Counted from the first letter of the stretch, positions 1 to 56,764 are shown. The stretch: 56,764 nt of DNA from a virus (IMGVR_UViG_3300037424_002697:1-56764), one strand, 5' to 3'. Made by a program: numbers and translations. The notes: generated from the sequence alone by a model not told the origin.

Positions 1-874
1 GAAAGCTACGTTCTTCCGCCGTGCCCGTGGCGTAGTCTATTGTGTTGCAGTCGGTGGAATACCAGACGCCGAAGTGAAAACCACTGGAGGACGCTTCTGT
101 TACTCCTTCGTGTTGCAGGTATTTAACCGCAAGATCGACGGCTGTCAGTCCTTCCTCTTGGTCAAATTCATCGGGCGTCATCTCGACGCCTTCTTCGTTG
201 ATCCAACCGGAATCACTAACGTCACCCTGTTCCGCGCTTTCTGGTGTAATCTGACTGAAGCTGACACGGATGCGCGGGTTTAAAATCGGCATCCGGTTTA
301 TGAAATCCTGCGGATCGTCCGGGTCTTCAGACTCCATGGTCTGGTTGCGCACCGGGCTGTTGTCGGGGTGCATCGGGTCGAACCAAATACCGCAGTTAAA
401 GCAGTCGAGCAGCCCTTCGTCGTCGGCTTCACTGCTGATGTTGTTGCTGCCGCATTCCGGGCATTTATGGGGGAACAAGCGTTCGAGATCGGCGCGTGGA
501 TCGAACGCGTCGGGGTCGCCGTCAAGAATCTCATGAATGACTTCCATGGCTTCCGTGTGCCAGCGTAAGACAATACGGCGTATTTCACTGATGGGTGCTC
601 TGACCTCTTTCAGAACGCTTCCGTGCTGGTTCAGCACGCCGCGCCCGCTCAGTTTGATTTGACGATAAGTTACGTTTGGATTGTTTTTGTGTACAACAAC
701 AAAGTGCCAGATGCCGCGTCCGGCGGACTTGAGCCAGTAATCCGTCTCTTTTGCGAATAACAGTTGGCGGCGAGGGTGCCGCAGGCTAAAACCAAGTTCC
801 TTGAGCACGACATCGGGATCAACCGTGCTGTGCAGGTAGTCAATTGGATTCGGGTCATCAATTGGGTCAGACAT
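1..874 (-). CDS. Multidomain hypothetical protein with CxxC..CxxC zinc ribbon and acidic DP-rich linkers; runs off the left edge
   Basis: Not in the ORF track. Manual translation from the ATG at 874 (overlapping the upstream stop) is open to base 1: MSDPIDDPNPIDYL...CPECGS...CFNCGIWF...ITPESAEQGDVSDSGW. Confidence 0.75.
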   Translation of the reverse strand, partial: MSDPIDDPNPIDYLHSTVDPDVVLKELGFSLRHPRRQLLFAKETDYWLKSAGRGIWHFVVVHKNNPNVTYRQIKLSGRGVLNQHGSVLKEVRAPISEIRRIVLRWHTEAMEVIHEILDGDPDAFDPRADLERLFPHKCPECGSNNISSEADDEGLLDCFNCGIWFDPMHPDNSPVRNQTMESEDPDDPQDFINRMPILNPRIRVSFSQITPESAEQGDVSDSGWINEEGVEMTPDEFDQEEGLTAVDLAVKYLQHEGVTEASSSGFHFGVWYSTDCNTIDYATGTAEERSF

Positions 875-1190
875 TGAGAATTCCTTCGGCGGACAGCCGT
901 TCCTTGGTCGGCACGCGGATCGCGGTGCCGGTAGGTACGCTGACCAGTGGATCGAGCATGTTGTTTACACTGGATAGCACCCACCAAAGTTGCGGGGTGC
1001 CGTAAAAGTCATTGGCCAATAGATCGAGACGCGGCACGCCTGCCGGAGGCACAACCCAAAGTTCGTCGGTGTCATCCGGTACCACGGCTGGCTGCATCAG
1101 TCCAAATACAACCGTATCGCCGCCCAGATCGTAGATCGGGGTCTTGGCAAACATGCTGTATTGAGGGAGTTCGATTCGCTGTCCTGCCAT
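867..1190 (-). CDS. Baseplate wedge protein, T4 gp53/LysM-like
   Basis: RLDLLANDFYGTPQLWWVLSSVNNMLDP...GTAIRVP signature; GTAGTTA motif 6 nt upstream. Confidence 0.75.
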   Translation of the reverse strand: MAGQRIELPQYSMFAKTPIYDLGGDTVVFGLMQPAVVPDDTDELWVVPPAGVPRLDLLANDFYGTPQLWWVLSSVNNMLDPLVSVPTGTAIRVPTKERLSAEGILNV

Positions 1191-1199
1191 ACCTCTTAA

Positions 1200-1406
1200 C
1201 TACGGTAATTCAAACAGCGGTTCATCTTTGTTCCCGTAAAGGTTTACTTTGAGTTTCTGGCGTTCGGCGCGTCCGGCCAGCCAACTGCTTAGCCAGACAA
1301 TCTTCCAATGAACAGTGCCAGTTAACGGATCGAGAAAAGTGTGTCCAGTGAGTTCGGCTAAAAGATGCTTGATGTCCTCTGTTGTCGGTTTGTCTGGAAT
1401 AGGCAT
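1200..1406 (-). CDS. Hypothetical protein
   Basis: 68-aa ORF filling the gap directly after the terminase. Confidence 0.55.
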   Translation of the reverse strand: MPIPDKPTTEDIKHLLAELTGHTFLDPLTGTVHWKIVWLSSWLAGRAERQKLKVNLYGNKDEPLFELP

Positions 1407-1411
1407 CGGCT

Positions 1412-3598
1412 TTAAACCCTGAACACTTTCGAGCGGGTGTAACCCTTGGGTGGCAGCGGAATTTCGACTGGCGGTGCTTCAGCTTCAACTTGCTGCATCT
1501 GCTGACCAGTGTACAGGCTGGGCGCGTTGTGGCTCATCAAGCTCAGTTTTTCGTCGGAATTCACCGCGTTGAAGTAAGCACCCGCTGCGGCGTCCGTGGT
1601 ATCCTTGGAGCCATCCGGCGGGTGATCGAATTTTTTGTCCATTTCCAGCAGGTTTTCCGCCTCGCGGATCATTTGTTCATTGCGGTGGAGCCGAATGCGG
1701 TGTTCCTCGAATCCGGCTCGCCACGCTGTATACACTGATTTATCCTTGTCGATGGAGAGTTTGTCGACCTTGAAATTGCGGGCCTCCAATTCCTGCAACG
1801 GCATTTCAGACTGCCACATGTCCGCCGTGATAAGGCCAAACCGGTAGCCGCACATGTCGCGCAGCCAGAAGAAAAATTTCTGGATTTTGCCGATGTTAAT
1901 GGGTTTGTTCTGCCCGGCGCAGATCGTGAGGATGAAGTCGTATTCGACCATGAGGCGGTATTCGGCAAACGGCTCGCCATCCTTGACCAAGCCCTCGACG
2001 AGCTGACTTCCGGCCAGATGGCAGATGCTTACGCCAGCCAAGGATTGGGTGGCCAAGTCGATGTGCGCGTAGCGCTGGTTTTGTGGATGCCGGATGGGCT
2101 GGATGCGCGACTGTACGCGGGTAAGGAACGCTTTATGGCTGAGATAATCCCAGATGTTTTTGTTGTCTTCCGAGCTGATCGGCAAACGGGCAACGCCGGT
2201 AATGAGCGGAGAGGGCACTCCTTCCTGTGTGGATACCTGTAAACAATGTTCAATATCAATGAGGCTTGGAAACAGGCGGTGAGCACCACCAACGCTGATG
2301 CCGGACAGGTTTTGAAGCTGGGTTTTGGTGTTGCGCCGGTAAGCTTCCCAATAAAACTTGGGTACCAGTTCCGTTTTGGCCCCGTTGGGCGGTTCTTCGT
2401 GCGGTTCTTCGAGGATAGGTGAACCGTCCTCCCGGTACCAGCCTGAAAGAATATAGGGTTCCATATTCTTCAGGCCGTAGGTGACTTTGAACCAATGGTG
2501 ATTGGGGCCTATGCCGGTCAGGACGTGGCGTTTGATTTTGTAAACAGCGTTTCGGAAAACGATCTGGCTTGGCGGTTCCTGTTCCGTCGTGGATGGTAGC
2601 TGGCGGTTGGCAAGTTCGCGCAGCCGGTTGGATTCTTCAATTTCACCGACAACTTTTTCCGTGAAACTGGATTCGTCAGCGGCGGATGACGCGATGATTG
2701 AGAGTGCGGGCAGATAGGACGCGATTTTTTGAAAGCGGTTGGAGATGCGCGTGCGCACCTGATCGTAAAGCTCGTAAGCTTTCAGGTCAGGGTCTTTTTC
2801 CAGACGAAAGTTGCCTTCGTCCAGCCCGATGCCCACAAGGTTGCGCCCCAAGACGTGCTGGCCTTTTGATCCGGCAGTCATCCAGATGCGCGAAACACGA
2901 CCGTCCGGCAGCGTGTTTTCCATTGGAATGCGGTAACCGCTGTAGTCCGAATCAGGGTCATAGCGGCAAATTTCCAAGAAGTAAGGGCTGTCTGACATGA
3001 AGGTCATCGCGGTGCCGAATGCAGTGTCCTTGACGGCTTCCTTCGTGACCGACAGGAGGTTGTAAACAATGTTTGAGTTTCGGTTCAGTCCAAAGAAGTG
3101 CTGGGGATTCTTCAGATAGGTCGCGATGCACATGCGGTAGAGGATCAGTGTGACCATCATGACCGTTTTGCCGATACCCAAACTGCCGGTGATGACCATG
3201 TTGTGGATGCGACTGTTGATGTTCATGTGCCTTTGCATCAATTCCATCCACGCGGGCCAAATGCCTTCGTTTTCTCCGGGGATTGGCCGCCATGTGCGCC
3301 CGAGGTAATAGTCGTCAAGGATGAACGTCTCGATGTTGGGCGGGCGCTTGATGTAGTCAAAGCGCCAGAGTTCGTTCGTCAGGTCGCCATAGTCTTCGCC
3401 TCTGGCGGCGGCCTCTTTCATTAATGTCGCCAGTTCTTCGAAGCGCTGTTGTTCCAAGCTGGTAAGCGACAAATCCCGAACGCCCGGAGTGATTTCGCGT
3501 TCACCTGAGAGCACCTGCTCAGCAACTCGTTCGATGCGCTCCGTCAGCGTATGGTGTGTTGTCTTGCCGCTGTCGTTCGTAGAACTCATGCACGTCAA
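1412..3598 (-). CDS. terL: Terminase large subunit
   Basis: Walker A TGSLGIGKT, Walker B IGLDE, RNase H-like nuclease motifs HIDLA, TADMWQS and DHPPDGSKDTTDA; start may be ATG 3589. Confidence 0.9.
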   Translation of the reverse strand: MTCMSSTNDSGKTTHHTLTERIERVAEQVLSGEREITPGVRDLSLTSLEQQRFEELATLMKEAAARGEDYGDLTNELWRFDYIKRPPNIETFILDDYYLGRTWRPIPGENEGIWPAWMELMQRHMNINSRIHNMVITGSLGIGKTVMMVTLILYRMCIATYLKNPQHFFGLNRNSNIVYNLLSVTKEAVKDTAFGTAMTFMSDSPYFLEICRYDPDSDYSGYRIPMENTLPDGRVSRIWMTAGSKGQHVLGRNLVGIGLDEGNFRLEKDPDLKAYELYDQVRTRISNRFQKIASYLPALSIIASSAADESSFTEKVVGEIEESNRLRELANRQLPSTTEQEPPSQIVFRNAVYKIKRHVLTGIGPNHHWFKVTYGLKNMEPYILSGWYREDGSPILEEPHEEPPNGAKTELVPKFYWEAYRRNTKTQLQNLSGISVGGAHRLFPSLIDIEHCLQVSTQEGVPSPLITGVARLPISSEDNKNIWDYLSHKAFLTRVQSRIQPIRHPQNQRYAHIDLATQSLAGVSICHLAGSQLVEGLVKDGEPFAEYRLMVEYDFILTICAGQNKPINIGKIQKFFFWLRDMCGYRFGLITADMWQSEMPLQELEARNFKVDKLSIDKDKSVYTAWRAGFEEHRIRLHRNEQMIREAENLLEMDKKFDHPPDGSKDTTDAAAGAYFNAVNSDEKLSLMSHNAPSLYTGQQMQQVEAEAPPVEIPLPPKGYTRSKVFRV

Positions 3599-3860
3599 AT
3601 CCCTTGTCCGTCACGAACCATTGTTTGCGCGGGCGCGGGCTGCCGGGCTCCCAGAAGTGTGACTTGATTTGTGAAAAAATCAGTCCGCGCTTGTGCATAT
3701 TGAACAGCGCGATTCCAGCAAGCAGCGGGTAACGCCCTTCGTTTTTCTCCCAGCAAATCCAAGCAATTTGCGTGGCGGTAAGGCCGGGGCAGGCGACGAG
3801 TATGCGCAGCACCTTTACCGTAAACTTTGAGGCTTCGTATTGAAGTAACACGCATTTCAA
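3519..3860 (-). CDS. Putative winged-helix DNA-binding protein
   Basis: GLTATQIA...LFNMHKRGLI...WFVTDKG pattern; ATGA overlap with the upstream gene. Confidence 0.5.
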   Translation of the reverse strand: MKCVLLQYEASKFTVKVLRILVACPGLTATQIAWICWEKNEGRYPLLAGIALFNMHKRGLIFSQIKSHFWEPGSPRPRKQWFVTDKGFDVHEFYERQRQDNTPYADGAHRTSC

Positions 3861-4303
3861 GTGGCTGGGCCGGATTGAACTGTGTTCATTGCGGCATCTC
3901 TTTCCGGCTGTGCGCGGAACAGGTAGACGGCATAAGTGCCAGCGTAAACTTTAGCCAGTTCTCCGTAGGCCGGTAGAATTTTGGCTCCGTTGATGATCTG
4001 CCACCCGTAGTGCGACGTGAAGGAGATCGCCAGTTCGTAGACGTTGTAATCGCGGATGGCGTTTACAGCGCGTTCGCCTGCGATGAAAGTCAGGTAAGGA
4101 AGGACATCTATGCTTTTTTGAAGGTGTTTTTTGCTGGTTTTAATGATGAGCATGTGTTGTTTAAACCATGCGTCTGGTCCAAGGGTGTCAATGCCCTTGG
4201 GTGTTTCGATAGTGTAGCCGACCATCTGGTTTTCAGCGAAGTGAAACCAGAGGCTCGACGTGTGCCCAAAGCCGGACACACATTCCTTGTACGCTGCTGT
4301 CAT
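3857..4303 (-). CDS. Hypothetical protein
   Basis: ORF; start moved to ATG 4303, 8 nt after a GTTCTT motif. Confidence 0.6.
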   Translation of the reverse strand: MTAAYKECVSGFGHTSSLWFHFAENQMVGYTIETPKGIDTLGPDAWFKQHMLIIKTSKKHLQKSIDVLPYLTFIAGERAVNAIRDYNVYELAISFTSHYGWQIINGAKILPAYGELAKVYAGTYAVYLFRAQPERDAAMNTVQSGPAT

Positions 4304-4320
4304 CACGTACAAGAACGGAA

Positions 4321-5136
4321 TTACGCGGGTTTTTCGGCAGATTCGGCTTCTTCCGCCGATACGTCGTCAGGTATTTCTGGCGGTTCTATGCCCATGGGAA
4401 GGATGCCGCGTTCAGCGTTTAGTTTTTGCTCCAGTTCCCAGAGTTTTTTGCGGATAAGCTCACGGCCTTGGGGCGTGGTGCCCTCCCAGTGTTTCTGCAC
4501 AATGCGTTCAGTCTGGTGGTGATGAAAGTCGATTTTTTCAATGACGGTCACGGTATCAACTGCCCGGTCATTGTCGCTTAAGCCTTTGGTCAGGTCGGGT
4601 ATCTGGTCGTTGGACATGCGCCAGATAACCAGTGCTTCACTGACGGAAACATCGTTGCGACGCGTGGCGCGTTTGATGTGGCGCACGGCATTGGCTCGCA
4701 TCTCGATCATGTCGGCCAAAAGTTCGTGATTGGCCTGATTGACGTAGGCCCGCACGACATCGCCCTTTTCCGGCTGGCTGGCAGCGATCTGCTGGATGTG
4801 ACTCTTGAAAGGAGCGATGTCCTTGTTGGTGGACATCGCGTTGACCAATTCTTTAAGCCCGATAACCGTGGGGCTGAGCGGTTCCAGCGGTTCCTGCGGG
4901 TCAAGGTCACTGCGGCAGACAAAATTGGATGCAACTGCGTGTTGACTGGTAGGCTCCAAGAAAACTGGTTTGCCCAGCATTCCAGTGTTGGTGCCGGTGT
5001 CTGTAACCACGACCTCGACGCAGGTGCCGGTGGAGACTATCGTGGCTTCCGGCGGCGCGGGCTTTGGCTTGGGCTTGCGCTTTGCCGTGTTTTCAGACGG
5101 CTTTGACTTTACCGTTTTAGTTCGTTTGCGGCCCAT
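4321..5136 (-). CDS. Hypothetical protein, candidate terminase small subunit
   Basis: 271 aa, basic N-terminus, helical core, acidic tail, upstream of terL; function inferred from position only. Confidence 0.45.
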   Translation of the reverse strand: MGRKRTKTVKSKPSENTAKRKPKPKPAPPEATIVSTGTCVEVVVTDTGTNTGMLGKPVFLEPTSQHAVASNFVCRSDLDPQEPLEPLSPTVIGLKELVNAMSTNKDIAPFKSHIQQIAASQPEKGDVVRAYVNQANHELLADMIEMRANAVRHIKRATRRNDVSVSEALVIWRMSNDQIPDLTKGLSDNDRAVDTVTVIEKIDFHHHQTERIVQKHWEGTTPQGRELIRKKLWELEQKLNAERGILPMGIEPPEIPDDVSAEEAESAEKPA

Positions 5137-5140
5137 TACC

Positions 5141-5491
5141 TCAGTACTTTGCTCGATGCCAGCCGCTCCTTAAAAATCTTGCGGAGCCTCGATCCCAATC
5201 TTCTTGTTGGTCTATCTGCACCTGATTTCTGTCCAACCATTCTTGCCGCTGTGCGGGTGTAAGCGTCGAACAGCCGAGGGTGAGCAGGATCAAAATGGCT
5301 CCAAAGAGATTTTGTTTGACTTGGGCGCGGCGATTTTCAGGGACGATTGTGCCATTAGATTCAGCGATTTTATTACGCTTGTTGGCTTCGGCGTCCGCTT
5401 GCGCCTTGGTGTCCAAGGGGGCGGTTACCCGCTGTCCATTTTCCACGACTACGAATTTGCCGTCTGCTGGATTGTTTACGTTGTTTGCCAT
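5141..5491 (-). CDS. Hypothetical protein with an internal lipobox-like segment
   Basis: Start MANNV at 5491, 7 nt after GTTCTT; internal AILILLTLGC. Confidence 0.6.
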   Translation of the reverse strand: MANNVNNPADGKFVVVENGQRVTAPLDTKAQADAEANKRNKIAESNGTIVPENRRAQVKQNLFGAILILLTLGCSTLTPAQRQEWLDRNQVQIDQQEDWDRGSARFLRSGWHRAKY

Positions 5492-5522
5492 AGCGTTAAG
5501 AACAGAATAGCCCGGTTTACGT

Positions 5523-6188
5523 TTATTGTCCAAGCGCCGCTTTCGCATCGGCGTAGTCTTGGCCCACGTCTCCGCCCAGCACTTGGAGCTGGATCTTGGT
5601 GTCCTGAAGCTGGTCGTATTTGGTTTTCATGACATCCGTCATTACCTGCCCGGAATCACGCACGAAATTATCCGCGAACCTGTCAATTTCAGTAGCGATG
5701 TCCGCGTTGCTGATTGCGCTTAACTGGCCTATGGCGGCTCGACCGGCTGCGCATACGGTTTGTAGACAGCGTAGAAAGTCAGCCGCTTGTGTCATGGCGC
5801 TGTTTACATCACCCTGAATCTGCCCCAAGAAGTCATCTAGCTGTTCCTGCAATTCCCCCATTCGGTTCCACGGATGCCGGAGCAGCCGGTTTATCATGTT
5901 GGCGTAAGCTCCCGTGATCATTGCTTGAAGCTGGTTGACATCGCCGGTCGTTATCGGGGGCAGGTTCAGCCATGGACAGTTTGCGACCAGATTTTCGTAT
6001 AGCGCAAGGTCGATGTTTACAACCGGAATGAGGTTGCCGATATTTGGCACCAAATCGCTCAGTTCGCCGAGCTGTTCCAAAAGGCCAGCGAGGCTCCGCA
6101 AGGCGGTAAACTTTTTGTTTATCCGCTTCAGGACATCAAGCTGGAATGCCGCCAGCGTGTCGACAACTTGGCAAGGGTCTACGGCCAT
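5523..6188 (-). CDS. Hypothetical helical protein, possibly virion-associated
   Basis: 221-aa ORF with Leu/Gln-rich helical character. Confidence 0.65.
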   Translation of the reverse strand: MAVDPCQVVDTLAAFQLDVLKRINKKFTALRSLAGLLEQLGELSDLVPNIGNLIPVVNIDLALYENLVANCPWLNLPPITTGDVNQLQAMITGAYANMINRLLRHPWNRMGELQEQLDDFLGQIQGDVNSAMTQAADFLRCLQTVCAAGRAAIGQLSAISNADIATEIDRFADNFVRDSGQVMTDVMKTKYDQLQDTKIQLQVLGGDVGQDYADAKAALGQ

Positions 6189-6212
6189 AGTATCTTAATA
6201 GTAGTTACAGGT

Positions 6213-6467
6213 GTGAACGCGTCGCCCGCTCTCATGTTTAGAACCAGAAGTCCTGCGCCTGATACGGAGGATCTGGCTCTTTCGTTCTTGGAGGAAGAAG
6301 TGGGCCGGTTCGATTGGGTGAACAACTGGCCGAAAATCAAGGCGACTGGAACAGCCAGTCAGCGCGTTCAAGACTGGTTGACGGCCTTACAGATTGAGCA
6401 TAACCCGGATGAAATCGTTTCTTATCTGGATAAGCTCGTGGCGGAAAGATCAGGCAAGTGGTTGTAA
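6213..6467 (+). CDS. Hypothetical protein
   Basis: In-frame GTG 5 nt after GTAGTTA (6201-6207); heads a plus-strand operon. Confidence 0.55.
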   Translation: MNASPALMFRTRSPAPDTEDLALSFLEEEVGRFDWVNNWPKIKATGTASQRVQDWLTALQIEHNPDEIVSYLDKLVAERSGKWL

Positions 6468-6470
6468 ACA

Positions 6471-6968
6471 GTGAACAAGCAAAATATGAAAAAAGTCCTA
6501 TCTTTACTCGTGCTGGCCGTCCTAGCCGCAGGTTTGACCGGGTGCGGCACAACCAGCTCAGACGCGAATCTCGGCCCGCCCATGGTGCGGCTGAGCGTTT
6601 CCAGCGGAGCTGTCTACAGCCTGCTGAAATACCCGGAGGCGGTGCCTGCTGTCAGAGCTTCCGCCGCGATTATCTGTTCACAGGCGGCGGGAACCAATCT
6701 GGCTCCGGCGGAAGTGGTTGCGGCCATTGACGCTCATGCGGAAAAAACACCGGAGTCGGTGTTGATTGTGAATGCAGCTTTGAGTGTGTACACACTCGTA
6801 TGGAACAGCTACGGAGCCAGTGCGGTGGCGCACACGCCCATTCTCAGAGTGTACTTGGAAGCAACATGCAGCGGTCTGATTGACGCTTTAACCGTGGTGC
6901 CCGCATCGGATGGATTGCTCAGTGCTACGGCACAAAATCCGGCTTGGCCTCAAGTTAAATTCAAGTGA
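6471..6968 (+). CDS. Lipoprotein
   Basis: MKKVLSLLVLAVLAAGLTGC signal peptide II with lipobox. Confidence 0.75.
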   Translation: MNKQNMKKVLSLLVLAVLAAGLTGCGTTSSDANLGPPMVRLSVSSGAVYSLLKYPEAVPAVRASAAIICSQAAGTNLAPAEVVAAIDAHAEKTPESVLIVNAALSVYTLVWNSYGASAVAHTPILRVYLEATCSGLIDALTVVPASDGLLSATAQNPAWPQVKFK

Positions 6969-7111
6969 AAACCGCACTGCTCATCCTGCTGGCTGCGTTC
7001 CTTTCCATGGGTTGTCGCACCCCAGTTCAGCCGGAGGACGAGTGGCCTTCTTTGGGTTGGGATGCCGATGTCCCTTCCCTTGACCCTGTAACGAATAGCG
7101 TGCCCCGATGA
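6965..7111 (+). CDS. Small lipoprotein (48 aa)
   Basis: Below the track cutoff; MKTALLILLAAFLSMGC lipobox; GTGA and ATGA overlaps with both neighbours. Confidence 0.7.
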   Translation: MKTALLILLAAFLSMGCRTPVQPEDEWPSLGWDADVPSLDPVTNSVPR

Positions 7112-7767
7112 AATTCCAGCCCGGTCTTTTACCAAGGAAAGCCACTGATCGCCGCTTTTTGGCGGCCCCTTTGGCTGCGGTAAACGTGGTGCCAGCGCTC
7201 GTTGATTTGCGTCCGCAGCTTTTGTCTTCCAGCAACCAAGGAAATACGCCCAAGTGCGCGGCGTACTCGATGGCAGGCTGGTTGGAATACTACAATTGGA
7301 AGTACAAGGGGATCGCCGCACAGATCGATCCTGATCCCATTTATGACCGAGCCAAGATGCTTGACGGCGTGCCGGAAGCAGCAGGCACGACTTTGGAGGC
7401 TGTGCTTCAGGCTGCGCATGATTTGCAATTGATCACGCCGGTTGAGACGGCCAGCATTCGTTTTGTGGGGCCGGATGGTGTTCAGCAGGCGCTCCATCGC
7501 TACGGTGTTATTTTGGCCGCTTTTAACATCGCAGAGGGCTGGAGGGGTGCTGCTCCCAACGGCTGGATTGCTGAAGGCGGCGTGGCGTTGGGCGGGCATG
7601 CGGTGCTGCTTTGTGGATATTCGACCGTGGATAATCCACCGTGGTACGGCATTCAGAATTCATGGGGTGAACAGCAAGGCTGGCGCGGTTTTAACCGCAT
7701 GACGGTTTCACTGTTCAAGCAGCAGTTTGATTACGGTTTGATTTGTGATTTTCCAGAGCGTATTTAG
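7108..7767 (+). CDS. Papain-like C1 cysteine peptidase
   Basis: NQGNTPKCAAY (Gln/Cys), GGHAVLLCGY (His), IQNSWG (Asn). Confidence 0.9.
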   Translation: MKFQPGLLPRKATDRRFLAAPLAAVNVVPALVDLRPQLLSSSNQGNTPKCAAYSMAGWLEYYNWKYKGIAAQIDPDPIYDRAKMLDGVPEAAGTTLEAVLQAAHDLQLITPVETASIRFVGPDGVQQALHRYGVILAAFNIAEGWRGAAPNGWIAEGGVALGGHAVLLCGYSTVDNPPWYGIQNSWGEQQGWRGFNRMTVSLFKQQFDYGLICDFPERI

Positions 7768-7788
7768 TGGTGTGAGGGTCTAGGGTGG

Positions 7789-7819
7789 AGGCCGACCGGT
7801 CAGACTGGTCGGCCTTTTT
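7789..7819 (+). terminator. Rho-independent terminator
   Basis: AGGCCGACCGGT-CAG-ACTGGTCGGCCT stem followed by a T run, between convergent operons. Confidence 0.8.
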
Positions 7820-8001
7820 ACGCCCGGCAGGATTGGCCTGCTCACCTTTTTCAATTTTTCGGATAAGCTGGTCGGCAGGCCAAGTTTAAAGGCCGCACAC
7901 AATAAACAGCCACTACGGGCTAAACGCGGACATTTCTGCCCTCAACGTTTCAGCGTCCTACGCCAGTTCCTCGCAAGACTGTCACTGGAAACCGACTGGA
8001 G

Positions 8002-8301
8002 TTACCGCTCCAGTATCGCGGGCGCAAAATTTAAAGCACAGTTTTGGCAGAGTGGAGTGTGGGGGTCCAGCCAATAGCGTGTCGGTTGTTTACACTTAAC
8101 GCAATTTTCCGGCGGACAAAACTTGAGATCATCCGGTTCATGGTGGACTTCCGTCTTGGGTGTGACGATCACGCCTTTGTACCTGTCACCGTCACAGGTA
8201 AGATGCCAGTCATAAATGCCATCCGAATAGCGGAGAGCGCCGTCAGCAATGGGCAGGGCGCACACCACACACGGCCTAGTGATCACAGGAGGGGCAGACA
8301 T
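8002..8301 (-). CDS. Cys-rich zinc-finger hypothetical protein
   Basis: CVVC..HLTC and CVKC..CQNC motifs. Confidence 0.55.
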   Translation of the reverse strand: MSAPPVITRPCVVCALPIADGALRYSDGIYDWHLTCDGDRYKGVIVTPKTEVHHEPDDLKFCPPENCVKCKQPTRYWLDPHTPLCQNCALNFAPAILER

Positions 8302-8701
8302 GGATGATTCCTCTACGCACGACTTCAAATTCTTGTCCGCATTTGACGCAGGTGCGATGTTCCACTTTGGCTGGAAAGGACATCTCGCGGGCGTAATGCG
8401 AATCCCAGCCCGGCTCAGTGCCGATGGCTTCGATCACAGTGCCCTCGTCGATCAACAGGAAAGGTTGAAAACAGCCGTACGAAATCAGTTTCTTGTCAGC
8501 GGTCTGAATAACATCGCGTTCGTCTAGCCAATAGCCTTCATCCTTGATGACTGGGTTGTGGAATGTGAAACTGATGGTCAGGAAGGTAAAGCGTCCGCTG
8601 GGCGGCCTGCCGACGCGGCCCCAAAGAGCCACACTGGCGTTGCGGCCACGCCCAACATACCAGCGGCCTTCAATGAGCTGATCCTGTGGAATTTGTTTCA
8701 T
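8276..8701 (-). CDS. Hypothetical protein with C-terminal zinc ribbon
   Basis: CVKC..CPSC; coupled to the upstream stop. Confidence 0.65.
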   Translation of the reverse strand: MKQIPQDQLIEGRWYVGRGRNASVALWGRVGRPPSGRFTFLTISFTFHNPVIKDEGYWLDERDVIQTADKKLISYGCFQPFLLIDEGTVIEAIGTEPGWDSHYAREMSFPAKVEHRTCVKCGQEFEVVRRGIIHVCPSCDH

Positions 8702-9537
8702 TAATCAATGTGGCCGTTATCACCGGTGACCGTCCACTTCATATCGTCGATGAAGCGCCGAATGAATGGCTGGTATGTCCGATCAGGCTTGCTGTTTCCG
8801 TTGCCTTTGCACTGATGGACTGAGCCCTTGCGCGTCAAAGGGTGCGCGTGGTCGAAACCGACTTCCAACGTGGCGTGCGGTTTATTGTTTTGATCGCGCA
8901 GGCTGTAATACTCACGCTGGCTGTTCATACGCCAGTTGTTGTAATAGCTGCCGTTGCCGACGCAGTGGTTCATCAGGCGTCCCTCGCGCTCGAACTGAAG
9001 CGCGGTGACAAGTTTAACCCAGCGATAGTCCTCGTAAACTCTGATCACGACCGGTTTGTCGGTGACGTAGTTCCAGATGTTGGCCGAAACGTCCCGGTAC
9101 CAGAGCACGGCAGCGTCGGTTGCGACGGGGAAGCTGATGCGGTCGACGCGAGGCAGGCGGGTATCGTTCGCTTTCCAGTTGTTGAACCAGAGGATAATGA
9201 CTTCCAGCACGTTCCAGAGTTCGCGGCGGCGCGGCTGCACCGTGTCGAACCAAAATAGCGTTTCACCACGTTCGACAGCGGCGATTGCCCACGGTGGAAG
9301 TTCCTTGGGGTCGTGTTTCTGCCGGTCATGCCGGGGTTTTTTGAGCAAGTGAATGGTTTCGGTGTATTTGCACAGGCAAACTTCGCGGAAATTGGCGCAC
9401 ACGTCTTTTTCCGGCAATTTGCCAAGGATGTAGTTTCGGGCCACGGTCAGCACCCAGCGTTTGGCGTGATCATGGTACAGCCGTGCCGCGTATCGGCGCA
9501 GTTCGCGTTCGATGTCTGCAACGTTCAAAACGTTCAC
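8701..9537 (-). CDS. PcfJ-like domain protein
   Basis: EGRLMNHCVG...YYSLRDQNNKPHATLEV...QCKGNGN signature; GTTCTA 8 nt upstream. Confidence 0.8.
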   Translation of the reverse strand: MNVLNVADIERELRRYAARLYHDHAKRWVLTVARNYILGKLPEKDVCANFREVCLCKYTETIHLLKKPRHDRQKHDPKELPPWAIAAVERGETLFWFDTVQPRRRELWNVLEVIILWFNNWKANDTRLPRVDRISFPVATDAAVLWYRDVSANIWNYVTDKPVVIRVYEDYRWVKLVTALQFEREGRLMNHCVGNGSYYNNWRMNSQREYYSLRDQNNKPHATLEVGFDHAHPLTRKGSVHQCKGNGNSKPDRTYQPFIRRFIDDMKWTVTGDNGHID

Positions 9538-9586
9538 GGTTTAATAGAACCAGAAACCTGTAAACGCCGCAAGTAATAATTAAGGA

Positions 9587-10747
9587 TTACCGCTCAGGTC
9601 CGCGTAAACGTTGTGAGCGCAGGCGGCTGACTTCATTGGCCAGCGCTTGGGAGCCGCTGGCGATGTCTGCGGTTGGAAAGCGGTCTGGGTCGACAAACAG
9701 CGGCGCGATCTCGTGAACCACGCGATCGTTCAACGGACTGTCTTGGACATTGTAGACTTGATGGGTGGGCCAGTGGGCCAGCACGTAAGGTTTGTCGTCT
9801 TTGTCGATGAAATAAAGCGGCCCTTGGTTTGAATAAGTGGTGGCGTACGAGAGTGCTTTGGTGCACCAGACGGGCAGTTCACCTGTTGCCGCGTTGCGTT
9901 TGCTGAAAGCCACCACTGTTTCTGGATAGATGGCTTTGCGCAGGGTCAGGTTACCGTGCTGGGCAATCGTTTTGCCGTCTTTGGTGAAGAACCACGGTTT
10001 GTCTTTGACTTTATCCATGAAGTCACCCCCTTCCTTCATCACGTCACGAAAGCTCGCGATGTCGTCAGTCTTCATGACCTCCAGCTTGCGCATGAGTTTT
10101 TCAGCTTCGAGGGCGTTGGCCCGTTCTTGGTCGTCCATTTCACCTTCTGGAATAGCGGCTCTGGCAATCAGGCTGTGCTGGTAGTTTAGGTAGTGAACGA
10201 GATTGGTCAGACGGCTAAAAAGTTCGCGGCGGCCAGTCTGGATCGGGTCAAAGTGGTAAAACTCTTTTTCTTCAGCGCCGGGCGCGGTCATCCAAGGCTG
10301 AAGTTCTTTTTTGACCGGTGGTTCGCCAAACATGCGCTTGGCTTTGGCTTTGGCGGGTTTGAATTTGGCAAACGATTGTTCGATGTCTTTTTGGACAACG
10401 GGTTCGTGCAGGGCGGTTGTGTACGTTTGCTTTTCCGGGTCATACTGTTCGCGCACCGGCAACGGATTGCCTTTCGGTATCTCAGGCTGTCGTCCGGCAA
10501 TCCAGCCGCCGCGTGGATCAGCGTAATACTTGCTGCCGCGCATGCCGCGAGGTTCGGCTTTGGCAACGTAAGGTTCTTTCAGGAGACGATCTATGTTGAT
10601 GAGAAAAAATCGAGGCACGCGCTGGAACCATTTCTGGGCGCGTGGGTCACTGATTCTGGCTGCGAGTTTGCTGATTATGCTATCAACGTCTTTGGCGTTG
10701 ACGATATTCAGCTCCAGCAGCAGATCGACGAGTGTGCTTGCGTTCAC
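9587..10747 (-). CDS. Paralog of the adjacent PcfJ-like protein with an extra N-terminal peptide; candidate internal head protein
   Basis: Shares N-terminal and ELxPW..FDxxQxxRREL blocks with 8701-9537; WCT..GPLYFI motif; GTAGTTA 4 nt upstream. Confidence 0.7.
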   Translation of the reverse strand: MNASTLVDLLLELNIVNAKDVDSIISKLAARISDPRAQKWFQRVPRFFLINIDRLLKEPYVAKAEPRGMRGSKYYADPRGGWIAGRQPEIPKGNPLPVREQYDPEKQTYTTALHEPVVQKDIEQSFAKFKPAKAKAKRMFGEPPVKKELQPWMTAPGAEEKEFYHFDPIQTGRRELFSRLTNLVHYLNYQHSLIARAAIPEGEMDDQERANALEAEKLMRKLEVMKTDDIASFRDVMKEGGDFMDKVKDKPWFFTKDGKTIAQHGNLTLRKAIYPETVVAFSKRNAATGELPVWCTKALSYATTYSNQGPLYFIDKDDKPYVLAHWPTHQVYNVQDSPLNDRVVHEIAPLFVDPDRFPTADIASGSQALANEVSRLRSQRLRGPER

Positions 10748-10763
10748 GGTTTAACTACTTGGT

Positions 10764-11225
10764 ATGATTGGGCGATCCATCTTTTATGAACGGCTGCTTG
10801 TCTGTAAAGCCTGTGAGTTCTGGCGCGGAGCGTGTCTGAAAGGCCATGTGCTCCAAGGGACGTTGGGCTGCCCGTTGAAAAAATTCGAGGGCGTGGCTGC
10901 CGCCGGTTACATGGATGACCTGCCAGTGCCGACGCCGGAGCTGCCTGCGGTGAGCGCCACGGGCTGCTGTGGTCAGGTGCCGGAGGGTGACATCAAGCCG
11001 ATGTCTTGGGGCGAAGTCTGGCGGCACTTGGTGACCGCGATGGAGGATTGGAAAAAGGCGGGGTATCCGGTTGTCACCGGGGAGGTTTACACTGAACGTA
11101 CCAGTACTTGCAAAGCCTGCGTTCAATATCAGTGGTTTCAGTGCAAAATGTGCAAATGCGTCATCTACACGAAGGCCAAGCTCGCCACGGAAGATTGTCC
11201 GATTGGCTTATGGCCAAAGGTGTAG
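10764..11225 (+). CDS. Cys-rich protein with two RxxxCxxC..C..CP units (DUF6171-like)
   Basis: RLLVCKAC..CPLKKF and RTSTCKAC..CKMCKC..K..CPIGLW. Confidence 0.7.
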   Translation: MIGRSIFYERLLVCKACEFWRGACLKGHVLQGTLGCPLKKFEGVAAAGYMDDLPVPTPELPAVSATGCCGQVPEGDIKPMSWGEVWRHLVTAMEDWKKAGYPVVTGEVYTERTSTCKACVQYQWFQCKMCKCVIYTKAKLATEDCPIGLWPKV

Positions 11226-11235
11226 TTAGAGGGTT

Positions 11236-11670
11236 ATGCCTAAAGCCTTTACCGCCCAGTTCAGTGATTTGTCTGGCCCCACCAACCCCACCGGCATTCT
11301 TTCACCTGCTTTTTTGGCGCTCAAACTGGCGCTCGACCGGGGTGACACGCCGGAGAATGTGCTTCAAACGCTTTACGATTGGTTGAGCCAGAAGAAAATT
11401 GAACCGACGCATGTAGACAAAATTCTGGAACTTGAACCGGCGGCGGCTTATGACGCGCTCATCGCGCTTGTCGGTGGCCAGATTAATCCAAGAAGCCTCC
11501 CTCTGATCGTTCAGCAGACACTACAGAAAACGATCCGTTTGATTGCACAACGCTATGTGCACGGGCGGGAGCAGGAGCTGGCGAAGGAGCAGGAGCGTGT
11601 TTCGGGGATGAAGATGCGTTATGGAGCAGAGTCCGCTCAGCAAGTTGTGCGTCGTTTGCTGGCGTCTTGA
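11236..11670 (+). CDS. Hypothetical protein, candidate head protein
   Basis: GTAGTTA 7 nt upstream; C-terminal ESAQQVVRRLL peptide. Confidence 0.7.
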   Translation: MPKAFTAQFSDLSGPTNPTGILSPAFLALKLALDRGDTPENVLQTLYDWLSQKKIEPTHVDKILELEPAAAYDALIALVGGQINPRSLPLIVQQTLQKTIRLIAQRYVHGREQELAKEQERVSGMKMRYGAESAQQVVRRLLAS

Positions 11671-12640
11671 TTCCGAGTTTGGCGATCCTGTTGTAAAGCG
11701 CCTGCCGTGAAATTCCCAAACGCGTGCTGGATTCAAGTTTGTTCCACCGGCATTCCAGCAGCACCTTGATGATTGTTCGCGCTTCCGTGCGCTCCAACTG
11801 GGTCAGGTCGCTTATCGGGATGTTGAGGCAGTCCTGAAGATCGGATTCGCCCGTCATTTCCTGCTGGATATTCAGGTCTTTCAGGTTGACGGACCCGCCG
11901 CACAGGAGAGCGCAGCGATTCATCTCGTTTTGAAGCTGGCGCACGTTTCCGGGCCAATCGTAATTCATCAGCGCCTTTTGCGTGTCGGCATCAAACATTG
12001 GCGGTTGGCGTTTAAACTGGGCGCTGTAAAAGCGAAGGTAGGCGCTGGCCATGGGCAAAATATCGTGCGGGCGGTCACGCAGGGGTGGCACGACGATGGT
12101 TACGGTGCCGATGCGGTAAAATAAGTCTTCACGCAAGCGATTCTGTTTTACGCATTCGCTTGGTAGATTGTTGATCGCCGCAATGATGCGCACGTTGACT
12201 GTTTCCTCTCCAATCGCGCCCACCCGGCGCACGCGTTTGTCCTGAAGGAAGCGTAACAGCTTGGCTTGAAGCGCCAGCGGCATTTCGGAAAGTTCGTCAA
12301 GAAACGCCGTGCTTTGGTCGGCGTGCTTGAACATGCCAACGCGGTCGATGCTGGTTGTAAACGATCCTTTGATGCTGCCGAACAATTCGCTCTCGATCAG
12401 CTCAGCCGGGAGGCCCGCGCAGTTGATGCAGACCATTTGCTTTGAATTTCGCTTGCTGTGCGCGTGGATGAGTTCAGCGACGATTTCCTTGCCGGTTCCG
12501 GTTTCGCCTGCGATCAATACCGGAACGTCGGCAGGTCCAATTTTCTTTGCCAAAGCCATGATGCTTTTCATGGCTGGACTCTCAAATATGCGTGGTGGTT
12601 CCAATTCTTTGATTAAAACATGCTGCGGGAGTTCAGGCAA
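11483..12640 (-). CDS. Sigma-54 enhancer-binding-type AAA+ regulator with Fis-type HTH and no receiver domain
   Basis: GETGTGKE, ESELFG, FLDE, QAKLLRFLQ, REDLFYR, WPGNVRQL, LGISRQALYNRI. Confidence 0.9.
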   Translation of the reverse strand: MPELPQHVLIKELEPPRIFESPAMKSIMALAKKIGPADVPVLIAGETGTGKEIVAELIHAHSKRNSKQMVCINCAGLPAELIESELFGSIKGSFTTSIDRVGMFKHADQSTAFLDELSEMPLALQAKLLRFLQDKRVRRVGAIGEETVNVRIIAAINNLPSECVKQNRLREDLFYRIGTVTIVVPPLRDRPHDILPMASAYLRFYSAQFKRQPPMFDADTQKALMNYDWPGNVRQLQNEMNRCALLCGGSVNLKDLNIQQEMTGESDLQDCLNIPISDLTQLERTEARTIIKVLLECRWNKLESSTRLGISRQALYNRIAKLGIKTPANDAQLAERTLLHNASSSPKHAPAPSPAPAPARAHSVVQSNGSFSVVSAERSEGGFLD

Positions 12641-12642
12641 GT

Positions 12643-13389
12643 TTACTCAAAACGCACAACCGCGATTGAGAAAAGCCGCATGGCAGTAAGGACTTTGTTC
12701 CAACCGAACTGCACCGCGTCAACTTCGCCGTGTACACCCGCGTTAGTCGGGTAATTTCCAAAGGTGCTTGCTCCAAAGTTGTTTAGCGCAATACCGTTTA
12801 TTGTTGGCCAAACTCCTGATGTTCCATCCGATGGATTTAGCATCATTTCGAGAAATTGGGCGTGGGTAAAATCGTTGGCGGAAATTGCATCACTTGGCGC
12901 GTTGAATACAGCTAACGCTACGATAATGTTCGTGCCGCTTTTTCTCAATTCCAGCAGCAGTGGCCAACGGCGTTTAACGGTGCCTGTGTTTGTGGGCAGA
13001 GCAGGTGTGCCTGCTCCGAGTGCCGCAGTGATTATTCCAGCAAGGATTTGTGCGCGGACAGCGCCGCCGCCTCGAAAATGAGGGTTTCCACCTGCGGCGG
13101 TATATGCCCATGTCGATCCGTTAAGATCGGCACCTGTAGAGTTCCATAATCCACCAAGCCAGAATGAGGGAGTAGCGTTTCCGGCGTGGTCACTTTTTGA
13201 GGATGATATTCCCATGCGCAGGCTGCCTGTAAGGATGTTATTAGTGCCGTCTGCTTCAAGTTGGATCATCGCGCCCACTCGAATTCGAATCCAAGTACTG
13301 CCGATTGCGATTTCACGGCCATATTCCTCGTTGTTGAGCGCAAGGTATTTGGCAGGACCGTCAGCAAATGTTTCTGAAGCAATGAGCAT
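12643..13389 (-). CDS. Putative tail-fibre-associated beta-rich protein
   Basis: Gly/Ala/Thr/Asn-rich; last structural-type gene of the fibre operon. Confidence 0.55.
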   Translation of the reverse strand: MLIASETFADGPAKYLALNNEEYGREIAIGSTWIRIRVGAMIQLEADGTNNILTGSLRMGISSSKSDHAGNATPSFWLGGLWNSTGADLNGSTWAYTAAGGNPHFRGGGAVRAQILAGIITAALGAGTPALPTNTGTVKRRWPLLLELRKSGTNIIVALAVFNAPSDAISANDFTHAQFLEMMLNPSDGTSGVWPTINGIALNNFGASTFGNYPTNAGVHGEVDAVQFGWNKVLTAMRLFSIAVVRFE

Positions 13390-13393
13390 AAGG

Positions 13394-14335
13394 TTACGCG
13401 TTAGTGGCTACGTCAGGGGCACCATTCCAGCCTGTTCCTTCATCAAGTTCATCTTCAGTAGGCACGCCGTCAGGGTAGCTTTCAAAAGTTTCTTCACTTA
13501 CTAATTTTACGTAGTTTTCCGCAATGTCCGAGGCTCCGCTGAAGTTAATGCCTTCGGTCATAGTTGATGGAACTGCGGTTCCAATAGGGTAATCTTCAAA
13601 ATTTTCCGTGGCTAGTAGGCCCCATTTTACATAGAGTTGATTCCACACATCTGCGCGTTCATCAGTCGTTAAGATGCGATTGAACACCATAACTTCACAG
13701 ATGTAGCCGTCAAACCAGTGCGGTTCTGGCCCAGACCGGCCTAGCCTGCGAGTTAAGCCAGCGGTGGTGAAGGTGTTGGATGCAGAATTGTGGATATTTA
13801 AGCCATTCCAATTGATAATGTAAACATTTGTCGTTGAGCGTATGTTGTAGATAAGAAAACTTTGCAATGAGGCAGATGGACTGCCCACATTTGGCCGGAT
13901 GTTTGAACAGAACTGTTCGTAAACATTGCCGTCAAGGTACGGATAGAGATTGATGTTATCACCGGTAAAGCGCCACGATCCCCAGTAAGGGTTTATGCCC
14001 GGATCGTTTGTGGCGCTTAGAAGCATGAATTTTTCGGCTGCTGTCTCGGTGCCTGAGAAAAATTCAGGCAGGTCGAAGAAGTGACCGGCGGTGCCGATAA
14101 AACGCACGGCAGGCAGGCTGTTTATGATGTTGGTGCGGTAGAGTGGACGTGTGGCTCCGCTCGCGGTCGCGTTGTTGCCTCCACCGGATGCATCAGGCCA
14201 TGTTGTGATCGGATCGTTGTCGTTTAGGCCGCTAAGGGTGTCGGCTTGATACCACAGCAACAGGCCATCCGGTGGCACCCACTGTTGTCCATGGCGTAGA
14301 AAAGCGATGTCGCGCAGGCTTAAAGTAAAGCTCAT
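13394..14335 (-). CDS. LamG/concanavalin A-like receptor-binding protein
   Basis: LLLWYQAD..ITTWPDASGGGNNA..P..INSLPAVRF..FDGYICEVMVFNRILT..WGL. Confidence 0.75.
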   Translation of the reverse strand: MSFTLSLRDIAFLRHGQQWVPPDGLLLWYQADTLSGLNDNDPITTWPDASGGGNNATASGATRPLYRTNIINSLPAVRFIGTAGHFFDLPEFFSGTETAAEKFMLLSATNDPGINPYWGSWRFTGDNINLYPYLDGNVYEQFCSNIRPNVGSPSASLQSFLIYNIRSTTNVYIINWNGLNIHNSASNTFTTAGLTRRLGRSGPEPHWFDGYICEVMVFNRILTTDERADVWNQLYVKWGLLATENFEDYPIGTAVPSTMTEGINFSGASDIAENYVKLVSEETFESYPDGVPTEDELDEGTGWNGAPDVATNA

Positions 14336-15345
14336 GCTTGCAGGGCGTAAGCGACCACAACGTCACTGGCTGTGTTGCCGAAGGAAGTAAAGCTGACCAC
14401 GGTTATTTTGTTGGCGATAAAACCTGTGGGTATTTCATTCAAAATGACAAAGTTGCTGTTGAAAGTCACCGGGACTTCAGCGGCGGTGCCGGAAACGAAG
14501 CACCGGTACGTGACGGCATGTGCAGGCAGGTAATTGGTGCCGTCAAACACTGTGGCTGCGGTCATGAATACGGTTTTGATCGCTTCGCTGTTGAAATCAA
14601 CCAGCACGGTACCCGCGTTGCTGGACGTTCCATGCGTGTAGAATACGTTGGGGGTTGTCAGCGTACCGGTCATGGTGTCTCCGGCTCGCAAGACGCACAG
14701 TGCGGCGGCAGTTGTTCCGGCTACGGCGATGTCAAAAGCGCTATCGGCAGTGCTCTGGGCGCTTGTGGCGGCATTACTGCCGATGACCGCGATGGAAAAA
14801 GCTGAGTTTGCGGTGCTCTGGGCGGTCGCCGCCGCGCTGAGCGCGGCAGTGCCCGTGTTGGTTCCGATCTGGGCAAGCAGATAAGCGGCCCAGCCGATGT
14901 TGGTGCCGCTTTGGGCCAGATGGTAAGCGTCTGTGCCAACGCTGAATCCGCTGGGGATATTGGTGCCGATGATCGCAATATTGTACGCAGCTTCGGCGTA
15001 GTTGTAGGCGGCTGAACCGATGAATGTGCCGGTCCATGCGGTTTGGAGTGCCAGATCGGCAGTGTAACGAGCGTAATAGTCGCTGCCCGCAGTAGCCACG
15101 CTGCCTGAAGCTTCCTCGACAATGACCAATGTTGACCAGTTTTCGTCTACAATTCCAGTTGGCGGAGCGTTGCTGTTAGCCACGAGACAGACGTACTGGT
15201 CGACGCCGATCTGGACTACTTCATTGGGATTGTAAAACGCCGAAGAAGACCACGGACCCCTGTCCACGAGTTCTGATCCCTGCACAAAATGCTGAATCAG
15301 GTTCGTGTCAACGTACAGATACGTGGTGGTTGTGACAACAGCCAT
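14332..15345 (-). CDS. Tail-fibre stalk protein with Ala-rich heptad/GTN repeats
   Basis: N-terminal CBM5/12-like GxW..Y..V..Y..N..P..W motif, AYxLAQxGTN repeats, GDTMTGTL fibre motif. Confidence 0.7.
   Translation of the reverse strand: MAVVTTTTYLYVDTNLIQHFVQGSELVDRGPWSSSAFYNPNEVVQIGVDQYVCLVANSNAPPTGIVDENWSTLVIVEEASGSVATAGSDYYARYTADLALQTAWTGTFIGSAAYNYAEAAYNIAIIGTNIPSGFSVGTDAYHLAQSGTNIGWAAYLLAQIGTNTGTAALSAAATAQSTANSAFSIAVIGSNAATSAQSTADSAFDIAVAGTTAAALCVLRAGDTMTGTLTTPNVFYTHGTSSNAGTVLVDFNSEAIKTVFMTAATVFDGTNYLPAHAVTYRCFVSGTAAEVPVTFNSNFVILNEIPTGFIANKITVVSFTSFGNTASDVVVAYALQA
14786..14859. repeat. 74-bp exact direct repeat, copy 1
   Basis: Identical to 17834-17907 by manual comparison. Confidence 0.9.
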
Positions 15346-15382
15346 TTGATTTAATTACGGGAGTTCGTGCGCTAAATTTTGT

Positions 15383-16792
15383 TTACGTTTTTCCACGTTC
15401 AACAGTAACATCAGCCGTTCGGGTCTGTGTCAGTCCTCCCACGCTTTCCGTCCAGTCAGCCCCAATGGCTTCGTTCATGGTTCCATCCTGCATTGGTAAT
15501 CGTACAATGTGATCTGCTGGATGAAGACTGCCAGCGGCCCCGATAGCGCTACCAGCCAGCGTGGTGATTTCACCCGCCGTTAGCTCACGATTCCAGATCG
15601 TCATGTCCGACATTGACCCCATAAAAGAAGTCATCCCCGCTACATTCCTACCAAACCACCAATCATTTCCGCTATTCCACATCGTTCCAACTGCGGCAGG
15701 CGTACCTTCAGACACTCCGTTAACATAAAGCTTCAATGTCCCTCCATTTGTACATGCCGCGATAACGTGATACCACTGATCCGGCACAATCGTAGTCGTT
15801 CCTGTCACATTCTTTCCCGCTCCATCGAACATGGTCACTGCAAACTGTTGCGTTGCTGCCGCTGTATACAAATAATGAGAATATGCACTATCAGGAGATC
15901 CATTTGACCTCAAAAAGATCGTAAAGTTTGCTTGAGCCGGAGCCGGAAGTCTTACCCATCCACCAGCCGACCACGCCGTGGGCTGTGCCAATGCTCCACC
16001 ACCTGTAAATCGATTGAAGGCCGCACCACCGAAGCCGCAAGCCCGAGTCCCAGTATAATCTGAATCGTTATACTTGGACATCATGGCAGTCGAAAACTCC
16101 AAAACCTCGTCATCGCTTAGTAGTCGATTCCACCCGATCAAAACCGCGATGTAACCCCGCAAAAAATAAGCGGCACCATCAGCTTGAGCGCCGATCGTCA
16201 AACCGATCATTGCTTGTACTCCGGGATCTGGTGCCCACCCGGAATCCGTTCCATTTAGACTGAGCTTGCTCGATGTTCCGTTGAACCTGACCACTCCAAC
16301 ACGCCACCGGTTTTTTGGAGCCGTTACCACACCGTATGCCCCGCCACCAGCAAACAAGAAAACAGAATCTGGTGCTGCAAACGGTTGAGTCAGCATCGCA
16401 TTTCGATTTGACAGGTTCCGGCTGTCAAAAATAAACCCCGATGCGTCTTCCGTAGTATCTTCACGGTATACCACCAGAAAACTGGACGGCTGGTTCCACG
16501 TCCCTTGTGTAAAAGTTGCCCGGTAAATCGAATCGTTTATGCCATCGAACCTCAACGCAGGAAGTCCCTTGATAACACTGATTTTGTAGACCGGTCCATT
16601 GACGGACTCAAGATCATTACCGTTACCAGACAAATCCACAAGACTCGTGATCGCGTCGTTGTTGACCTTCCCTGTGATCGCGTCCGCTTCAAACCAGAAA
16701 TCGGGATCAGATACGTCGATTACATTTGGAGCTGCGGCGCTCAGGCTCGTCAGTGATCCAAGGTAGGCTGTATTTTTTAAGCTGAAGTTCAT
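15383..16792 (-). CDS. Double LamG-like receptor-binding protein
   Basis: WFEAD..DLSGNGNDL..LPALRFDG..WNRLLS, then a second domain DQWYHV..LYVNG..IWNRELT. Confidence 0.8.
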   Translation of the reverse strand: MNFSLKNTAYLGSLTSLSAAAPNVIDVSDPDFWFEADAITGKVNNDAITSLVDLSGNGNDLESVNGPVYKISVIKGLPALRFDGINDSIYRATFTQGTWNQPSSFLVVYREDTTEDASGFIFDSRNLSNRNAMLTQPFAAPDSVFLFAGGGAYGVVTAPKNRWRVGVVRFNGTSSKLSLNGTDSGWAPDPGVQAMIGLTIGAQADGAAYFLRGYIAVLIGWNRLLSDDEVLEFSTAMMSKYNDSDYTGTRACGFGGAAFNRFTGGGALAQPTAWSAGGWVRLPAPAQANFTIFLRSNGSPDSAYSHYLYTAAATQQFAVTMFDGAGKNVTGTTTIVPDQWYHVIAACTNGGTLKLYVNGVSEGTPAAVGTMWNSGNDWWFGRNVAGMTSFMGSMSDMTIWNRELTAGEITTLAGSAIGAAGSLHPADHIVRLPMQDGTMNEAIGADWTESVGGLTQTRTADVTVERGKT

Positions 16793-18423
16793 GCCTCAAT
16801 GGATGGTGCACCGATCAGAGCGACTGGTGAACTGGAAAGACAAGTGAGTGCGATGATTACGTCTTTGTCGTAAATCTGCGGCGGCGGTGTAGTGCCAAAC
16901 CAAGTGGTGGCTGAAATTGAACCGGCCATGTAAAGCGGCCAAGCGGTGCCGGTGGACAACAGCATCACGGCAATTTCAGCTCCGGCTGTGTAATTGATTC
17001 CGTTAACAGCCAGCGCTCCGTTTACAGTTGTCTGTTGGTAATCTGAGCCGGTAAAGTCGAAGTAGATCGTGCCCGTGTAAGCTACTGAACCAACGGACGA
17101 AATTGTGCCCTGTTGTGCGAGTGAGTAAGCAGCCGTAGCAAGATCGAATGCTGCGGTTCCGGTATTAGTACCGATTTGGGCTAAAGCGTAAGCGGTTTGG
17201 GCTTGGGCGGTACCACTTTCGGCCAGCAAATAAGCCGTCTGGGCGCGGTCGTACGCTGCTGTGCCGGTGTTGGTGCCCACTTGGGCCAAGTAATAGGCGA
17301 AATCTGCAATGTTTTGGGCCGTGGTGGCGGCTGATAGCGCAGCCGTACCTGTGTTTGTTCCGATTTGAGCAAGTAAATAAGCCTCCTGTGCTTGATTCGT
17401 TCCGCTCACGGCAAGAGTGTAAGCGTCCAAGGCAATCGTGCCGGAGGCCGACCCGGAGGCGTAAGCAAGCAAGGCAAGGTTATAGGCAGCCGTGCCTGTG
17501 TTCGTTCCGATTTGAGCGAGTAAATAAGCCTCCTGTGCTTGATTCGTTCCGATTTGAGCGATGGAGTAAGCCGTACTTGCAAGGTTATACGCTGCCGTGC
17601 CTGTGTTCGTTCCGATTTGAGCGAGTGAGTAGGCGAAGTCGGCGGTGTTCCGGGCCGTGGCGTCAACCATGCCAGTTCCAGCAGTCGAGGCCAGCAGGTA
17701 AGCCTGCCACGCCAGATTGCTGCCGTCAGTGGCTACTGTATACGCTGCCGTGCCCGTGTTCGTTCCAATCTGAGCCAAGGCGTAGGATGCATCAGCCGTG
17801 TTCTGAGCCGTTATAGCGCTGTTGGTTCCAATTACCGCGATGGAAAAAGCTGAGTTTGCGGTGCTCTGGGCGGTCGCCGCCGCGCTGAGCGCGGCAGTGC
17901 CCGTGTTCGTTCCAATCTGAGCCAAAGCGTAGGCTGTATTGGCAACAGCTCCTGCCACGATCGCCACGGTGAATGCTCCATTGGCCGTAGCCTGCGCAGT
18001 GGCCGCATCGGTGGCCGCGCCGCCAGCAAGGGTATACGCTGCCGATCCTGTGTTCGTTCCAATTTGTGCGAGGTAGTAGGCGGCCCACGCGATATTGGTT
18101 CCGCTTTGGGCCAGTTCCCAAGCTGCTATTGTCAGCACGTCTGTCGGAGTGAGCGTGCCAGAGCCGCCTTGGTACTCGTAGAGCAGGGACATGATTGACC
18201 ACGACGTGGGCCGGACGCGGGTTGGTGTGCGTTGAGGATTGTCACCAACGTTGTCGCGGATGGCCATGTAGTAGGCTGCGCCATACCGCGCTGCCATGAG
18301 GGGTGCGGCGGTGTAAGTGCCGCCACTTGACCATGTGCCGGTAAACAGGAAGTCGCCTTGGCTGTCGACGTACTTTGTCAAGCCCGTGGCGTCCGCGAAA
18401 CTGTATACAGAAACGTTGCTCAC
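16789..18423 (-). CDS. Long tail-fibre stalk protein with Ala-rich heptad/GTN repeats
   Basis: About a dozen AYxLAQIGTNTGTA-type repeats; paralog of 14332-15345. Confidence 0.75.
   Translation of the reverse strand: MSNVSVYSFADATGLTKYVDSQGDFLFTGTWSSGGTYTAAPLMAARYGAAYYMAIRDNVGDNPQRTPTRVRPTSWSIMSLLYEYQGGSGTLTPTDVLTIAAWELAQSGTNIAWAAYYLAQIGTNTGSAAYTLAGGAATDAATAQATANGAFTVAIVAGAVANTAYALAQIGTNTGTAALSAAATAQSTANSAFSIAVIGTNSAITAQNTADASYALAQIGTNTGTAAYTVATDGSNLAWQAYLLASTAGTGMVDATARNTADFAYSLAQIGTNTGTAAYNLASTAYSIAQIGTNQAQEAYLLAQIGTNTGTAAYNLALLAYASGSASGTIALDAYTLAVSGTNQAQEAYLLAQIGTNTGTAALSAATTAQNIADFAYYLAQVGTNTGTAAYDRAQTAYLLAESGTAQAQTAYALAQIGTNTGTAAFDLATAAYSLAQQGTISSVGSVAYTGTIYFDFTGSDYQQTTVNGALAVNGINYTAGAEIAVMLLSTGTAWPLYMAGSISATTWFGTTPPPQIYDKDVIIALTCLSSSPVALIGAPSIEA
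17834..17907. repeat. 74-bp exact direct repeat, copy 2
   Basis: Identical to 14786-14859. Confidence 0.9.
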
Positions 18424-18578
18424 GATTTTTGAAAGATCAGGATTAGATCAGTACCCCAGACGAAGGTGCTCGCCAGTTTGAAACCTTCCAAAAGTTGACG
18501 GTCGCACGCGGCGATAATGGCGGCGTCGATGGTGTGTTCAGTGGCGAAATCGAGCCTGAAAACGCGAGTGTTGTTCAT
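18420..18578 (-). CDS. Small hypothetical protein (52 aa)
   Basis: MNNTRVFRLDF..LILIFQKS; 4-nt overlaps at both ends. Confidence 0.6.
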   Translation of the reverse strand: MNNTRVFRLDFATEHTIDAAIIAACDRQLLEGFKLASTFVWGTDLILIFQKS

Positions 18579-18964
18579 CGGGGTGCTTCGGGTATGGCTT
18601 GAATTTTGGCGGTGATGGCCTGAACGGTGTTGCTTGACAGGTTGCCGTTTGCGTCCTTGGCGAACATGAAGGCCGCGCCCGGCTGCATGACCGCTGTGTT
18701 GCCGACGGCGAGGCGCTGGTAAATTCCACCGGATCGGTTGAAGATGCCGCTGTAGCGCAGTTCCATGATCACGGATGGGCCGTTGGTGGGCACGAGGGCC
18801 ATCTCTGCCCGTGCGTAACCGAACTTCGCGCTGTAAAGCTGCGTGGCTGGGTTCTCCGCAATTTGAACACCGAGGATCGTGCTGGTGCTGCTGATCACGT
18901 AGTTGTGGTTGATGGCACTGCACCCTGTCATGAGCAGGATGGCGAAAAAAGCGCAGGTTTTCAT
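18575..18964 (-). CDS. Lipoprotein
   Basis: MKTCAFFAILLMTGC lipobox. Confidence 0.7.
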   Translation of the reverse strand: MKTCAFFAILLMTGCSAINHNYVISSTSTILGVQIAENPATQLYSAKFGYARAEMALVPTNGPSVIMELRYSGIFNRSGGIYQRLAVGNTAVMQPGAAFMFAKDANGNLSSNTVQAITAKIQAIPEAPR

Positions 18965-19218
18965 TTTAGGTCGATTACGACGTTGGCGTTCGTGGGCACG
19001 GTCACGGTGGTAAAACTGGACAGACCCACGCTTATCTGGCCGTTGCCCGCGTTAAAGCCAATGGCCTTGGACGTAAAGACAGTTGGATGATTGGTGTTTA
19101 CAGTCACCCAGCCGAATCCCACGATCGGGTACCAGAGGCCAGTCTTGGTCGCGCAGCCGCAAAGCAGCATTGCCAGAGCAATGCTGCTTTTCAGTTCTGT
19201 GTGACGAAGATGCGGCAC
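18961..19218 (-). CDS. Lipoprotein
   Basis: IALAMLLCGC lipobox; GTATTTA 4 nt upstream. Confidence 0.65.
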   Translation of the reverse strand: MPHLRHTELKSSIALAMLLCGCATKTGLWYPIVGFGWVTVNTNHPTVFTSKAIGFNAGNGQISVGLSSFTTVTVPTNANVVIDLK

Positions 19219-19264
19219 ACACTAAATACCTGCGCTACCCGGAGAGGGTGGTAGTTACTGCAAC

Positions 19265-19672
19265 ATGAAACGCGTGTACACTGACGAGAACTTTCCCGGC
19301 TACGAGGTCGTGAACAACGGTCGAACGCTTTTTGAGGTTTTTCTGAGGGGAAAGATTGTCAGCACCTTTGAATCGTGGGATCGGCCAGATGGCACGATCA
19401 CTGAAACAGCGGCGGCCCGCCGCGCCGTGGATTTCTTCAATCGGATGCGGGCGGTGCCGCTGGAAGAAATGGATGTGGCGGAGTTGCCGGAAGGCATCAA
19501 TGCTCCAGTTCGGAGGCCGACTACTCAGGAGATCGACCAGTTGATGTCCAAGGAGAAACTGGAATCAGTGTCGGAGCGCAGGCAGGCGCTGCGCCGCCAC
19601 ATCCTTAACTTGATGCGGCAGGAGGAATCGCTGGCGGAGGCGGTGGTGAATCATCTGGTCGAAGCGCCGTGA
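19265..19672 (+). CDS. Hypothetical protein, candidate head protein
   Basis: GTAGTTA 7 nt upstream; C-terminal ESLAEAVVNHLVE. Confidence 0.7.
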   Translation: MKRVYTDENFPGYEVVNNGRTLFEVFLRGKIVSTFESWDRPDGTITETAAARRAVDFFNRMRAVPLEEMDVAELPEGINAPVRRPTTQEIDQLMSKEKLESVSERRQALRRHILNLMRQEESLAEAVVNHLVEAP

Positions 19673-19899
19673 TCTTTGGCTTTGCGCAATACTTGAATTA
19701 CGTAGTGTACTGTAAACGGCACGTTTCCAAGTTCAATACCAACGGGCTGAGTTAGAACCCATTCCCGACATTCGTTGCTCGGTGCACGCAGGCTTTCACA
19801 TGGTCCACATCCTTTGTGCGGTTCACCGTTCGAGTGGCATACAGTCTCGTGGAGAGTGACAAGCTGTTTAAACACTTCCAGTTGAGTTGGTGTGTTCAC
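19651..19899 (-). CDS. Hypothetical protein
   Basis: GTG start overlapping the upstream TAG; Cys/His cluster. Confidence 0.5.
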   Translation of the reverse strand: MNTPTQLEVFKQLVTLHETVCHSNGEPHKGCGPCESLRAPSNECREWVLTQPVGIELGNVPFTVHYVIQVLRKAKDHGASTR

Positions 19900-20192
19900 T
19901 AATCCTTTGGAAATTGATGGAGCGGCCATTGGGCGATGATTTTTAGCCACATATCCGTGACGAACTGTCGAGCTTCTGGTTCAGATTTGAAGGTGCGTTT
20001 AAGCCTGATCCATTTCCATCCGCTGTGCGCATTCGCGTCTTTGACGGCAAAACTTACACGAGTCAAGGCGTCTTCCTGACACCCTCCGATGCTTCCAACC
20101 ACGTGTCCTGTAATTTTGATGTCCGTATGGTGTGGCTCAAACGAACGGTAACGCCCGACGGGGATGTGTTTTTTGAATGTCGGTTTGCTCAT
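19899..20192 (-). CDS. Hypothetical protein
   Basis: 97-aa ORF in a packed minus-strand operon. Confidence 0.6.
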   Translation of the reverse strand: MSKPTFKKHIPVGRYRSFEPHHTDIKITGHVVGSIGGCQEDALTRVSFAVKDANAHSGWKWIRLKRTFKSEPEARQFVTDMWLKIIAQWPLHQFPKD

Positions 20193-20195
20193 AGT

Positions 20196-20564
20196 TTATC
20201 GCGGGTGTTGCGGCTTGCTCAGGTGGTGAACCGTCCATGCTTCTGGAGTTCCAAACTCGTAAATCCACGAGTTGGACCCTACGTAAGTGCCGTCCAAGGC
20301 GCAGCCTGTGACGGTAACGACTGTCTTGCGCCAGAGCAACGCGCCCTTGATTGGCATGACCTGCCCGATTTCAGCGATGCCGAGGTACTTGCCATCTTGA
20401 TATACGTCGAGCCGAAAGCCGCTGTTGTTGACAAGGCTGTACTGACTACTGGGCATGTCCATCGGGTGGCAGCCCGCGCCGATGGTGCTACGGCTGTAGG
20501 GATAATTGTAGGTGCATCCGCTGGTCAACAGTGTCAGCGCCAATAGGAGTGTGGGTGTTTTCAT
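20196..20564 (-). CDS. Lipoprotein
   Basis: Likely real start MKTPTLLLALTLLTSGC at 20564, inside the 273-aa track ORF. Confidence 0.7.
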   Translation of the reverse strand: MKTPTLLLALTLLTSGCTYNYPYSRSTIGAGCHPMDMPSSQYSLVNNSGFRLDVYQDGKYLGIAEIGQVMPIKGALLWRKTVVTVTGCALDGTYVGSNSWIYEFGTPEAWTVHHLSKPQHPR

Positions 20565-21117
20565 TTTTTGATTCAGTGGTTTCAACTTCTGGCTCAATAG
20601 GCGGCGTGAATATGTAGCCCTGTTCGCGCCGGTAAGTGTCGATGGCATCGGATTCGACGAGTTCGCACATGATCTCCGCAGGCTTGCCGTGGCCGGGCTG
20701 CCAGCGGTGCCAGAGTTCGTGTGCCACGAGCCCGACCAAATGTTCTTTCCAGTCTTTGTGCCAGAACACGGGCATATCTTTGAACAATGGATAGGTGGTC
20801 TTTTGGGCTTCGGTATGAAGTTTGCCGATGTAGACGCGGGAGACGCATCCGCAACAACGGCCCCACCAGAATCCGTGCTGGCCTTTGTTGAGAATGATCT
20901 GCGGCGTGTGGAGCATTCGGAGCAGGAAATTGACACCGTGGTCGTGGAAGCCTGCGCGTTGGATGTGGCGGAAAGCGCTGGCCACGAGTGGGCGGATGTC
21001 GGCCCACGGGATACCAACGGTGTGCTCGAAGTAGATTACGTCGAGCGTTGTTTTTGGCGCTTTCAGCCCGCGTGCCTTCATGGCCGGGCAGTGGACTTTG
21101 AGCTTCTTGGCTTTCAT
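20488..21117 (-). CDS. Zincin-like HExxH metallopeptidase-domain protein
   Basis: LVAHELWHRWQ..H..E. Confidence 0.6.
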   Translation of the reverse strand: MKAKKLKVHCPAMKARGLKAPKTTLDVIYFEHTVGIPWADIRPLVASAFRHIQRAGFHDHGVNFLLRMLHTPQIILNKGQHGFWWGRCCGCVSRVYIGKLHTEAQKTTYPLFKDMPVFWHKDWKEHLVGLVAHELWHRWQPGHGKPAEIMCELVESDAIDTYRREQGYIFTPPIEPEVETTESKNENTHTPIGADTVDQRMHLQLSLQP

Positions 21118-21389
21118 CGGTTTTTCTTTCGACCTTGCAGGTAAGTGTGAATGGCTTTGACACGGCGGGTAAAAGCCCGATGGCGCGGCATATCTTTGGC
21201 GGCGTAAACACGAAGGCTGACTTCGGCATCCTCCAGTTCCTCCTGAGTGAACGCGTCTTCGGCCTTGTGCTGCAACGCGTCAATTTCAGTGTGAACGCGT
21301 TTGGCCGTGGTGGTTAGTTTCCACAGGCACCAAAGCATCAAAATCACGTAGACCGCAGAGACGCCGATGACAGTAGCGGTAGGATTCAT
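21114..21389 (-). CDS. Membrane-anchored hypothetical protein
   Basis: N-terminal hydrophobic helix followed by a coiled segment. Confidence 0.6.
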   Translation of the reverse strand: MNPTATVIGVSAVYVILMLWCLWKLTTTAKRVHTEIDALQHKAEDAFTQEELEDAEVSLRVYAAKDMPRHRAFTRRVKAIHTYLQGRKKNR

Positions 21390-21817
21390 CGGGCCTCCCG
21401 TTTAATTTTGGCGGCAAGCCGGATGCGACGGTCTGCGGCAGCGATGTTGCGGCGCTCGCGGGCGGTTTTGAGCCTGTCCTTGCGTTCTCGGGCGCGTTCG
21501 AGCTGGGAGCGCAGAACTCTGCTGCGCAGCGCCCATGCGTAGATGTCCTTGAGGTTGACCCGGACCTCCTGACGTGTGCCCTTTGGGTAGAGGACGAGCT
21601 GGTCGACGGCAACGAGTCCGACCACGAGTTTGCGGTGCTTGTCGCGTCCATACATGCCGCCGAGTGGATCACGGCAGACACGCCAGACATCCGCGTTGGT
21701 AACTTTGACTTCCGGCTGGCCGTCCACGCCGATGACCTTGTGGAAGGCAGCCTTGCCGTCATTGTCTTTGACGCGAGTACGGACCGGCACGAGTTTCGTT
21801 TTGCCTATCTCGATCAT
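21386..21817 (-). CDS. Basic hypothetical protein
   Basis: First gene after a sigma-70-like promoter. Confidence 0.65.
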   Translation of the reverse strand: MIEIGKTKLVPVRTRVKDNDGKAAFHKVIGVDGQPEVKVTNADVWRVCRDPLGGMYGRDKHRKLVVGLVAVDQLVLYPKGTRQEVRVNLKDIYAWALRSRVLRSQLERARERKDRLKTARERRNIAAADRRIRLAAKIKREAR

Positions 21818-21824
21818 GCCCCTG

Positions 21825-21853
21825 AGTGTAAACTATCAGGGGAAACTTGTCAA
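21825..21853 (-). promoter_or_regulatory. Sigma-70-like promoter, probably leaderless
   Basis: TTGACA-17nt-TACACT, -10 box 7 nt before ATG 21817. Confidence 0.75.
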
Positions 21854-21862
21854 CATTATATT

Positions 21863-22051
21863 TTAGTAGTAGCCGATTCGTTTGCCGTACTTCTCCATCA
21901 AAGTCATCACAATCTCGCGTTGTTTCGCGCTGAAATACTCACGAGTGAGATTGGAACCGATGAACTGGGCCTCCCAGTCCGAAGTTTCAATTTCAGCGTT
22001 GTCCAGCATTTTCAGGAAGCGCCGGAGTTCTTCGCTGTCGTCAGGTTTCAT
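21863..22051 (-). CDS. Hypothetical protein (62 aa)
   Basis: MKPDDSEEL..SDWEAQFI; ATGA overlap. Confidence 0.6.
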   Translation of the reverse strand: MKPDDSEELRRFLKMLDNAEIETSDWEAQFIGSNLTREYFSAKQREIVMTLMEKYGKRIGYY

Positions 22052-22419
22052 GGTGTCAGTTGTTCCAGCAGCAATTTGATATTGGCTTCTGTCGGTTCGC
22101 TGGGAATGTGCGGCTGTTTTTTCGGTTTGCCTGTGCCGCCGCATTCACAGGTTAAAGCGTACGTTTCGCCATCCCACCCACTGCCGTTACAAACAGGACA
22201 GCACTCTGCTCGCTTTTGTTTCCAGATTGGTTCAAAAATTTTCAACCACCAAGGCGCAAGTGGGTGGCTGAGATCGACGGAAAATTCTTTTGTGTCTTTC
22301 CACCAAGTGAGTCCTATTTTTCGGTTTAAAAGACAGAGTTGAAACGTGTTAGATGCATCTCCGCCGTGTTCCCAAGGTTTGGGTTTTGTCGGCCAGTTAA
22401 GGTAGGACAACAGCTTCAC
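22048..22419 (-). CDS. Hypothetical protein with DnaJ-type CxxCxGxG zinc motif
   Basis: CPVCNGSG..CECGGTG. Confidence 0.6.
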   Translation of the reverse strand: MKLLSYLNWPTKPKPWEHGGDASNTFQLCLLNRKIGLTWWKDTKEFSVDLSHPLAPWWLKIFEPIWKQKRAECCPVCNGSGWDGETYALTCECGGTGKPKKQPHIPSEPTEANIKLLLEQLTP

Positions 22420-22598
22420 TGCTTTATGTGCCCGAGTACGTTGGTCGCCGCGATACTGGCAGTGTATACAGCCGCTTGCAGGCAGGCGAGTGCCATTTTT
22501 AAAGCCAAAGACTCGTGGTCGACCTGTTGATGAATCTGATCTATTTCATGGTTCATTTTACTCAGGTCGGCAATGATTGCGTGGATTTTGTCTAGCAT
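22416..22598 (-). CDS. Hypothetical protein
   Basis: 60-aa ORF in an operon. Confidence 0.5.
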   Translation of the reverse strand: MLDKIHAIIADLSKMNHEIDQIHQQVDHESLALKMALACLQAAVYTASIAATNVLGHIKQ

Positions 22599-22758
22599 GG
22601 TGTGCTTCCTCAGTTAGGGTGGGTGCCGGTAGATTGTCCAACCAAGCAATTAGACTGGCGTCGCAGGCTAGGCCGCATTTGTTACATACATAGTACTGCG
22701 TCGTGTCGCCTTCAACGTGTACGTCGGCTTTGCAGCAGTTTGAGAGGATGACAGTCAT
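22558..22758 (-). CDS. Small zinc-ribbon protein
   Basis: SNCCKA..YVCNKCGLAC. Confidence 0.55.
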   Translation of the reverse strand: MTVILSNCCKADVHVEGDTTQYYVCNKCGLACDASLIAWLDNLPAPTLTEEAHHARQNPRNHCRPE

Positions 22759-23003
22759 TGAGTCGGCGATGATCGTGTTAATTTTGTCACGGTTGTTTTG
22801 TGAACAATCTGGATTTCTTCAGGCATCGGCCTGTTCCAACGCCCGCGCCGCCAGATACGCCATGAACCGTCCTCCATCAGCTTCCACGACGAGCACCAAC
22901 AGTGATGGGTTCGCTCTCGCATCCATTTTTCTTCAGCATCCGGTTTTGGCTGGTTAGGCCAGATCAGGGTACAACTTCGGTGCGCTACTTTTGGGGTGGT
23001 CAT
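22755..23003 (-). CDS. Trp-rich hypothetical protein
   Basis: ATGA overlaps at both ends. Confidence 0.5.
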   Translation of the reverse strand: MTTPKVAHRSCTLIWPNQPKPDAEEKWMRERTHHCWCSSWKLMEDGSWRIWRRGRWNRPMPEEIQIVHKTTVTKLTRSSPTQ

Positions 23004-23263
23004 GTCCAATCGAGCACGCACGGGCCGATGGCGTAAATGGCGACCTTGGCTTTGCGTTGCCCTGCGTCTGCGATGAACTCGAAGATGTCAGAGGATTTGA
23101 GCACCATGATGACGGGTTCCGAGCCTTTTTCGACACCCGTCCAGTCTTTTACGACGAAACCGTTGGTGTCGCTGAAGCGCCAGCGGGCGATGGCTGCTCT
23201 GTCCACGCTGGTCGTGTGTTGTGGTGATGGTGAGGGTGAGGCTGATGGTGGTGGCGTTGCCAT
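23000..23263 (-). CDS. Hypothetical protein
   Basis: GTTCTA 7 nt upstream; Ser/Pro-rich N-terminus. Confidence 0.6.
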   Translation of the reverse strand: MATPPPSASPSPSPQHTTSVDRAAIARWRFSDTNGFVVKDWTGVEKGSEPVIMVLKSSDIFEFIADAGQRKAKVAIYAIGPCVLDWT

Positions 23264-23281
23264 GGCGTTTAGAACAGAAAA

Positions 23282-23755
23282 TCATGCAGGCATCCCTGTG
23301 GCGCACATTGAACATGTGGCTGTCTCAAATACGACCTGATGTTTGGCGCACCATTGTTTCTCGTTTGGGTGTAAACGAGGACCGGAAATTAACACGTGCG
23401 GATGGCCTGCGTTAGCTTGATATACCCGGCGCTCGTCGTGGATCACGTCAATGTTTGAACGCCACATGAATGGAGTTGAGATGCTGATTTGTTCGACCGT
23501 ACCGCCGCGAGCTTCCATGTAAACCAGCAGGCCGAGCACCTGAGACGGAGTGATGTGACTGGCTTCGTCGGTTCCGAGCAACCAGCCACGCGTGGCCGAG
23601 TTCATTTCGATATTGGCTCGCAGCAGCCGGAGGAACTGCTGATCAAGCTCAAGCGTTATTCGGACCTTCTTATCGCGGTTTTGATCTGCTGGCGCAGCAG
23701 CTTGTGGGTTTTTTGTTTCCACCGCCGGGCGAGTCTTTGGTCGTAATTTAGCCAT
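23282..23755 (-). CDS. Hypothetical protein
   Basis: Start moved to MAKLRP at 23755. Confidence 0.55.
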   Translation of the reverse strand: MAKLRPKTRPAVETKNPQAAAPADQNRDKKVRITLELDQQFLRLLRANIEMNSATRGWLLGTDEASHITPSQVLGLLVYMEARGGTVEQISISTPFMWRSNIDVIHDERRVYQANAGHPHVLISGPRLHPNEKQWCAKHQVVFETATCSMCATGMPA

Positions 23756-23768
23756 GTGTCGTGCGGGT

Positions 23769-24830
23769 TTACTGGTGAACTTCATCCGTGGGAGCGTTAA
23801 TGAGCACGGGTTCGATCCATGTGATGCGTTTGGGCGAGTCTTCGCTCCATGGTTTGTGGCCGTAAGGTTGGTTGCGCATGTGCCCGCGCCGCCAGTGCAT
23901 TCTGGGTGAGGCGTGCGTGCCGTGTGCGCCTTGGGCGGGATCGATTCGCCGCGCACGGTAGTCCCAGCCGATCAGATTGGGGTGCCAGAGTTCGTCGACA
24001 CGCCGTCCTTTTTTGGTTTTTTCCGGGCGAGCAACGCCGCCTATTTTGGTGACATTGTGCGCGGCGTTGAGCACCAGCATGATTTTTACGGCGAACGCCT
24101 GAACTTTGGCGTTGAATGTTTTTTCTTCCTCACCTTCGGCGGGCAGTCCTTTGTCATGCCGAGGCAGCACAAAATCAGTAAGCCTTTCTCTGGCTCTGGC
24201 TTCTTCCATGTAGGTAGCATCTTGAAACGGCGCGTTGGCCATTTTGTTTACATTCATGGTTAGCGGGTAACTGCCGGTGTAATCCACTGGAACGGCCACA
24301 GTGGCGCTGTAGACGGGATAAACGATAGTGATGCGGTCGACTTTATTGTCGAAGCCATTGACGCCTTTCACAGGTAATTCGCATGGCGGTAAGTTCTTCA
24401 ATTTGTTTGGATAAATGCCCGCGCTCAAGCGTGTGACGCTGATGAACGGGCACATGAAGCCGAAATAATTCAGCACAAAGTCGGTCGGCAGGACGAACAG
24501 CATCGCGGGTAGCGGCCATTGTATTTCGCTGAATTTGAAGTCTTCCGGGGGCTCGGTTTGAGCCACGGCCTGCGCAAATTCCGACCGCACAAAGTAGGTG
24601 GGCACGCGGTATTCCAGATGCATCAGACAATTGGCCAGACCCGTAACGTGCGGCAGCATGTTCAACTCGGATTCGAAGCCAACCATGTATTCGCTCCAGA
24701 GGGTGAATGCGAAGTATTTGGGATTGAGGTAGCCGTTGGGCGGGATAATCCGTTTTGGGTAAACGGCTTTGAACGTGAGCGGCTGCCGCACCGGCAACTC
24801 TTTTAAAAACTTGTCGAGTTCAGGGTGCAT
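23769..24830 (-). CDS. Phage hypothetical protein with C-terminal HxRRGHxR motif
   Basis: SPRMHWRRGHMRNQPYG..WIEPVLIN; start MHPEL. Confidence 0.75.
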   Translation of the reverse strand: MHPELDKFLKELPVRQPLTFKAVYPKRIIPPNGYLNPKYFAFTLWSEYMVGFESELNMLPHVTGLANCLMHLEYRVPTYFVRSEFAQAVAQTEPPEDFKFSEIQWPLPAMLFVLPTDFVLNYFGFMCPFISVTRLSAGIYPNKLKNLPPCELPVKGVNGFDNKVDRITIVYPVYSATVAVPVDYTGSYPLTMNVNKMANAPFQDATYMEEARARERLTDFVLPRHDKGLPAEGEEEKTFNAKVQAFAVKIMLVLNAAHNVTKIGGVARPEKTKKGRRVDELWHPNLIGWDYRARRIDPAQGAHGTHASPRMHWRRGHMRNQPYGHKPWSEDSPKRITWIEPVLINAPTDEVHQ

Positions 24831-24857
24831 GTTTTGATTTTCTGGTTCACGCTTAGG

Positions 24858-24887
24858 AAGATACGGTAAACACTTTAAGCCTGTCAA
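24858..24887 (-). promoter_or_regulatory. Sigma-70-like promoter
   Basis: TTGACA-18nt-TATCTT. Confidence 0.6.
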
Positions 24888-24973
24888 CCTTAATATTTAC
24901 ACGTTGAACGCTACCTGTAGGTCGAGCAGAGTTGCTGCCCGTACACGCTAATCGTGATTACGAAGGCTGGGGG

Positions 24974-25432
24974 CTATGCCCGGCTGATCCGGTCGAAGAT
25001 TTTTTGTAACAGGGGGCCGTGTGAATCTGGCACCTGAATGGCGCGGGCTTCATCAATGATGTGCTGTAACTGCCCCGGATTGAGTTCTTGGCCTGACATG
25101 AGCGCCTGACCAATGGCCATGTCGAGGTCGCTGTGCGCAAGGTTGGCCAGAATCATGATCAGCACGTCTTTCAACTGGCTCAGCTCTTTTGGATTGAACT
25201 GGCCTCTGGGCGCGGTCATTCTGGTGATGTCATCTTCCTCGCCCATTTCCGAACCCGGCTGGTGCAAGGGCACGGTAACCTTTCGGCCTGAAAGCTTGAG
25301 CGGCCTGCCGGGTATGGGCGGATACTGGCGACCGGGAGGCGGAGTTCCCGGCGAGTGCCCTGATGGCACCGGATTCGTGGGGTCGTCTTCTGCTTCAGTC
25401 AGATTGTGTTGAAAGATTTCTTTAGCCTTCAT
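24974..25432 (-). CDS. Hypothetical protein, candidate internal head protein
   Basis: GTATTTA 8 nt upstream of MKAKEIFQHNLTE. Confidence 0.7.
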   Translation of the reverse strand: MKAKEIFQHNLTEAEDDPTNPVPSGHSPGTPPPGRQYPPIPGRPLKLSGRKVTVPLHQPGSEMGEEDDITRMTAPRGQFNPKELSQLKDVLIMILANLAHSDLDMAIGQALMSGQELNPGQLQHIIDEARAIQVPDSHGPLLQKIFDRISRA

Positions 25433-25503
25433 GTCGTCCATAAATACAATGGGTTTGTTTTGTTCGGTCCCACACTACCAAAACCGTCATAAAACGTAAA
25501 CGC

Positions 25504-25911
25504 CTATTCGTTTCTGTCAACCTGTTTATTTACGTCGGGGTGGAGCAGTGCGGCGGTTCGATCATAAATGAGCGCTCCGCGCTTGTCGTCAACGGCGCGG
25601 GCGGCTTCCGCCATTTCAGCGGCTTTTTTCCATGCGGCATCTCCGCAGGTTTTTTGCATCTGCCGGGCGACGATATAGGGTTCCCAGATGCGTTCGACGA
25701 GCAGGTAATCTCCGTCGCTGTCGTAAAAAGCTTGAATGCCGCTGAGAATGATAATGGCGCTGGATGCCCCGATTTCTGCTTGGCTTTCGTCGTCGATCAA
25801 CAGGCGGGCCAGCGCATTGGCCAGTCCTTCGTTGGGTGCGCCATCAACAAGCGGGAGCAGCCTGACTTTGTGAGATGATGCGGAAGATAGTGTTGGTGGT
25901 TGAGATTCCAT
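25504..25911 (-). CDS. Hypothetical protein
   Basis: ORF overlapping the end of the nucleotidyltransferase; start uncertain. Confidence 0.5.
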   Translation of the reverse strand: MESQPPTLSSASSHKVRLLPLVDGAPNEGLANALARLLIDDESQAEIGASSAIIILSGIQAFYDSDGDYLLVERIWEPYIVARQMQKTCGDAAWKKAAEMAEAARAVDDKRGALIYDRTAALLHPDVNKQVDRNE

Positions 25912-26365
25912 TGGTGAAAGGAATGATTTTGATTTTGGCATTGACCGCGCTGGCGGCAGCACGTTCACCGGGGTCAAGGGTTTCGAGCGTGTAGTCGCCG
26001 CCTTTAACCCAGATATGCGGACGAAGCGTATGGATCAGGTTGTCGCAGCGTTTTTCGTCGAAAATCAAACAGCGATCAACGGATTCAAGGGCGGCAACCA
26101 CAGCGAGACGCTGGTGCTGTGGATTTAGCGGGCGTGTTGGTCCTTTGAGTTGGCGCACACTGTTGTCACTGTTTACAGCCACGATTAATACGATGCCGTT
26201 GCCATTGCCTTGGTTGATTCGTGCGGTTTGCAGGAGTTCGATGTGGCCGTAATGGATGAGGTCAAAACAACCGTTGGTGAGCATGAGCGTGCAGCCGACC
26301 AAATGGTCGAGGTCTTTGCGCCACGCCGCTGGGTCATGGATTATTTTATCCTGCCAGCTTCTCAT
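25844..26365 (-). CDS. RfaE domain II/HldC-like sugar-phosphate nucleotidyltransferase (ADP-heptose synthase type)
   Basis: TNGCFDLIHYGH, VAVNSDNSVRQLKGPTRP, VKGGDY, GISTT. Confidence 0.88.
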   Translation of the reverse strand: MRSWQDKIIHDPAAWRKDLDHLVGCTLMLTNGCFDLIHYGHIELLQTARINQGNGNGIVLIVAVNSDNSVRQLKGPTRPLNPQHQRLAVVAALESVDRCLIFDEKRCDNLIHTLRPHIWVKGGDYTLETLDPGERAAASAVNAKIKIIPFTNGISTTNTIFRIISQSQAAPAC

Positions 26366-26640
26366 TTGGCTTTAAAGTGAAGTTCGGCTTTGCCAGTGAA
26401 CAAAACACCAAGCGCCAATGCTAAAAACTTTTTGATGAGCCGCCACTGTTCGCGCCGGTTGCGGGTTTGGAAATGCAGTTGGTGAACCGTGCCGGGCTTT
26501 ACGTGGAATGTCTGGTCAGGCTGATCTTCAGCAGACAGCCGGTTAATTTCAGCGAATAGCCGGTCAGCTTCCGCGAACGCTTTGTCCGCTTCTTTAAAAG
26601 CGGCGTCGGCATGCTGCCAGATGCGGTCTGTTCTAATCAT
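26362..26640 (-). CDS. Hypothetical protein
   Basis: GTTCTT 8 nt upstream. Confidence 0.6.
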   Translation of the reverse strand: MIRTDRIWQHADAAFKEADKAFAEADRLFAEINRLSAEDQPDQTFHVKPGTVHQLHFQTRNRREQWRLIKKFLALALGVLFTGKAELHFKAK

Positions 26641-26700
26641 AAAATCAAAGAACTTGTAAAATTTATTGATTACTATACAAAACGGGTATACAACTTAAAC

Positions 26701-26775
26701 GCTTCCGTAGCTCAAATGGTAGAGCAAAAGTCTCTAAAACTTTGCGTACGGGTTCAAATCCCGTCGGAAGCGCCA
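26701..26775 (+). tRNA. Amber suppressor tRNA (anticodon CTA), tRNA-Trp-like body
   Basis: Complete cloverleaf: GCTTCCG/CGGAAGC acceptor, GCTC/GAGC D stem, AAAGT-CTCTAAA-ACTTT anticodon arm, ACGGG-TTCAAAT-CCCGT T arm, G discriminator, encoded CCA. Confidence 0.92.
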
Positions 26776-26780
26776 ATTTC

Positions 26781-27080
26781 ATGCGCGAGCCTAAATACAA
26801 ATTGAACAAACGGGATGCGCAGCGCTGGCACGATTTGCTGGTCCGGCACTGTCTTGAGTGCCCGGACAAATCCGGCAAGGTGAAACGGCACCGCAAGTAC
26901 CCGCCGCTCACGCCAGCGGAGAACGTGGAGTTTGAAGCGCTGTGCGCCAAGCGCAGCCGGAAAATTGAATCCCATCCAGTGGTTAAAGCCTCTATCCGGC
27001 GGTCAATGCGCCGACTGCGCAGGGCCGAGAAAATGTTCGCGGAGTTGCAAGTCTTGATGCGTGTTAAAATTCAAAGTTGA
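26781..27080 (+). CDS. Basic hypothetical protein
   Basis: ATG 5 nt after the tRNA 3' end. Confidence 0.6.
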   Translation: MREPKYKLNKRDAQRWHDLLVRHCLECPDKSGKVKRHRKYPPLTPAENVEFEALCAKRSRKIESHPVVKASIRRSMRRLRRAEKMFAELQVLMRVKIQS

Positions 27081-27105
27081 CGGAAAATATAAGCGCGTAT
27101 ACAGT
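27077..27105 (+). promoter_or_regulatory. Sigma-70-like promoter, probably leaderless
   Basis: TTGACG-17nt-TACAGT, 7 nt before ATG 27113. Confidence 0.65.
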
Positions 27106-27112
27106 CAAAAAC

Positions 27113-28759
27113 ATGAAGCTAAACCTGAAAATTGAGTGGATTCGCAAGCTCAAAAACAAAGCGTTTGTCGAGGACCACAGGTGGGGTGCGCCTGATCACT
27201 GGCGGGCTGTGGACATTGAAGCACTGGAGGAATCTGATCTCGACCAGTTGCTCGATTTGATGGAGAAGTACAAAGATGTGCGTGGGTCGCTGGCGGTGAA
27301 ACAGAAGATCATCACCTACCGCAAGCTGCTCACAGATGCCAAGGGTGTTAAGATCACGCGTTTAGAGCCGCTGGTCATGGCCATCAAGAAGCTTTTGGAG
27401 CCAACACCGCACAAGTGGCTGTTCAGTGAGAGCGAAGACGGTTTCCTGCTGCCGTGGTACGTTTACAACGTTGAATACAGCCCGCCCAACGAACGCAACG
27501 GCAGCCCGGCGTGCACGGATGTCAGCCTTGCCGCAACTAATCGCGGAATCAAAGCCACTACGGATTTACACTTCCATGTCACTGATCTCGGCGATAACGC
27601 CAACGAGCTGCTGCGCAAGCGCGGTTATTTTGTGGAGACGCCGGAAGTTGTGGAGGAATATACCAAGGAAAACCTGCGTTATCAGGCGATCTGCGGTTTA
27701 ACCGGAGAACAGTTTCATGCGGTCGGCGAAGGCTTTGACCGTAATGAATACTGGTCTTCCAACACGGTGTCGATGGAACGTGACGGCATTCCTGCGCAGG
27801 TGGTCATGGATGATGTGTCTGACGACGGCCAGCAGCGCGAGCATGAGAACCGCGAGCACATTACTTCCAAGTTTTGGACGGAAAACAAAAAGGCGCGGGA
27901 TGACGGCGGCGAGGCTGACGAGAACAGCGTGATCGATCTGCCCCTTCAGCCTTACGTCAAGGTGTTTGACCTCACCAAGCACTGTTTTGTCATTATGCAT
28001 GTTGCCAATCTGACGGAATATGTTTACGACCCGACGCTGATTGACAAGCTGGTGCTGCCGGAGGAACGCAAGGAACTGGTGTCCATTCTCGTGACCGGGG
28101 CTGATCTGGCGCTCGATGATATTGTAAAAGGAAAGACGGGCGGCATTATCGTGATCTGCACCGGGCCGCCGGGCACGGGCAAGACGCTTACCGCCGAAGT
28201 CTTCAGCGAGCAGGTTAAACGCCCGCTCTACTGTGTGCAGTGTTCCCAGCTCGGCACAAATGAGGAAGAACTGGAGAAGGAATTACGCACGGTGCTGAGC
28301 CGAGCCCAACGCTGGAAAGCCATTCTGCTTATCGACGAGGCTGATGTTTACGTTCACACACGCGGCAATGACATCCAGCAGAATGCCATCGTGGGAGTTT
28401 TCCTGCGCGTGCTTGAGTACTATCGGGGCATTTTGTTCATGACCTCCAATCGTGAGACAGTTATCGACGATGCCATCATGAGCCGGGCTACGGCGTGGAT
28501 TCGTTATGATTTGCCGGATGCTGAGCGCCAGCGGGCGATTTGGGCGGTGCTCTCGAACCAGTATAAAGCAGGGCTGGTGGAGGCCGACATTGCCAAGCTG
28601 GTGGCACATGAGCCGTTTATGCAGATCAGTGGTCGCAGCATCAAAAATCTGTTGAAACTTGCCAAGTTGCTTTCAGCCCGTAAACAAAAACCGGTCACGG
28701 TTGAAAGTATTGTTTACGTCAGCCAGTTTCTCGATCTGGAATGTAAAAAGCCCGGTTGA
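27113..28759 (+). CDS. AAA+ ATPase
   Basis: GPPGTGKT, LLIDEAD, FLRVLEYYRGILFMTSNR, DDAIMSR. Confidence 0.9.
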   Translation: MKLNLKIEWIRKLKNKAFVEDHRWGAPDHWRAVDIEALEESDLDQLLDLMEKYKDVRGSLAVKQKIITYRKLLTDAKGVKITRLEPLVMAIKKLLEPTPHKWLFSESEDGFLLPWYVYNVEYSPPNERNGSPACTDVSLAATNRGIKATTDLHFHVTDLGDNANELLRKRGYFVETPEVVEEYTKENLRYQAICGLTGEQFHAVGEGFDRNEYWSSNTVSMERDGIPAQVVMDDVSDDGQQREHENREHITSKFWTENKKARDDGGEADENSVIDLPLQPYVKVFDLTKHCFVIMHVANLTEYVYDPTLIDKLVLPEERKELVSILVTGADLALDDIVKGKTGGIIVICTGPPGTGKTLTAEVFSEQVKRPLYCVQCSQLGTNEEELEKELRTVLSRAQRWKAILLIDEADVYVHTRGNDIQQNAIVGVFLRVLEYYRGILFMTSNRETVIDDAIMSRATAWIRYDLPDAERQRAIWAVLSNQYKAGLVEADIAKLVAHEPFMQISGRSIKNLLKLAKLLSARKQKPVTVESIVYVSQFLDLECKKPG

Positions 28760-28848
28760 CTGTCAGCGTGCGCCGCGAAGCGGAAGGCACGCCCGCGAGG
28801 ATTGGTTCTAAGATTGAGTAAGTCGCGACCTGCGTTTCCAGACGAACG

Positions 28849-29037
28849 ATGAAGACGGACCAAACAAAGATAGTGCGGGTGTGCGTTAATTGCCGGATGT
28901 TCAAGCGCGAAACGCTGACGCCCCTTAAACGAGCAAGGTGTCTAAACTGGGGAACGTGGAAATACGCAGCAGAGGTCGCTTGTTCACATTATGAGCAATG
29001 GGAGAAGGCTAACAACACAGCAGAAGGTAAGCCTTGA
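28849..29037 (+). CDS. Small Cys-rich hypothetical protein
   Basis: CVNC..C..C motif. Confidence 0.5.
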   Translation: MKTDQTKIVRVCVNCRMFKRETLTPLKRARCLNWGTWKYAAEVACSHYEQWEKANNTAEGKP

Positions 29038-29044
29038 ACCACGT

Positions 29045-29389
29045 TTACCAAAACACGGTTGATACGTTACCGTGCGCGAGAACAGGCTGTTCCATGGCCC
29101 ATTTTTGTCCCAGCGTGAGGAAAGGATTAGGCTGTCTGTCGACTTTGGCCAGTTGAAGCCACAAACCAGATTTGGCGTCTGTCACACTGCTCAAAACAAT
29201 GTTACCGGCGTGGAGACTCGAAGCATAAAAACCGGTTTCTGTGACGGGTTGTTTCAATCCTTCCAGCGCCAGTTTGTACATTTGCGCGAGCAGTTGAGCG
29301 TTAATAGCGCTGGTGACGCTGTGATTGCGCACCGCCGATTCCAGCGCCACATGGTGCTGTTTGCCGATATAAGGGTAATGGCCGAACAT
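29045..29389 (-). CDS. Hypothetical protein
   Basis: 114-aa ORF directly after RusA. Confidence 0.55.
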   Translation of the reverse strand: MFGHYPYIGKQHHVALESAVRNHSVTSAINAQLLAQMYKLALEGLKQPVTETGFYASSLHAGNIVLSSVTDAKSGLWLQLAKVDRQPNPFLTLGQKWAMEQPVLAHGNVSTVFW

Positions 29390-29390
29390 A

Positions 29391-29921
29391 TCATTGAGGT
29401 AGAACGGGTTTTTCGTTGAAATGGATCAGAACCTCCGTGCGCTGTTCACCTTCGCAGCACCAGAATTTTCGAGTGCGCCCATCGGCGATCATCGAGTCTT
29501 CCTTAAAGAGCGCGTCACAAATGGCTTTGCCGATGTTATCCCAGTCAGGTTTGGATCGGCACATTTTTCCAGCGTGTTCCGTTTTCTTTTTCTTGCTCCA
29601 TGAGGCAGGCATTGTGATGTGGGCAATCACGTCAACGGCGTAAACGTCGGCTGTGAATACGCGATTGGGCGCGGCTTCTTTGATCCGGTCACAGTAATCA
29701 TGGTAGCGCAGGACGACTGGACGCTGTTTCCAGCGGTCGCGTTGGGTCATCCGAGGTTTGCCCATGGGGTCGCCAATGACGACAAACGAGAGTTGACCCG
29801 GAGCAGAGGCTTCTGGATTATCTTTTGGTTTTTCAGTTGCTTGCTTTTGAGATTTCATGTTTACTAGCAGCAGCTTGTTAACATTCGGATGCTTGAGCAA
29901 CTGTTCCGGCGTCCAACTCAT
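29391..29921 (-). CDS. rusA: RusA-family Holliday junction resolvase
   Basis: GKPRMT..MPASWSKKKK..KPDWDNIGKAICDAL..EDS. Confidence 0.88.
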   Translation of the reverse strand: MSWTPEQLLKHPNVNKLLLVNMKSQKQATEKPKDNPEASAPGQLSFVVIGDPMGKPRMTQRDRWKQRPVVLRYHDYCDRIKEAAPNRVFTADVYAVDVIAHITMPASWSKKKKTEHAGKMCRSKPDWDNIGKAICDALFKEDSMIADGRTRKFWCCEGEQRTEVLIHFNEKPVLPQ

Positions 29922-29951
29922 ACGGAATAAAGAACGTAGTTACTTGAGATT

Positions 29952-31205
29952 ATGGCATACAGCGAAACTGAGATCGCAGTGCTGAAGAATTACCGGATCA
30001 TGAATCCTGACGGCACTTGGCGCACCGTCGATCTTCGGCAGCCCACCCAAGCAGGAGGACAACCACCCGGTCCCGGTCCATTGGTTTCACCCGATGCCGT
30101 GAATCGTTTGCTCAAGGCGGATACCACGCCGGACAAACGCTGGGTGAACTGGATTTTTTTCCAAGCAGGTGGCGGTCAGAAAGCGAAAGAGGCCACGGCG
30201 GATGCTTTGCGCCAGATTCGTGACCGCTTCATCGACGAGCGCACCAATGGCTGGACGCACCCGGAGACGGGTAACTATCAGCCTCCAGTGCCCCGTGAGC
30301 AGGCGGAAGCCCGGTGGGCGGCGGCTGAGCCCAAGTTCCGCGATGTGCTGGCGGTTTGTGATCAGGACGCGGTGAAGCGGCTGCGTACGTTTGGTTTTTT
30401 TCGTGATTGGCCGGGCAACGCGAACATTTACCAGAATGTCGTCGAAGTTGTAACCCGGTACCTGAAATTTTACCCAAAGCTCCAGCAGATGAACAAAGAA
30501 ATGTTGCGAGAAAGCGGTGAACAGCAGCCGGAAACGCCGGATGGTGTTACCACGTGGGAACACATGGGCGAGGTTGCCAAGAAAGTGGAGCGCTATTTTG
30601 CCTCCAAAAAAGCCCGCAGTGACATCCGTGAGGAAACGATTTACGATGATGATGTCATCACGGCTTTGGCTCCGTTGACGTACGCGGCGGCAGTGAAGTA
30701 CGGCTATGATCTCTGGCCGTGGGCAAGCCGCAAAGGTTTTGATCAGGTGCTCTCTGGTGAAACAGGCGACTGGCGTTTTCGCGACGAGTGGAAGGGTCAG
30801 ACCCAGCGCGGCAATACTTTTGTTTACCTGACGTTCAAGGTTCCAGTTCCGGCATGGGTGACTCGCCGCGACGGTAATTGGGAACTCAAGGATTTGACGG
30901 ATCTTGCGCTGGCGCTGAGCAAAGATAACAGCCGGGAAAACACCGGTGCGTGGGTTGTGTTTGATCAGGAGAATCGCAACACTTTGACGATTGATCAGGT
31001 GAAGCAGATGATCATGGCGGAACCCACGCGTGTTGATCCCACGGACGAGGAAAGCCCAATTAAGCGCGGGGCTAATGTTTACAAGGATGAAGTTGAGGCT
31101 GGGCGCGTGGTTGCCAGCCTTGACCGGGCAGTGAAAGCGATCAAAAAGTGGATTTCCAAGTTCGACCCGAAGGCGGTCAAATCGGACGTGTTCACTTTGG
31201 ACTAG
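29952..31205 (+). CDS. Hypothetical large-phage protein, probably late
   Basis: 417 aa; ADTTPDKRWVNWI and IYDDD..APLTYAAAVKYG..W motifs; GTAGTTA 9 nt upstream. Confidence 0.75.
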   Translation: MAYSETEIAVLKNYRIMNPDGTWRTVDLRQPTQAGGQPPGPGPLVSPDAVNRLLKADTTPDKRWVNWIFFQAGGGQKAKEATADALRQIRDRFIDERTNGWTHPETGNYQPPVPREQAEARWAAAEPKFRDVLAVCDQDAVKRLRTFGFFRDWPGNANIYQNVVEVVTRYLKFYPKLQQMNKEMLRESGEQQPETPDGVTTWEHMGEVAKKVERYFASKKARSDIREETIYDDDVITALAPLTYAAAVKYGYDLWPWASRKGFDQVLSGETGDWRFRDEWKGQTQRGNTFVYLTFKVPVPAWVTRRDGNWELKDLTDLALALSKDNSRENTGAWVVFDQENRNTLTIDQVKQMIMAEPTRVDPTDEESPIKRGANVYKDEVEAGRVVASLDRAVKAIKKWISKFDPKAVKSDVFTLD

Positions 31206-31896
31206 CGATTCGGGCAATTCGCTGGACGATGCCACGCAGGGCGTATGCCACGCTGCTGTCGCGCACTTCACTGAGTTTGTCGGTGGCCATTGCCGCGAGC
31301 GCGGCTCCGTAACAGTTGTAGATGTCGAACGGGCTGTAAGCACTTACCAAGGGCACCAAGGAGTGGTATTTTTTGAGCGTGCAGTATTCCGCTGCTGGTC
31401 CCCATGTCATAATGTCCACGCCTACGCTGTCTGGGTAGGCGATGTTATTCGCCAGAAGGGCGTTCATTATGTTGATGAAAACAAGCCGGTCCACACTGCC
31501 ACCGGTACCGGGATAAGTGTCGAGCACGTCTTTGTAGCTTCGGCAGGTCTTGCGCAATTCAGGATCGGCGATTTTCTGTTTCACCGTGGCGATCTGTTCT
31601 TTGGTGGGAGCATCCAGTTTGCCGTTCCAGATGGCTTCGCCACGTTCTCCGGCGCGTTTAAGGACGAAGGTGCCAAACTCGCGCAATACGCGCATGGGCG
31701 CGTCCGGTAAGTTTTGTACTGGCGCGTAGAGATGGATGATGGCGTCGCCGCTGCGGTCCAGTTCAACGCCGCTGTTCAGGTTTTCGGCGTGGCCCTGCCA
31801 CTCGATCAGCCGCCAAAGCGGCAGCAGCAGGTTTTTCAAATCGGATGCCAGAATCGCTTTCTGGCTTTGCTGGACGATGGGTTTGAAGTTGGGCAT
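31192..31896 (-). CDS. Hypothetical protein
   Basis: Start MPNFK 1 nt after the upstream stop. Confidence 0.7.
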   Translation of the reverse strand: MPNFKPIVQQSQKAILASDLKNLLLPLWRLIEWQGHAENLNSGVELDRSGDAIIHLYAPVQNLPDAPMRVLREFGTFVLKRAGERGEAIWNGKLDAPTKEQIATVKQKIADPELRKTCRSYKDVLDTYPGTGGSVDRLVFINIMNALLANNIAYPDSVGVDIMTWGPAAEYCTLKKYHSLVPLVSAYSPFDIYNCYGAALAAMATDKLSEVRDSSVAYALRGIVQRIARIASPK

Positions 31897-31897
31897 A

Positions 31898-33007
31898 TCA
31901 GTCGATTCGGCAGTAAACTGCTCCGTTTTCCAGCGTGTAAGAGTGACCGTCATAGCGGGCGATGAAGTGTGCCCAGCCGTCCGTGCTAACGGCGCTTTTA
32001 GCCGCTGCGTCTATGTCGATACCAGCCATTTCAATGGCATGTTTTTGGGCTTCTTCTTTACCATAAACATCCTCCAGCCATGCCCACGGTTCCCATGACG
32101 GCTTTTCGCGCTCAATGTAAATCTCCATGTGCTGGTCGAGCATTTGAACGCGCAGCCTGTTTTCGATACGCTTGTCTCCGTTCTTTTTGAAAAACACGGG
32201 ATCGTCGTCCTCGACGCAGCCTTCCTCGACCATTTTATCGAGCAATTCCTCGTAGTCTAAGCTGCGCACTTCGTCGTCCCAATCCTCGTAAGGATCACCG
32301 ATGGCGTTGCGCAGTTTTTCTTCGTCTACAAAACCACGGAGCCAGTCTTGCGCGAAAAGTTCTGGTTCGCTTTCGAGATCACTGTGGACCATTTCCAAGG
32401 CGTGGTTTTTTGCCACATCCTCGTCCTTGAAAAACACGTATCCCTTGTCACCAACATCGATTTTGAACTGGGTCGTACTTTCCAGATCGGTCGAGTCATA
32501 GTCGCCCCAGCGATCGTCGATTTCGAGGTCTGTCAGGTCATAGTTTTCATCGTCTGCAAATTGTCGCAGGGTAACGTCCACCCAGTTGCCCAAAAGCAGG
32601 CGCTCGATCTCGCTTTTGGTATCCATGGGCTCTGTGGGCTCGTCTTCCGGTGGTAGTGGTACTCCTTTGTTTTCAGGTGGGGAATCGAAAGGATCGAAAA
32701 GTTCGAGGGCTTCTCCCACGAGCTTGGCCATTTCTTTGGGCTTGTGCTCTGGGTCGTGGATTACGTCCTGAATTTCATCCTTCAGTCTGTTGATCGCGTC
32801 GAGGTTGCAAACATCGCACAGTTTTTTGGAGTGCGCGTCCCGCATGGATCTGAAATCACCGTGAACCAGTCCGCACTTCGGGCACTTCACGTAGTACTGA
32901 ATTTCACGCGGGTAGTTGGACAGGTTGGCGTAAACGCCCCGTGCGGTGGCCCAGCCCGACGGGGCTACGTCTTCAACCACAAGCTGAATAGCTTCGCGAG
33001 CATTCAT
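31898..33007 (-). CDS. Acidic protein with zinc ribbon, candidate internal head protein
   Basis: MNAREAIQLVVE; CPKC..CDVC; very D/E-rich; C-terminal DGWAHFIARYDG. Confidence 0.75.
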   Translation of the reverse strand: MNAREAIQLVVEDVAPSGWATARGVYANLSNYPREIQYYVKCPKCGLVHGDFRSMRDAHSKKLCDVCNLDAINRLKDEIQDVIHDPEHKPKEMAKLVGEALELFDPFDSPPENKGVPLPPEDEPTEPMDTKSEIERLLLGNWVDVTLRQFADDENYDLTDLEIDDRWGDYDSTDLESTTQFKIDVGDKGYVFFKDEDVAKNHALEMVHSDLESEPELFAQDWLRGFVDEEKLRNAIGDPYEDWDDEVRSLDYEELLDKMVEEGCVEDDDPVFFKKNGDKRIENRLRVQMLDQHMEIYIEREKPSWEPWAWLEDVYGKEEAQKHAIEMAGIDIDAAAKSAVSTDGWAHFIARYDGHSYTLENGAVYCRID

Positions 33008-33624
33008 CGTGTCCGCTTTTTGCGCTGTTTTACGTGCACAATAGCCTGTTTAGTTTGCAGTGAACCGTCAGGGAAAATTGTATCCCCATCATCGTACGGA
33101 ATGCGTATATTGTCTTCGTAATTGCCGCGTTTGGTGGCGTTGTTGTACCAGAACCAATTGTCCTGCTTTTTGTAGATGTGCCAGCCACTCGACAAATGCC
33201 CTTCAATGCGATCCATTGTGGTTCTGCCGGGAGAATTGCGCCAACCCTCCGCCCATTTGCCGCCGCCGGGTCGCCAGCCACCGCTGTCTACAACGATCCT
33301 GCCGTCAGGATAGGCTGTGACGACATCTGTTTGGTGAAGCCGAACAGCGAGGCGATCTCCGTGATCGAGGACGTAGGTGTTGTTCTCGATTTTTCGGCGC
33401 GGACGGCCCCCTAGCCGGTTTTGCAGTTTCTGGTACAGGTCGGTTGGACCGCTGCCGGGAATGCGAAAAGGAGTTTCCGCATACCGCATGATTTCAGATT
33501 TTGGATCAAGCAGTTCATCCGCGTTAAAATCCAGTCCCATTTGGCGAGGATCGTCCGGTTGAGGCACCGGCTGTTCGTCGTCAATGAGTAGCCGACAGAT
33601 GGCATGCGCATTAAGCATTGGCAC
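33004..33624 (-). CDS. Hypothetical protein, candidate internal head protein
   Basis: LNAHAICRLLIDDE N-terminus; KIENNTY..VRLHQTDVV..SGGW domain. Confidence 0.7.
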   Translation of the reverse strand: MPMLNAHAICRLLIDDEQPVPQPDDPRQMGLDFNADELLDPKSEIMRYAETPFRIPGSGPTDLYQKLQNRLGGRPRRKIENNTYVLDHGDRLAVRLHQTDVVTAYPDGRIVVDSGGWRPGGGKWAEGWRNSPGRTTMDRIEGHLSSGWHIYKKQDNWFWYNNATKRGNYEDNIRIPYDDGDTIFPDGSLQTKQAIVHVKQRKKRTR

Positions 33625-34207
33625 CGGGTTTTTCGCTGGTTACCAAGAATTCTCCCGGCCCATAGGCGCGATCATTGGGTGGGCGCTCTCCGCGCCAGCG
33701 CAGCCGGACGCGCCCGTCAGGCTCGAAGCCAGATATTTCGCCTTGATACGTCACATTGTCCTGCTCAACCATGACCGGATCGCCTGCGCGATACTGGCGC
33801 TGGCCCGGTGAAACCTGTTCAGTCGGCGTTGGGTCTGGAGTGCGCGTCATGGGCGTTGGCTGGGTTGAGCTGGTGGGAGCGCCGGGGCGCGAGACGCCAA
33901 AGCCTGCGAAGGCTTCGCGCATGGAAGTCGGCATCACAGAGAGTTGATTTGTTTCAGATCCAACCGTGCAGCCACAGTCGGTTTTGCCACAGTTTCCACA
34001 ACGGCAGGCGCTTTCAAGCTCGACCATTTTGCCGCCGTTGATGTTGAGGGTCAGAAAACCGGTGTCTTGATCTGGCACTATCCACCGGTTTTGAAGGGCT
34101 TCCTGCATTCCGTCGCTGCCGATTAAATTCAGCAGTTCGCCGGTCGTCATGACTGGATTGGGCCGGAATCGGCGTTCGTGAAGTTTGCGTGCGACGATGA
34201 TATTCAT
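33611..34207 (-). CDS. Hypothetical protein with possible C-terminal SH3/KOW-like domain
   Basis: Start MNIIVARKLHE; YRAGDPVMV..YQGEI..GRVRLRW. Confidence 0.65.
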   Translation of the reverse strand: MNIIVARKLHERRFRPNPVMTTGELLNLIGSDGMQEALQNRWIVPDQDTGFLTLNINGGKMVELESACRCGNCGKTDCGCTVGSETNQLSVMPTSMREAFAGFGVSRPGAPTSSTQPTPMTRTPDPTPTEQVSPGQRQYRAGDPVMVEQDNVTYQGEISGFEPDGRVRLRWRGERPPNDRAYGPGEFLVTSEKPGANA

Positions 34208-34229
34208 GTTTGTGGTGACGTGATTATGG

Positions 34230-34934
34230 TTACGCGAGGCCCAGCCGACCTCCGGGCATTTCTTCCGGGTCAGGGGTGTCGAGGTCTGTGTCATCCGGTG
34301 CCGGAGCGCCCGGTTCCGCGCCGGGGGCTTCTTCTTCGCCGGGAATAGGTTCTTCTCCGGGTAGTGGTTCTCCGCCCGGTCCTACGCCTTCTTCTCCGGG
34401 TAGTGGTTCTCCGCCCGGTCCTCCAGCGCCACCCATGCCGCCTTCGGCACCGGCTAAGGCACCCGCTTCGCCATCTTCTCCCTCCGGGCCGAAGCTGGGA
34501 GACATTGGCGGAGCGCCGCCGCCTCCGCCTCCGCCCGCGAAGGGCTCATTGCCGGGTTCTTCCGTGCCACGCGGCAGTTGTTCTTCGGAAGCGATCAAGA
34601 CCCTCAGTTGATCTTTGAGGCTGCGGAAATAGGTGTTGAGGTTCCATTGATCGACCGAAAGGATGTCCGCTGCTGATTTCAGAATTTCTAGCGTCTCACG
34701 GTTGATGCTGCCGGTGATTTCGTTGGATCGCCAGATTTTCAGGAATTCCCGAAGTTTGTCGGCATAGGCGTAATTGCGGCCTTTTTCAGCGTCACTAAGC
34801 AGGTTGACGATTTGTCCTTCGATGTTGCCTTGCCACTTCACAATGGAGGTACCGGCGAATGACTCAAAGATTTCTGGGCGGCGGGTGCTCAGGTCGAGAA
34901 AGCCCATGCTTTCGTAGTCGTGGTACATGTTCAT
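34230..34934 (-). CDS. Hypothetical protein with Gly/Pro/Glu low-complexity tail
   Basis: GPGGEPLPGEE twice (34-bp repeat at 34350-34383 and 34389-34422). Confidence 0.7.
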   Translation of the reverse strand: MNMYHDYESMGFLDLSTRRPEIFESFAGTSIVKWQGNIEGQIVNLLSDAEKGRNYAYADKLREFLKIWRSNEITGSINRETLEILKSAADILSVDQWNLNTYFRSLKDQLRVLIASEEQLPRGTEEPGNEPFAGGGGGGGAPPMSPSFGPEGEDGEAGALAGAEGGMGGAGGPGGEPLPGEEGVGPGGEPLPGEEPIPGEEEAPGAEPGAPAPDDTDLDTPDPEEMPGGRLGLA

Positions 34935-35362
34935 GGCATTAAATCGGACGGGTTGACCACAGGCTTTGGCTTGACCTTTACTTTTTGCGGTTTTGGTTTC
35001 AGTGGCAGCGGTTGAGCTGACCAGTCAGCCGCATCATTTTGGGTGATGTAAAAGCACTCTTTGAACCCGTATTTCACCGGGATGCGAAACTCACCGGGCC
35101 GCGTCTTCCACGTCTTGGTTTGACCGTTGCGGCGTACTTCAATCGGGCGCACGCCATCCGCGTACGTAAGTTTACGGTGATAGAAGTGCTGCGCTGTCAG
35201 CGCGGTGTTGGGTGTCAGTTTGCCTTCCCGTTTTTCACGTTCCAGCTCGTCGGCGTGGTGCGCGATGAAATCTTCAGGATTAACATCGTCTTGTTCGATG
35301 TTTACATCCGTCGGTTCATCTGTCTCCAACAGCGCACTAACGATTTGGCTTGCCTTGCTCAT
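34931..35362 (-). CDS. Hypothetical protein, candidate internal head protein
   Basis: MSKASQIVSALLE; RRNGQTKTWKTRPGEFRIPVKYG domain. Confidence 0.7.
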   Translation of the reverse strand: MSKASQIVSALLETDEPTDVNIEQDDVNPEDFIAHHADELEREKREGKLTPNTALTAQHFYHRKLTYADGVRPIEVRRNGQTKTWKTRPGEFRIPVKYGFKECFYITQNDAADWSAQPLPLKPKPQKVKVKPKPVVNPSDLMP

Positions 35363-36110
35363 CTTCACCACGTCGTTTACGGAGTGCCTGCAAGCGCTTG
35401 CGATAATCTGGTTTGCGGGCAGGCACGCCCATCGGCGCTTCGACAGCGGGAATGGCTGAAGTTCCGGTCATCTCTTGAAGATTGTCTTCGTCCAACATTC
35501 TTCGAGCCAAAGTTTTGGCCGTAACGCCCTCGTTCTTAGCTCCCTTTGGCGTGCCCTTGGGTTTGTCACCGTCCTTGGCTTTGTTAACACCTTTCTGGTT
35601 GTCGTCACTGGGTTTGATGTCCGTTTGAACTGGGTTGAGTTCGTCATCACGGTCAAGCGGCGTGGTCGCGAATTTCTGGGCACCCTTGATGATTTTTTCC
35701 AGTGATTCTGCGTCCTGCGTGTTGTCTGGCATTCCCAGCATGTTCAGCTCGATAAACCCGATTTTGAAGTCTGGCGGCTCGTTACTCATGGCTTGGTCAC
35801 CGCACTTGGCGGCCACCCAGCCCAGTTCAGCCAACTTATGCATGTTGTCGGGATCGGCCAGCAGCGCCAGATGTTCGCGATGTTCATCCTCGTCTTCACA
35901 ATGGATTTCGCACCACTGCGGGCCTTCTTTGACCTCGTTTGTGATGCCGATTTCCTTGAGCGCGGCGGCCAATGGCTTTTTGTTGGCGACCATCTGTTCG
36001 GTTTCAGCCTGATCGGCTTCTTCAAACAGCTTCACCACGTCTTCGCCGAGCGTTTGGCTCGATTCGCGTACCGCTGGGCCGAATAAAAATTCAAGCAGGT
36101 TCTTACGCAT
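35337..36110 (-). CDS. Charged hypothetical protein, candidate head core/scaffold protein
   Basis: GTAGTTA 9 nt upstream; several L-x-E sites. Confidence 0.7.
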   Translation of the reverse strand: MRKNLLEFLFGPAVRESSQTLGEDVVKLFEEADQAETEQMVANKKPLAAALKEIGITNEVKEGPQWCEIHCEDEDEHREHLALLADPDNMHKLAELGWVAAKCGDQAMSNEPPDFKIGFIELNMLGMPDNTQDAESLEKIIKGAQKFATTPLDRDDELNPVQTDIKPSDDNQKGVNKAKDGDKPKGTPKGAKNEGVTAKTLARRMLDEDNLQEMTGTSAIPAVEAPMGVPARKPDYRKRLQALRKRRGEDEQGKPNR

Positions 36111-36147
36111 AGTCCGACCTAACTACGCGGCTCGCCCGTGTCAGTTA

Positions 36148-36726
36148 TCAGATCGACAAGGCGGCCTGTTGACGCTCTGTTTTGAACAGGTGCTCGACGA
36201 TAATCTGTGACCATTTTTCCATCGTGGCCGTGTGCTGGAGAAGTTCAGCGGCGCTGACCCAGCGAGCATCGTGCAGCAAGCCTTCTGGAGACATAAAGTC
36301 GGTGTAGAGGGTTTCCGCTTTACCGAAGACGCACACATGCACGTCATCAACCGGGCTGCCATTCGTGAGCATGAAGCCAGTCAGTTCCAGCTTGGTCAGT
36401 GGCAGTCCGAGTTCTTCTGTGCATTCCTTGAGCGCCGTGTAGTAAACGGAATGGCCCTGTTCGACGTGGCCTCCGGCACCGATGTAGTGCTTGCCCAGTA
36501 GCCGCGCTTCGCCCTGTCCTTTGCAACGCTGCATGAGGCAATAGCCTCGTGGCGATTTGACGAGCACGTAAGGGATGATCTGTCGCCAACCGGAATCAGT
36601 TTCGAGCGGTTCGCGTTCCAGATATTCGTGGTTGTTGAGTATCTGGGATACCGCGTCGGTAAAGTCGTGGAGGATGTTCAACGCGAAGCCGGACAGATAC
36701 TCGTTGCGGATGGCCATGATTTGCAT
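36148..36726 (-). CDS. NUDIX-superfamily phosphoesterase (YmaB/COG4112-like)
   Basis: RQIIPYVLV..GEARL..IGAGGHV..ALKECTEELG; start 7 nt after GTTCTA. Confidence 0.82.
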   Translation of the reverse strand: MQIMAIRNEYLSGFALNILHDFTDAVSQILNNHEYLEREPLETDSGWRQIIPYVLVKSPRGYCLMQRCKGQGEARLLGKHYIGAGGHVEQGHSVYYTALKECTEELGLPLTKLELTGFMLTNGSPVDDVHVCVFGKAETLYTDFMSPEGLLHDARWVSAAELLQHTATMEKWSQIIVEHLFKTERQQAALSI

Positions 36727-36728
36727 AC

Positions 36729-38366
36729 TCAGTAGAACTTGAATCCGTCTTTGAACCATTTTGGAAAAAATTTGTTGTTTTCCTCAAACAGTCGAATGAA
36801 GTCGCGGTCGAGGATGTAAGTTGATCCGTGATCCGTGTCGCTGCGCACGATGCGCCCACAGGCTTGCAGGATCGTCATGACAGTTTGCAGCGTGTACCAA
36901 TCGCGATCCAGTTTCATCCGGGCGGCAACCTGCCGGTCGCCAAGGTAGGGGTAAGGCACTTTGGCGATGATCTGAAACCGGGCAAGGTCATCGTCAAAAC
37001 TAAACCCTTCGGCGAGACTTGGGCTGAGCATGACGGTGGGTGCCGGGCTGACCCGGTGGAGATTGAAGTTGGCCGTTCGTTCCGATGCTCTGGTGGAAAA
37101 GAGCACGCGTTTATTGCTGCGGAAGTAATCGTAGATTTTCTGGCCCAGCGCGTAGCTGTGGCAGTGAATGATGCCTTTTTCCTGCGGGTGAGCCTCCAAG
37201 ATGGTTTCGCACATTTTCAGCAGGTGCGGCAGGGTTTGATCTATCCATGTGCGGCTCATGGAACCTACTGTCGTCATGTGAATCAGCCGGTTTTCCACTG
37301 GAAACGTGCTGTCCATCTCCAGCCACGCCACGCCGTCCGGCTCCAAGCCAAGGCTGCGGCAAAACACGTCTTTTGGACCCGGATAGGCGCTCATGTAAAC
37401 GCGCACTGAACTCATTTCGTCGATTAATTGCGGTACGAATGGCGCAGCGCTGAGCGGCTTGGCGGTGGATTGAAATTCGCCGTCCACTTTTTCCTGCCAG
37501 AAGACCCAGCCGTCAGGCCGGGCGGACATGTCGTCGACAGCGTAACTGAGGCGTCCAACGTGATTTTTAAGCTTGTTGAACTCGTCCTGCATTTTCCGGT
37601 TGTTGTATTCGCACGCTTGCAAGTTTGCGGTAAGCATTTCCATGCGTTCTTTGCAGATCACGAGGTAACTTTGGCGCAACCAGTCAGCGAATACCTCTAC
37701 ACTGTTTGTTTCCGGGGCGTAGCAGTCCGGTGCCCACGCTTCACGTGTGTCTTTGTTTACAATGACTTCAACAAAGCCGGTGATTTGTTTTTCCAGTGTG
37801 TGGCACTCGTCGGCGATCAGGACGGTGCGCGGTTTCAGTTCGCCGACGTACATGTGTTCTGTAAACAAATAAGGATAATTGGTGACAGCCACCTTGGACA
37901 TTTCGAAGCGCCAGCGAGCCTGCGTATAGGGGCACGATTTGTCGGAGCGCTGAGCGCATTTTTTGCCTCCGCCTTTTTCGCCTGCGGCGCTGGCCATGCC
38001 ACCGGCCATGCAGGTGATGTAGCGGTGACAGGGGTATTCAACAGAGCTTTTAAGAGAACCGGCGTCCGTGCGGAACTGGGGCAGGAACCGGGGAAAATCG
38101 TTTTCCAGTTGGTCTTGCAGCATTTTCTGGGTGACAAGGTAGTAGCCGCCGCGCTCAAATCCGGCAACCTCAAATGAATCTCCCCAAAGGCACGCGGCTG
38201 CGCCAATCCCGCTTTTGCCGATGCCCGTGGGCGCGGCGATCACGATGTCGCCGTAGCCTTTGCTTACGGCACGGGTGATGAAATCAAGCGCTCTGATCTG
38301 GGCTGCCCGTGGTTTTTCCATCGGGAAGTACGCCATCGCCGATTCCAATTGAACTGTTGAACTCAT
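36729..38366 (-). CDS. DinG/Rad3-like SF2 helicase
   Basis: APTGIGKS, Cys cluster ending CPY, DECH, KVPYP, QACGRIVRS..ILD. Confidence 0.9.
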   Translation of the reverse strand: MSSTVQLESAMAYFPMEKPRAAQIRALDFITRAVSKGYGDIVIAAPTGIGKSGIGAAACLWGDSFEVAGFERGGYYLVTQKMLQDQLENDFPRFLPQFRTDAGSLKSSVEYPCHRYITCMAGGMASAAGEKGGGKKCAQRSDKSCPYTQARWRFEMSKVAVTNYPYLFTEHMYVGELKPRTVLIADECHTLEKQITGFVEVIVNKDTREAWAPDCYAPETNSVEVFADWLRQSYLVICKERMEMLTANLQACEYNNRKMQDEFNKLKNHVGRLSYAVDDMSARPDGWVFWQEKVDGEFQSTAKPLSAAPFVPQLIDEMSSVRVYMSAYPGPKDVFCRSLGLEPDGVAWLEMDSTFPVENRLIHMTTVGSMSRTWIDQTLPHLLKMCETILEAHPQEKGIIHCHSYALGQKIYDYFRSNKRVLFSTRASERTANFNLHRVSPAPTVMLSPSLAEGFSFDDDLARFQIIAKVPYPYLGDRQVAARMKLDRDWYTLQTVMTILQACGRIVRSDTDHGSTYILDRDFIRLFEENNKFFPKWFKDGFKFY

Positions 38367-38391
38367 ACGACAAAGAACGTGTAGTTACGGC

Positions 38392-38799
38392 ATGGCGAAT
38401 TTCATGTATCCGAACGCGAAAAAGCTCATGCTTACCGGCCAGTTTAATTGGACGACTGACAACATACGCGCCATTTTGATTGCCACGGGGCAGTACACTC
38501 CATCCGTAAACCACGCCACGTTACTGGATATTCCTGCATCCGCGAAAGTTGCGACTTCTGATGTTCTTACCGGAAAAACTGTCGATGTCAATGTAGTTGA
38601 CGCCGATGATTACCTGTACACATACGTTTCTGGGCCGGAAGTAAACGCGGTTGTTCTTGTGGCTACGGGCACCAATGATGCAACCTCATTCCTGATATGC
38701 CATCTCGACGAAACCGTCGTCGGTTTGCCGTTCGCCCCCAGCGCGGGACCGGTTCAGCTAACTTGGAACGACGGAGCCAGCAAAATTTTCGCCCTGTAG
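38392..38799 (+). CDS. Putative virion structural protein
   Basis: MANFMY..NW..DNIRAIL..GLPF.P..TWNDGASKIFAL pattern; GTAGTTA 4 nt upstream. Confidence 0.7.
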   Translation: MANFMYPNAKKLMLTGQFNWTTDNIRAILIATGQYTPSVNHATLLDIPASAKVATSDVLTGKTVDVNVVDADDYLYTYVSGPEVNAVVLVATGTNDATSFLICHLDETVVGLPFAPSAGPVQLTWNDGASKIFAL

Positions 38800-38813
38800 C
38801 CGTTCTTAACGGA

Positions 38814-39050
38814 ATGGCGAATCATTTTCGACAGACCGCAGAGCAACTGCGGCAGATGGCCAGTGTCAAACGTCCGTCCGGTGTCGAAATTACGGCTGCG
38901 GAGCGCGAGGCGCTGGAGAGCGCGGCCAAGACGCTTTGTCGGTTGGAGCAGTTAAAACACGACATGATTGCCAGCGATCCCGAGGATGAGGCGGCGTCTG
39001 ACCGGCTGTGTGATGAATTGATGGCGGTGCTGGGCGTCCATCTGCGGTAG
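38814..39050 (+). CDS. Hypothetical protein
   Basis: MANHF start 7 nt after GTTCTT. Confidence 0.6.
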   Translation: MANHFRQTAEQLRQMASVKRPSGVEITAAEREALESAAKTLCRLEQLKHDMIASDPEDEAASDRLCDELMAVLGVHLR

Positions 39051-39057
39051 TTAAAGC

Positions 39058-41415
39058 ATGGCGAACGAAACGCTACGCTACATCAAGTACGACTATCAAA
39101 GTCAGAAAGATGCGCTTTTACAGCGTATCCGTGATCGCTGGCCCGGTCGCTGGAACGATTTTCTTGCCAATAGTCTTGGCATCGTGGTCGTCGATATTGT
39201 GGCGTGGGGGCTCGCCACGCTGGCATTTCTGGTCAATCGGGTTGCCGGTGAACAGTACATTCCGACGATGACGTTGCGGGAGTCCGCCGTGCGCCTTGGC
39301 GGGCTTACCGGTTATCAGTTGCGCAGCGCTCTCCCTGCTATCGTAAGCTGTGAAGCCGCGATTAACACGCCTCAGAGCGCGGACGTGACCATCTTTGAAG
39401 GCACGCTGATCCGTACGAGTGACAATAACGGATTGGCGTTTGAGGTTTCCAAAGATTACGTAATTGAGGCGGGGGAGTTGTCGCCCAAGGAGCTGGCGGC
39501 AACCTTCAGCCCTTCGTTGAGCGGCCAAAATGTCATCAATACGTTTTTGCAGGTGACCCAAGGATCAAGCGCTGTCGATGAGGTTGATACGACCATTGAC
39601 CTGTCTCAGTATGTTGAGATCGGCCAGACTCTTTACGAACTTGGAGACAGTGAACCTTACACCATTCAAAACATTGAAACCGCACCCGGCGGTGTAAGCG
39701 TGAATTCACGCATTGTTTTGAGCAGCGCATGGACCGGCACAACAGGCACCATTCAGGCACAGATTTATGATCAGCGTATTCAATTGGTCCAAGGTCAGAC
39801 AGTAACCGACCGCTTTGTGGCTCCCATACAAACGGCCAGCTATGCCGTGCGTTTGAGCCGCATTCCGGTAATTGACAATTCGGTGGAGGTTACCGTTAAC
39901 GGCGAGCCGTGGGAACAGGTCAGTTCAACCGGTATTCAAAGCGAGTTCGCTGAGGTTTTTCAGGTCAAAACTTTCGTGTCCGGCGACACGGCGGTTGTTT
40001 TTGGTGATGGCACGTTCGGGGCGCTGGTGCCTTCTGAAGCGGCAGTTACGATTACCTATCGCATTGGGGGCGGCGTGGCGGGCAATGTTGACCTTAACTC
40101 GATCAACACGACGATCACCGGGCTGATTCAGACGCTTTCAAACCCAGTTTCAATTCAGATTACCAATACGACCAGCACTGGCATTGGCGGACAGGAGGCA
40201 GAGACGCTGGAACAGGCGCGTGTAAACATTCCATATTACACGCGCACCAATGACCGAGCTGTCACGCTTGCGGATTATCAGACCATCGCGCAGCAGTATA
40301 ACGACCCGCAGTTTGGGTCCGTGGCGTACGCTCGATCTTCCGTGCGGACGGAGAACGCGCTTTTGGAAGGCAATATCGTCAGCATCTATGCGTGGACAAC
40401 GGGGCCGGGTGGAGGTTTGGTGCCGCTATCGGCTCAGTTAAAGACGGCTGTTCAGACGTATTTGCAAACCAAATCCGTTGGCACTGACTTCGTGCAGATA
40501 TTGGACGGCATGGCGCGTCCAGTGCCGATGAGTTTGCGCTTTAAAGTGCTCAAAGGTTTCAGCATCAGCGACACAAAGAATCTCGTCATCGGTACCATCA
40601 ACGCGCACATCGTGGCGCTGCGCCCCGGTGATCCAGTGATTTACAGCGACATGGTGCATTCGCTGGATGAAGTTTTCGGCATGGATAATCTCGTCATGGC
40701 GACGCCGATTACCAACCTGTATCCCTCCAACACCACGGAGCTGTTTACAGTGCCACAGGATACGTTCATTTACATGCTGGACAAAACGGCCAGCGGCACG
40801 CCGGAGACGGACAGCAGTGGCGTTCAGGTCAGCCCGTATTCCGTGCAGCTTCCGGTTTTTCCTGTGCAAACGTGGTCGTTTAATTTATTTCTGGGATTGA
40901 ATGAAATCAGCGTCATGCCGTATGTTTACACCGGCACTGACAATCGCGTTTTGGTTCAGCAGGGTCGTCTCATGGGAGAGAACCTGAGCAGCGACGACAG
41001 TTATGTCAGCGTGGTCAATTTGTTAACGGGTCAAGCCACTCTCTGGATCAAAGGCGCTCCCGGTGATCTGACCATGCAGTTGGTGACCGCTCAGGGTTAT
41101 CGCGCTGAGCGCGTGGTGAATCTGTATATCGGTTACAGTGGTGACACGAGCCAGACCAAACGCCGTGAAATTCGCTCCGCCCTACAAGCGTGGGGTGAAG
41201 GTTTGTTTGTCGGCGGCGCGATCTACGCCCAGCGGGTCGAGGGTATTTCAGCTTCGGTCGTCAGCGTCGCGGACATGGTGGCCGCTGTTCCGGGTGTTGA
41301 TTTAGTCAATCGTGTAGCCCTTGATACTCCGGCCAACAGTCAAGACCGTGTTACGGCGTCAGACTTTGAGCTTTTGCGCTTGGGGCAGGTTGTGTTGAAC
41401 AATCAGGTTGATTGA
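39058..41415 (+). CDS. Baseplate wedge protein (T4 gp6/baseplate J-like)
   Basis: DYQS..WNDF..S.G, ESAVRL..GY, FGDGTFG..P..YRIGGG..GN, GG.EAETLE..RAVTLADY. Confidence 0.9.
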   Translation: MANETLRYIKYDYQSQKDALLQRIRDRWPGRWNDFLANSLGIVVVDIVAWGLATLAFLVNRVAGEQYIPTMTLRESAVRLGGLTGYQLRSALPAIVSCEAAINTPQSADVTIFEGTLIRTSDNNGLAFEVSKDYVIEAGELSPKELAATFSPSLSGQNVINTFLQVTQGSSAVDEVDTTIDLSQYVEIGQTLYELGDSEPYTIQNIETAPGGVSVNSRIVLSSAWTGTTGTIQAQIYDQRIQLVQGQTVTDRFVAPIQTASYAVRLSRIPVIDNSVEVTVNGEPWEQVSSTGIQSEFAEVFQVKTFVSGDTAVVFGDGTFGALVPSEAAVTITYRIGGGVAGNVDLNSINTTITGLIQTLSNPVSIQITNTTSTGIGGQEAETLEQARVNIPYYTRTNDRAVTLADYQTIAQQYNDPQFGSVAYARSSVRTENALLEGNIVSIYAWTTGPGGGLVPLSAQLKTAVQTYLQTKSVGTDFVQILDGMARPVPMSLRFKVLKGFSISDTKNLVIGTINAHIVALRPGDPVIYSDMVHSLDEVFGMDNLVMATPITNLYPSNTTELFTVPQDTFIYMLDKTASGTPETDSSGVQVSPYSVQLPVFPVQTWSFNLFLGLNEISVMPYVYTGTDNRVLVQQGRLMGENLSSDDSYVSVVNLLTGQATLWIKGAPGDLTMQLVTAQGYRAERVVNLYIGYSGDTSQTKRREIRSALQAWGEGLFVGGAIYAQRVEGISASVVSVADMVAAVPGVDLVNRVALDTPANSQDRVTASDFELLRLGQVVLNNQVD

Positions 41416-41863
41416 GAACGCAGAAGTGTTCGAAGACTTCCAAACGGCCTCCGGTGATTTTTGCCAAATCGTCAGCCATTTTTCGTTCCGTGGCTCGCCA
41501 TGTATCATCAATAACAATGGGAACGTCGGCACGAAACAGGTTAACATTTTTGATAAAACCAAGGCGTGGCTCGCTACCGACTGGGCCGTCCACGAGGATC
41601 AGGTCGTAGTCCTTAGGTAATTCAGCTTCCAAAACTGCAAGATCGTACCAGCCGTTGACCTGACATGCGCGGATATAATGGCTGGGGTACTTGTCCCAGT
41701 ACAGTGGGTTATCCTCGACCGAGGTTAATCGGTAGTGTTCCGACAGGTAGCGCGTGCTCACGCTGCCGCTGCCCAGTTCAAGAATGTGTTTGCCATTCGG
41801 CAGATGCGTTCTGATCCACTCGAACAACGGTGCTGTGATACCGGAGCCACCCCAGTTTTTCAT
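41351..41863 (-). CDS. SAM-dependent methyltransferase-like protein
   Basis: ILELGSG..S, YDLILVDGP..R, IVIDD. Confidence 0.75.
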   Translation of the reverse strand: MKNWGGSGITAPLFEWIRTHLPNGKHILELGSGSVSTRYLSEHYRLTSVEDNPLYWDKYPSHYIRACQVNGWYDLAVLEAELPKDYDLILVDGPVGSEPRLGFIKNVNLFRADVPIVIDDTWRATERKMADDLAKITGGRLEVFEHFCVLNQPDCSTQPAPSAKAQSLTP

Positions 41864-42528
41864 CCTGTTTTAAGCGCCAGTTTCACCTGATCGTTTAGTT
41901 TGTTATTCCAAAACTGAAAGTCTTTGCCGAGCGTGTTTACGGGCAAACCCTTGCTTCCGGCTTTTATTTTCCAAGCCAAGAATTGAGCTTGGTAATTTTC
42001 AGCGTTGGTTGTGAAGTCTTCGAGGCGGGATAAATTGATTGGAATCACTTTTTCGAGCTGGTGAACAATATCACACGGATCGGTTACCAGTTTTTCATAC
42101 TCAATCAAGTGTTTTGGTCCTTTCCAGTGTGCCCAGATTTGTTCGTTTTCAGCGTGCCATTGAGCAAGAGCTGTCAGATTGTGTGGAATGCCGCTCTGGT
42201 TTAATTGAGCTGTTAATGTGTCTGGGTCGGCTCGCAGTTGGCTGGCGTAGAACGAAACGCAAACCTCAATTCGGTCACGATGAACGTAAATCAAGGTTGA
42301 GTTGTTGTTGTCCTCTGGAAAATGTTTGAAATCTCTAAGACGGTGCGCCCATTGAATGACAGGTGCACTGGCAGGCACGGGCTTTCCGATATTGACTATG
42401 TTTACCGTGCTGTCAGGAACACCGGTGGGGCTGGCTATCTGAATACCGGAGCAGTACTCAAGAATAAAAAGCAGCCAATTGCTTGCTGTGCGCGGGTAAG
42501 CCAGCAGGAAAATCGATGGTTCACTCAC
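41860..42528 (-). CDS. Sulfotransferase-like protein
   Basis: LAYPRTASNWL (5'-PSB-like), VHRDRIEVCVSFY (3'-PB-like), IEYEKL. Confidence 0.65.
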   Translation of the reverse strand: MSEPSIFLLAYPRTASNWLLFILEYCSGIQIASPTGVPDSTVNIVNIGKPVPASAPVIQWAHRLRDFKHFPEDNNNSTLIYVHRDRIEVCVSFYASQLRADPDTLTAQLNQSGIPHNLTALAQWHAENEQIWAHWKGPKHLIEYEKLVTDPCDIVHQLEKVIPINLSRLEDFTTNAENYQAQFLAWKIKAGSKGLPVNTLGKDFQFWNNKLNDQVKLALKTG

Positions 42529-43166
42529 ATTTCTGGGTTTTTGAGCAGCACGTCGCCACCGACATCTGCCACGATCGTCCAACCGGGGAACCGGGCCAAG
42601 ATGTCGTCAAGGCTGCTGGAGTCTTTGTACAGTGTGCCGCTGTCGTATTCCGTCCAAATTAAACGCGTCTTGGGCAGCATGTTCGGAGCGCCGTCAAAAA
42701 CCAAACGCTCTGCGCCCTGAACATCCATCCAGATGAAGTCGATGTGATCCAGTCCGTGCTGGGCGCAGAAGTCGTCCAGACGCCAGCATTGGACCTCCAC
42801 GTCGCTCAGGTGTTTGAGCCAAGGCCAGCTTTGAGTCAGGACTGGGGTGAAGTCGCTGATACTGCTTTGGCCGACCGCGCCATTGGGTTCACAGGTTGAC
42901 AGGTGAAATGGAGTTTTGCCGGTGATGTGCCCCACCGCTTCCGGGTGGAAATTCATTCGTGTGGGCAGTCCCACTGCAATGATTTTGGATATGTTGCGCG
43001 GGTCGGGTTCAAAACCGTGAAAGCAGGGCGCTGACTGGCACCATGAAAGCAGCATGTTCGTGTGATAACCGTCACACATGCCCAGTTCGAAGATCACTGG
43101 ATGCTGCGTGGTGCGGATGTGCTCATGGATGCGTTCGTAGGCAAATTCCAAGGTGTGCGCTGGCAT
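42525..43166 (-). CDS. FkbM-family methyltransferase
   Basis: IFELG..G, FEPDP, RLDDF..IDFIWMDVQGAE. Confidence 0.88.
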   Translation of the reverse strand: MPAHTLEFAYERIHEHIRTTQHPVIFELGMCDGYHTNMLLSWCQSAPCFHGFEPDPRNISKIIAVGLPTRMNFHPEAVGHITGKTPFHLSTCEPNGAVGQSSISDFTPVLTQSWPWLKHLSDVEVQCWRLDDFCAQHGLDHIDFIWMDVQGAERLVFDGAPNMLPKTRLIWTEYDSGTLYKDSSSLDDILARFPGWTIVADVGGDVLLKNPEM

Positions 43167-44050
43167 AAAGTAAACAGGTCGTGAAAAAGAGTGTTGATAC
43201 GCTGAATGTAAGTATGCTGATGGGACAGCGCGTACCCTGCTTGTGCGATTCGCTGCCATGCATCATTGCTTGTATACAGTTTTGCGAGGTCGACAGCTTC
43301 ATCAATGGTTCGGTAAAAAAGGCAGTTTACATTATGTTTGAAGCCTAGCGCTTCCATTTCTGGGTCGTATTCTGTCAGCAGGCAGGTGCCAAGACCGACG
43401 GTTTCCCAGTTTCGATAATTGATGTCGCCGTTGAGCCCTTTGTTGAACTGAATTTTAGCATCGAGCACGGCCTCGACGTATTTCATTCCGGTGACTCCGT
43501 AACTGTATTCCAGCCCGGCTTCAGCGATCATGCGGTTGATGGCAGCAGCGCGTGGCGTGGCTTTGCCGCCGATGAAGATCAACGGGTGCGTATGCTTGCC
43601 CGTGTAATTTTTGGCGTTGAAAAATCGGTCGTCCACGCCGTTTGGAAAATAGATGTGTTTTGGGCCGGGGTAGAGATGCTGGTAAGGTTTAATGAACCTA
43701 CGCGTGGAATGCAGGATGATGTCGTAGCCTTTAATGGCCTCCGCGTAAGCATTGAGCGGCTGCCAGTGAGCATCAATGATCCAGAAAATGCGTTGTGCCC
43801 GCCAGCATCCGTTAACGTGTGGCAGCCAGCTAAACTCGTAATTCTCGCAGGTGAAGATGCCGTCATAACTGTTAAAATCCGGCGTTTGACGGTAGTTTGC
43901 ATGGCGCAGGCCCCAAACATCCACGTTGTCACCGAGGGTGAACAACGCGTGCTGGATGGCGTAGCATTCCCGCATCATCCAGTTCGGTTCCCACGGATCA
44001 CCGGGCTGGCCTTTGTGTGTTCCGTCTGATTGGATTACAAGCCACTTCAC
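43094..44050 (-). CDS. GT-B glycosyltransferase (CgeB/Glyco_trans_1_2-like)
   Basis: AKIQFN..INYRNWE..G.CLLT..IAQAG..HTY.QR. Confidence 0.8.
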   Translation of the reverse strand: MKWLVIQSDGTHKGQPGDPWEPNWMMRECYAIQHALFTLGDNVDVWGLRHANYRQTPDFNSYDGIFTCENYEFSWLPHVNGCWRAQRIFWIIDAHWQPLNAYAEAIKGYDIILHSTRRFIKPYQHLYPGPKHIYFPNGVDDRFFNAKNYTGKHTHPLIFIGGKATPRAAAINRMIAEAGLEYSYGVTGMKYVEAVLDAKIQFNKGLNGDINYRNWETVGLGTCLLTEYDPEMEALGFKHNVNCLFYRTIDEAVDLAKLYTSNDAWQRIAQAGYALSHQHTYIQRINTLFHDLFTLCQRTPWNLPTNASMSTSAPRSIQ

Positions 44051-44226
44051 GTGATTTCCTGTTCAAGTTCCTTGGCGCACATGCGCAGAAAAGTTCCGGC
44101 TGAGAGCATCTGATCGCACGGAGTTCCAGCGGCCCGAGCTTCTTCTACTTGCCGCATGTACTGATCAGCGTCTTTGCGCCAGCGTGTTAGCAGTTTCACG
44201 ATTTTGGCTTTTTCTTCGTCGGTCAT
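44047..44226 (-). CDS. Small hypothetical protein (59 aa)
   Basis: MTDEEKAKI; 4-nt overlaps at both ends. Confidence 0.55.
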   Translation of the reverse strand: MTDEEKAKIVKLLTRWRKDADQYMRQVEEARAAGTPCDQMLSAGTFLRMCAKELEQEIT

Positions 44227-44753
44227 CGGATGAAAGTGTACCAGCAAGTTCCCATCAGGCTCACTCGGTCGCCCAGTAATTCGTCGACGGCTTCTTTGAC
44301 ACCGCAGGGTTCGCCGTAATCGTGGCCAGAGAGCATTCCGCCTTGTTTGATCTTGGGAAGCCATGCGGTGATGTCAGCTTTGACGTGTGGTTTTTCGTGA
44401 TTCGCATCGATGAACGCGAAGTCAACCGACTTGTCTTCAAATTCGGCGCTGGCTGCGGCGCTCTCCTTGATGAGCGGCTTCACGTGTTCTTCCAGACCTT
44501 CGCGGTGCAGCCGGGTCACAAATTCCTCCCAGATCGGCGTACCGACCTGCCGGGCATAGTCTGTTTGCTTGTTTACATTGTCCCAGAGATCAACCGCGTA
44601 AAGATCGAACGGGGTGCCGCGAGCGATAAGTTGCCGGGCAAGAAAAGCGCAGCTCGCTCCGGTGTAAACACCAATTTCAACGTAACGGCTGAAGCGGTCG
44701 ATACCCGCGACGTAGCGGTAAAACGGCATGTAGTTGAAAAAAGCGTCAGACAT
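44223..44753 (-). CDS. Class I SAM methyltransferase (Methyltransf_24-like)
   Basis: VEIGVYTGAS, VDLW, DFAFIDANH, GGMLSGHDY. Confidence 0.88.
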   Translation of the reverse strand: MSDAFFNYMPFYRYVAGIDRFSRYVEIGVYTGASCAFLARQLIARGTPFDLYAVDLWDNVNKQTDYARQVGTPIWEEFVTRLHREGLEEHVKPLIKESAAASAEFEDKSVDFAFIDANHEKPHVKADITAWLPKIKQGGMLSGHDYGEPCGVKEAVDELLGDRVSLMGTCWYTFIR

Positions 44754-45534
44754 TGCTCAAGTAATCGATGAGAGGTTGAATTTTGTCCCTGTGCTGGCGG
44801 AACGGGCGCGGCAGGTGTGCTTCGATGTACGTTCCGTCGGCCAGTTTTTTGGGATCAAACATCCAGTTGGCGCGGCAGAGGGCGCGGGCTGTGTAGGGGT
44901 CATAGCCGCGAGGGGCGTGGATGACTGGCACTGGGTTAAATTTGAGTAAAGCACGCAGCAGGCTTTCGTCGCTGAATGTGTCAGGGTCTTCGTGGTGAAC
45001 GCTACGGGTAATGTCTTCTTTGTGATCGAACACGCGCATTCCAGCGAAGCTGTGAACGAAAGTGGGCCAGCTAAGGCCGAGCGGGTTAATCAGTGTGCGC
45101 CAGACCATGCTTTCTGCGGTTAGGTAGCCGACAGTGAATTTTCCTGCTTCGGGGCCAATGTATAGTTCAGAGCCAACAGTAATCAAATATCCCGGCGGGC
45201 GTTGCTGGATCAATTTGTAAACATAAGCTGTCTGAAGGGGCAGAAGGTCAATGTCGTTTATCATGTTGACGGAAGCATCGTTCCATGCGGCTGCCAGATG
45301 ATAGCGGGCGATTTTGGATTGGTTTGGCATCGGCACGCCGGGAACAGGGTGGTAGACTTCAACATGTCCGTGCTGTTTTAATTCCGCAAGGCGGCTGGTG
45401 CTGGGTTCGCCGACAAGTGCCAGCCAGACTTCAATGTCACCAAACAGTGTTCGCCAGCCTTGAGCTACGAGCGGCCAGAATTCAATGAACTTTGGATTGT
45501 CGTCGCTGCTCAGGATGATGCGGTCAAACTTCAT
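44746..45534 (-). CDS. Putative GT-A glycosyltransferase
   Basis: FWPLV..W, DID (DxD) motif, SDE, H.PRP. Confidence 0.6.
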   Translation of the reverse strand: MKFDRIILSSDDNPKFIEFWPLVAQGWRTLFGDIEVWLALVGEPSTSRLAELKQHGHVEVYHPVPGVPMPNQSKIARYHLAAAWNDASVNMINDIDLLPLQTAYVYKLIQQRPPGYLITVGSELYIGPEAGKFTVGYLTAESMVWRTLINPLGLSWPTFVHSFAGMRVFDHKEDITRSVHHEDPDTFSDESLLRALLKFNPVPVIHAPRGYDPYTARALCRANWMFDPKKLADGTYIEAHLPRPFRQHRDKIQPLIDYLSNV

Positions 45535-45540
45535 GTTTCG

Positions 45541-46092
45541 TCATGCTTCAAAAACGTGCCGGGTGTCTGTTACTTCTTGGTGTTCGACGGCAATGCCTGC
45601 TCGGGTGAATTTTTCCGAATCCATGTAGCTGGCTCCGCTGCGTCCGGCCAGATAGGTTTTAGCCCCCAGACAGTAACAGATTTCGACCAGACGATCGGTG
45701 CCCGTTAACGTGGAAGTGTGTTCCATGACGATTTCAGTTTTGATGCCGAGCAGCGCGGCCATGCGCACGATTATCTGGGTGTTACATCGCCAAAGTTCTG
45801 CGTGTATACAATCGTCAAACTGGCTGAACCAGTCGGCGTATTGAGGCAGCTTGCGCTTGATGGCCGCCCAGTCTTCATGCGGGCAGGCGTATTTTTTGTC
45901 CTCAATCGGCTCGAAGTGCTGGATGTTTTGCACGCTCATGGAATACCAGTGTTCTTGAAATTTGAAGCGGTGCTGGTACACCCGGCGGTTGAACTGGCAC
46001 TTTGTAAGAACAACGAAAATGTTTACCGCTGCCATCTTGGCGAAGAAGGGACGCCAAGGCACGAAATTAGGTTGGTGAATCGCCACTTTCAT
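45541..46092 (-). CDS. WbqC-family protein
   Basis: AIHQPNFVPW..FF.K, RLVEIC..LGA.TYL.G..G..Y. Confidence 0.85.
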   Translation of the reverse strand: MKVAIHQPNFVPWRPFFAKMAAVNIFVVLTKCQFNRRVYQHRFKFQEHWYSMSVQNIQHFEPIEDKKYACPHEDWAAIKRKLPQYADWFSQFDDCIHAELWRCNTQIIVRMAALLGIKTEIVMEHTSTLTGTDRLVEICYCLGAKTYLAGRSGASYMDSEKFTRAGIAVEHQEVTDTRHVFEA

Positions 46093-46774
46093 AATGAGTC
46101 CAGTTTTTTCGCATGACGACGGTGATGTCGTTGTGCAGGTAGCTGCGAATCAATTCCCATGAATTACACCCGCACGCCTGAATCAGGCGCAGCAACTTGG
46201 CCGGTTGCCAGCGGATCATGCCTTGAGTAGGCACAATGAGATTTTTTGGAACATCAATGCTCAACACGTTGAATATGACACCACGTTTTGCGGCTGTAAA
46301 CAAACGATCAAGCAGTTCGGGATAATTGTGAGCGTCACCGGAATAGGAAAGGACGCCGCTGGCAACGATGACATCCGGTTTGAGCCGGATAATTTTGTCG
46401 AAGGTTGTGTCTTCGAGGGCGTTGCCGACCATGAATTTTGCGCCTGTTTCGCGCCAGCGTTCTCGCGCCCACTTTATGAGCTTGCGGTTGATGTCCATGC
46501 CCACATATTCCACGGAACCTTTCAGTGTTTTATACAGTTCTCCGTCATTACAGCCGTAATCCAGCAGTTTAATACCGCCTTCGCTGAACAGATCGAAGGC
46601 TACCAGTAAGCGGTGAATCACATCGAAACGAACCTGTCGGCTGCGGGCACTGAAACCGGAGGCAGCGCGAACGCCTTTTTCTTTAATCAGGGCTTCGTGA
46701 AAGTCAAAGGCGGAAATTTTCCGCCGGGAACCGGTCGCAGAAGTCTTGGTAGTGGAAGTCGTGTGTGTGCGCAT
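46067..46774 (-). CDS. Class I SAM methyltransferase
   Basis: Q.RF..LLDYGCNDG..YVGMDIN..DVIVASGVL; start uncertain. Confidence 0.8.
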   Translation of the reverse strand: MRTHTTSTTKTSATGSRRKISAFDFHEALIKEKGVRAASGFSARSRQVRFDVIHRLLVAFDLFSEGGIKLLDYGCNDGELYKTLKGSVEYVGMDINRKLIKWARERWRETGAKFMVGNALEDTTFDKIIRLKPDVIVASGVLSYSGDAHNYPELLDRLFTAAKRGVIFNVLSIDVPKNLIVPTQGMIRWQPAKLLRLIQACGCNSWELIRSYLHNDITVVMRKNWTHYESGDSPT

Positions 46775-47297
46775 AGTAGTTGGGATTTCGGTGGTTGAAC
46801 GCGTGATAAACAAGATGCCGCCATGACGGGTCGTATTTGACCAGCGTGATTCCGTGTTCAGTGCAGATTTGTTCTGTGTGCTGGTTCCATTTATGGAACG
46901 GCGGAACGAAGACTTTGCACTGAAGGAGCGAGCAGGACATCACAATGCTTAATTCTTGCGCGGCTCGATCCATCAATCGGTGATCGACATGAACCATGCC
47001 GTGGGCGGCCAGCTCACAACCGTTGCAGCGATGAGCGGCAATGCACTGTGGAACACCGACGCGCTGCATCCGGTAAAAGATCCGGTGGTCACTTTCCGTG
47101 TGCCAGATCGTTGGAAAAGTGCGTTCACGATCCAAGGTTTTTTCGCATTCACGCATGTCGAAAACTGCCGGGGATACGGCAAGGATGATACGAAGTTTTT
47201 TGGGTTTGAAGGTGTTACGAAGAAACTGAATCATCTTTTCCAGTTTCTTTGGGTCGGTGTTCAACGAAACGTCGTCAAAGCGAAAGGTGTAGATCAT
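46704..47297 (-). CDS. Polysaccharide deacetylase-like protein (DUF2334-type)
   Basis: FRFDDV, AAHGMVH, FVPPF. Confidence 0.7.
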   Translation of the reverse strand: MIYTFRFDDVSLNTDPKKLEKMIQFLRNTFKPKKLRIILAVSPAVFDMRECEKTLDRERTFPTIWHTESDHRIFYRMQRVGVPQCIAAHRCNGCELAAHGMVHVDHRLMDRAAQELSIVMSCSLLQCKVFVPPFHKWNQHTEQICTEHGITLVKYDPSWRHLVYHAFNHRNPNYYAHTHDFHYQDFCDRFPAENFRL

Positions 47298-47980
47298 GGC
47301 CGTACGCGTGCTCCGACGTGTTTACCTTGAGTTTTTTCATCCATTGGGCTGTGCGCGGGAAAGGGTCTGACATCGTGTTTTCCGTAGAATTCGATGGGTT
47401 TGTAGGTGAACGGCCCGTTGGGTGTAACGACCGTGGTGTTCTGCGGGTACAGGTCGTGGGCGAGTGAATCATTGTCACGCACCAGCGGCCAGATTCTCTG
47501 TTTCAGAAACTCTTGATCGTCGCCCATTTTGCCGGTGACAGGCCAAGCGGCCATGTGCGCGGCAAATTCCGGCCAGTGTCTACAGCCCCACATGCCGCCA
47601 AGAATCGGCACGATATGCTCGTAGTGGTCGCGCATCGTGTGCAGGCGTTTGCCACTTTCCAGCCACGCGGCAACTGCCGCCGCTTCGCGTGGATTTAACC
47701 GGCTGTCAAGGTCACGGCTGACAAAAATTTCGACTTTTGGATCGTACGCAGCTTCAAACCGCCAGAACAGCCCATCGTGAAGCCCGGCAGTTGCACTGCG
47801 AACGTGAACATCAAAACCTGCCTCAATGAGTTCTTCGCGCCAGCGCATCGGCACGTCGGTTCCGCAGTAGATGCGGCATTTCCAGTTGGGGTAGTACAGC
47901 GGGGCCAGTTTGATGTTGTTGGCCGCTCCAACCAAAAAGTTTACATCGGAGCCCCAGACTGAGAATGAAATCACTCTCAT
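47294..47980 (-). CDS. Putative glycosyltransferase
   Basis: ISFSVWG..WRF..SRDLDSRL.PRE..MRDH..GGMWG..DQEFL. Confidence 0.65.
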   Translation of the reverse strand: MRVISFSVWGSDVNFLVGAANNIKLAPLYYPNWKCRIYCGTDVPMRWREELIEAGFDVHVRSATAGLHDGLFWRFEAAYDPKVEIFVSRDLDSRLNPREAAAVAAWLESGKRLHTMRDHYEHIVPILGGMWGCRHWPEFAAHMAAWPVTGKMGDDQEFLKQRIWPLVRDNDSLAHDLYPQNTTVVTPNGPFTYKPIEFYGKHDVRPFPAHSPMDEKTQGKHVGARVRP

Positions 47981-48621
47981 GCAAGTTGGCGGGTTAGGAT
48001 CAGATTTTCGCCGTTCATAGCAAGCGGGTGAAAACCATGTTCCGCTGCCAGTTTAGACATTTCGTGCTGGTGAAAGTCGTGTTCGACGCAGATGATTTTT
48101 GTTTGTTTGAGAACTGTCCATGGGAGCGATCGAAACAGCTCAAGGTTCGTGCTCTCCACGTCGATATTGATAAAATCAAAGTCGAAGCCGAATTTGTCAA
48201 AGAGCATGGTCATCGGCAATGTGTAAACCCAAAAAGCCGTGTAAGTCACTTTCCAGCCCGCTTCCCATTTGGCTTTGTGTGCCGGATTCGTGGTTGAGAT
48301 CGCGTCCCCGCCGCTATCGAACCACTCAACCAGTTTGCTTTGGGAGGCAGCCACGGCGGCATTGACCAGAATAACGTTGGGGTTGTTTTTGTAGCCTTCA
48401 ACCAATTGTGTGAACGGTTTGGGACTTGGTTCAACCAGCACGGCAGACCAACCTGTTTCAATAAGTGCGCGGCTATTACTGAATGCACACGGATCGTAGG
48501 CACCAATTTCAAGTAATCGGCCTTTAGATATGCCTAGTCGTTGTAGTTCGTTTACGATGATTATTTGTTCTTGATTTTGGGAATAGATTTTTTGCGTGTT
48601 ATCCATGCGCGTTTGCACCAT
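47977..48621 (-). CDS. FkbM-family methyltransferase
   Basis: YSQN.E, LEIGAYD..SNS, LVEP, FINIDVE, ICVE. Confidence 0.85.
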   Translation of the reverse strand: MVQTRMDNTQKIYSQNQEQIIIVNELQRLGISKGRLLEIGAYDPCAFSNSRALIETGWSAVLVEPSPKPFTQLVEGYKNNPNVILVNAAVAASQSKLVEWFDSGGDAISTTNPAHKAKWEAGWKVTYTAFWVYTLPMTMLFDKFGFDFDFINIDVESTNLELFRSLPWTVLKQTKIICVEHDFHQHEMSKLAAEHGFHPLAMNGENLILTRQLA

Positions 48622-48721
48622 TCAGAGCGTCTGGTTTTAAATTCTGATGTTCTGAACAAGTGTTTTAAGGTTTTAATCCGTTTGCGTTTGGTGGTTTTTG
48701 TCTGCTTTCGCCCTGTCGATG

Positions 48722-49303
48722 TCAAAGTTTACGGAATATGTTGACGACTCGAAACCGGTGATTGGTGGATTTGACCATGCCGATATGCGCGTCAACGCAG
48801 AACACGTCTTTTCGGTACATGGGCAAAACTTGGTCGAGCCAAACAACAAAACACCCTTTGCGGAGACGGGTTCCAAGCGTGCGCAGGACGGTATTCCGGT
48901 TTACCATTGGCGTTCCGTAATGTTCCGTGTCTTCGGAAGAATAAGCGGGGTCAGCCAGCACGAGGTCAAAGTCTTCCAACGGTACCAGCTTTAGCGTATG
49001 CGCGTCATCCACGATGTCTGGTTTCAGATTGGCGTTGATGTCCACGGTTACGCCGGGAAAGATGGTGGTGTCGACTTTGCCGGAAAACAAATGCAGCGGG
49101 TGTGCTTTATCTGGGAACAGTGCTTTGACCCGGCGCAAATAACCCGCTGGGTAACCGCCGTAAAATTTGGATTTGACTCGATAATCATTACCCATGATCC
49201 AGAGGCCGATCACGCGGTTATCTCCGGCAATGAACAGGGATTTTGGGAATCCTGTGACCCGCTCGTAATTGGCGATCCGGTCTTCCCATGTCAGGTTTAA
49301 CAT
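48722..49303 (-). CDS. Putative DNA amino-methyltransferase (DPPY-like)
   Basis: LHLFSG, VDIN..PD..DA, FDLVLADPAY; GTTCTA 7 nt upstream. Confidence 0.65.
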   Translation of the reverse strand: MLNLTWEDRIANYERVTGFPKSLFIAGDNRVIGLWIMGNDYRVKSKFYGGYPAGYLRRVKALFPDKAHPLHLFSGKVDTTIFPGVTVDINANLKPDIVDDAHTLKLVPLEDFDLVLADPAYSSEDTEHYGTPMVNRNTVLRTLGTRLRKGCFVVWLDQVLPMYRKDVFCVDAHIGMVKSTNHRFRVVNIFRKL

Positions 49304-49340
49304 GGTGCTTAGAACTTGATTTTCTTGTTAAATATTAGGG

Positions 49341-49368
49341 TTGACAGCTATTTTGCGTGGTATACGCT
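49341..49368 (+). promoter_or_regulatory. Sigma-70-like promoter, probably leaderless
   Basis: TTGACA-16nt-TACGCT, 6 nt before ATG 49375. Confidence 0.6.
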
Positions 49369-49374
49369 GTTCGC

Positions 49375-50196
49375 ATGAATGTTGAACTTTTGAAAAAACT
49401 GCTGGCTGTTCCCACATTAAGCTGGCACGAGCAGGCGATGGTGGATTGGCTGGTTCACTACGTGGTCAATAACATTAAGGGCGCGACTGTGACGGTCGAT
49501 CCGGCTCGCAATGTTTACGTCAGCAAAGGCAGCGCTCGGTTTTCGCCTTGTGTTGCCGCGCATATCGACAGCGTTCAACCGCTGCGCAAGGTCTGCATTG
49601 TCGAGGACAGCAACAGACTGATTGGCTTTTTGGGTGATAAACAGGTCGGCATCGGAGCCGACGACAAAGCGGGCGTTTTCGTTTGTTTGAATTTGCTCAA
49701 GCGGTTCAACGACATTCGGGCGGTTTTCTTCGCTACGGAGGAAGTCGGCTGTCAAGGTGCCAAGAAAGCGGATGCCCGGTTTTTTGAGGATCTGGCTTAC
49801 GTGATCGAGTTTGACTGCCCCAGCCACAGCATGGTGTCCTACACATCCTCCGGTGTGCGCCTGTTTGCCAACCGTGGAGACTTCATCCAGACGGCGCTTC
49901 CGGCGCTTCAGAAGCACGGCAGCGTCCTTTGGCAGCGCCATCCTTATACGGATGTCATGGCTGTTCGGAACCGGTTTCCAATTTCTTGTTTGAACCTGTC
50001 TTGTGGTTATTACAACTGGCACGCGCAGGACGAGTACGTGCATCTGCCTGACGTGCAGAAAGCGATCGAGCAGGGGGTGGCGCTGGTGAAAGTGCTCGAC
50101 CATGTGCGCTATGCGTGCCCCATTGATTTGAGCGCTGAATCGGACGAGCCGTTGATTGCGATCGGGCATCTCCATGTTCCAGATCCTTCAGTCTGA
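49375..50196 (+). CDS. M28/M20-type zinc metallopeptidase
   Basis: AHIDSV, GADDKAG, TEEVG, EFD, GYYNWH. Confidence 0.88.
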   Translation: MNVELLKKLLAVPTLSWHEQAMVDWLVHYVVNNIKGATVTVDPARNVYVSKGSARFSPCVAAHIDSVQPLRKVCIVEDSNRLIGFLGDKQVGIGADDKAGVFVCLNLLKRFNDIRAVFFATEEVGCQGAKKADARFFEDLAYVIEFDCPSHSMVSYTSSGVRLFANRGDFIQTALPALQKHGSVLWQRHPYTDVMAVRNRFPISCLNLSCGYYNWHAQDEYVHLPDVQKAIEQGVALVKVLDHVRYACPIDLSAESDEPLIAIGHLHVPDPSV

Positions 50197-51591
50197 TTGG
50201 GTTTGTTCCGCTCCCGCTGCCATGCGGCGTTTAATGTAGCTTTTGCGCCGTGGTTTAGCGTCGTCATCCTCGTCATCTGGTGTGTAATCAATTTCCTGTC
50301 CAACGGTCATGATCATGCGCTGAGGATCGATAGTGCCGTCGTAATGCTTGTAGGCTTCACCGTGCCGGTTAAGGAAGACAAAGTAGCGCACTCGGTCGTG
50401 TTTGTATTCATCGTCCGTGGCGCATAAACCGATGGCCGCGTCCACGATGCCCGCCTTCTCGAAACTCCCCTGAAACGATTTCATGCTGGGCACCTTTTTG
50501 CCGACCGTCTCCCGATTGCATCGGTCAGGCATAATGACGCAGCAACCCAGTTCGGCACCGAGTGCGCGGGCCTGCGTGTAGATGTCAGCCTGTTGCCGCC
50601 AATCAGGCATGTCTTTGTCTACTTTGTCCGGGCGCACTGTTTCCGCGTAGTCGATGACGATAACCTTTGGCTTCAGGTTGAAGATGTCGATGACCTGATG
50701 GGCGTGGGATTTAATTTGGCTGATGGTGGTGCTCTTGGAGGGATAGCCCTTGAACCAGATGTTGCCCCAGAGGTCGCGTTTGGCGGCTTTTTTGCCAGCC
50801 ATGATGCCTTTTTCCGGGGCGGCAAAGAAATCGTCCTGCGTCCAGCCGGTGATGTTGGTCAGCGCCCGCATGGCGGCCAGTTCCTGTGTGATCTCGCAGG
50901 CGTAGTAGAGCACGTCCGCGTCCTGACCTTTGGCGATATTTAGGGCGAGGTTGATAGCGAACGCTGTTTTGTACCGTTTGGGCGGCGCAAGCAGCACCAC
51001 AAGCCAGCCCGGCCCCCAACCGGTTTTCCAAAGTTTGTCGAAGGGTTCGTAGCCGGGCATCACACCGTAATCACGGCTCATTACCTTACGGACGATTTCA
51101 GGAATATCGTGATAGAGCGAGATGCCGAGATCAGCGTAGTTGGTGCCGACGGCAACCGCTTCCTGCATGATTTTTACAGGATCGACATTCTCCATTTTCC
51201 CTTCAGTCTGAGCCGCGTGAATTTTGCGGATGCCGTCGTAGATCGCCCGTTCCTTGGCGAACTTTAACGACAGGTCGAGGATGGCCTTCTTGTCGGACGT
51301 GTCGATGGCGGCCAGTTTCTCGACGTAATCCAGCGTTTCTTTGGCGTGGTCGATGTTTACATTGGCAGTTTTATGGAAGGCAAAGTTACCCAGCGTGCTG
51401 AAGTTGGGATAGGAGCCGTAAACCTTCTTGAACTCGATCAACCGAAACATCAATTCCGAGGCTGCTGGGCCGGTGAAGAACGCGGGCTTGATGATTTCCC
51501 CGAAGGCATGGAATTCCTCCGGGTGGCGGATCAGGCACGCGATGATCGCGTCTTGGAAATCCCCGGTGAAATTGTAAGTTTCCCAGCGCAT
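50188..51591 (-). CDS. DnaB-like replicative helicase
   Basis: LAPPKRYKT (Walker A-like), YYACE, IVIDYAE, LNRHG. Confidence 0.8.
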   Translation of the reverse strand: MRWETYNFTGDFQDAIIACLIRHPEEFHAFGEIIKPAFFTGPAASELMFRLIEFKKVYGSYPNFSTLGNFAFHKTANVNIDHAKETLDYVEKLAAIDTSDKKAILDLSLKFAKERAIYDGIRKIHAAQTEGKMENVDPVKIMQEAVAVGTNYADLGISLYHDIPEIVRKVMSRDYGVMPGYEPFDKLWKTGWGPGWLVVLLAPPKRYKTAFAINLALNIAKGQDADVLYYACEITQELAAMRALTNITGWTQDDFFAAPEKGIMAGKKAAKRDLWGNIWFKGYPSKSTTISQIKSHAHQVIDIFNLKPKVIVIDYAETVRPDKVDKDMPDWRQQADIYTQARALGAELGCCVIMPDRCNRETVGKKVPSMKSFQGSFEKAGIVDAAIGLCATDDEYKHDRVRYFVFLNRHGEAYKHYDGTIDPQRMIMTVGQEIDYTPDDEDDDAKPRRKSYIKRRMAAGAEQTQSD

Positions 51592-51599
51592 CGGCGGGA

Positions 51600-52658
51600 T
51601 TAAGAACGCCGCGTCAGCACTTCATTTCTGCGGGGTGTGAAGTAACTGGGTGCGCCTTGCAGATAAAGCCAGCAGTGATACTGCCTGATCGAAAGCGCGA
51701 GTGATTTCCAAAACTTCATTGGTTCGGTCACAGGTTCGCGTGGGTACAGAAAATCCTCTGGTTGGTGCCGGAAAATGCTGAGAATCTGTTTTACGGCATC
51801 TGGCAGTATTTGCTGGCGGGTAAGCCAAGCGAGACGCTGGTTGGTCATGTGCCGCTTATAGAACGTGTGAACTTGAAAAACGTTAAACCGGTGGCGTTGC
51901 ACGGCGGCGCTGCCTTTGATTTTGCGCTCGATGAAGGGTTTCAAGATGAAGTCCACGTAGCTTTCTTCAATAGCCAGCCATTCCGGGGCGAGTTGGAGTT
52001 CCTCTGTTTCGTAGAGCAGCTCCGCCGCGCCGCTGTTGAAAATCTTGTAGCGTATGAACCATCTGGCGGCGGTGATTTCACTGCTTAACATTGTGGCGGC
52101 CAGATCGTTTTTATCATCGCCGTCGGTGAGCACGGCTAAGCTGGTCAGGCTGAAGGTGCCGAATTGGTTGTGGCACATTTCCTGATAGGTTTTGGCGCGT
52201 TTGATGGATAATTCACCTGTCAACATTTTTGCCCTGAACGGCGTCGCTCGCAGTTTTTCGGTATTTTTGATGACGTGTTCGTTGTGGATTTTGTGCGCGA
52301 CCATGTTGGCGAGCATGAACATTCGCACGGAACAACGAGCTTTTTGAGCGTTGAGCGCCACCACGCTGCGGAACTGGCTAATGTTGTCCAACGCGTTGCG
52401 GTGAAAGACGGACAGGTGACAGTCGGTGTAAAGTCGCTGCAAATGGGGCAGTTCCGGGTCATCCATGTCGAGCGCATCCTCACGGAATTTTTCCGGCACA
52501 ATGTCAAATTTGACGCGATCCAGCGTCACTTTATCGGCCCGAGAGCCCATGTAAACAAGACAGCCTTTGGCGTGCGGGCACGCTTGGCACTGCGGATCAA
52601 AGCGGTCATGCTCCAAACCGTAGCAGGGCAAAGGTGCTTTTTGCGGTTGTCGTTCCAT
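51600..52658 (-). CDS. Hypothetical replication-module protein with N-terminal Cys cluster
   Basis: CYG..CQACPHAKGC; lies between helicase and polymerase; GTTCTT 9 nt upstream. Confidence 0.7.
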   Translation of the reverse strand: MERQPQKAPLPCYGLEHDRFDPQCQACPHAKGCLVYMGSRADKVTLDRVKFDIVPEKFREDALDMDDPELPHLQRLYTDCHLSVFHRNALDNISQFRSVVALNAQKARCSVRMFMLANMVAHKIHNEHVIKNTEKLRATPFRAKMLTGELSIKRAKTYQEMCHNQFGTFSLTSLAVLTDGDDKNDLAATMLSSEITAARWFIRYKIFNSGAAELLYETEELQLAPEWLAIEESYVDFILKPFIERKIKGSAAVQRHRFNVFQVHTFYKRHMTNQRLAWLTRQQILPDAVKQILSIFRHQPEDFLYPREPVTEPMKFWKSLALSIRQYHCWLYLQGAPSYFTPRRNEVLTRRS

Positions 52659-52687
52659 ACACCCCCAAGAACACCGTTCTTTTCACT

Positions 52688-55600
52688 GTGGCTGAGATAG
52701 AAGAACAGCAGGCTATGCCAACGAAGACACCCGCTACACGGGTGTCAAAAAAGCGCTTTTTCCGGTTGCCGGACGGGACAAAGATTGCTGCTTCGGAGTG
52801 GAAATCCATCAGCAAGCTTGATCGAGATATGCTGATTTACTACCACGGCGAAGAAAAGATCATTGTTCCACCGACTGGTAAAAAGAAGGAAAAAATTGAA
52901 TGGGTTACCTCCTATAATCCTGAGCAGCCGCTGCTCGACAAACCGATCCAGCCCAGTATTCATTCGCCCATTTGTCAGCAGTGCGGGTTGTACGCCCATG
53001 ATTGCCGTAATCCGTTCATGGCGTACGCGGGGGCCGACCAGCCGCTCATCACCATTATTTTTGACGGGGTGACCCGCGCTGAAGACATCCAAGGGGAATT
53101 AGGCAAGGAAGGTAGCCCGGCGGTATTGCGGCGCATCATTCAGGAATCCAGCAATGAAACCGGAGTGACGCTCAAGGATGTGCGCTGGGTGCCGATGACC
53201 CGCTGTACGAACTGGTTGAAAAAACAGGTTGATTTGAAGCCTCGCGGTAATTGGTGCCGTTACCATGTCATTGATGATTTGATGCGTCATCCACCCACGC
53301 TCATCATGCCGGTTGGCACTACGGCGCTGGGTTTGCTTTCACATAAGTCCAATGCGCAGGAATGGTCGGGCCGTCTGCTTACGTATCGCGGTTGGCCGGA
53401 TGATTGGCTGATGCAGGAAAAGTACGCGTTGCCGCGCTTTGACCCACGCGGGCAGGAGGTTGTTGGACACCCGCTTTTTGGCTCCGTGCCGGATTGGCGA
53501 ATTCCGATGGTGCCCATTCAGGCTCCACGGCTCATTTTTGCGACGCAAAATCCAGTTGTTTACACGCGCTGGCAGAAAAGCATCGTGGACGCGCTCAAGC
53601 TGGCGCGGGCAGGCGTAAAAGCGCTCAACTATACGCGGGAGTGGTACCGCTGGACGGAGGACGAGCAAACCATTGAGTATGTACTGACGCAACTGCTTCA
53701 ACATCCGGGCATTGAACTTTGCTACGACACGGAAACCACGGGACTTCGCGGCTGGGCACCTAATGCCGCCATCGTCAGCATCATGTTCCGCTGGACTGAT
53801 CCGGCAACGGGACAGCCGCGTTCGCTGGGGTTCCCGTGGGACTATGGCCCTACGCAGGAACATCCTGACTGGCCTGAAAGCCCGATTCGACCACACATAC
53901 CAAGGCTGAAATTACTTGTTTGGAAGGTGCTCACGCAGTCAACGTTAATTGGCCATAACCTGACGTTCGACATGCTGTACACTTTTGCGGCGTTCTGGCG
54001 CACAAAGTTGCTGGGCTGGGATGACACGGCGTTTAATCGTCGGCGCGATAGCTGGATCACCAAACTGGCAAATGCCTGCAAGTACGATACGTGGCACATG
54101 GCTTTCGCGCTTCAGCAGCGCCGTGGCAGCCTTGGTTTGGAAGTGCTCGCTTACGATTGGGTGCCGGATCTGGCTGGGTACGAGGAAGACATGACCCTTC
54201 TCATTGGGTTGCACTACGAAATGATGCATCCTGCCGCGAATAAAGGTGGCCATTACCTGAATTGTCCGGTTGAAAAACGTCAGACGCATCTGGTGCCTTA
54301 CGTCATGGGTGACGTGGAAGTATGCCATCAAGCTCACAGTAAGATTCGCCGGAAGCTGGGCATGGCCAATGTTTACGAGTTCCCGCTGGCGCACCCGGAA
54401 ACACCGGGGCGCTTTCGTTATTTTACGCCGCCGGGCCGTGATTGGGTGTACGAGAAAATCATGTCTCCGGCGGCCCGAGTGTTGATGAAAATGATGGCAC
54501 GCGGCCTGTACATCGACGAGGGCATGCTGACTGAGATGGAGACGAACATGCCCAAGGAGATCATGAGTCTCCGTGAATCGTTGAAGACTGTCGATCCGCG
54601 TATTGAAGCATGGTGTGAAAAGCAAAAAGCGCTGGATACCGCGTGGGAACTTGATTTGGAGAATAAAGGCCAGCTCAAGGATTTGCTGTTTACGTGCCTC
54701 CATTTGCCAGTGCTGCGCTTTACCAAACAGGGCCGCAAGTTGCTGGGGGATGACGTGCCTGCCGCCAAAGAGGCCATGACCAAGGCGATCATCGCGGAAA
54801 AACCGGAGCTGAAGGATGACGCGGTTCAGTTGAATCTGGCGGTTGAAAAGCAACTTCAAGAAGTGGCGGCTGTAGACAAATTTACGCTTAACAAAATCTG
54901 CGCGGAGTTTGATTACCTGCGGCCACTGCAAAAGTACCGCAAGACGTATAAACTCTACAGCACTTATGTTCGCCCGCTCAAAAACCTGTTCAGTGCCGGG
55001 CTGGATAAAAAACAGCGCACATCGGACCCTCACTTGTGCTTTGACCAATGCATCCATGCCAGTTTTCTGTTGACGGGCACTCGTGGTGGCCGGTTGAGCT
55101 GCCGTGATCCGAACCTTCAACAGTTGCCGCGTGACGGCATTGTGAAGTCCATGTTCGTGTCGCGATTTGGAGCGCGGGGCTGCATGTATCAGGGTGACCT
55201 GTCCCAGATTGAGTTGCGCCTCATGGCGGCGGCCTGCGGTGATCCGACGATGGTGAAGGCTTATTTCGACGATGTTGATCTTCATTCCTTGACGGCCAGC
55301 CGCATTTACAACGTGCCCTACGATCACTTCACGAAGGAGTACATGAAGGAATTGCAGGATAATGGACGCGATGAGGAAGCCAAAAAGTTGGAGTTGGATC
55401 GCGTTACCGCTAAGACGGTCAACTTTTTGACGGGTTACGGCGGTGGAGCGTTTGGCCTCCAAAACGTTCTGGCGATGAAGGACATCTACAAAAAAATTGA
55501 GGAATGCCAAGAAATTATCGAGCTGTTTTTCGATTCGTACCCGTCCCTGCGCCGGTTGCTGATGGAGTACAAGCGCTTCATTCTCGACACGCACGTCGCG

Positions 55601-56035
55601 GTATCCCTGTTCGGACGCGTGCGCGTGTTCGAGGAAGTGCGGGGTGATGATGAGGAAGCCAAAGCCAAGGCGCTGCGGGCTGGTTGTAACCACCTGATTC
55701 AATCGACGGCCTCGGATATGATGTTGACAGCATTGGTGGTCATCGAAGACATGATGCGGGCGGAGGGTTTGGAATCATTGCTGGTGTCCACGGTTCACGA
55801 TTCACTGGTCATTGACGCGGTGCGTGAAGAACTGCCCATGGTTCACGGCATCGTGACGGACGTGCTCAATAATTTTCCTGATGTATTCAAGTGGAAGTTC
55901 GGTGAGAACTACGACACGTCGTGGATGATCGTGCCGTTCACTGGTGACTGCGAAGTTGGACCTGATTACCTGAGCGTGCGAAAAATCCCCAAGAAGGACA
56001 TCGACTGGGATAAGCTGCTTGCTCCGGCGGCTTGA
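52688..56035 (+). CDS. Family A DNA polymerase with N-terminal uracil-DNA-glycosylase-like domain and 3'-5' exonuclease
   Basis: UDG-like CQQCGL..C..TRC..C; exo DTETTG, GHNLTFD, YVMGD; pol motifs DLSQIELR, AKTVNF..YG, VHDS; start moved to GTG 7 nt after GTTCTT. Confidence 0.92.
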   Translation: MAEIEEQQAMPTKTPATRVSKKRFFRLPDGTKIAASEWKSISKLDRDMLIYYHGEEKIIVPPTGKKKEKIEWVTSYNPEQPLLDKPIQPSIHSPICQQCGLYAHDCRNPFMAYAGADQPLITIIFDGVTRAEDIQGELGKEGSPAVLRRIIQESSNETGVTLKDVRWVPMTRCTNWLKKQVDLKPRGNWCRYHVIDDLMRHPPTLIMPVGTTALGLLSHKSNAQEWSGRLLTYRGWPDDWLMQEKYALPRFDPRGQEVVGHPLFGSVPDWRIPMVPIQAPRLIFATQNPVVYTRWQKSIVDALKLARAGVKALNYTREWYRWTEDEQTIEYVLTQLLQHPGIELCYDTETTGLRGWAPNAAIVSIMFRWTDPATGQPRSLGFPWDYGPTQEHPDWPESPIRPHIPRLKLLVWKVLTQSTLIGHNLTFDMLYTFAAFWRTKLLGWDDTAFNRRRDSWITKLANACKYDTWHMAFALQQRRGSLGLEVLAYDWVPDLAGYEEDMTLLIGLHYEMMHPAANKGGHYLNCPVEKRQTHLVPYVMGDVEVCHQAHSKIRRKLGMANVYEFPLAHPETPGRFRYFTPPGRDWVYEKIMSPAARVLMKMMARGLYIDEGMLTEMETNMPKEIMSLRESLKTVDPRIEAWCEKQKALDTAWELDLENKGQLKDLLFTCLHLPVLRFTKQGRKLLGDDVPAAKEAMTKAIIAEKPELKDDAVQLNLAVEKQLQEVAAVDKFTLNKICAEFDYLRPLQKYRKTYKLYSTYVRPLKNLFSAGLDKKQRTSDPHLCFDQCIHASFLLTGTRGGRLSCRDPNLQQLPRDGIVKSMFVSRFGARGCMYQGDLSQIELRLMAAACGDPTMVKAYFDDVDLHSLTASRIYNVPYDHFTKEYMKELQDNGRDEEAKKLELDRVTAKTVNFLTGYGGGAFGLQNVLAMKDIYKKIEECQEIIELFFDSYPSLRRLLMEYKRFILDTHVAVSLFGRVRVFEEVRGDDEEAKAKALRAGCNHLIQSTASDMMLTALVVIEDMMRAEGLESLLVSTVHDSLVIDAVREELPMVHGIVTDVLNNFPDVFKWKFGENYDTSWMIVPFTGDCEVGPDYLSVRKIPKKDIDWDKLLAPAA

Positions 56036-56056
56036 CCGCGTATTTACTGGTAGCAA

Positions 56057-56278
56057 ATGAAAGCTCGCGAACTTTTTGAACGCATGGGTCCATCAGCTCC
56101 GGTTGAAGCCCCTCCCAAACCGGGCATTCAGCCGGGTATTAAACCCGGTGCGCCCGCGCCCACCAAGTATCCTAATCCGTTCCGTCGTCGCCGTCCCGGT
56201 GTTGATCCGGGGCCGATGCCGAAGCCGAAAGCCTGTGGGCGCGTGGAATCCAAAACCAAAACGCTTTTTGGTCGATGA
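56057..56278 (+). CDS. Pro-rich small protein, candidate head protein
   Basis: GTATTTA 10 nt upstream; MKARELFE; PKP/PG repeats. Confidence 0.65.
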   Translation: MKARELFERMGPSAPVEAPPKPGIQPGIKPGAPAPTKYPNPFRRRRPGVDPGPMPKPKACGRVESKTKTLFGR

Positions 56279-56764
56279 AATCGCTGGCCAAGTGCATTCT
56301 GACCGAGATGGCGCTCGATCTTGGTGATGCGCCTGACTGGATCGATCCGGAGAAGAAGCGTAAGATTCAGCAAGGCCAGCACCCGTACGCCGACAATCCG
56401 GCTTTTCCGCAGGCGAAGCCGCCCCGCCGGGCGGGCGCTCCTTACAAGGATGATCCCAATCGTCCCGATCCCACACGTTCGTACAGTGAACTGATCGCGT
56501 CTCACGTGTACCCTGAGATCATTCGCAAGGTTCAGCAATACACAGGTCAGAATCCCCGGCAGATGAACCCACAGCAGTTGATGATGCAGATGTCACGCGC
56601 AATGCAGCAGGCGGTTCAGGCGGAAGCGCCGCACCGGCAGGAGTTGGAGCAGTCGGCGGTTGAGGTCGTCTTGAATCTGCCGGAATTTCGCGATGCGCGT
56701 GAGGCCGTTGAAGCCGGTGATTTAAAGATTGAAGCACATTTGCTCGATCCACAGGCCATGATGC
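56275..56764 (+). CDS. Hypothetical protein running off the right edge, candidate head protein
   Basis: Not in the track; ATGA overlap; MKSLAKCILTEMALD..HPYADNPAFP.. open to the window end. Confidence 0.75.
   Translation, partial: MKSLAKCILTEMALDLGDAPDWIDPEKKRKIQQGQHPYADNPAFPQAKPPRRAGAPYKDDPNRPDPTRSYSELIASHVYPEIIRKVQQYTGQNPRQMNPQQLMMQMSRAMQQAVQAEAPHRQELEQSAVEVVLNLPEFRDAREAVEAGDLKIEAHLLDPQAMM

Follow-up and report, generated by a model that had tools for sequence, protein, structure and literature searches.

The late promoters of phage T4 have the sequence TATAAATA, are read by gp55 together with gp33 and the gp45 clamp, and precede the late (virion) genes. In the Thermus phage phiYS40, most middle and late mRNAs are leaderless (Sevostyanova et al. 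2007, as described in PMC3594737 and PMC4842269), with promoters that have an extended -10 element (TGnTA-like) and are read by the host polymerase (PMC3594737, PMC4842269). A -10 region adjacent to ORFs is described as common in Deinococcus-Thermus (PMC12340547), and the promoter boxes of leaderless genes are modelled by GeneMarkS-2 (PMC6028130). The late promoters of AR9 (AACA-N6-TA/G) and phiKZ (TATG) are read by phage multisubunit RNA polymerases, and the 5' UTRs of AR9 are 26-491 nt long (PMC5312081).

Here, we propose as the probable reading that GTTCTW is a -10-only phage promoter class yielding leaderless or near-leaderless mRNAs. GTTCTW would be the core of a one-piece promoter class in a T4-like jumbo phage lineage, serving replication, recombination and some metabolic genes, with a GTAGTTA class serving virion and other genes and a host-type -35/-10 class serving presumed early genes and a tRNA. 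All three classes would abut start codons. Because the box ends 6-10 nt before ATG or GTG, transcription would start at or near the start codon (on it, or 1-4 nt before it), giving messages with little or no leader and no need for a Shine-Dalgarno site. Most genes that lack a box would be read through coupling to the upstream gene.

The stretch analysed (the window) is IMGVR_UViG_3300037424_002697:1-56764, 56,764 nt of an uncultured giant phage of which the other 75% of the genome is missing. For replication of the signal we used a 211-kb relative (G001), whose DnaB is 65% identical to that of the window. Genes in both were called with our own crude codon score, and PHROG and Pfam profiles were compared with 78 window ORFs and about 270 G001 ORFs. 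The lineage comes from metagenomes of sediment and freshwater and has a T4-like virion module (Gp23 capsid protein, S77 protease, sheath and portal); no cultured relative with more than 30% identity in capsid protein or DnaB was found.

Like the T4 late promoters, the candidate promoters are one-piece, without a -35 element, and present in many copies, including inside upstream genes, in a phage with a T4-like virion module. Unlike them, they do not read TATAAATA, GTTCTW serves replication genes, and the boxes abut start codons; in addition, no gp55- or gp33-like PHROG or Pfam match was detected among the 78 window and about 270 G001 ORFs, although very divergent homologues, or genes in the missing 75% of the window phage's genome, may exist. 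GTTCTW was hence rejected as a T4-type late promoter, with which it shares the single box but not the sequence, the virion genes or gp55 and gp33. With phiYS40 this phage would share a large genome, later promoters without a -35 element, leaderless messages and Shine-Dalgarno-independent translation; unlike in phiYS40, the boxes are not -10-like, they form two discrete classes sorted by function, and even the host-type promoters abut the ATG. A single short box a few bp before the ORF, a dispensable -35 element and a constrained spacing to the start are also seen in the Deinococcus-Thermus and GeneMarkS-2 boxes; unlike those cellular TANNNT-type -10 boxes of the housekeeping sigma factor, the words here are phage-specific. 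In leaderless genes with a -10 adjacent to the ORF, the box ends about 5-8 nt before ATG or GTG, which puts the transcription start on or beside the start codon; the GTTCTW peak at 6-7 nt fits this, and as in such genes there is no Shine-Dalgarno site. As in AR9 and phiKZ, short phage-specific promoter words would define temporal classes in a giant phage; unlike there, 4-10 nt separate box and start codon, and the PHROG and Pfam comparison of window and G001 ORFs brought up no phage RNA polymerase genes.

An earlier note on this DNA had listed 13 GTTCTW sites close to ATG or GTG and had taken them for a middle-phase promoter box read by a second sigma factor. All 13 are present in the sequence (on the minus strand, the note's coordinates exceed the hexamer's lower end by 1), and the proximity to starts is real: the hexamer-to-start gap is 6-10 nt throughout (6 nt at seven sites, 7 nt at three, 8 nt at two and 10 nt at one). 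A 14th site, not in that note, lies at 29400-29405. The sites are as follows:

4311..4316, minus strand: GTTCTT, 7 nt before ATG 4303 (148-aa unknown protein), which lies inside ORF 3857-4312 and in its frame; G001 has the orthologous site at 51672(-)
5498..5503, minus strand: GTTCTT, 6 nt before ATG 5491, an in-frame internal start of ORF 5141-5548
9545..9550, minus strand: GTTCTA, 7 nt before GTG 9537 (PcfJ-like protein, 8701-9537)
23270..23275, minus strand: GTTCTA, 6 nt before ATG 23263
26648..26653, minus strand: GTTCTT, 7 nt before ATG 26640, back to back with a tRNA promoter
29400..29405, minus strand: GTTCTA, within the 3'-terminal part of the RusA gene and 10 nt before ATG 29389; orthologous site in G001 at 68400(-)
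29930..29935, minus strand: GTTCTT, 8 nt before ATG 29921 (RusA), adjoining the GTAGTTA of the divergent gene
36733..36738, minus strand: GTTCTA, 6 nt before ATG 36726 (NUDIX protein), where the DinG-like gene has its 3' end
38373..38378, minus strand: GTTCTT, 6 nt before ATG 38366 (DinG-like helicase), 2 nt from the GTAGTTA of the divergent gene
38802..38807, plus strand: GTTCTT, 6 nt before ATG 38814 (78-aa ORF ending at 39050); orthologous site in G001 at 79295(+)
49310..49315, minus strand: GTTCTA, 6 nt before ATG 49303 (DNA methyltransferase, phrog_3816)
51602..51607, minus strand: GTTCTT, 10 nt before ATG 51591 (DnaB), sharing bases with the TAA stop of the gene upstream
52667..52681, both strands: back-to-back pair AAGAAC-ACC-GTTCTT, with the minus box (52667-52672) 8 nt before ATG 52658 and the plus box (52676-52681) 6 nt before GTG 52688 (PolA)

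Five of the 14 boxes (4311, 5498, 36733, 38802 and 52676) precede an in-frame internal ATG or GTG, and their start codons were therefore picked knowing the motif; N-terminal alignment with G001 backs the PolA start at 52688. Before unadjusted longest-ORF starts, GTTCTW is found at 9 of the 65 called window genes, with about 0.25 expected by our own arithmetic from word frequency. Profile matches bear out the PolA, DnaB, DinG-like, RusA, NUDIX and DNA methyltransferase genes that had been placed downstream of the boxes.

Could the boxes be due to chance, or be a by-product of composition or codon usage? The overall count is compatible with this, as the 55 copies of GTTCTW in the window are not above chance (shuffled sequences give 42.7±6.7, and 4 of 100 of them reach 55). 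Position tells against it. At 4-11 nt before the ATG or GTG of window ORFs of at least 80 codons, GTTCT occurs 19 times against 5.9 expected, ranking third among start-adjacent 5-mers behind TAGTT and AGTTA. In G001, the hexamers that lead in this interval are TAGTTA, seen 38 times with 2.8 expected, and GTTCTT, seen 26 times with 7.3 expected; GTTCTW spacing peaks at 6-7 nt, the commonest values in G001 being 6 (15 sites), 7 (10), 8 (6) and 9 (6), and GTAGTT spacing peaks at 5 nt, i.e. 4 nt past GTAGTTA. Across 19 dereplicated metagenome loci, 58 of 160 GTTCTW sites are start-adjacent versus 25 of 233 for a reversed-word control. Of 25 loci from relatives, 15 retain the box before dnaB, orthologous sites persist even where DnaB identity has dropped to 39-50%, and the pair at the PolA junction, WAGAAC-N3-GTTCTW, is retained in 14 of 19 sequences with variable flanks; all 14 junctions having the pair keep its 3-nt spacer, and the start codons lie a variable 6 to 10 nt away. 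Chance and composition are refuted by the G001 enrichment, the 19-locus control and the conservation of the PolA junction, and we give them practically no credence. GTTCTW is genuinely start-adjacent before replication genes in the window phage and its relatives.

GTTCTW is one of three start-adjacent signals in the window and G001, alongside GTAGTTA and a sigma70-like -35/-10 promoter:

1197..1203, minus strand: GTAGTTA, 6 nt before ATG 1190 (gp53-like baseplate wedge)
6201..6207, plus strand: GTAGTTA, 5 nt before GTG 6213
10752..10758, minus strand: GTAGTTA, 4 nt before GTG 10747, within a 16-nt divergent gap
11222..11228, plus strand: GTAGTTA whose TAG is the upstream gene's stop, 7 nt before ATG 11236
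19251..19257, plus strand: GTAGTTA, 7 nt before ATG 19265
29936..29942, plus strand: GTAGTTA, 9 nt before ATG 29952
36120..36126, minus strand: GTAGTTA, 9 nt before ATG 36110
38381..38387, plus strand: GTAGTTA, 4 nt before ATG 38392
39047..39053, plus strand: GTAGTTA, 4 nt before ATG 39058 (gp6-like baseplate wedge)
26666..26692, plus strand: sigma70-like promoter TTGATT-N15-TATACA, its -10 ending 8 nt before the 5' end of tRNA(CUA) at 26701
27077..27103, plus strand: sigma70-like promoter TTGACG-N15-TATACA, 9 nt before ATG 27113 (AAA+ ATPase)
21825..21853, minus strand: sigma70-like promoter TTGACA-N17-TACACT, 7 nt before ATG 21817

The sigma70-like sites number 23 regex matches, whereas 20 shuffles gave 3-11 apiece. 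We counted 15 that are followed by a protein gene, and in 11 of these the -10 hexamer lies 6-11 nt before the ATG; genes with such promoters have neither GTTCTW nor GTAGTTA. GTTCTW itself was rejected as a sigma70-type promoter, which has a TATAAT-like -10 (A at position 2, T at position 6) and a TTGACA-like -35 at 16-18 bp: its sequence differs, and it has no conserved element within 45 nt upstream. A separate set of sites, TTGAC-N15-18-TATACA, represents that type in these genomes. Its fuller consensus is A-T-n-C-n-GTTCT-W-A, with the information content limited to the core and positions -5, -4 and -2, i.e. a single box without a -35; no -35-like element was seen upstream of GTTCTW or GTAGTTA. 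Both boxes occupy the same slot as the -10 hexamer of the phage's sigma70-like promoters, and counting against the promoter reading is that GTTCTW is unlike TATAAT.

The classes sort by gene function. In G001, GTTCTW precedes 7 DNA-metabolism genes (GTAGTTA-type 0, neither 10) and 1 virion gene (GTAGTTA-type 6, neither 7; Fisher p=0.0047), the lone virion gene, with GTTCTA, being a weakly annotated baseplate-hub gene. The window has 3 virion genes with GTAGTTA, 0 with GTTCTW and 2 with neither, and the respective counts for DNA-metabolism genes are 0, 4 and 0. The G001 genes with no box in range (10 of 17 DNA-metabolism, 7 of 14 virion) count against the promoter reading. The label "middle phase" for GTTCTW would follow from gene function.

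In addition, the boxes are concentrated at the heads of gene strings. Of 325 genes, 106 have a box upstream: 47 of the 76 that follow a divergent junction, but 59 of the 249 co-directional ones (p=1.7e-9). Two boxes stand back to back in divergent gaps of 15-34 nt. Coupled genes (gap ≤8 nt) make up 127 of the 325, and 81 fit none of our classes. The earlier statement that the motif is absent from coupled internal genes holds only in part: the boxes at 29400, 36733, 51602 and 4311 lie 1-17 nt past upstream stops, but either box is found at only 8 of 110 genes overlapping or abutting the upstream gene.

A Shine-Dalgarno core 4-mer precedes 30 of 326 genes and occurs in 55 of 978 intragenic control windows, and there is no Shine-Dalgarno signal. 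The earlier note mentioned neither this lack nor the leaderless implication of the spacing. The CCUCC tail of 16S rRNA is conserved, and neither box is complementary to it. The boxes resemble Shine-Dalgarno sites in lying on the sense strand in a similar position (about 5-10 nt before the start; 6-10 nt in the window); unlike them, they have no such complementarity, are absent before most internal genes, sort by function and sit in a -10 slot. They were rejected as Shine-Dalgarno sites because they contain no GGAG, GAGG or AGGA, taking as reference the conserved 16S tail, which may not be the host's, and because such sites would stand before most genes, operon-internal ones included, rather than before 106 of 325.

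This leaves the option that the boxes are non-Shine-Dalgarno ribosome-recruitment signals on RNA, in two sequence classes, with the promoters elsewhere. The position 4-10 nt before the start, typical for a ribosome-binding site, argues for this and counts against the promoter reading, as do boxes before internal genes and even inside upstream coding sequence (29400, 36733). With Shine-Dalgarno cores absent, leadered genes would need another start signal, and coupled genes (8 of 110 with a box) could do without one. Yet no single rRNA stretch could pair with both GUUCUW and GUAGUUA, and position 4 of GTANTTA tolerates all four bases, unlike base pairing. The sigma70-like promoters leave 6-11 nt before the ATG, so translation there proceeds without such a box; the sheath, primase and helicase genes have their boxes 13-15 nt from the start, too distant for a ribosome site; divergent gaps of 15-30 nt would push both promoters into the opposite coding regions; and neither function sorting nor enrichment at string heads is expected. 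We therefore regard ribosome recruitment as unlikely. A version in which two orthogonal translation-start signals, for replication and virion genes, are read by a phage-modified ribosome or initiation factor, setting timing at translation, we consider unlikely; if true, the phage would time its programme at translation, and its host would make no use of Shine-Dalgarno sites.

The bases past the boxes also bear on the choice. At GTAGTTA sites outside spacing 4 (n=42), position +4 is C in 22 (p=3e-4) and +5 a purine in 31 (p=0.0014). Among the 28 GTTCTW sites whose spacing is 8-11, +6 is a pyrimidine in 18 and +7 a purine in 19. Such a pyrimidine-purine step at a set distance resembles a transcription start site and speaks indirectly for the promoter reading, as does the pyrimidine at -1 in 41 of 46 GTTCTW genes. 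Counting against it, at GTTCTW sites with spacing 7 the step tracks the start codon and not the box. GTG starts make up 12 of 26 GTAGTTA genes at spacing 4 and 1 of 34 at spacings 5-9 (p=6.6e-5). The ATG-independent C-purine step and this GTG enrichment lack a translational rationale.

A fixed pyrimidine-purine step past the box could also be a cleavage point, as would suit a box that is the RNA site of a phage protein: either a RegA-like translational repressor acting on early and replication messages, or an endoribonuclease whose cut in polycistronic RNA, immediately past the box, creates leaderless 5' ends. The T4 RegA regulon comprises replication and nucleotide-metabolism genes, with the site at the start codon, and the genes and position are alike here. 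No RegA- or RegB-like PHROG or Pfam match was found among window and G001 ORFs, however, the second box class before virion genes shares the geometry, and the boxes are enriched after divergent junctions, whose 15-34-nt gaps must in any case hold a promoter. An RNA site is, in our estimate, improbable.

The inverted repeat formed by the boxes at the PolA junction, with its constant spacer, together with the small helix-turn-helix proteins encoded by G001, suggests a further option, that the box is an operator half-site of a DNA-binding regulator overlapping promoters. Most sites are single and non-palindromic, though, with an upstream consensus of A-T-n-C-n and not AGAAC; at other junctions with paired boxes the spacer is 0 or 2 nt; and no other promoter element is conserved nearby. 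We hold this to be very unlikely.

If GTTCTW is a promoter, what might read it? The earlier proposal of a promoter box for a second sigma factor stands in its first part: a promoter-like, class-specific reading is the best supported, from the string heads, the -10 slot, the missing -35 and the function sorting, and we infer that the box acts on DNA. Its sigma part found no support, with no Sigma70_r2 match in the window or two relatives and no gp55/gp33-like PHROG; the G001 search found only small proteins with a region-4-like helix-turn-helix.

Should the promoter reading be true, an uncultured T4-like giant phage lineage would run its genes through three start-codon-fused promoter types without ribosome-binding sites, and its host would have to translate leaderless messages efficiently. 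The boxes would pin down true start codons and transcription units, where gene finders expecting Shine-Dalgarno sites would misplace starts, and may allow hundreds of unknown genes to be sorted into temporal classes from their upstream words. As for the host, the one lead is a sigma-54 activator of the phage, whose named cellular homologues are from Verrucomicrobiota.

Here, we propose that GTTCTW (W = T/A) and GTAGTTA, the two words found shortly 5' of ATG or GTG, are promoter boxes, and we extend this reading to a leaderless, three-class, Shine-Dalgarno-free system, which we regard as moderately probable. The earlier note had taken GTTCTW for a middle-phase promoter box read by a second sigma factor, and the GTTCTW observation itself is real and conserved. 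Every one of the 13 sites it listed is present in the sequence, the hexamer near starts ends 6-10 nt before ATG/GTG, and a 14th site, unlisted there, lies at 29400(-). The total GTTCTW count of the window is not enriched (55 vs 42.7±6.7 in shuffles). GTTCT is the third-ranked 5-mer at 4-11 nt before long-ORF starts (19 observed vs 5.9 expected), and GTTCTW precedes the unadjusted longest-ORF start of 9 of 65 called window genes, the calls being approximate and based on ORF length plus a codon log-odds score. The top two 5-mers, TAGTT and AGTTA, are both part of GTAGTTA, presumably the same reader's "first motif", which lies 4-9 nt 5' of nine other window starts. Two divergent gaps (25 and 30 nt) each hold one GTTCTW and one GTAGTTA box back to back, and in the PolA gap of 29 nt both boxes are GTTCTT (AAGAAC-ACC-GTTCTT).

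The two words are one box family with two discrete classes. An expectation-maximisation search of the 24 nt before starts arrived at G-T-W-N-T-T-A from every seed, with matches in 120 of 326 genes; the base after GTA is G in 38 cases, T in 9, A in 6 and C in 3, and that after GTT is C. True GTTCTW sites (n=45) prefer A at -5 (30 sites), T at -4 (24) and C at -2 (27), with no conserved positions farther upstream. T4 late promoters are one-piece boxes.

The window, an IMG/VR virus record, is linear, about 25% complete and 54% G+C, with genes mainly on the minus strand; these encode PolA, DnaB, a DinG-like helicase, RusA, a NUDIX protein, several methyltransferases, baseplate-wedge proteins, sugar-modification enzymes and a receiver-less sigma-54 activator, and there is a single tRNA (anticodon CUA). 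A PolA-alignment scan for more viral relatives returned only G001, a genome of 211,113 bp (93% complete) whose DnaB is 65% identical to the window's, and which carries a T4-type virion module (Gp23 capsid protein, S77 protease, sheath, portal) and additionally tubulin, RecA, NAD ligase, primase and SbcCD. The nearest cultured phages have less than 30% identity in capsid protein and DnaB, and no published description of this lineage was found in the leaderless, jumbo-phage and promoter literature. No RNA runs matched window 36000-42000; two DNA runs did, both sediment metagenomes. One gene run of the window is mostly box-less, its genes being linked via overlapping or abutting stops and starts:

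Window 41351-48621 (-): sugar/polysaccharide-modification run with sulfotransferase, glycosyltransferase, WbqC-like, FkbM and other methyltransferase genes

The boxes recur in G001, where the same words head the ranking of pre-start hexamers.

Words before G001 starts
Word; observed; expected; genome total
TAGTTA; 38; 2.8; 58
GTTCTT; 26; 7.3; 150
GTTCTA; 11; 3.0; 61

A start lies within 14 nt of 41 of its 58 TAGTTA sites (commonest spacing 4 nt) and of 58 of its 211 GTTCTW sites (commonest spacings 6-9 nt), and the box is kept in the orthologues of PolA, its divergent neighbour, DnaB, the DinG-like helicase, RusA and the gene after RusA. A DnaB-alignment scan of metagenomes gave 32 further loci (39-87% identity), of which 22 were examined for start proximity after exclusion of ten near-duplicates or short pieces (L098, L100, L110, L111, L115, L119, L121, L122, L125, L127); with the duplicates L106, L113 and L117 removed, totals cover 19. 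Across these, a start follows 58/160 GTTCTW sites vs 25/233 for the reversed word, and 8/10 GTAGTTA sites vs 1/19. GTTCTW precedes dnaB in 15/25 loci, including some at 39% and 44% identity; variants of the box in the family include ATTCTT and GTAAATA-like words. AGTTGA and GCAGTT are enriched in close relatives as well, an artefact that stems from conservation of a Met-rich coding stretch. The pair at the PolA junction is retained in 14 of 19 sequences (loci L097-L123 among them), with differing flanks:

Window 52667-52681: WAGAAC-N3-GTTCTW at the PolA junction
G001 97389-97403: the same pair

All 14 junctions that carry this inverted repeat have the same 3-nt spacer, with varying distances to the start codons, a point against the promoter reading in that a dimeric regulator could bind the palindrome.

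The box classes sort by gene function (Fisher's test in G001, p=0.0047).

Box class by gene function
Genes; GTANTTA-type; GTTCTW; neither
G001 virion (14); 6; 1; 7
G001 DNA metabolism (17); 0; 7; 10
Window virion (5); 3; 0; 2
Window DNA metabolism (4); 0; 4; 0

Enrichment by gene class thus runs as the earlier note expected, with GTTCTW before seven DNA-metabolism genes vs one virion gene in G001. Its statement that GTTCTW precedes no recognisable structural gene holds for the five virion genes of the window; in G001 one weakly annotated baseplate-hub gene has GTTCTA, which counts against the promoter reading. Also counting against it, many genes of both functional classes are box-less, for example those for capsid protein, prohead protease, RecA and ligase. 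In G001, two GTAGTTA boxes stand in tandem before the sheath gene, at 15 and 54 nt, and the major capsid gene shows a C/A-rich, unstructured-looking 45-nt stretch before ATG, after a hairpin:

G001 129,140-129,215 (+), locus L010: major capsid gene with neither box

A third class is sigma70-like, with an AT-rich upstream stretch, GTTGAC(A/G) and, after 15-18 bp, TATACA; its regex gave 23 hits vs 3-11 per shuffle (20 shuffles). The -10 hexamer ends 6-11 nt before ATG in 11 of 15 counted sites with a downstream protein gene, which leaves no room for a leader even at host-type promoters, and one window -10 ends 8 nt before the tRNA 5' end. GTTCTW (6-9 nt) and GTAGTT (5-10 nt) fill the same slot, and genes with a sigma70-like promoter are without either box. 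Generic sigma70-consensus and terminator-like scans gave frequencies not above shuffles, only three generic promoter hits overlapping the early class, and a loose GG-N10-GC scan for sigma-54 promoters showed no clustering at gene starts. Two sites of this class have a particular layout:

Window 21818-21845 (-): hairpin CCCCTGA-TAGTTTACAC-TCAGGGG within a sigma70-like promoter, directly before ATG 21817, its loop containing a -10-like TACACT
G001 ~65,950-66,043 (-), locus L007: sigma70-like promoter TTGACG-N15-TATACA, with no ORF start behind it; a tRNA-like stretch uncalled by ARAGORN lies there instead

Are the boxes promoters or ribosome sites? We favour promoters because of six lines of evidence, namely the lack of a Shine-Dalgarno signal, the third class, gene-string heads, a start-site step, gene function, and rRNA pairing and distance, and on these the promoter part of the earlier claim is our best reading and a fairly probable one. 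As ribosome sites, the less favoured alternative, GTTCTW and GTAGTTA could not both pair with one rRNA sequence; boxes 13-15 nt 5' of the sheath, primase and helicase starts would be too far away, a distance that a promoter tolerates; and the genome has no Shine-Dalgarno signal (core 4-mers upstream of 30/326 genes vs 55/978 control windows). The boxes also mark the heads of gene strings, first genes after divergent junctions differing from co-directional genes (p=1.7e-9).

Box frequency by gene position
Position; with box
First gene after divergent junction; 47/76
Co-directional gene; 59/249
Gene overlapping upstream gene (gap <=0); 8/110

Box-less genes with small gaps mostly begin 1-7 nt after a stop codon, and in 54 co-directional pairs the overlap is 4 nt. 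Absence from coupled internal genes, as the earlier note had it, is partly borne out, the overlapping genes being mostly box-less; as a counterpoint to the promoter reading, boxes also occur just after or inside upstream genes. The 325 genes comprise 106 with a box, 127 coupled ones and 11 with a sigma70-like promoter; the remaining 81, about a quarter, fall outside all classes, a further point against the promoter reading. A test of intragenic avoidance, which compared the words with permuted ones on the sense and antisense strands, is confounded by stop-codon content.

Downstream of the boxes, 22 of the 42 GTAGTTA sites with a spacing other than 4 have C at +4 and 31 have a purine at +5, and of the 28 GTTCTW sites at spacing 8-11, 18 have a pyrimidine at +6 and 19 a purine at +7; at GTTCTW spacing 7 the pyrimidine-purine step tracks the start codon, not the box. 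Such a fixed-distance step looks like a transcription start site, to judge from base preferences. GTG starts make up 12/26 at GTAGTTA spacing 4 vs 1/34 at spacings 5-9 (p=6.6e-5), an excess expected under the promoter reading because the base there would need only to be a purine for RNA to start. The second codon after these GTG starts (window and G001) is often AAC. A box before a tRNA gene would prove an effect on transcription; no tRNA gene was found in 38 loci of the relatives, and their one tmRNA call is probably false.

What might read the boxes? The second sigma factor of the earlier note is unproven, no Sigma70_r2 profile match being present in the window and two relatives. The helix-turn-helix proteins that resemble region 4 are too small to be complete sigma factors, and neither an RNA polymerase nor a sigma factor gene is recognisable in G001. 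The window does encode one regulator:

Window 11483-12640 (-): sigma-54 activator with AAA+ domain and Fis-type helix-turn-helix, without receiver domain

Its homologues form about 30 clusters (355-386 aa, 51-79% identity, contigs up to 228 kb). The five named cellular sequences among those near 50% identity all come from Verrucomicrobiota, and bacterial genomes scanned with the activator returned hits of mixed phyla, at 35-43%. The window record contains no 16S, and the Verrucomicrobiota homologues are the only host lead, and may point to such a host.

A start-adjacent leaderless promoter is of a kind already known. Passages of PMC3594737 and PMC4842269 report most middle and late mRNAs of Thermus phage phiYS40 as leaderless, from extended -10 promoters, and PMC12340547 describes the ORF-adjacent -10 box as a common expression mode in Deinococcus-Thermus. 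Short phage-specific promoter words are described for AR9 and phiKZ in part of PMC5312081, where AR9 leaders are 26-491 nt, whereas the boxes here abut start codons. Moraphage (PMC12619734) belongs to a separate lineage, whose hosts are Bacteroidota and which has a sigma factor. The present case differs in the box sequences, the two phage-specific classes sorted by function, and three start-abutting classes in a Shine-Dalgarno-free genome with no recognisable sigma factor or phage polymerase. A literature search for one of the two words, GTAGTTA, as a phage promoter gave nothing relevant by title among the matches listed.

The single tRNA is of the amber suppressor type and lies downstream of a sigma70-like promoter:

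Window 26666-26692: sigma70-like promoter
Window 26701-26775 (+): tRNA, anticodon CUA, labelled Pyl by ARAGORN

No evidence of TAG recoding was found in the window fragment: reading TAG as sense leaves the main ORFs no longer, and TAG ends 11 of 63 genes. This tRNA is absent from G001. The TAG trinucleotide occurs 506 times in the 56.8 kb of the window (both strands) and 3501 times in the 211 kb of G001, which makes it roughly half as common in the window.
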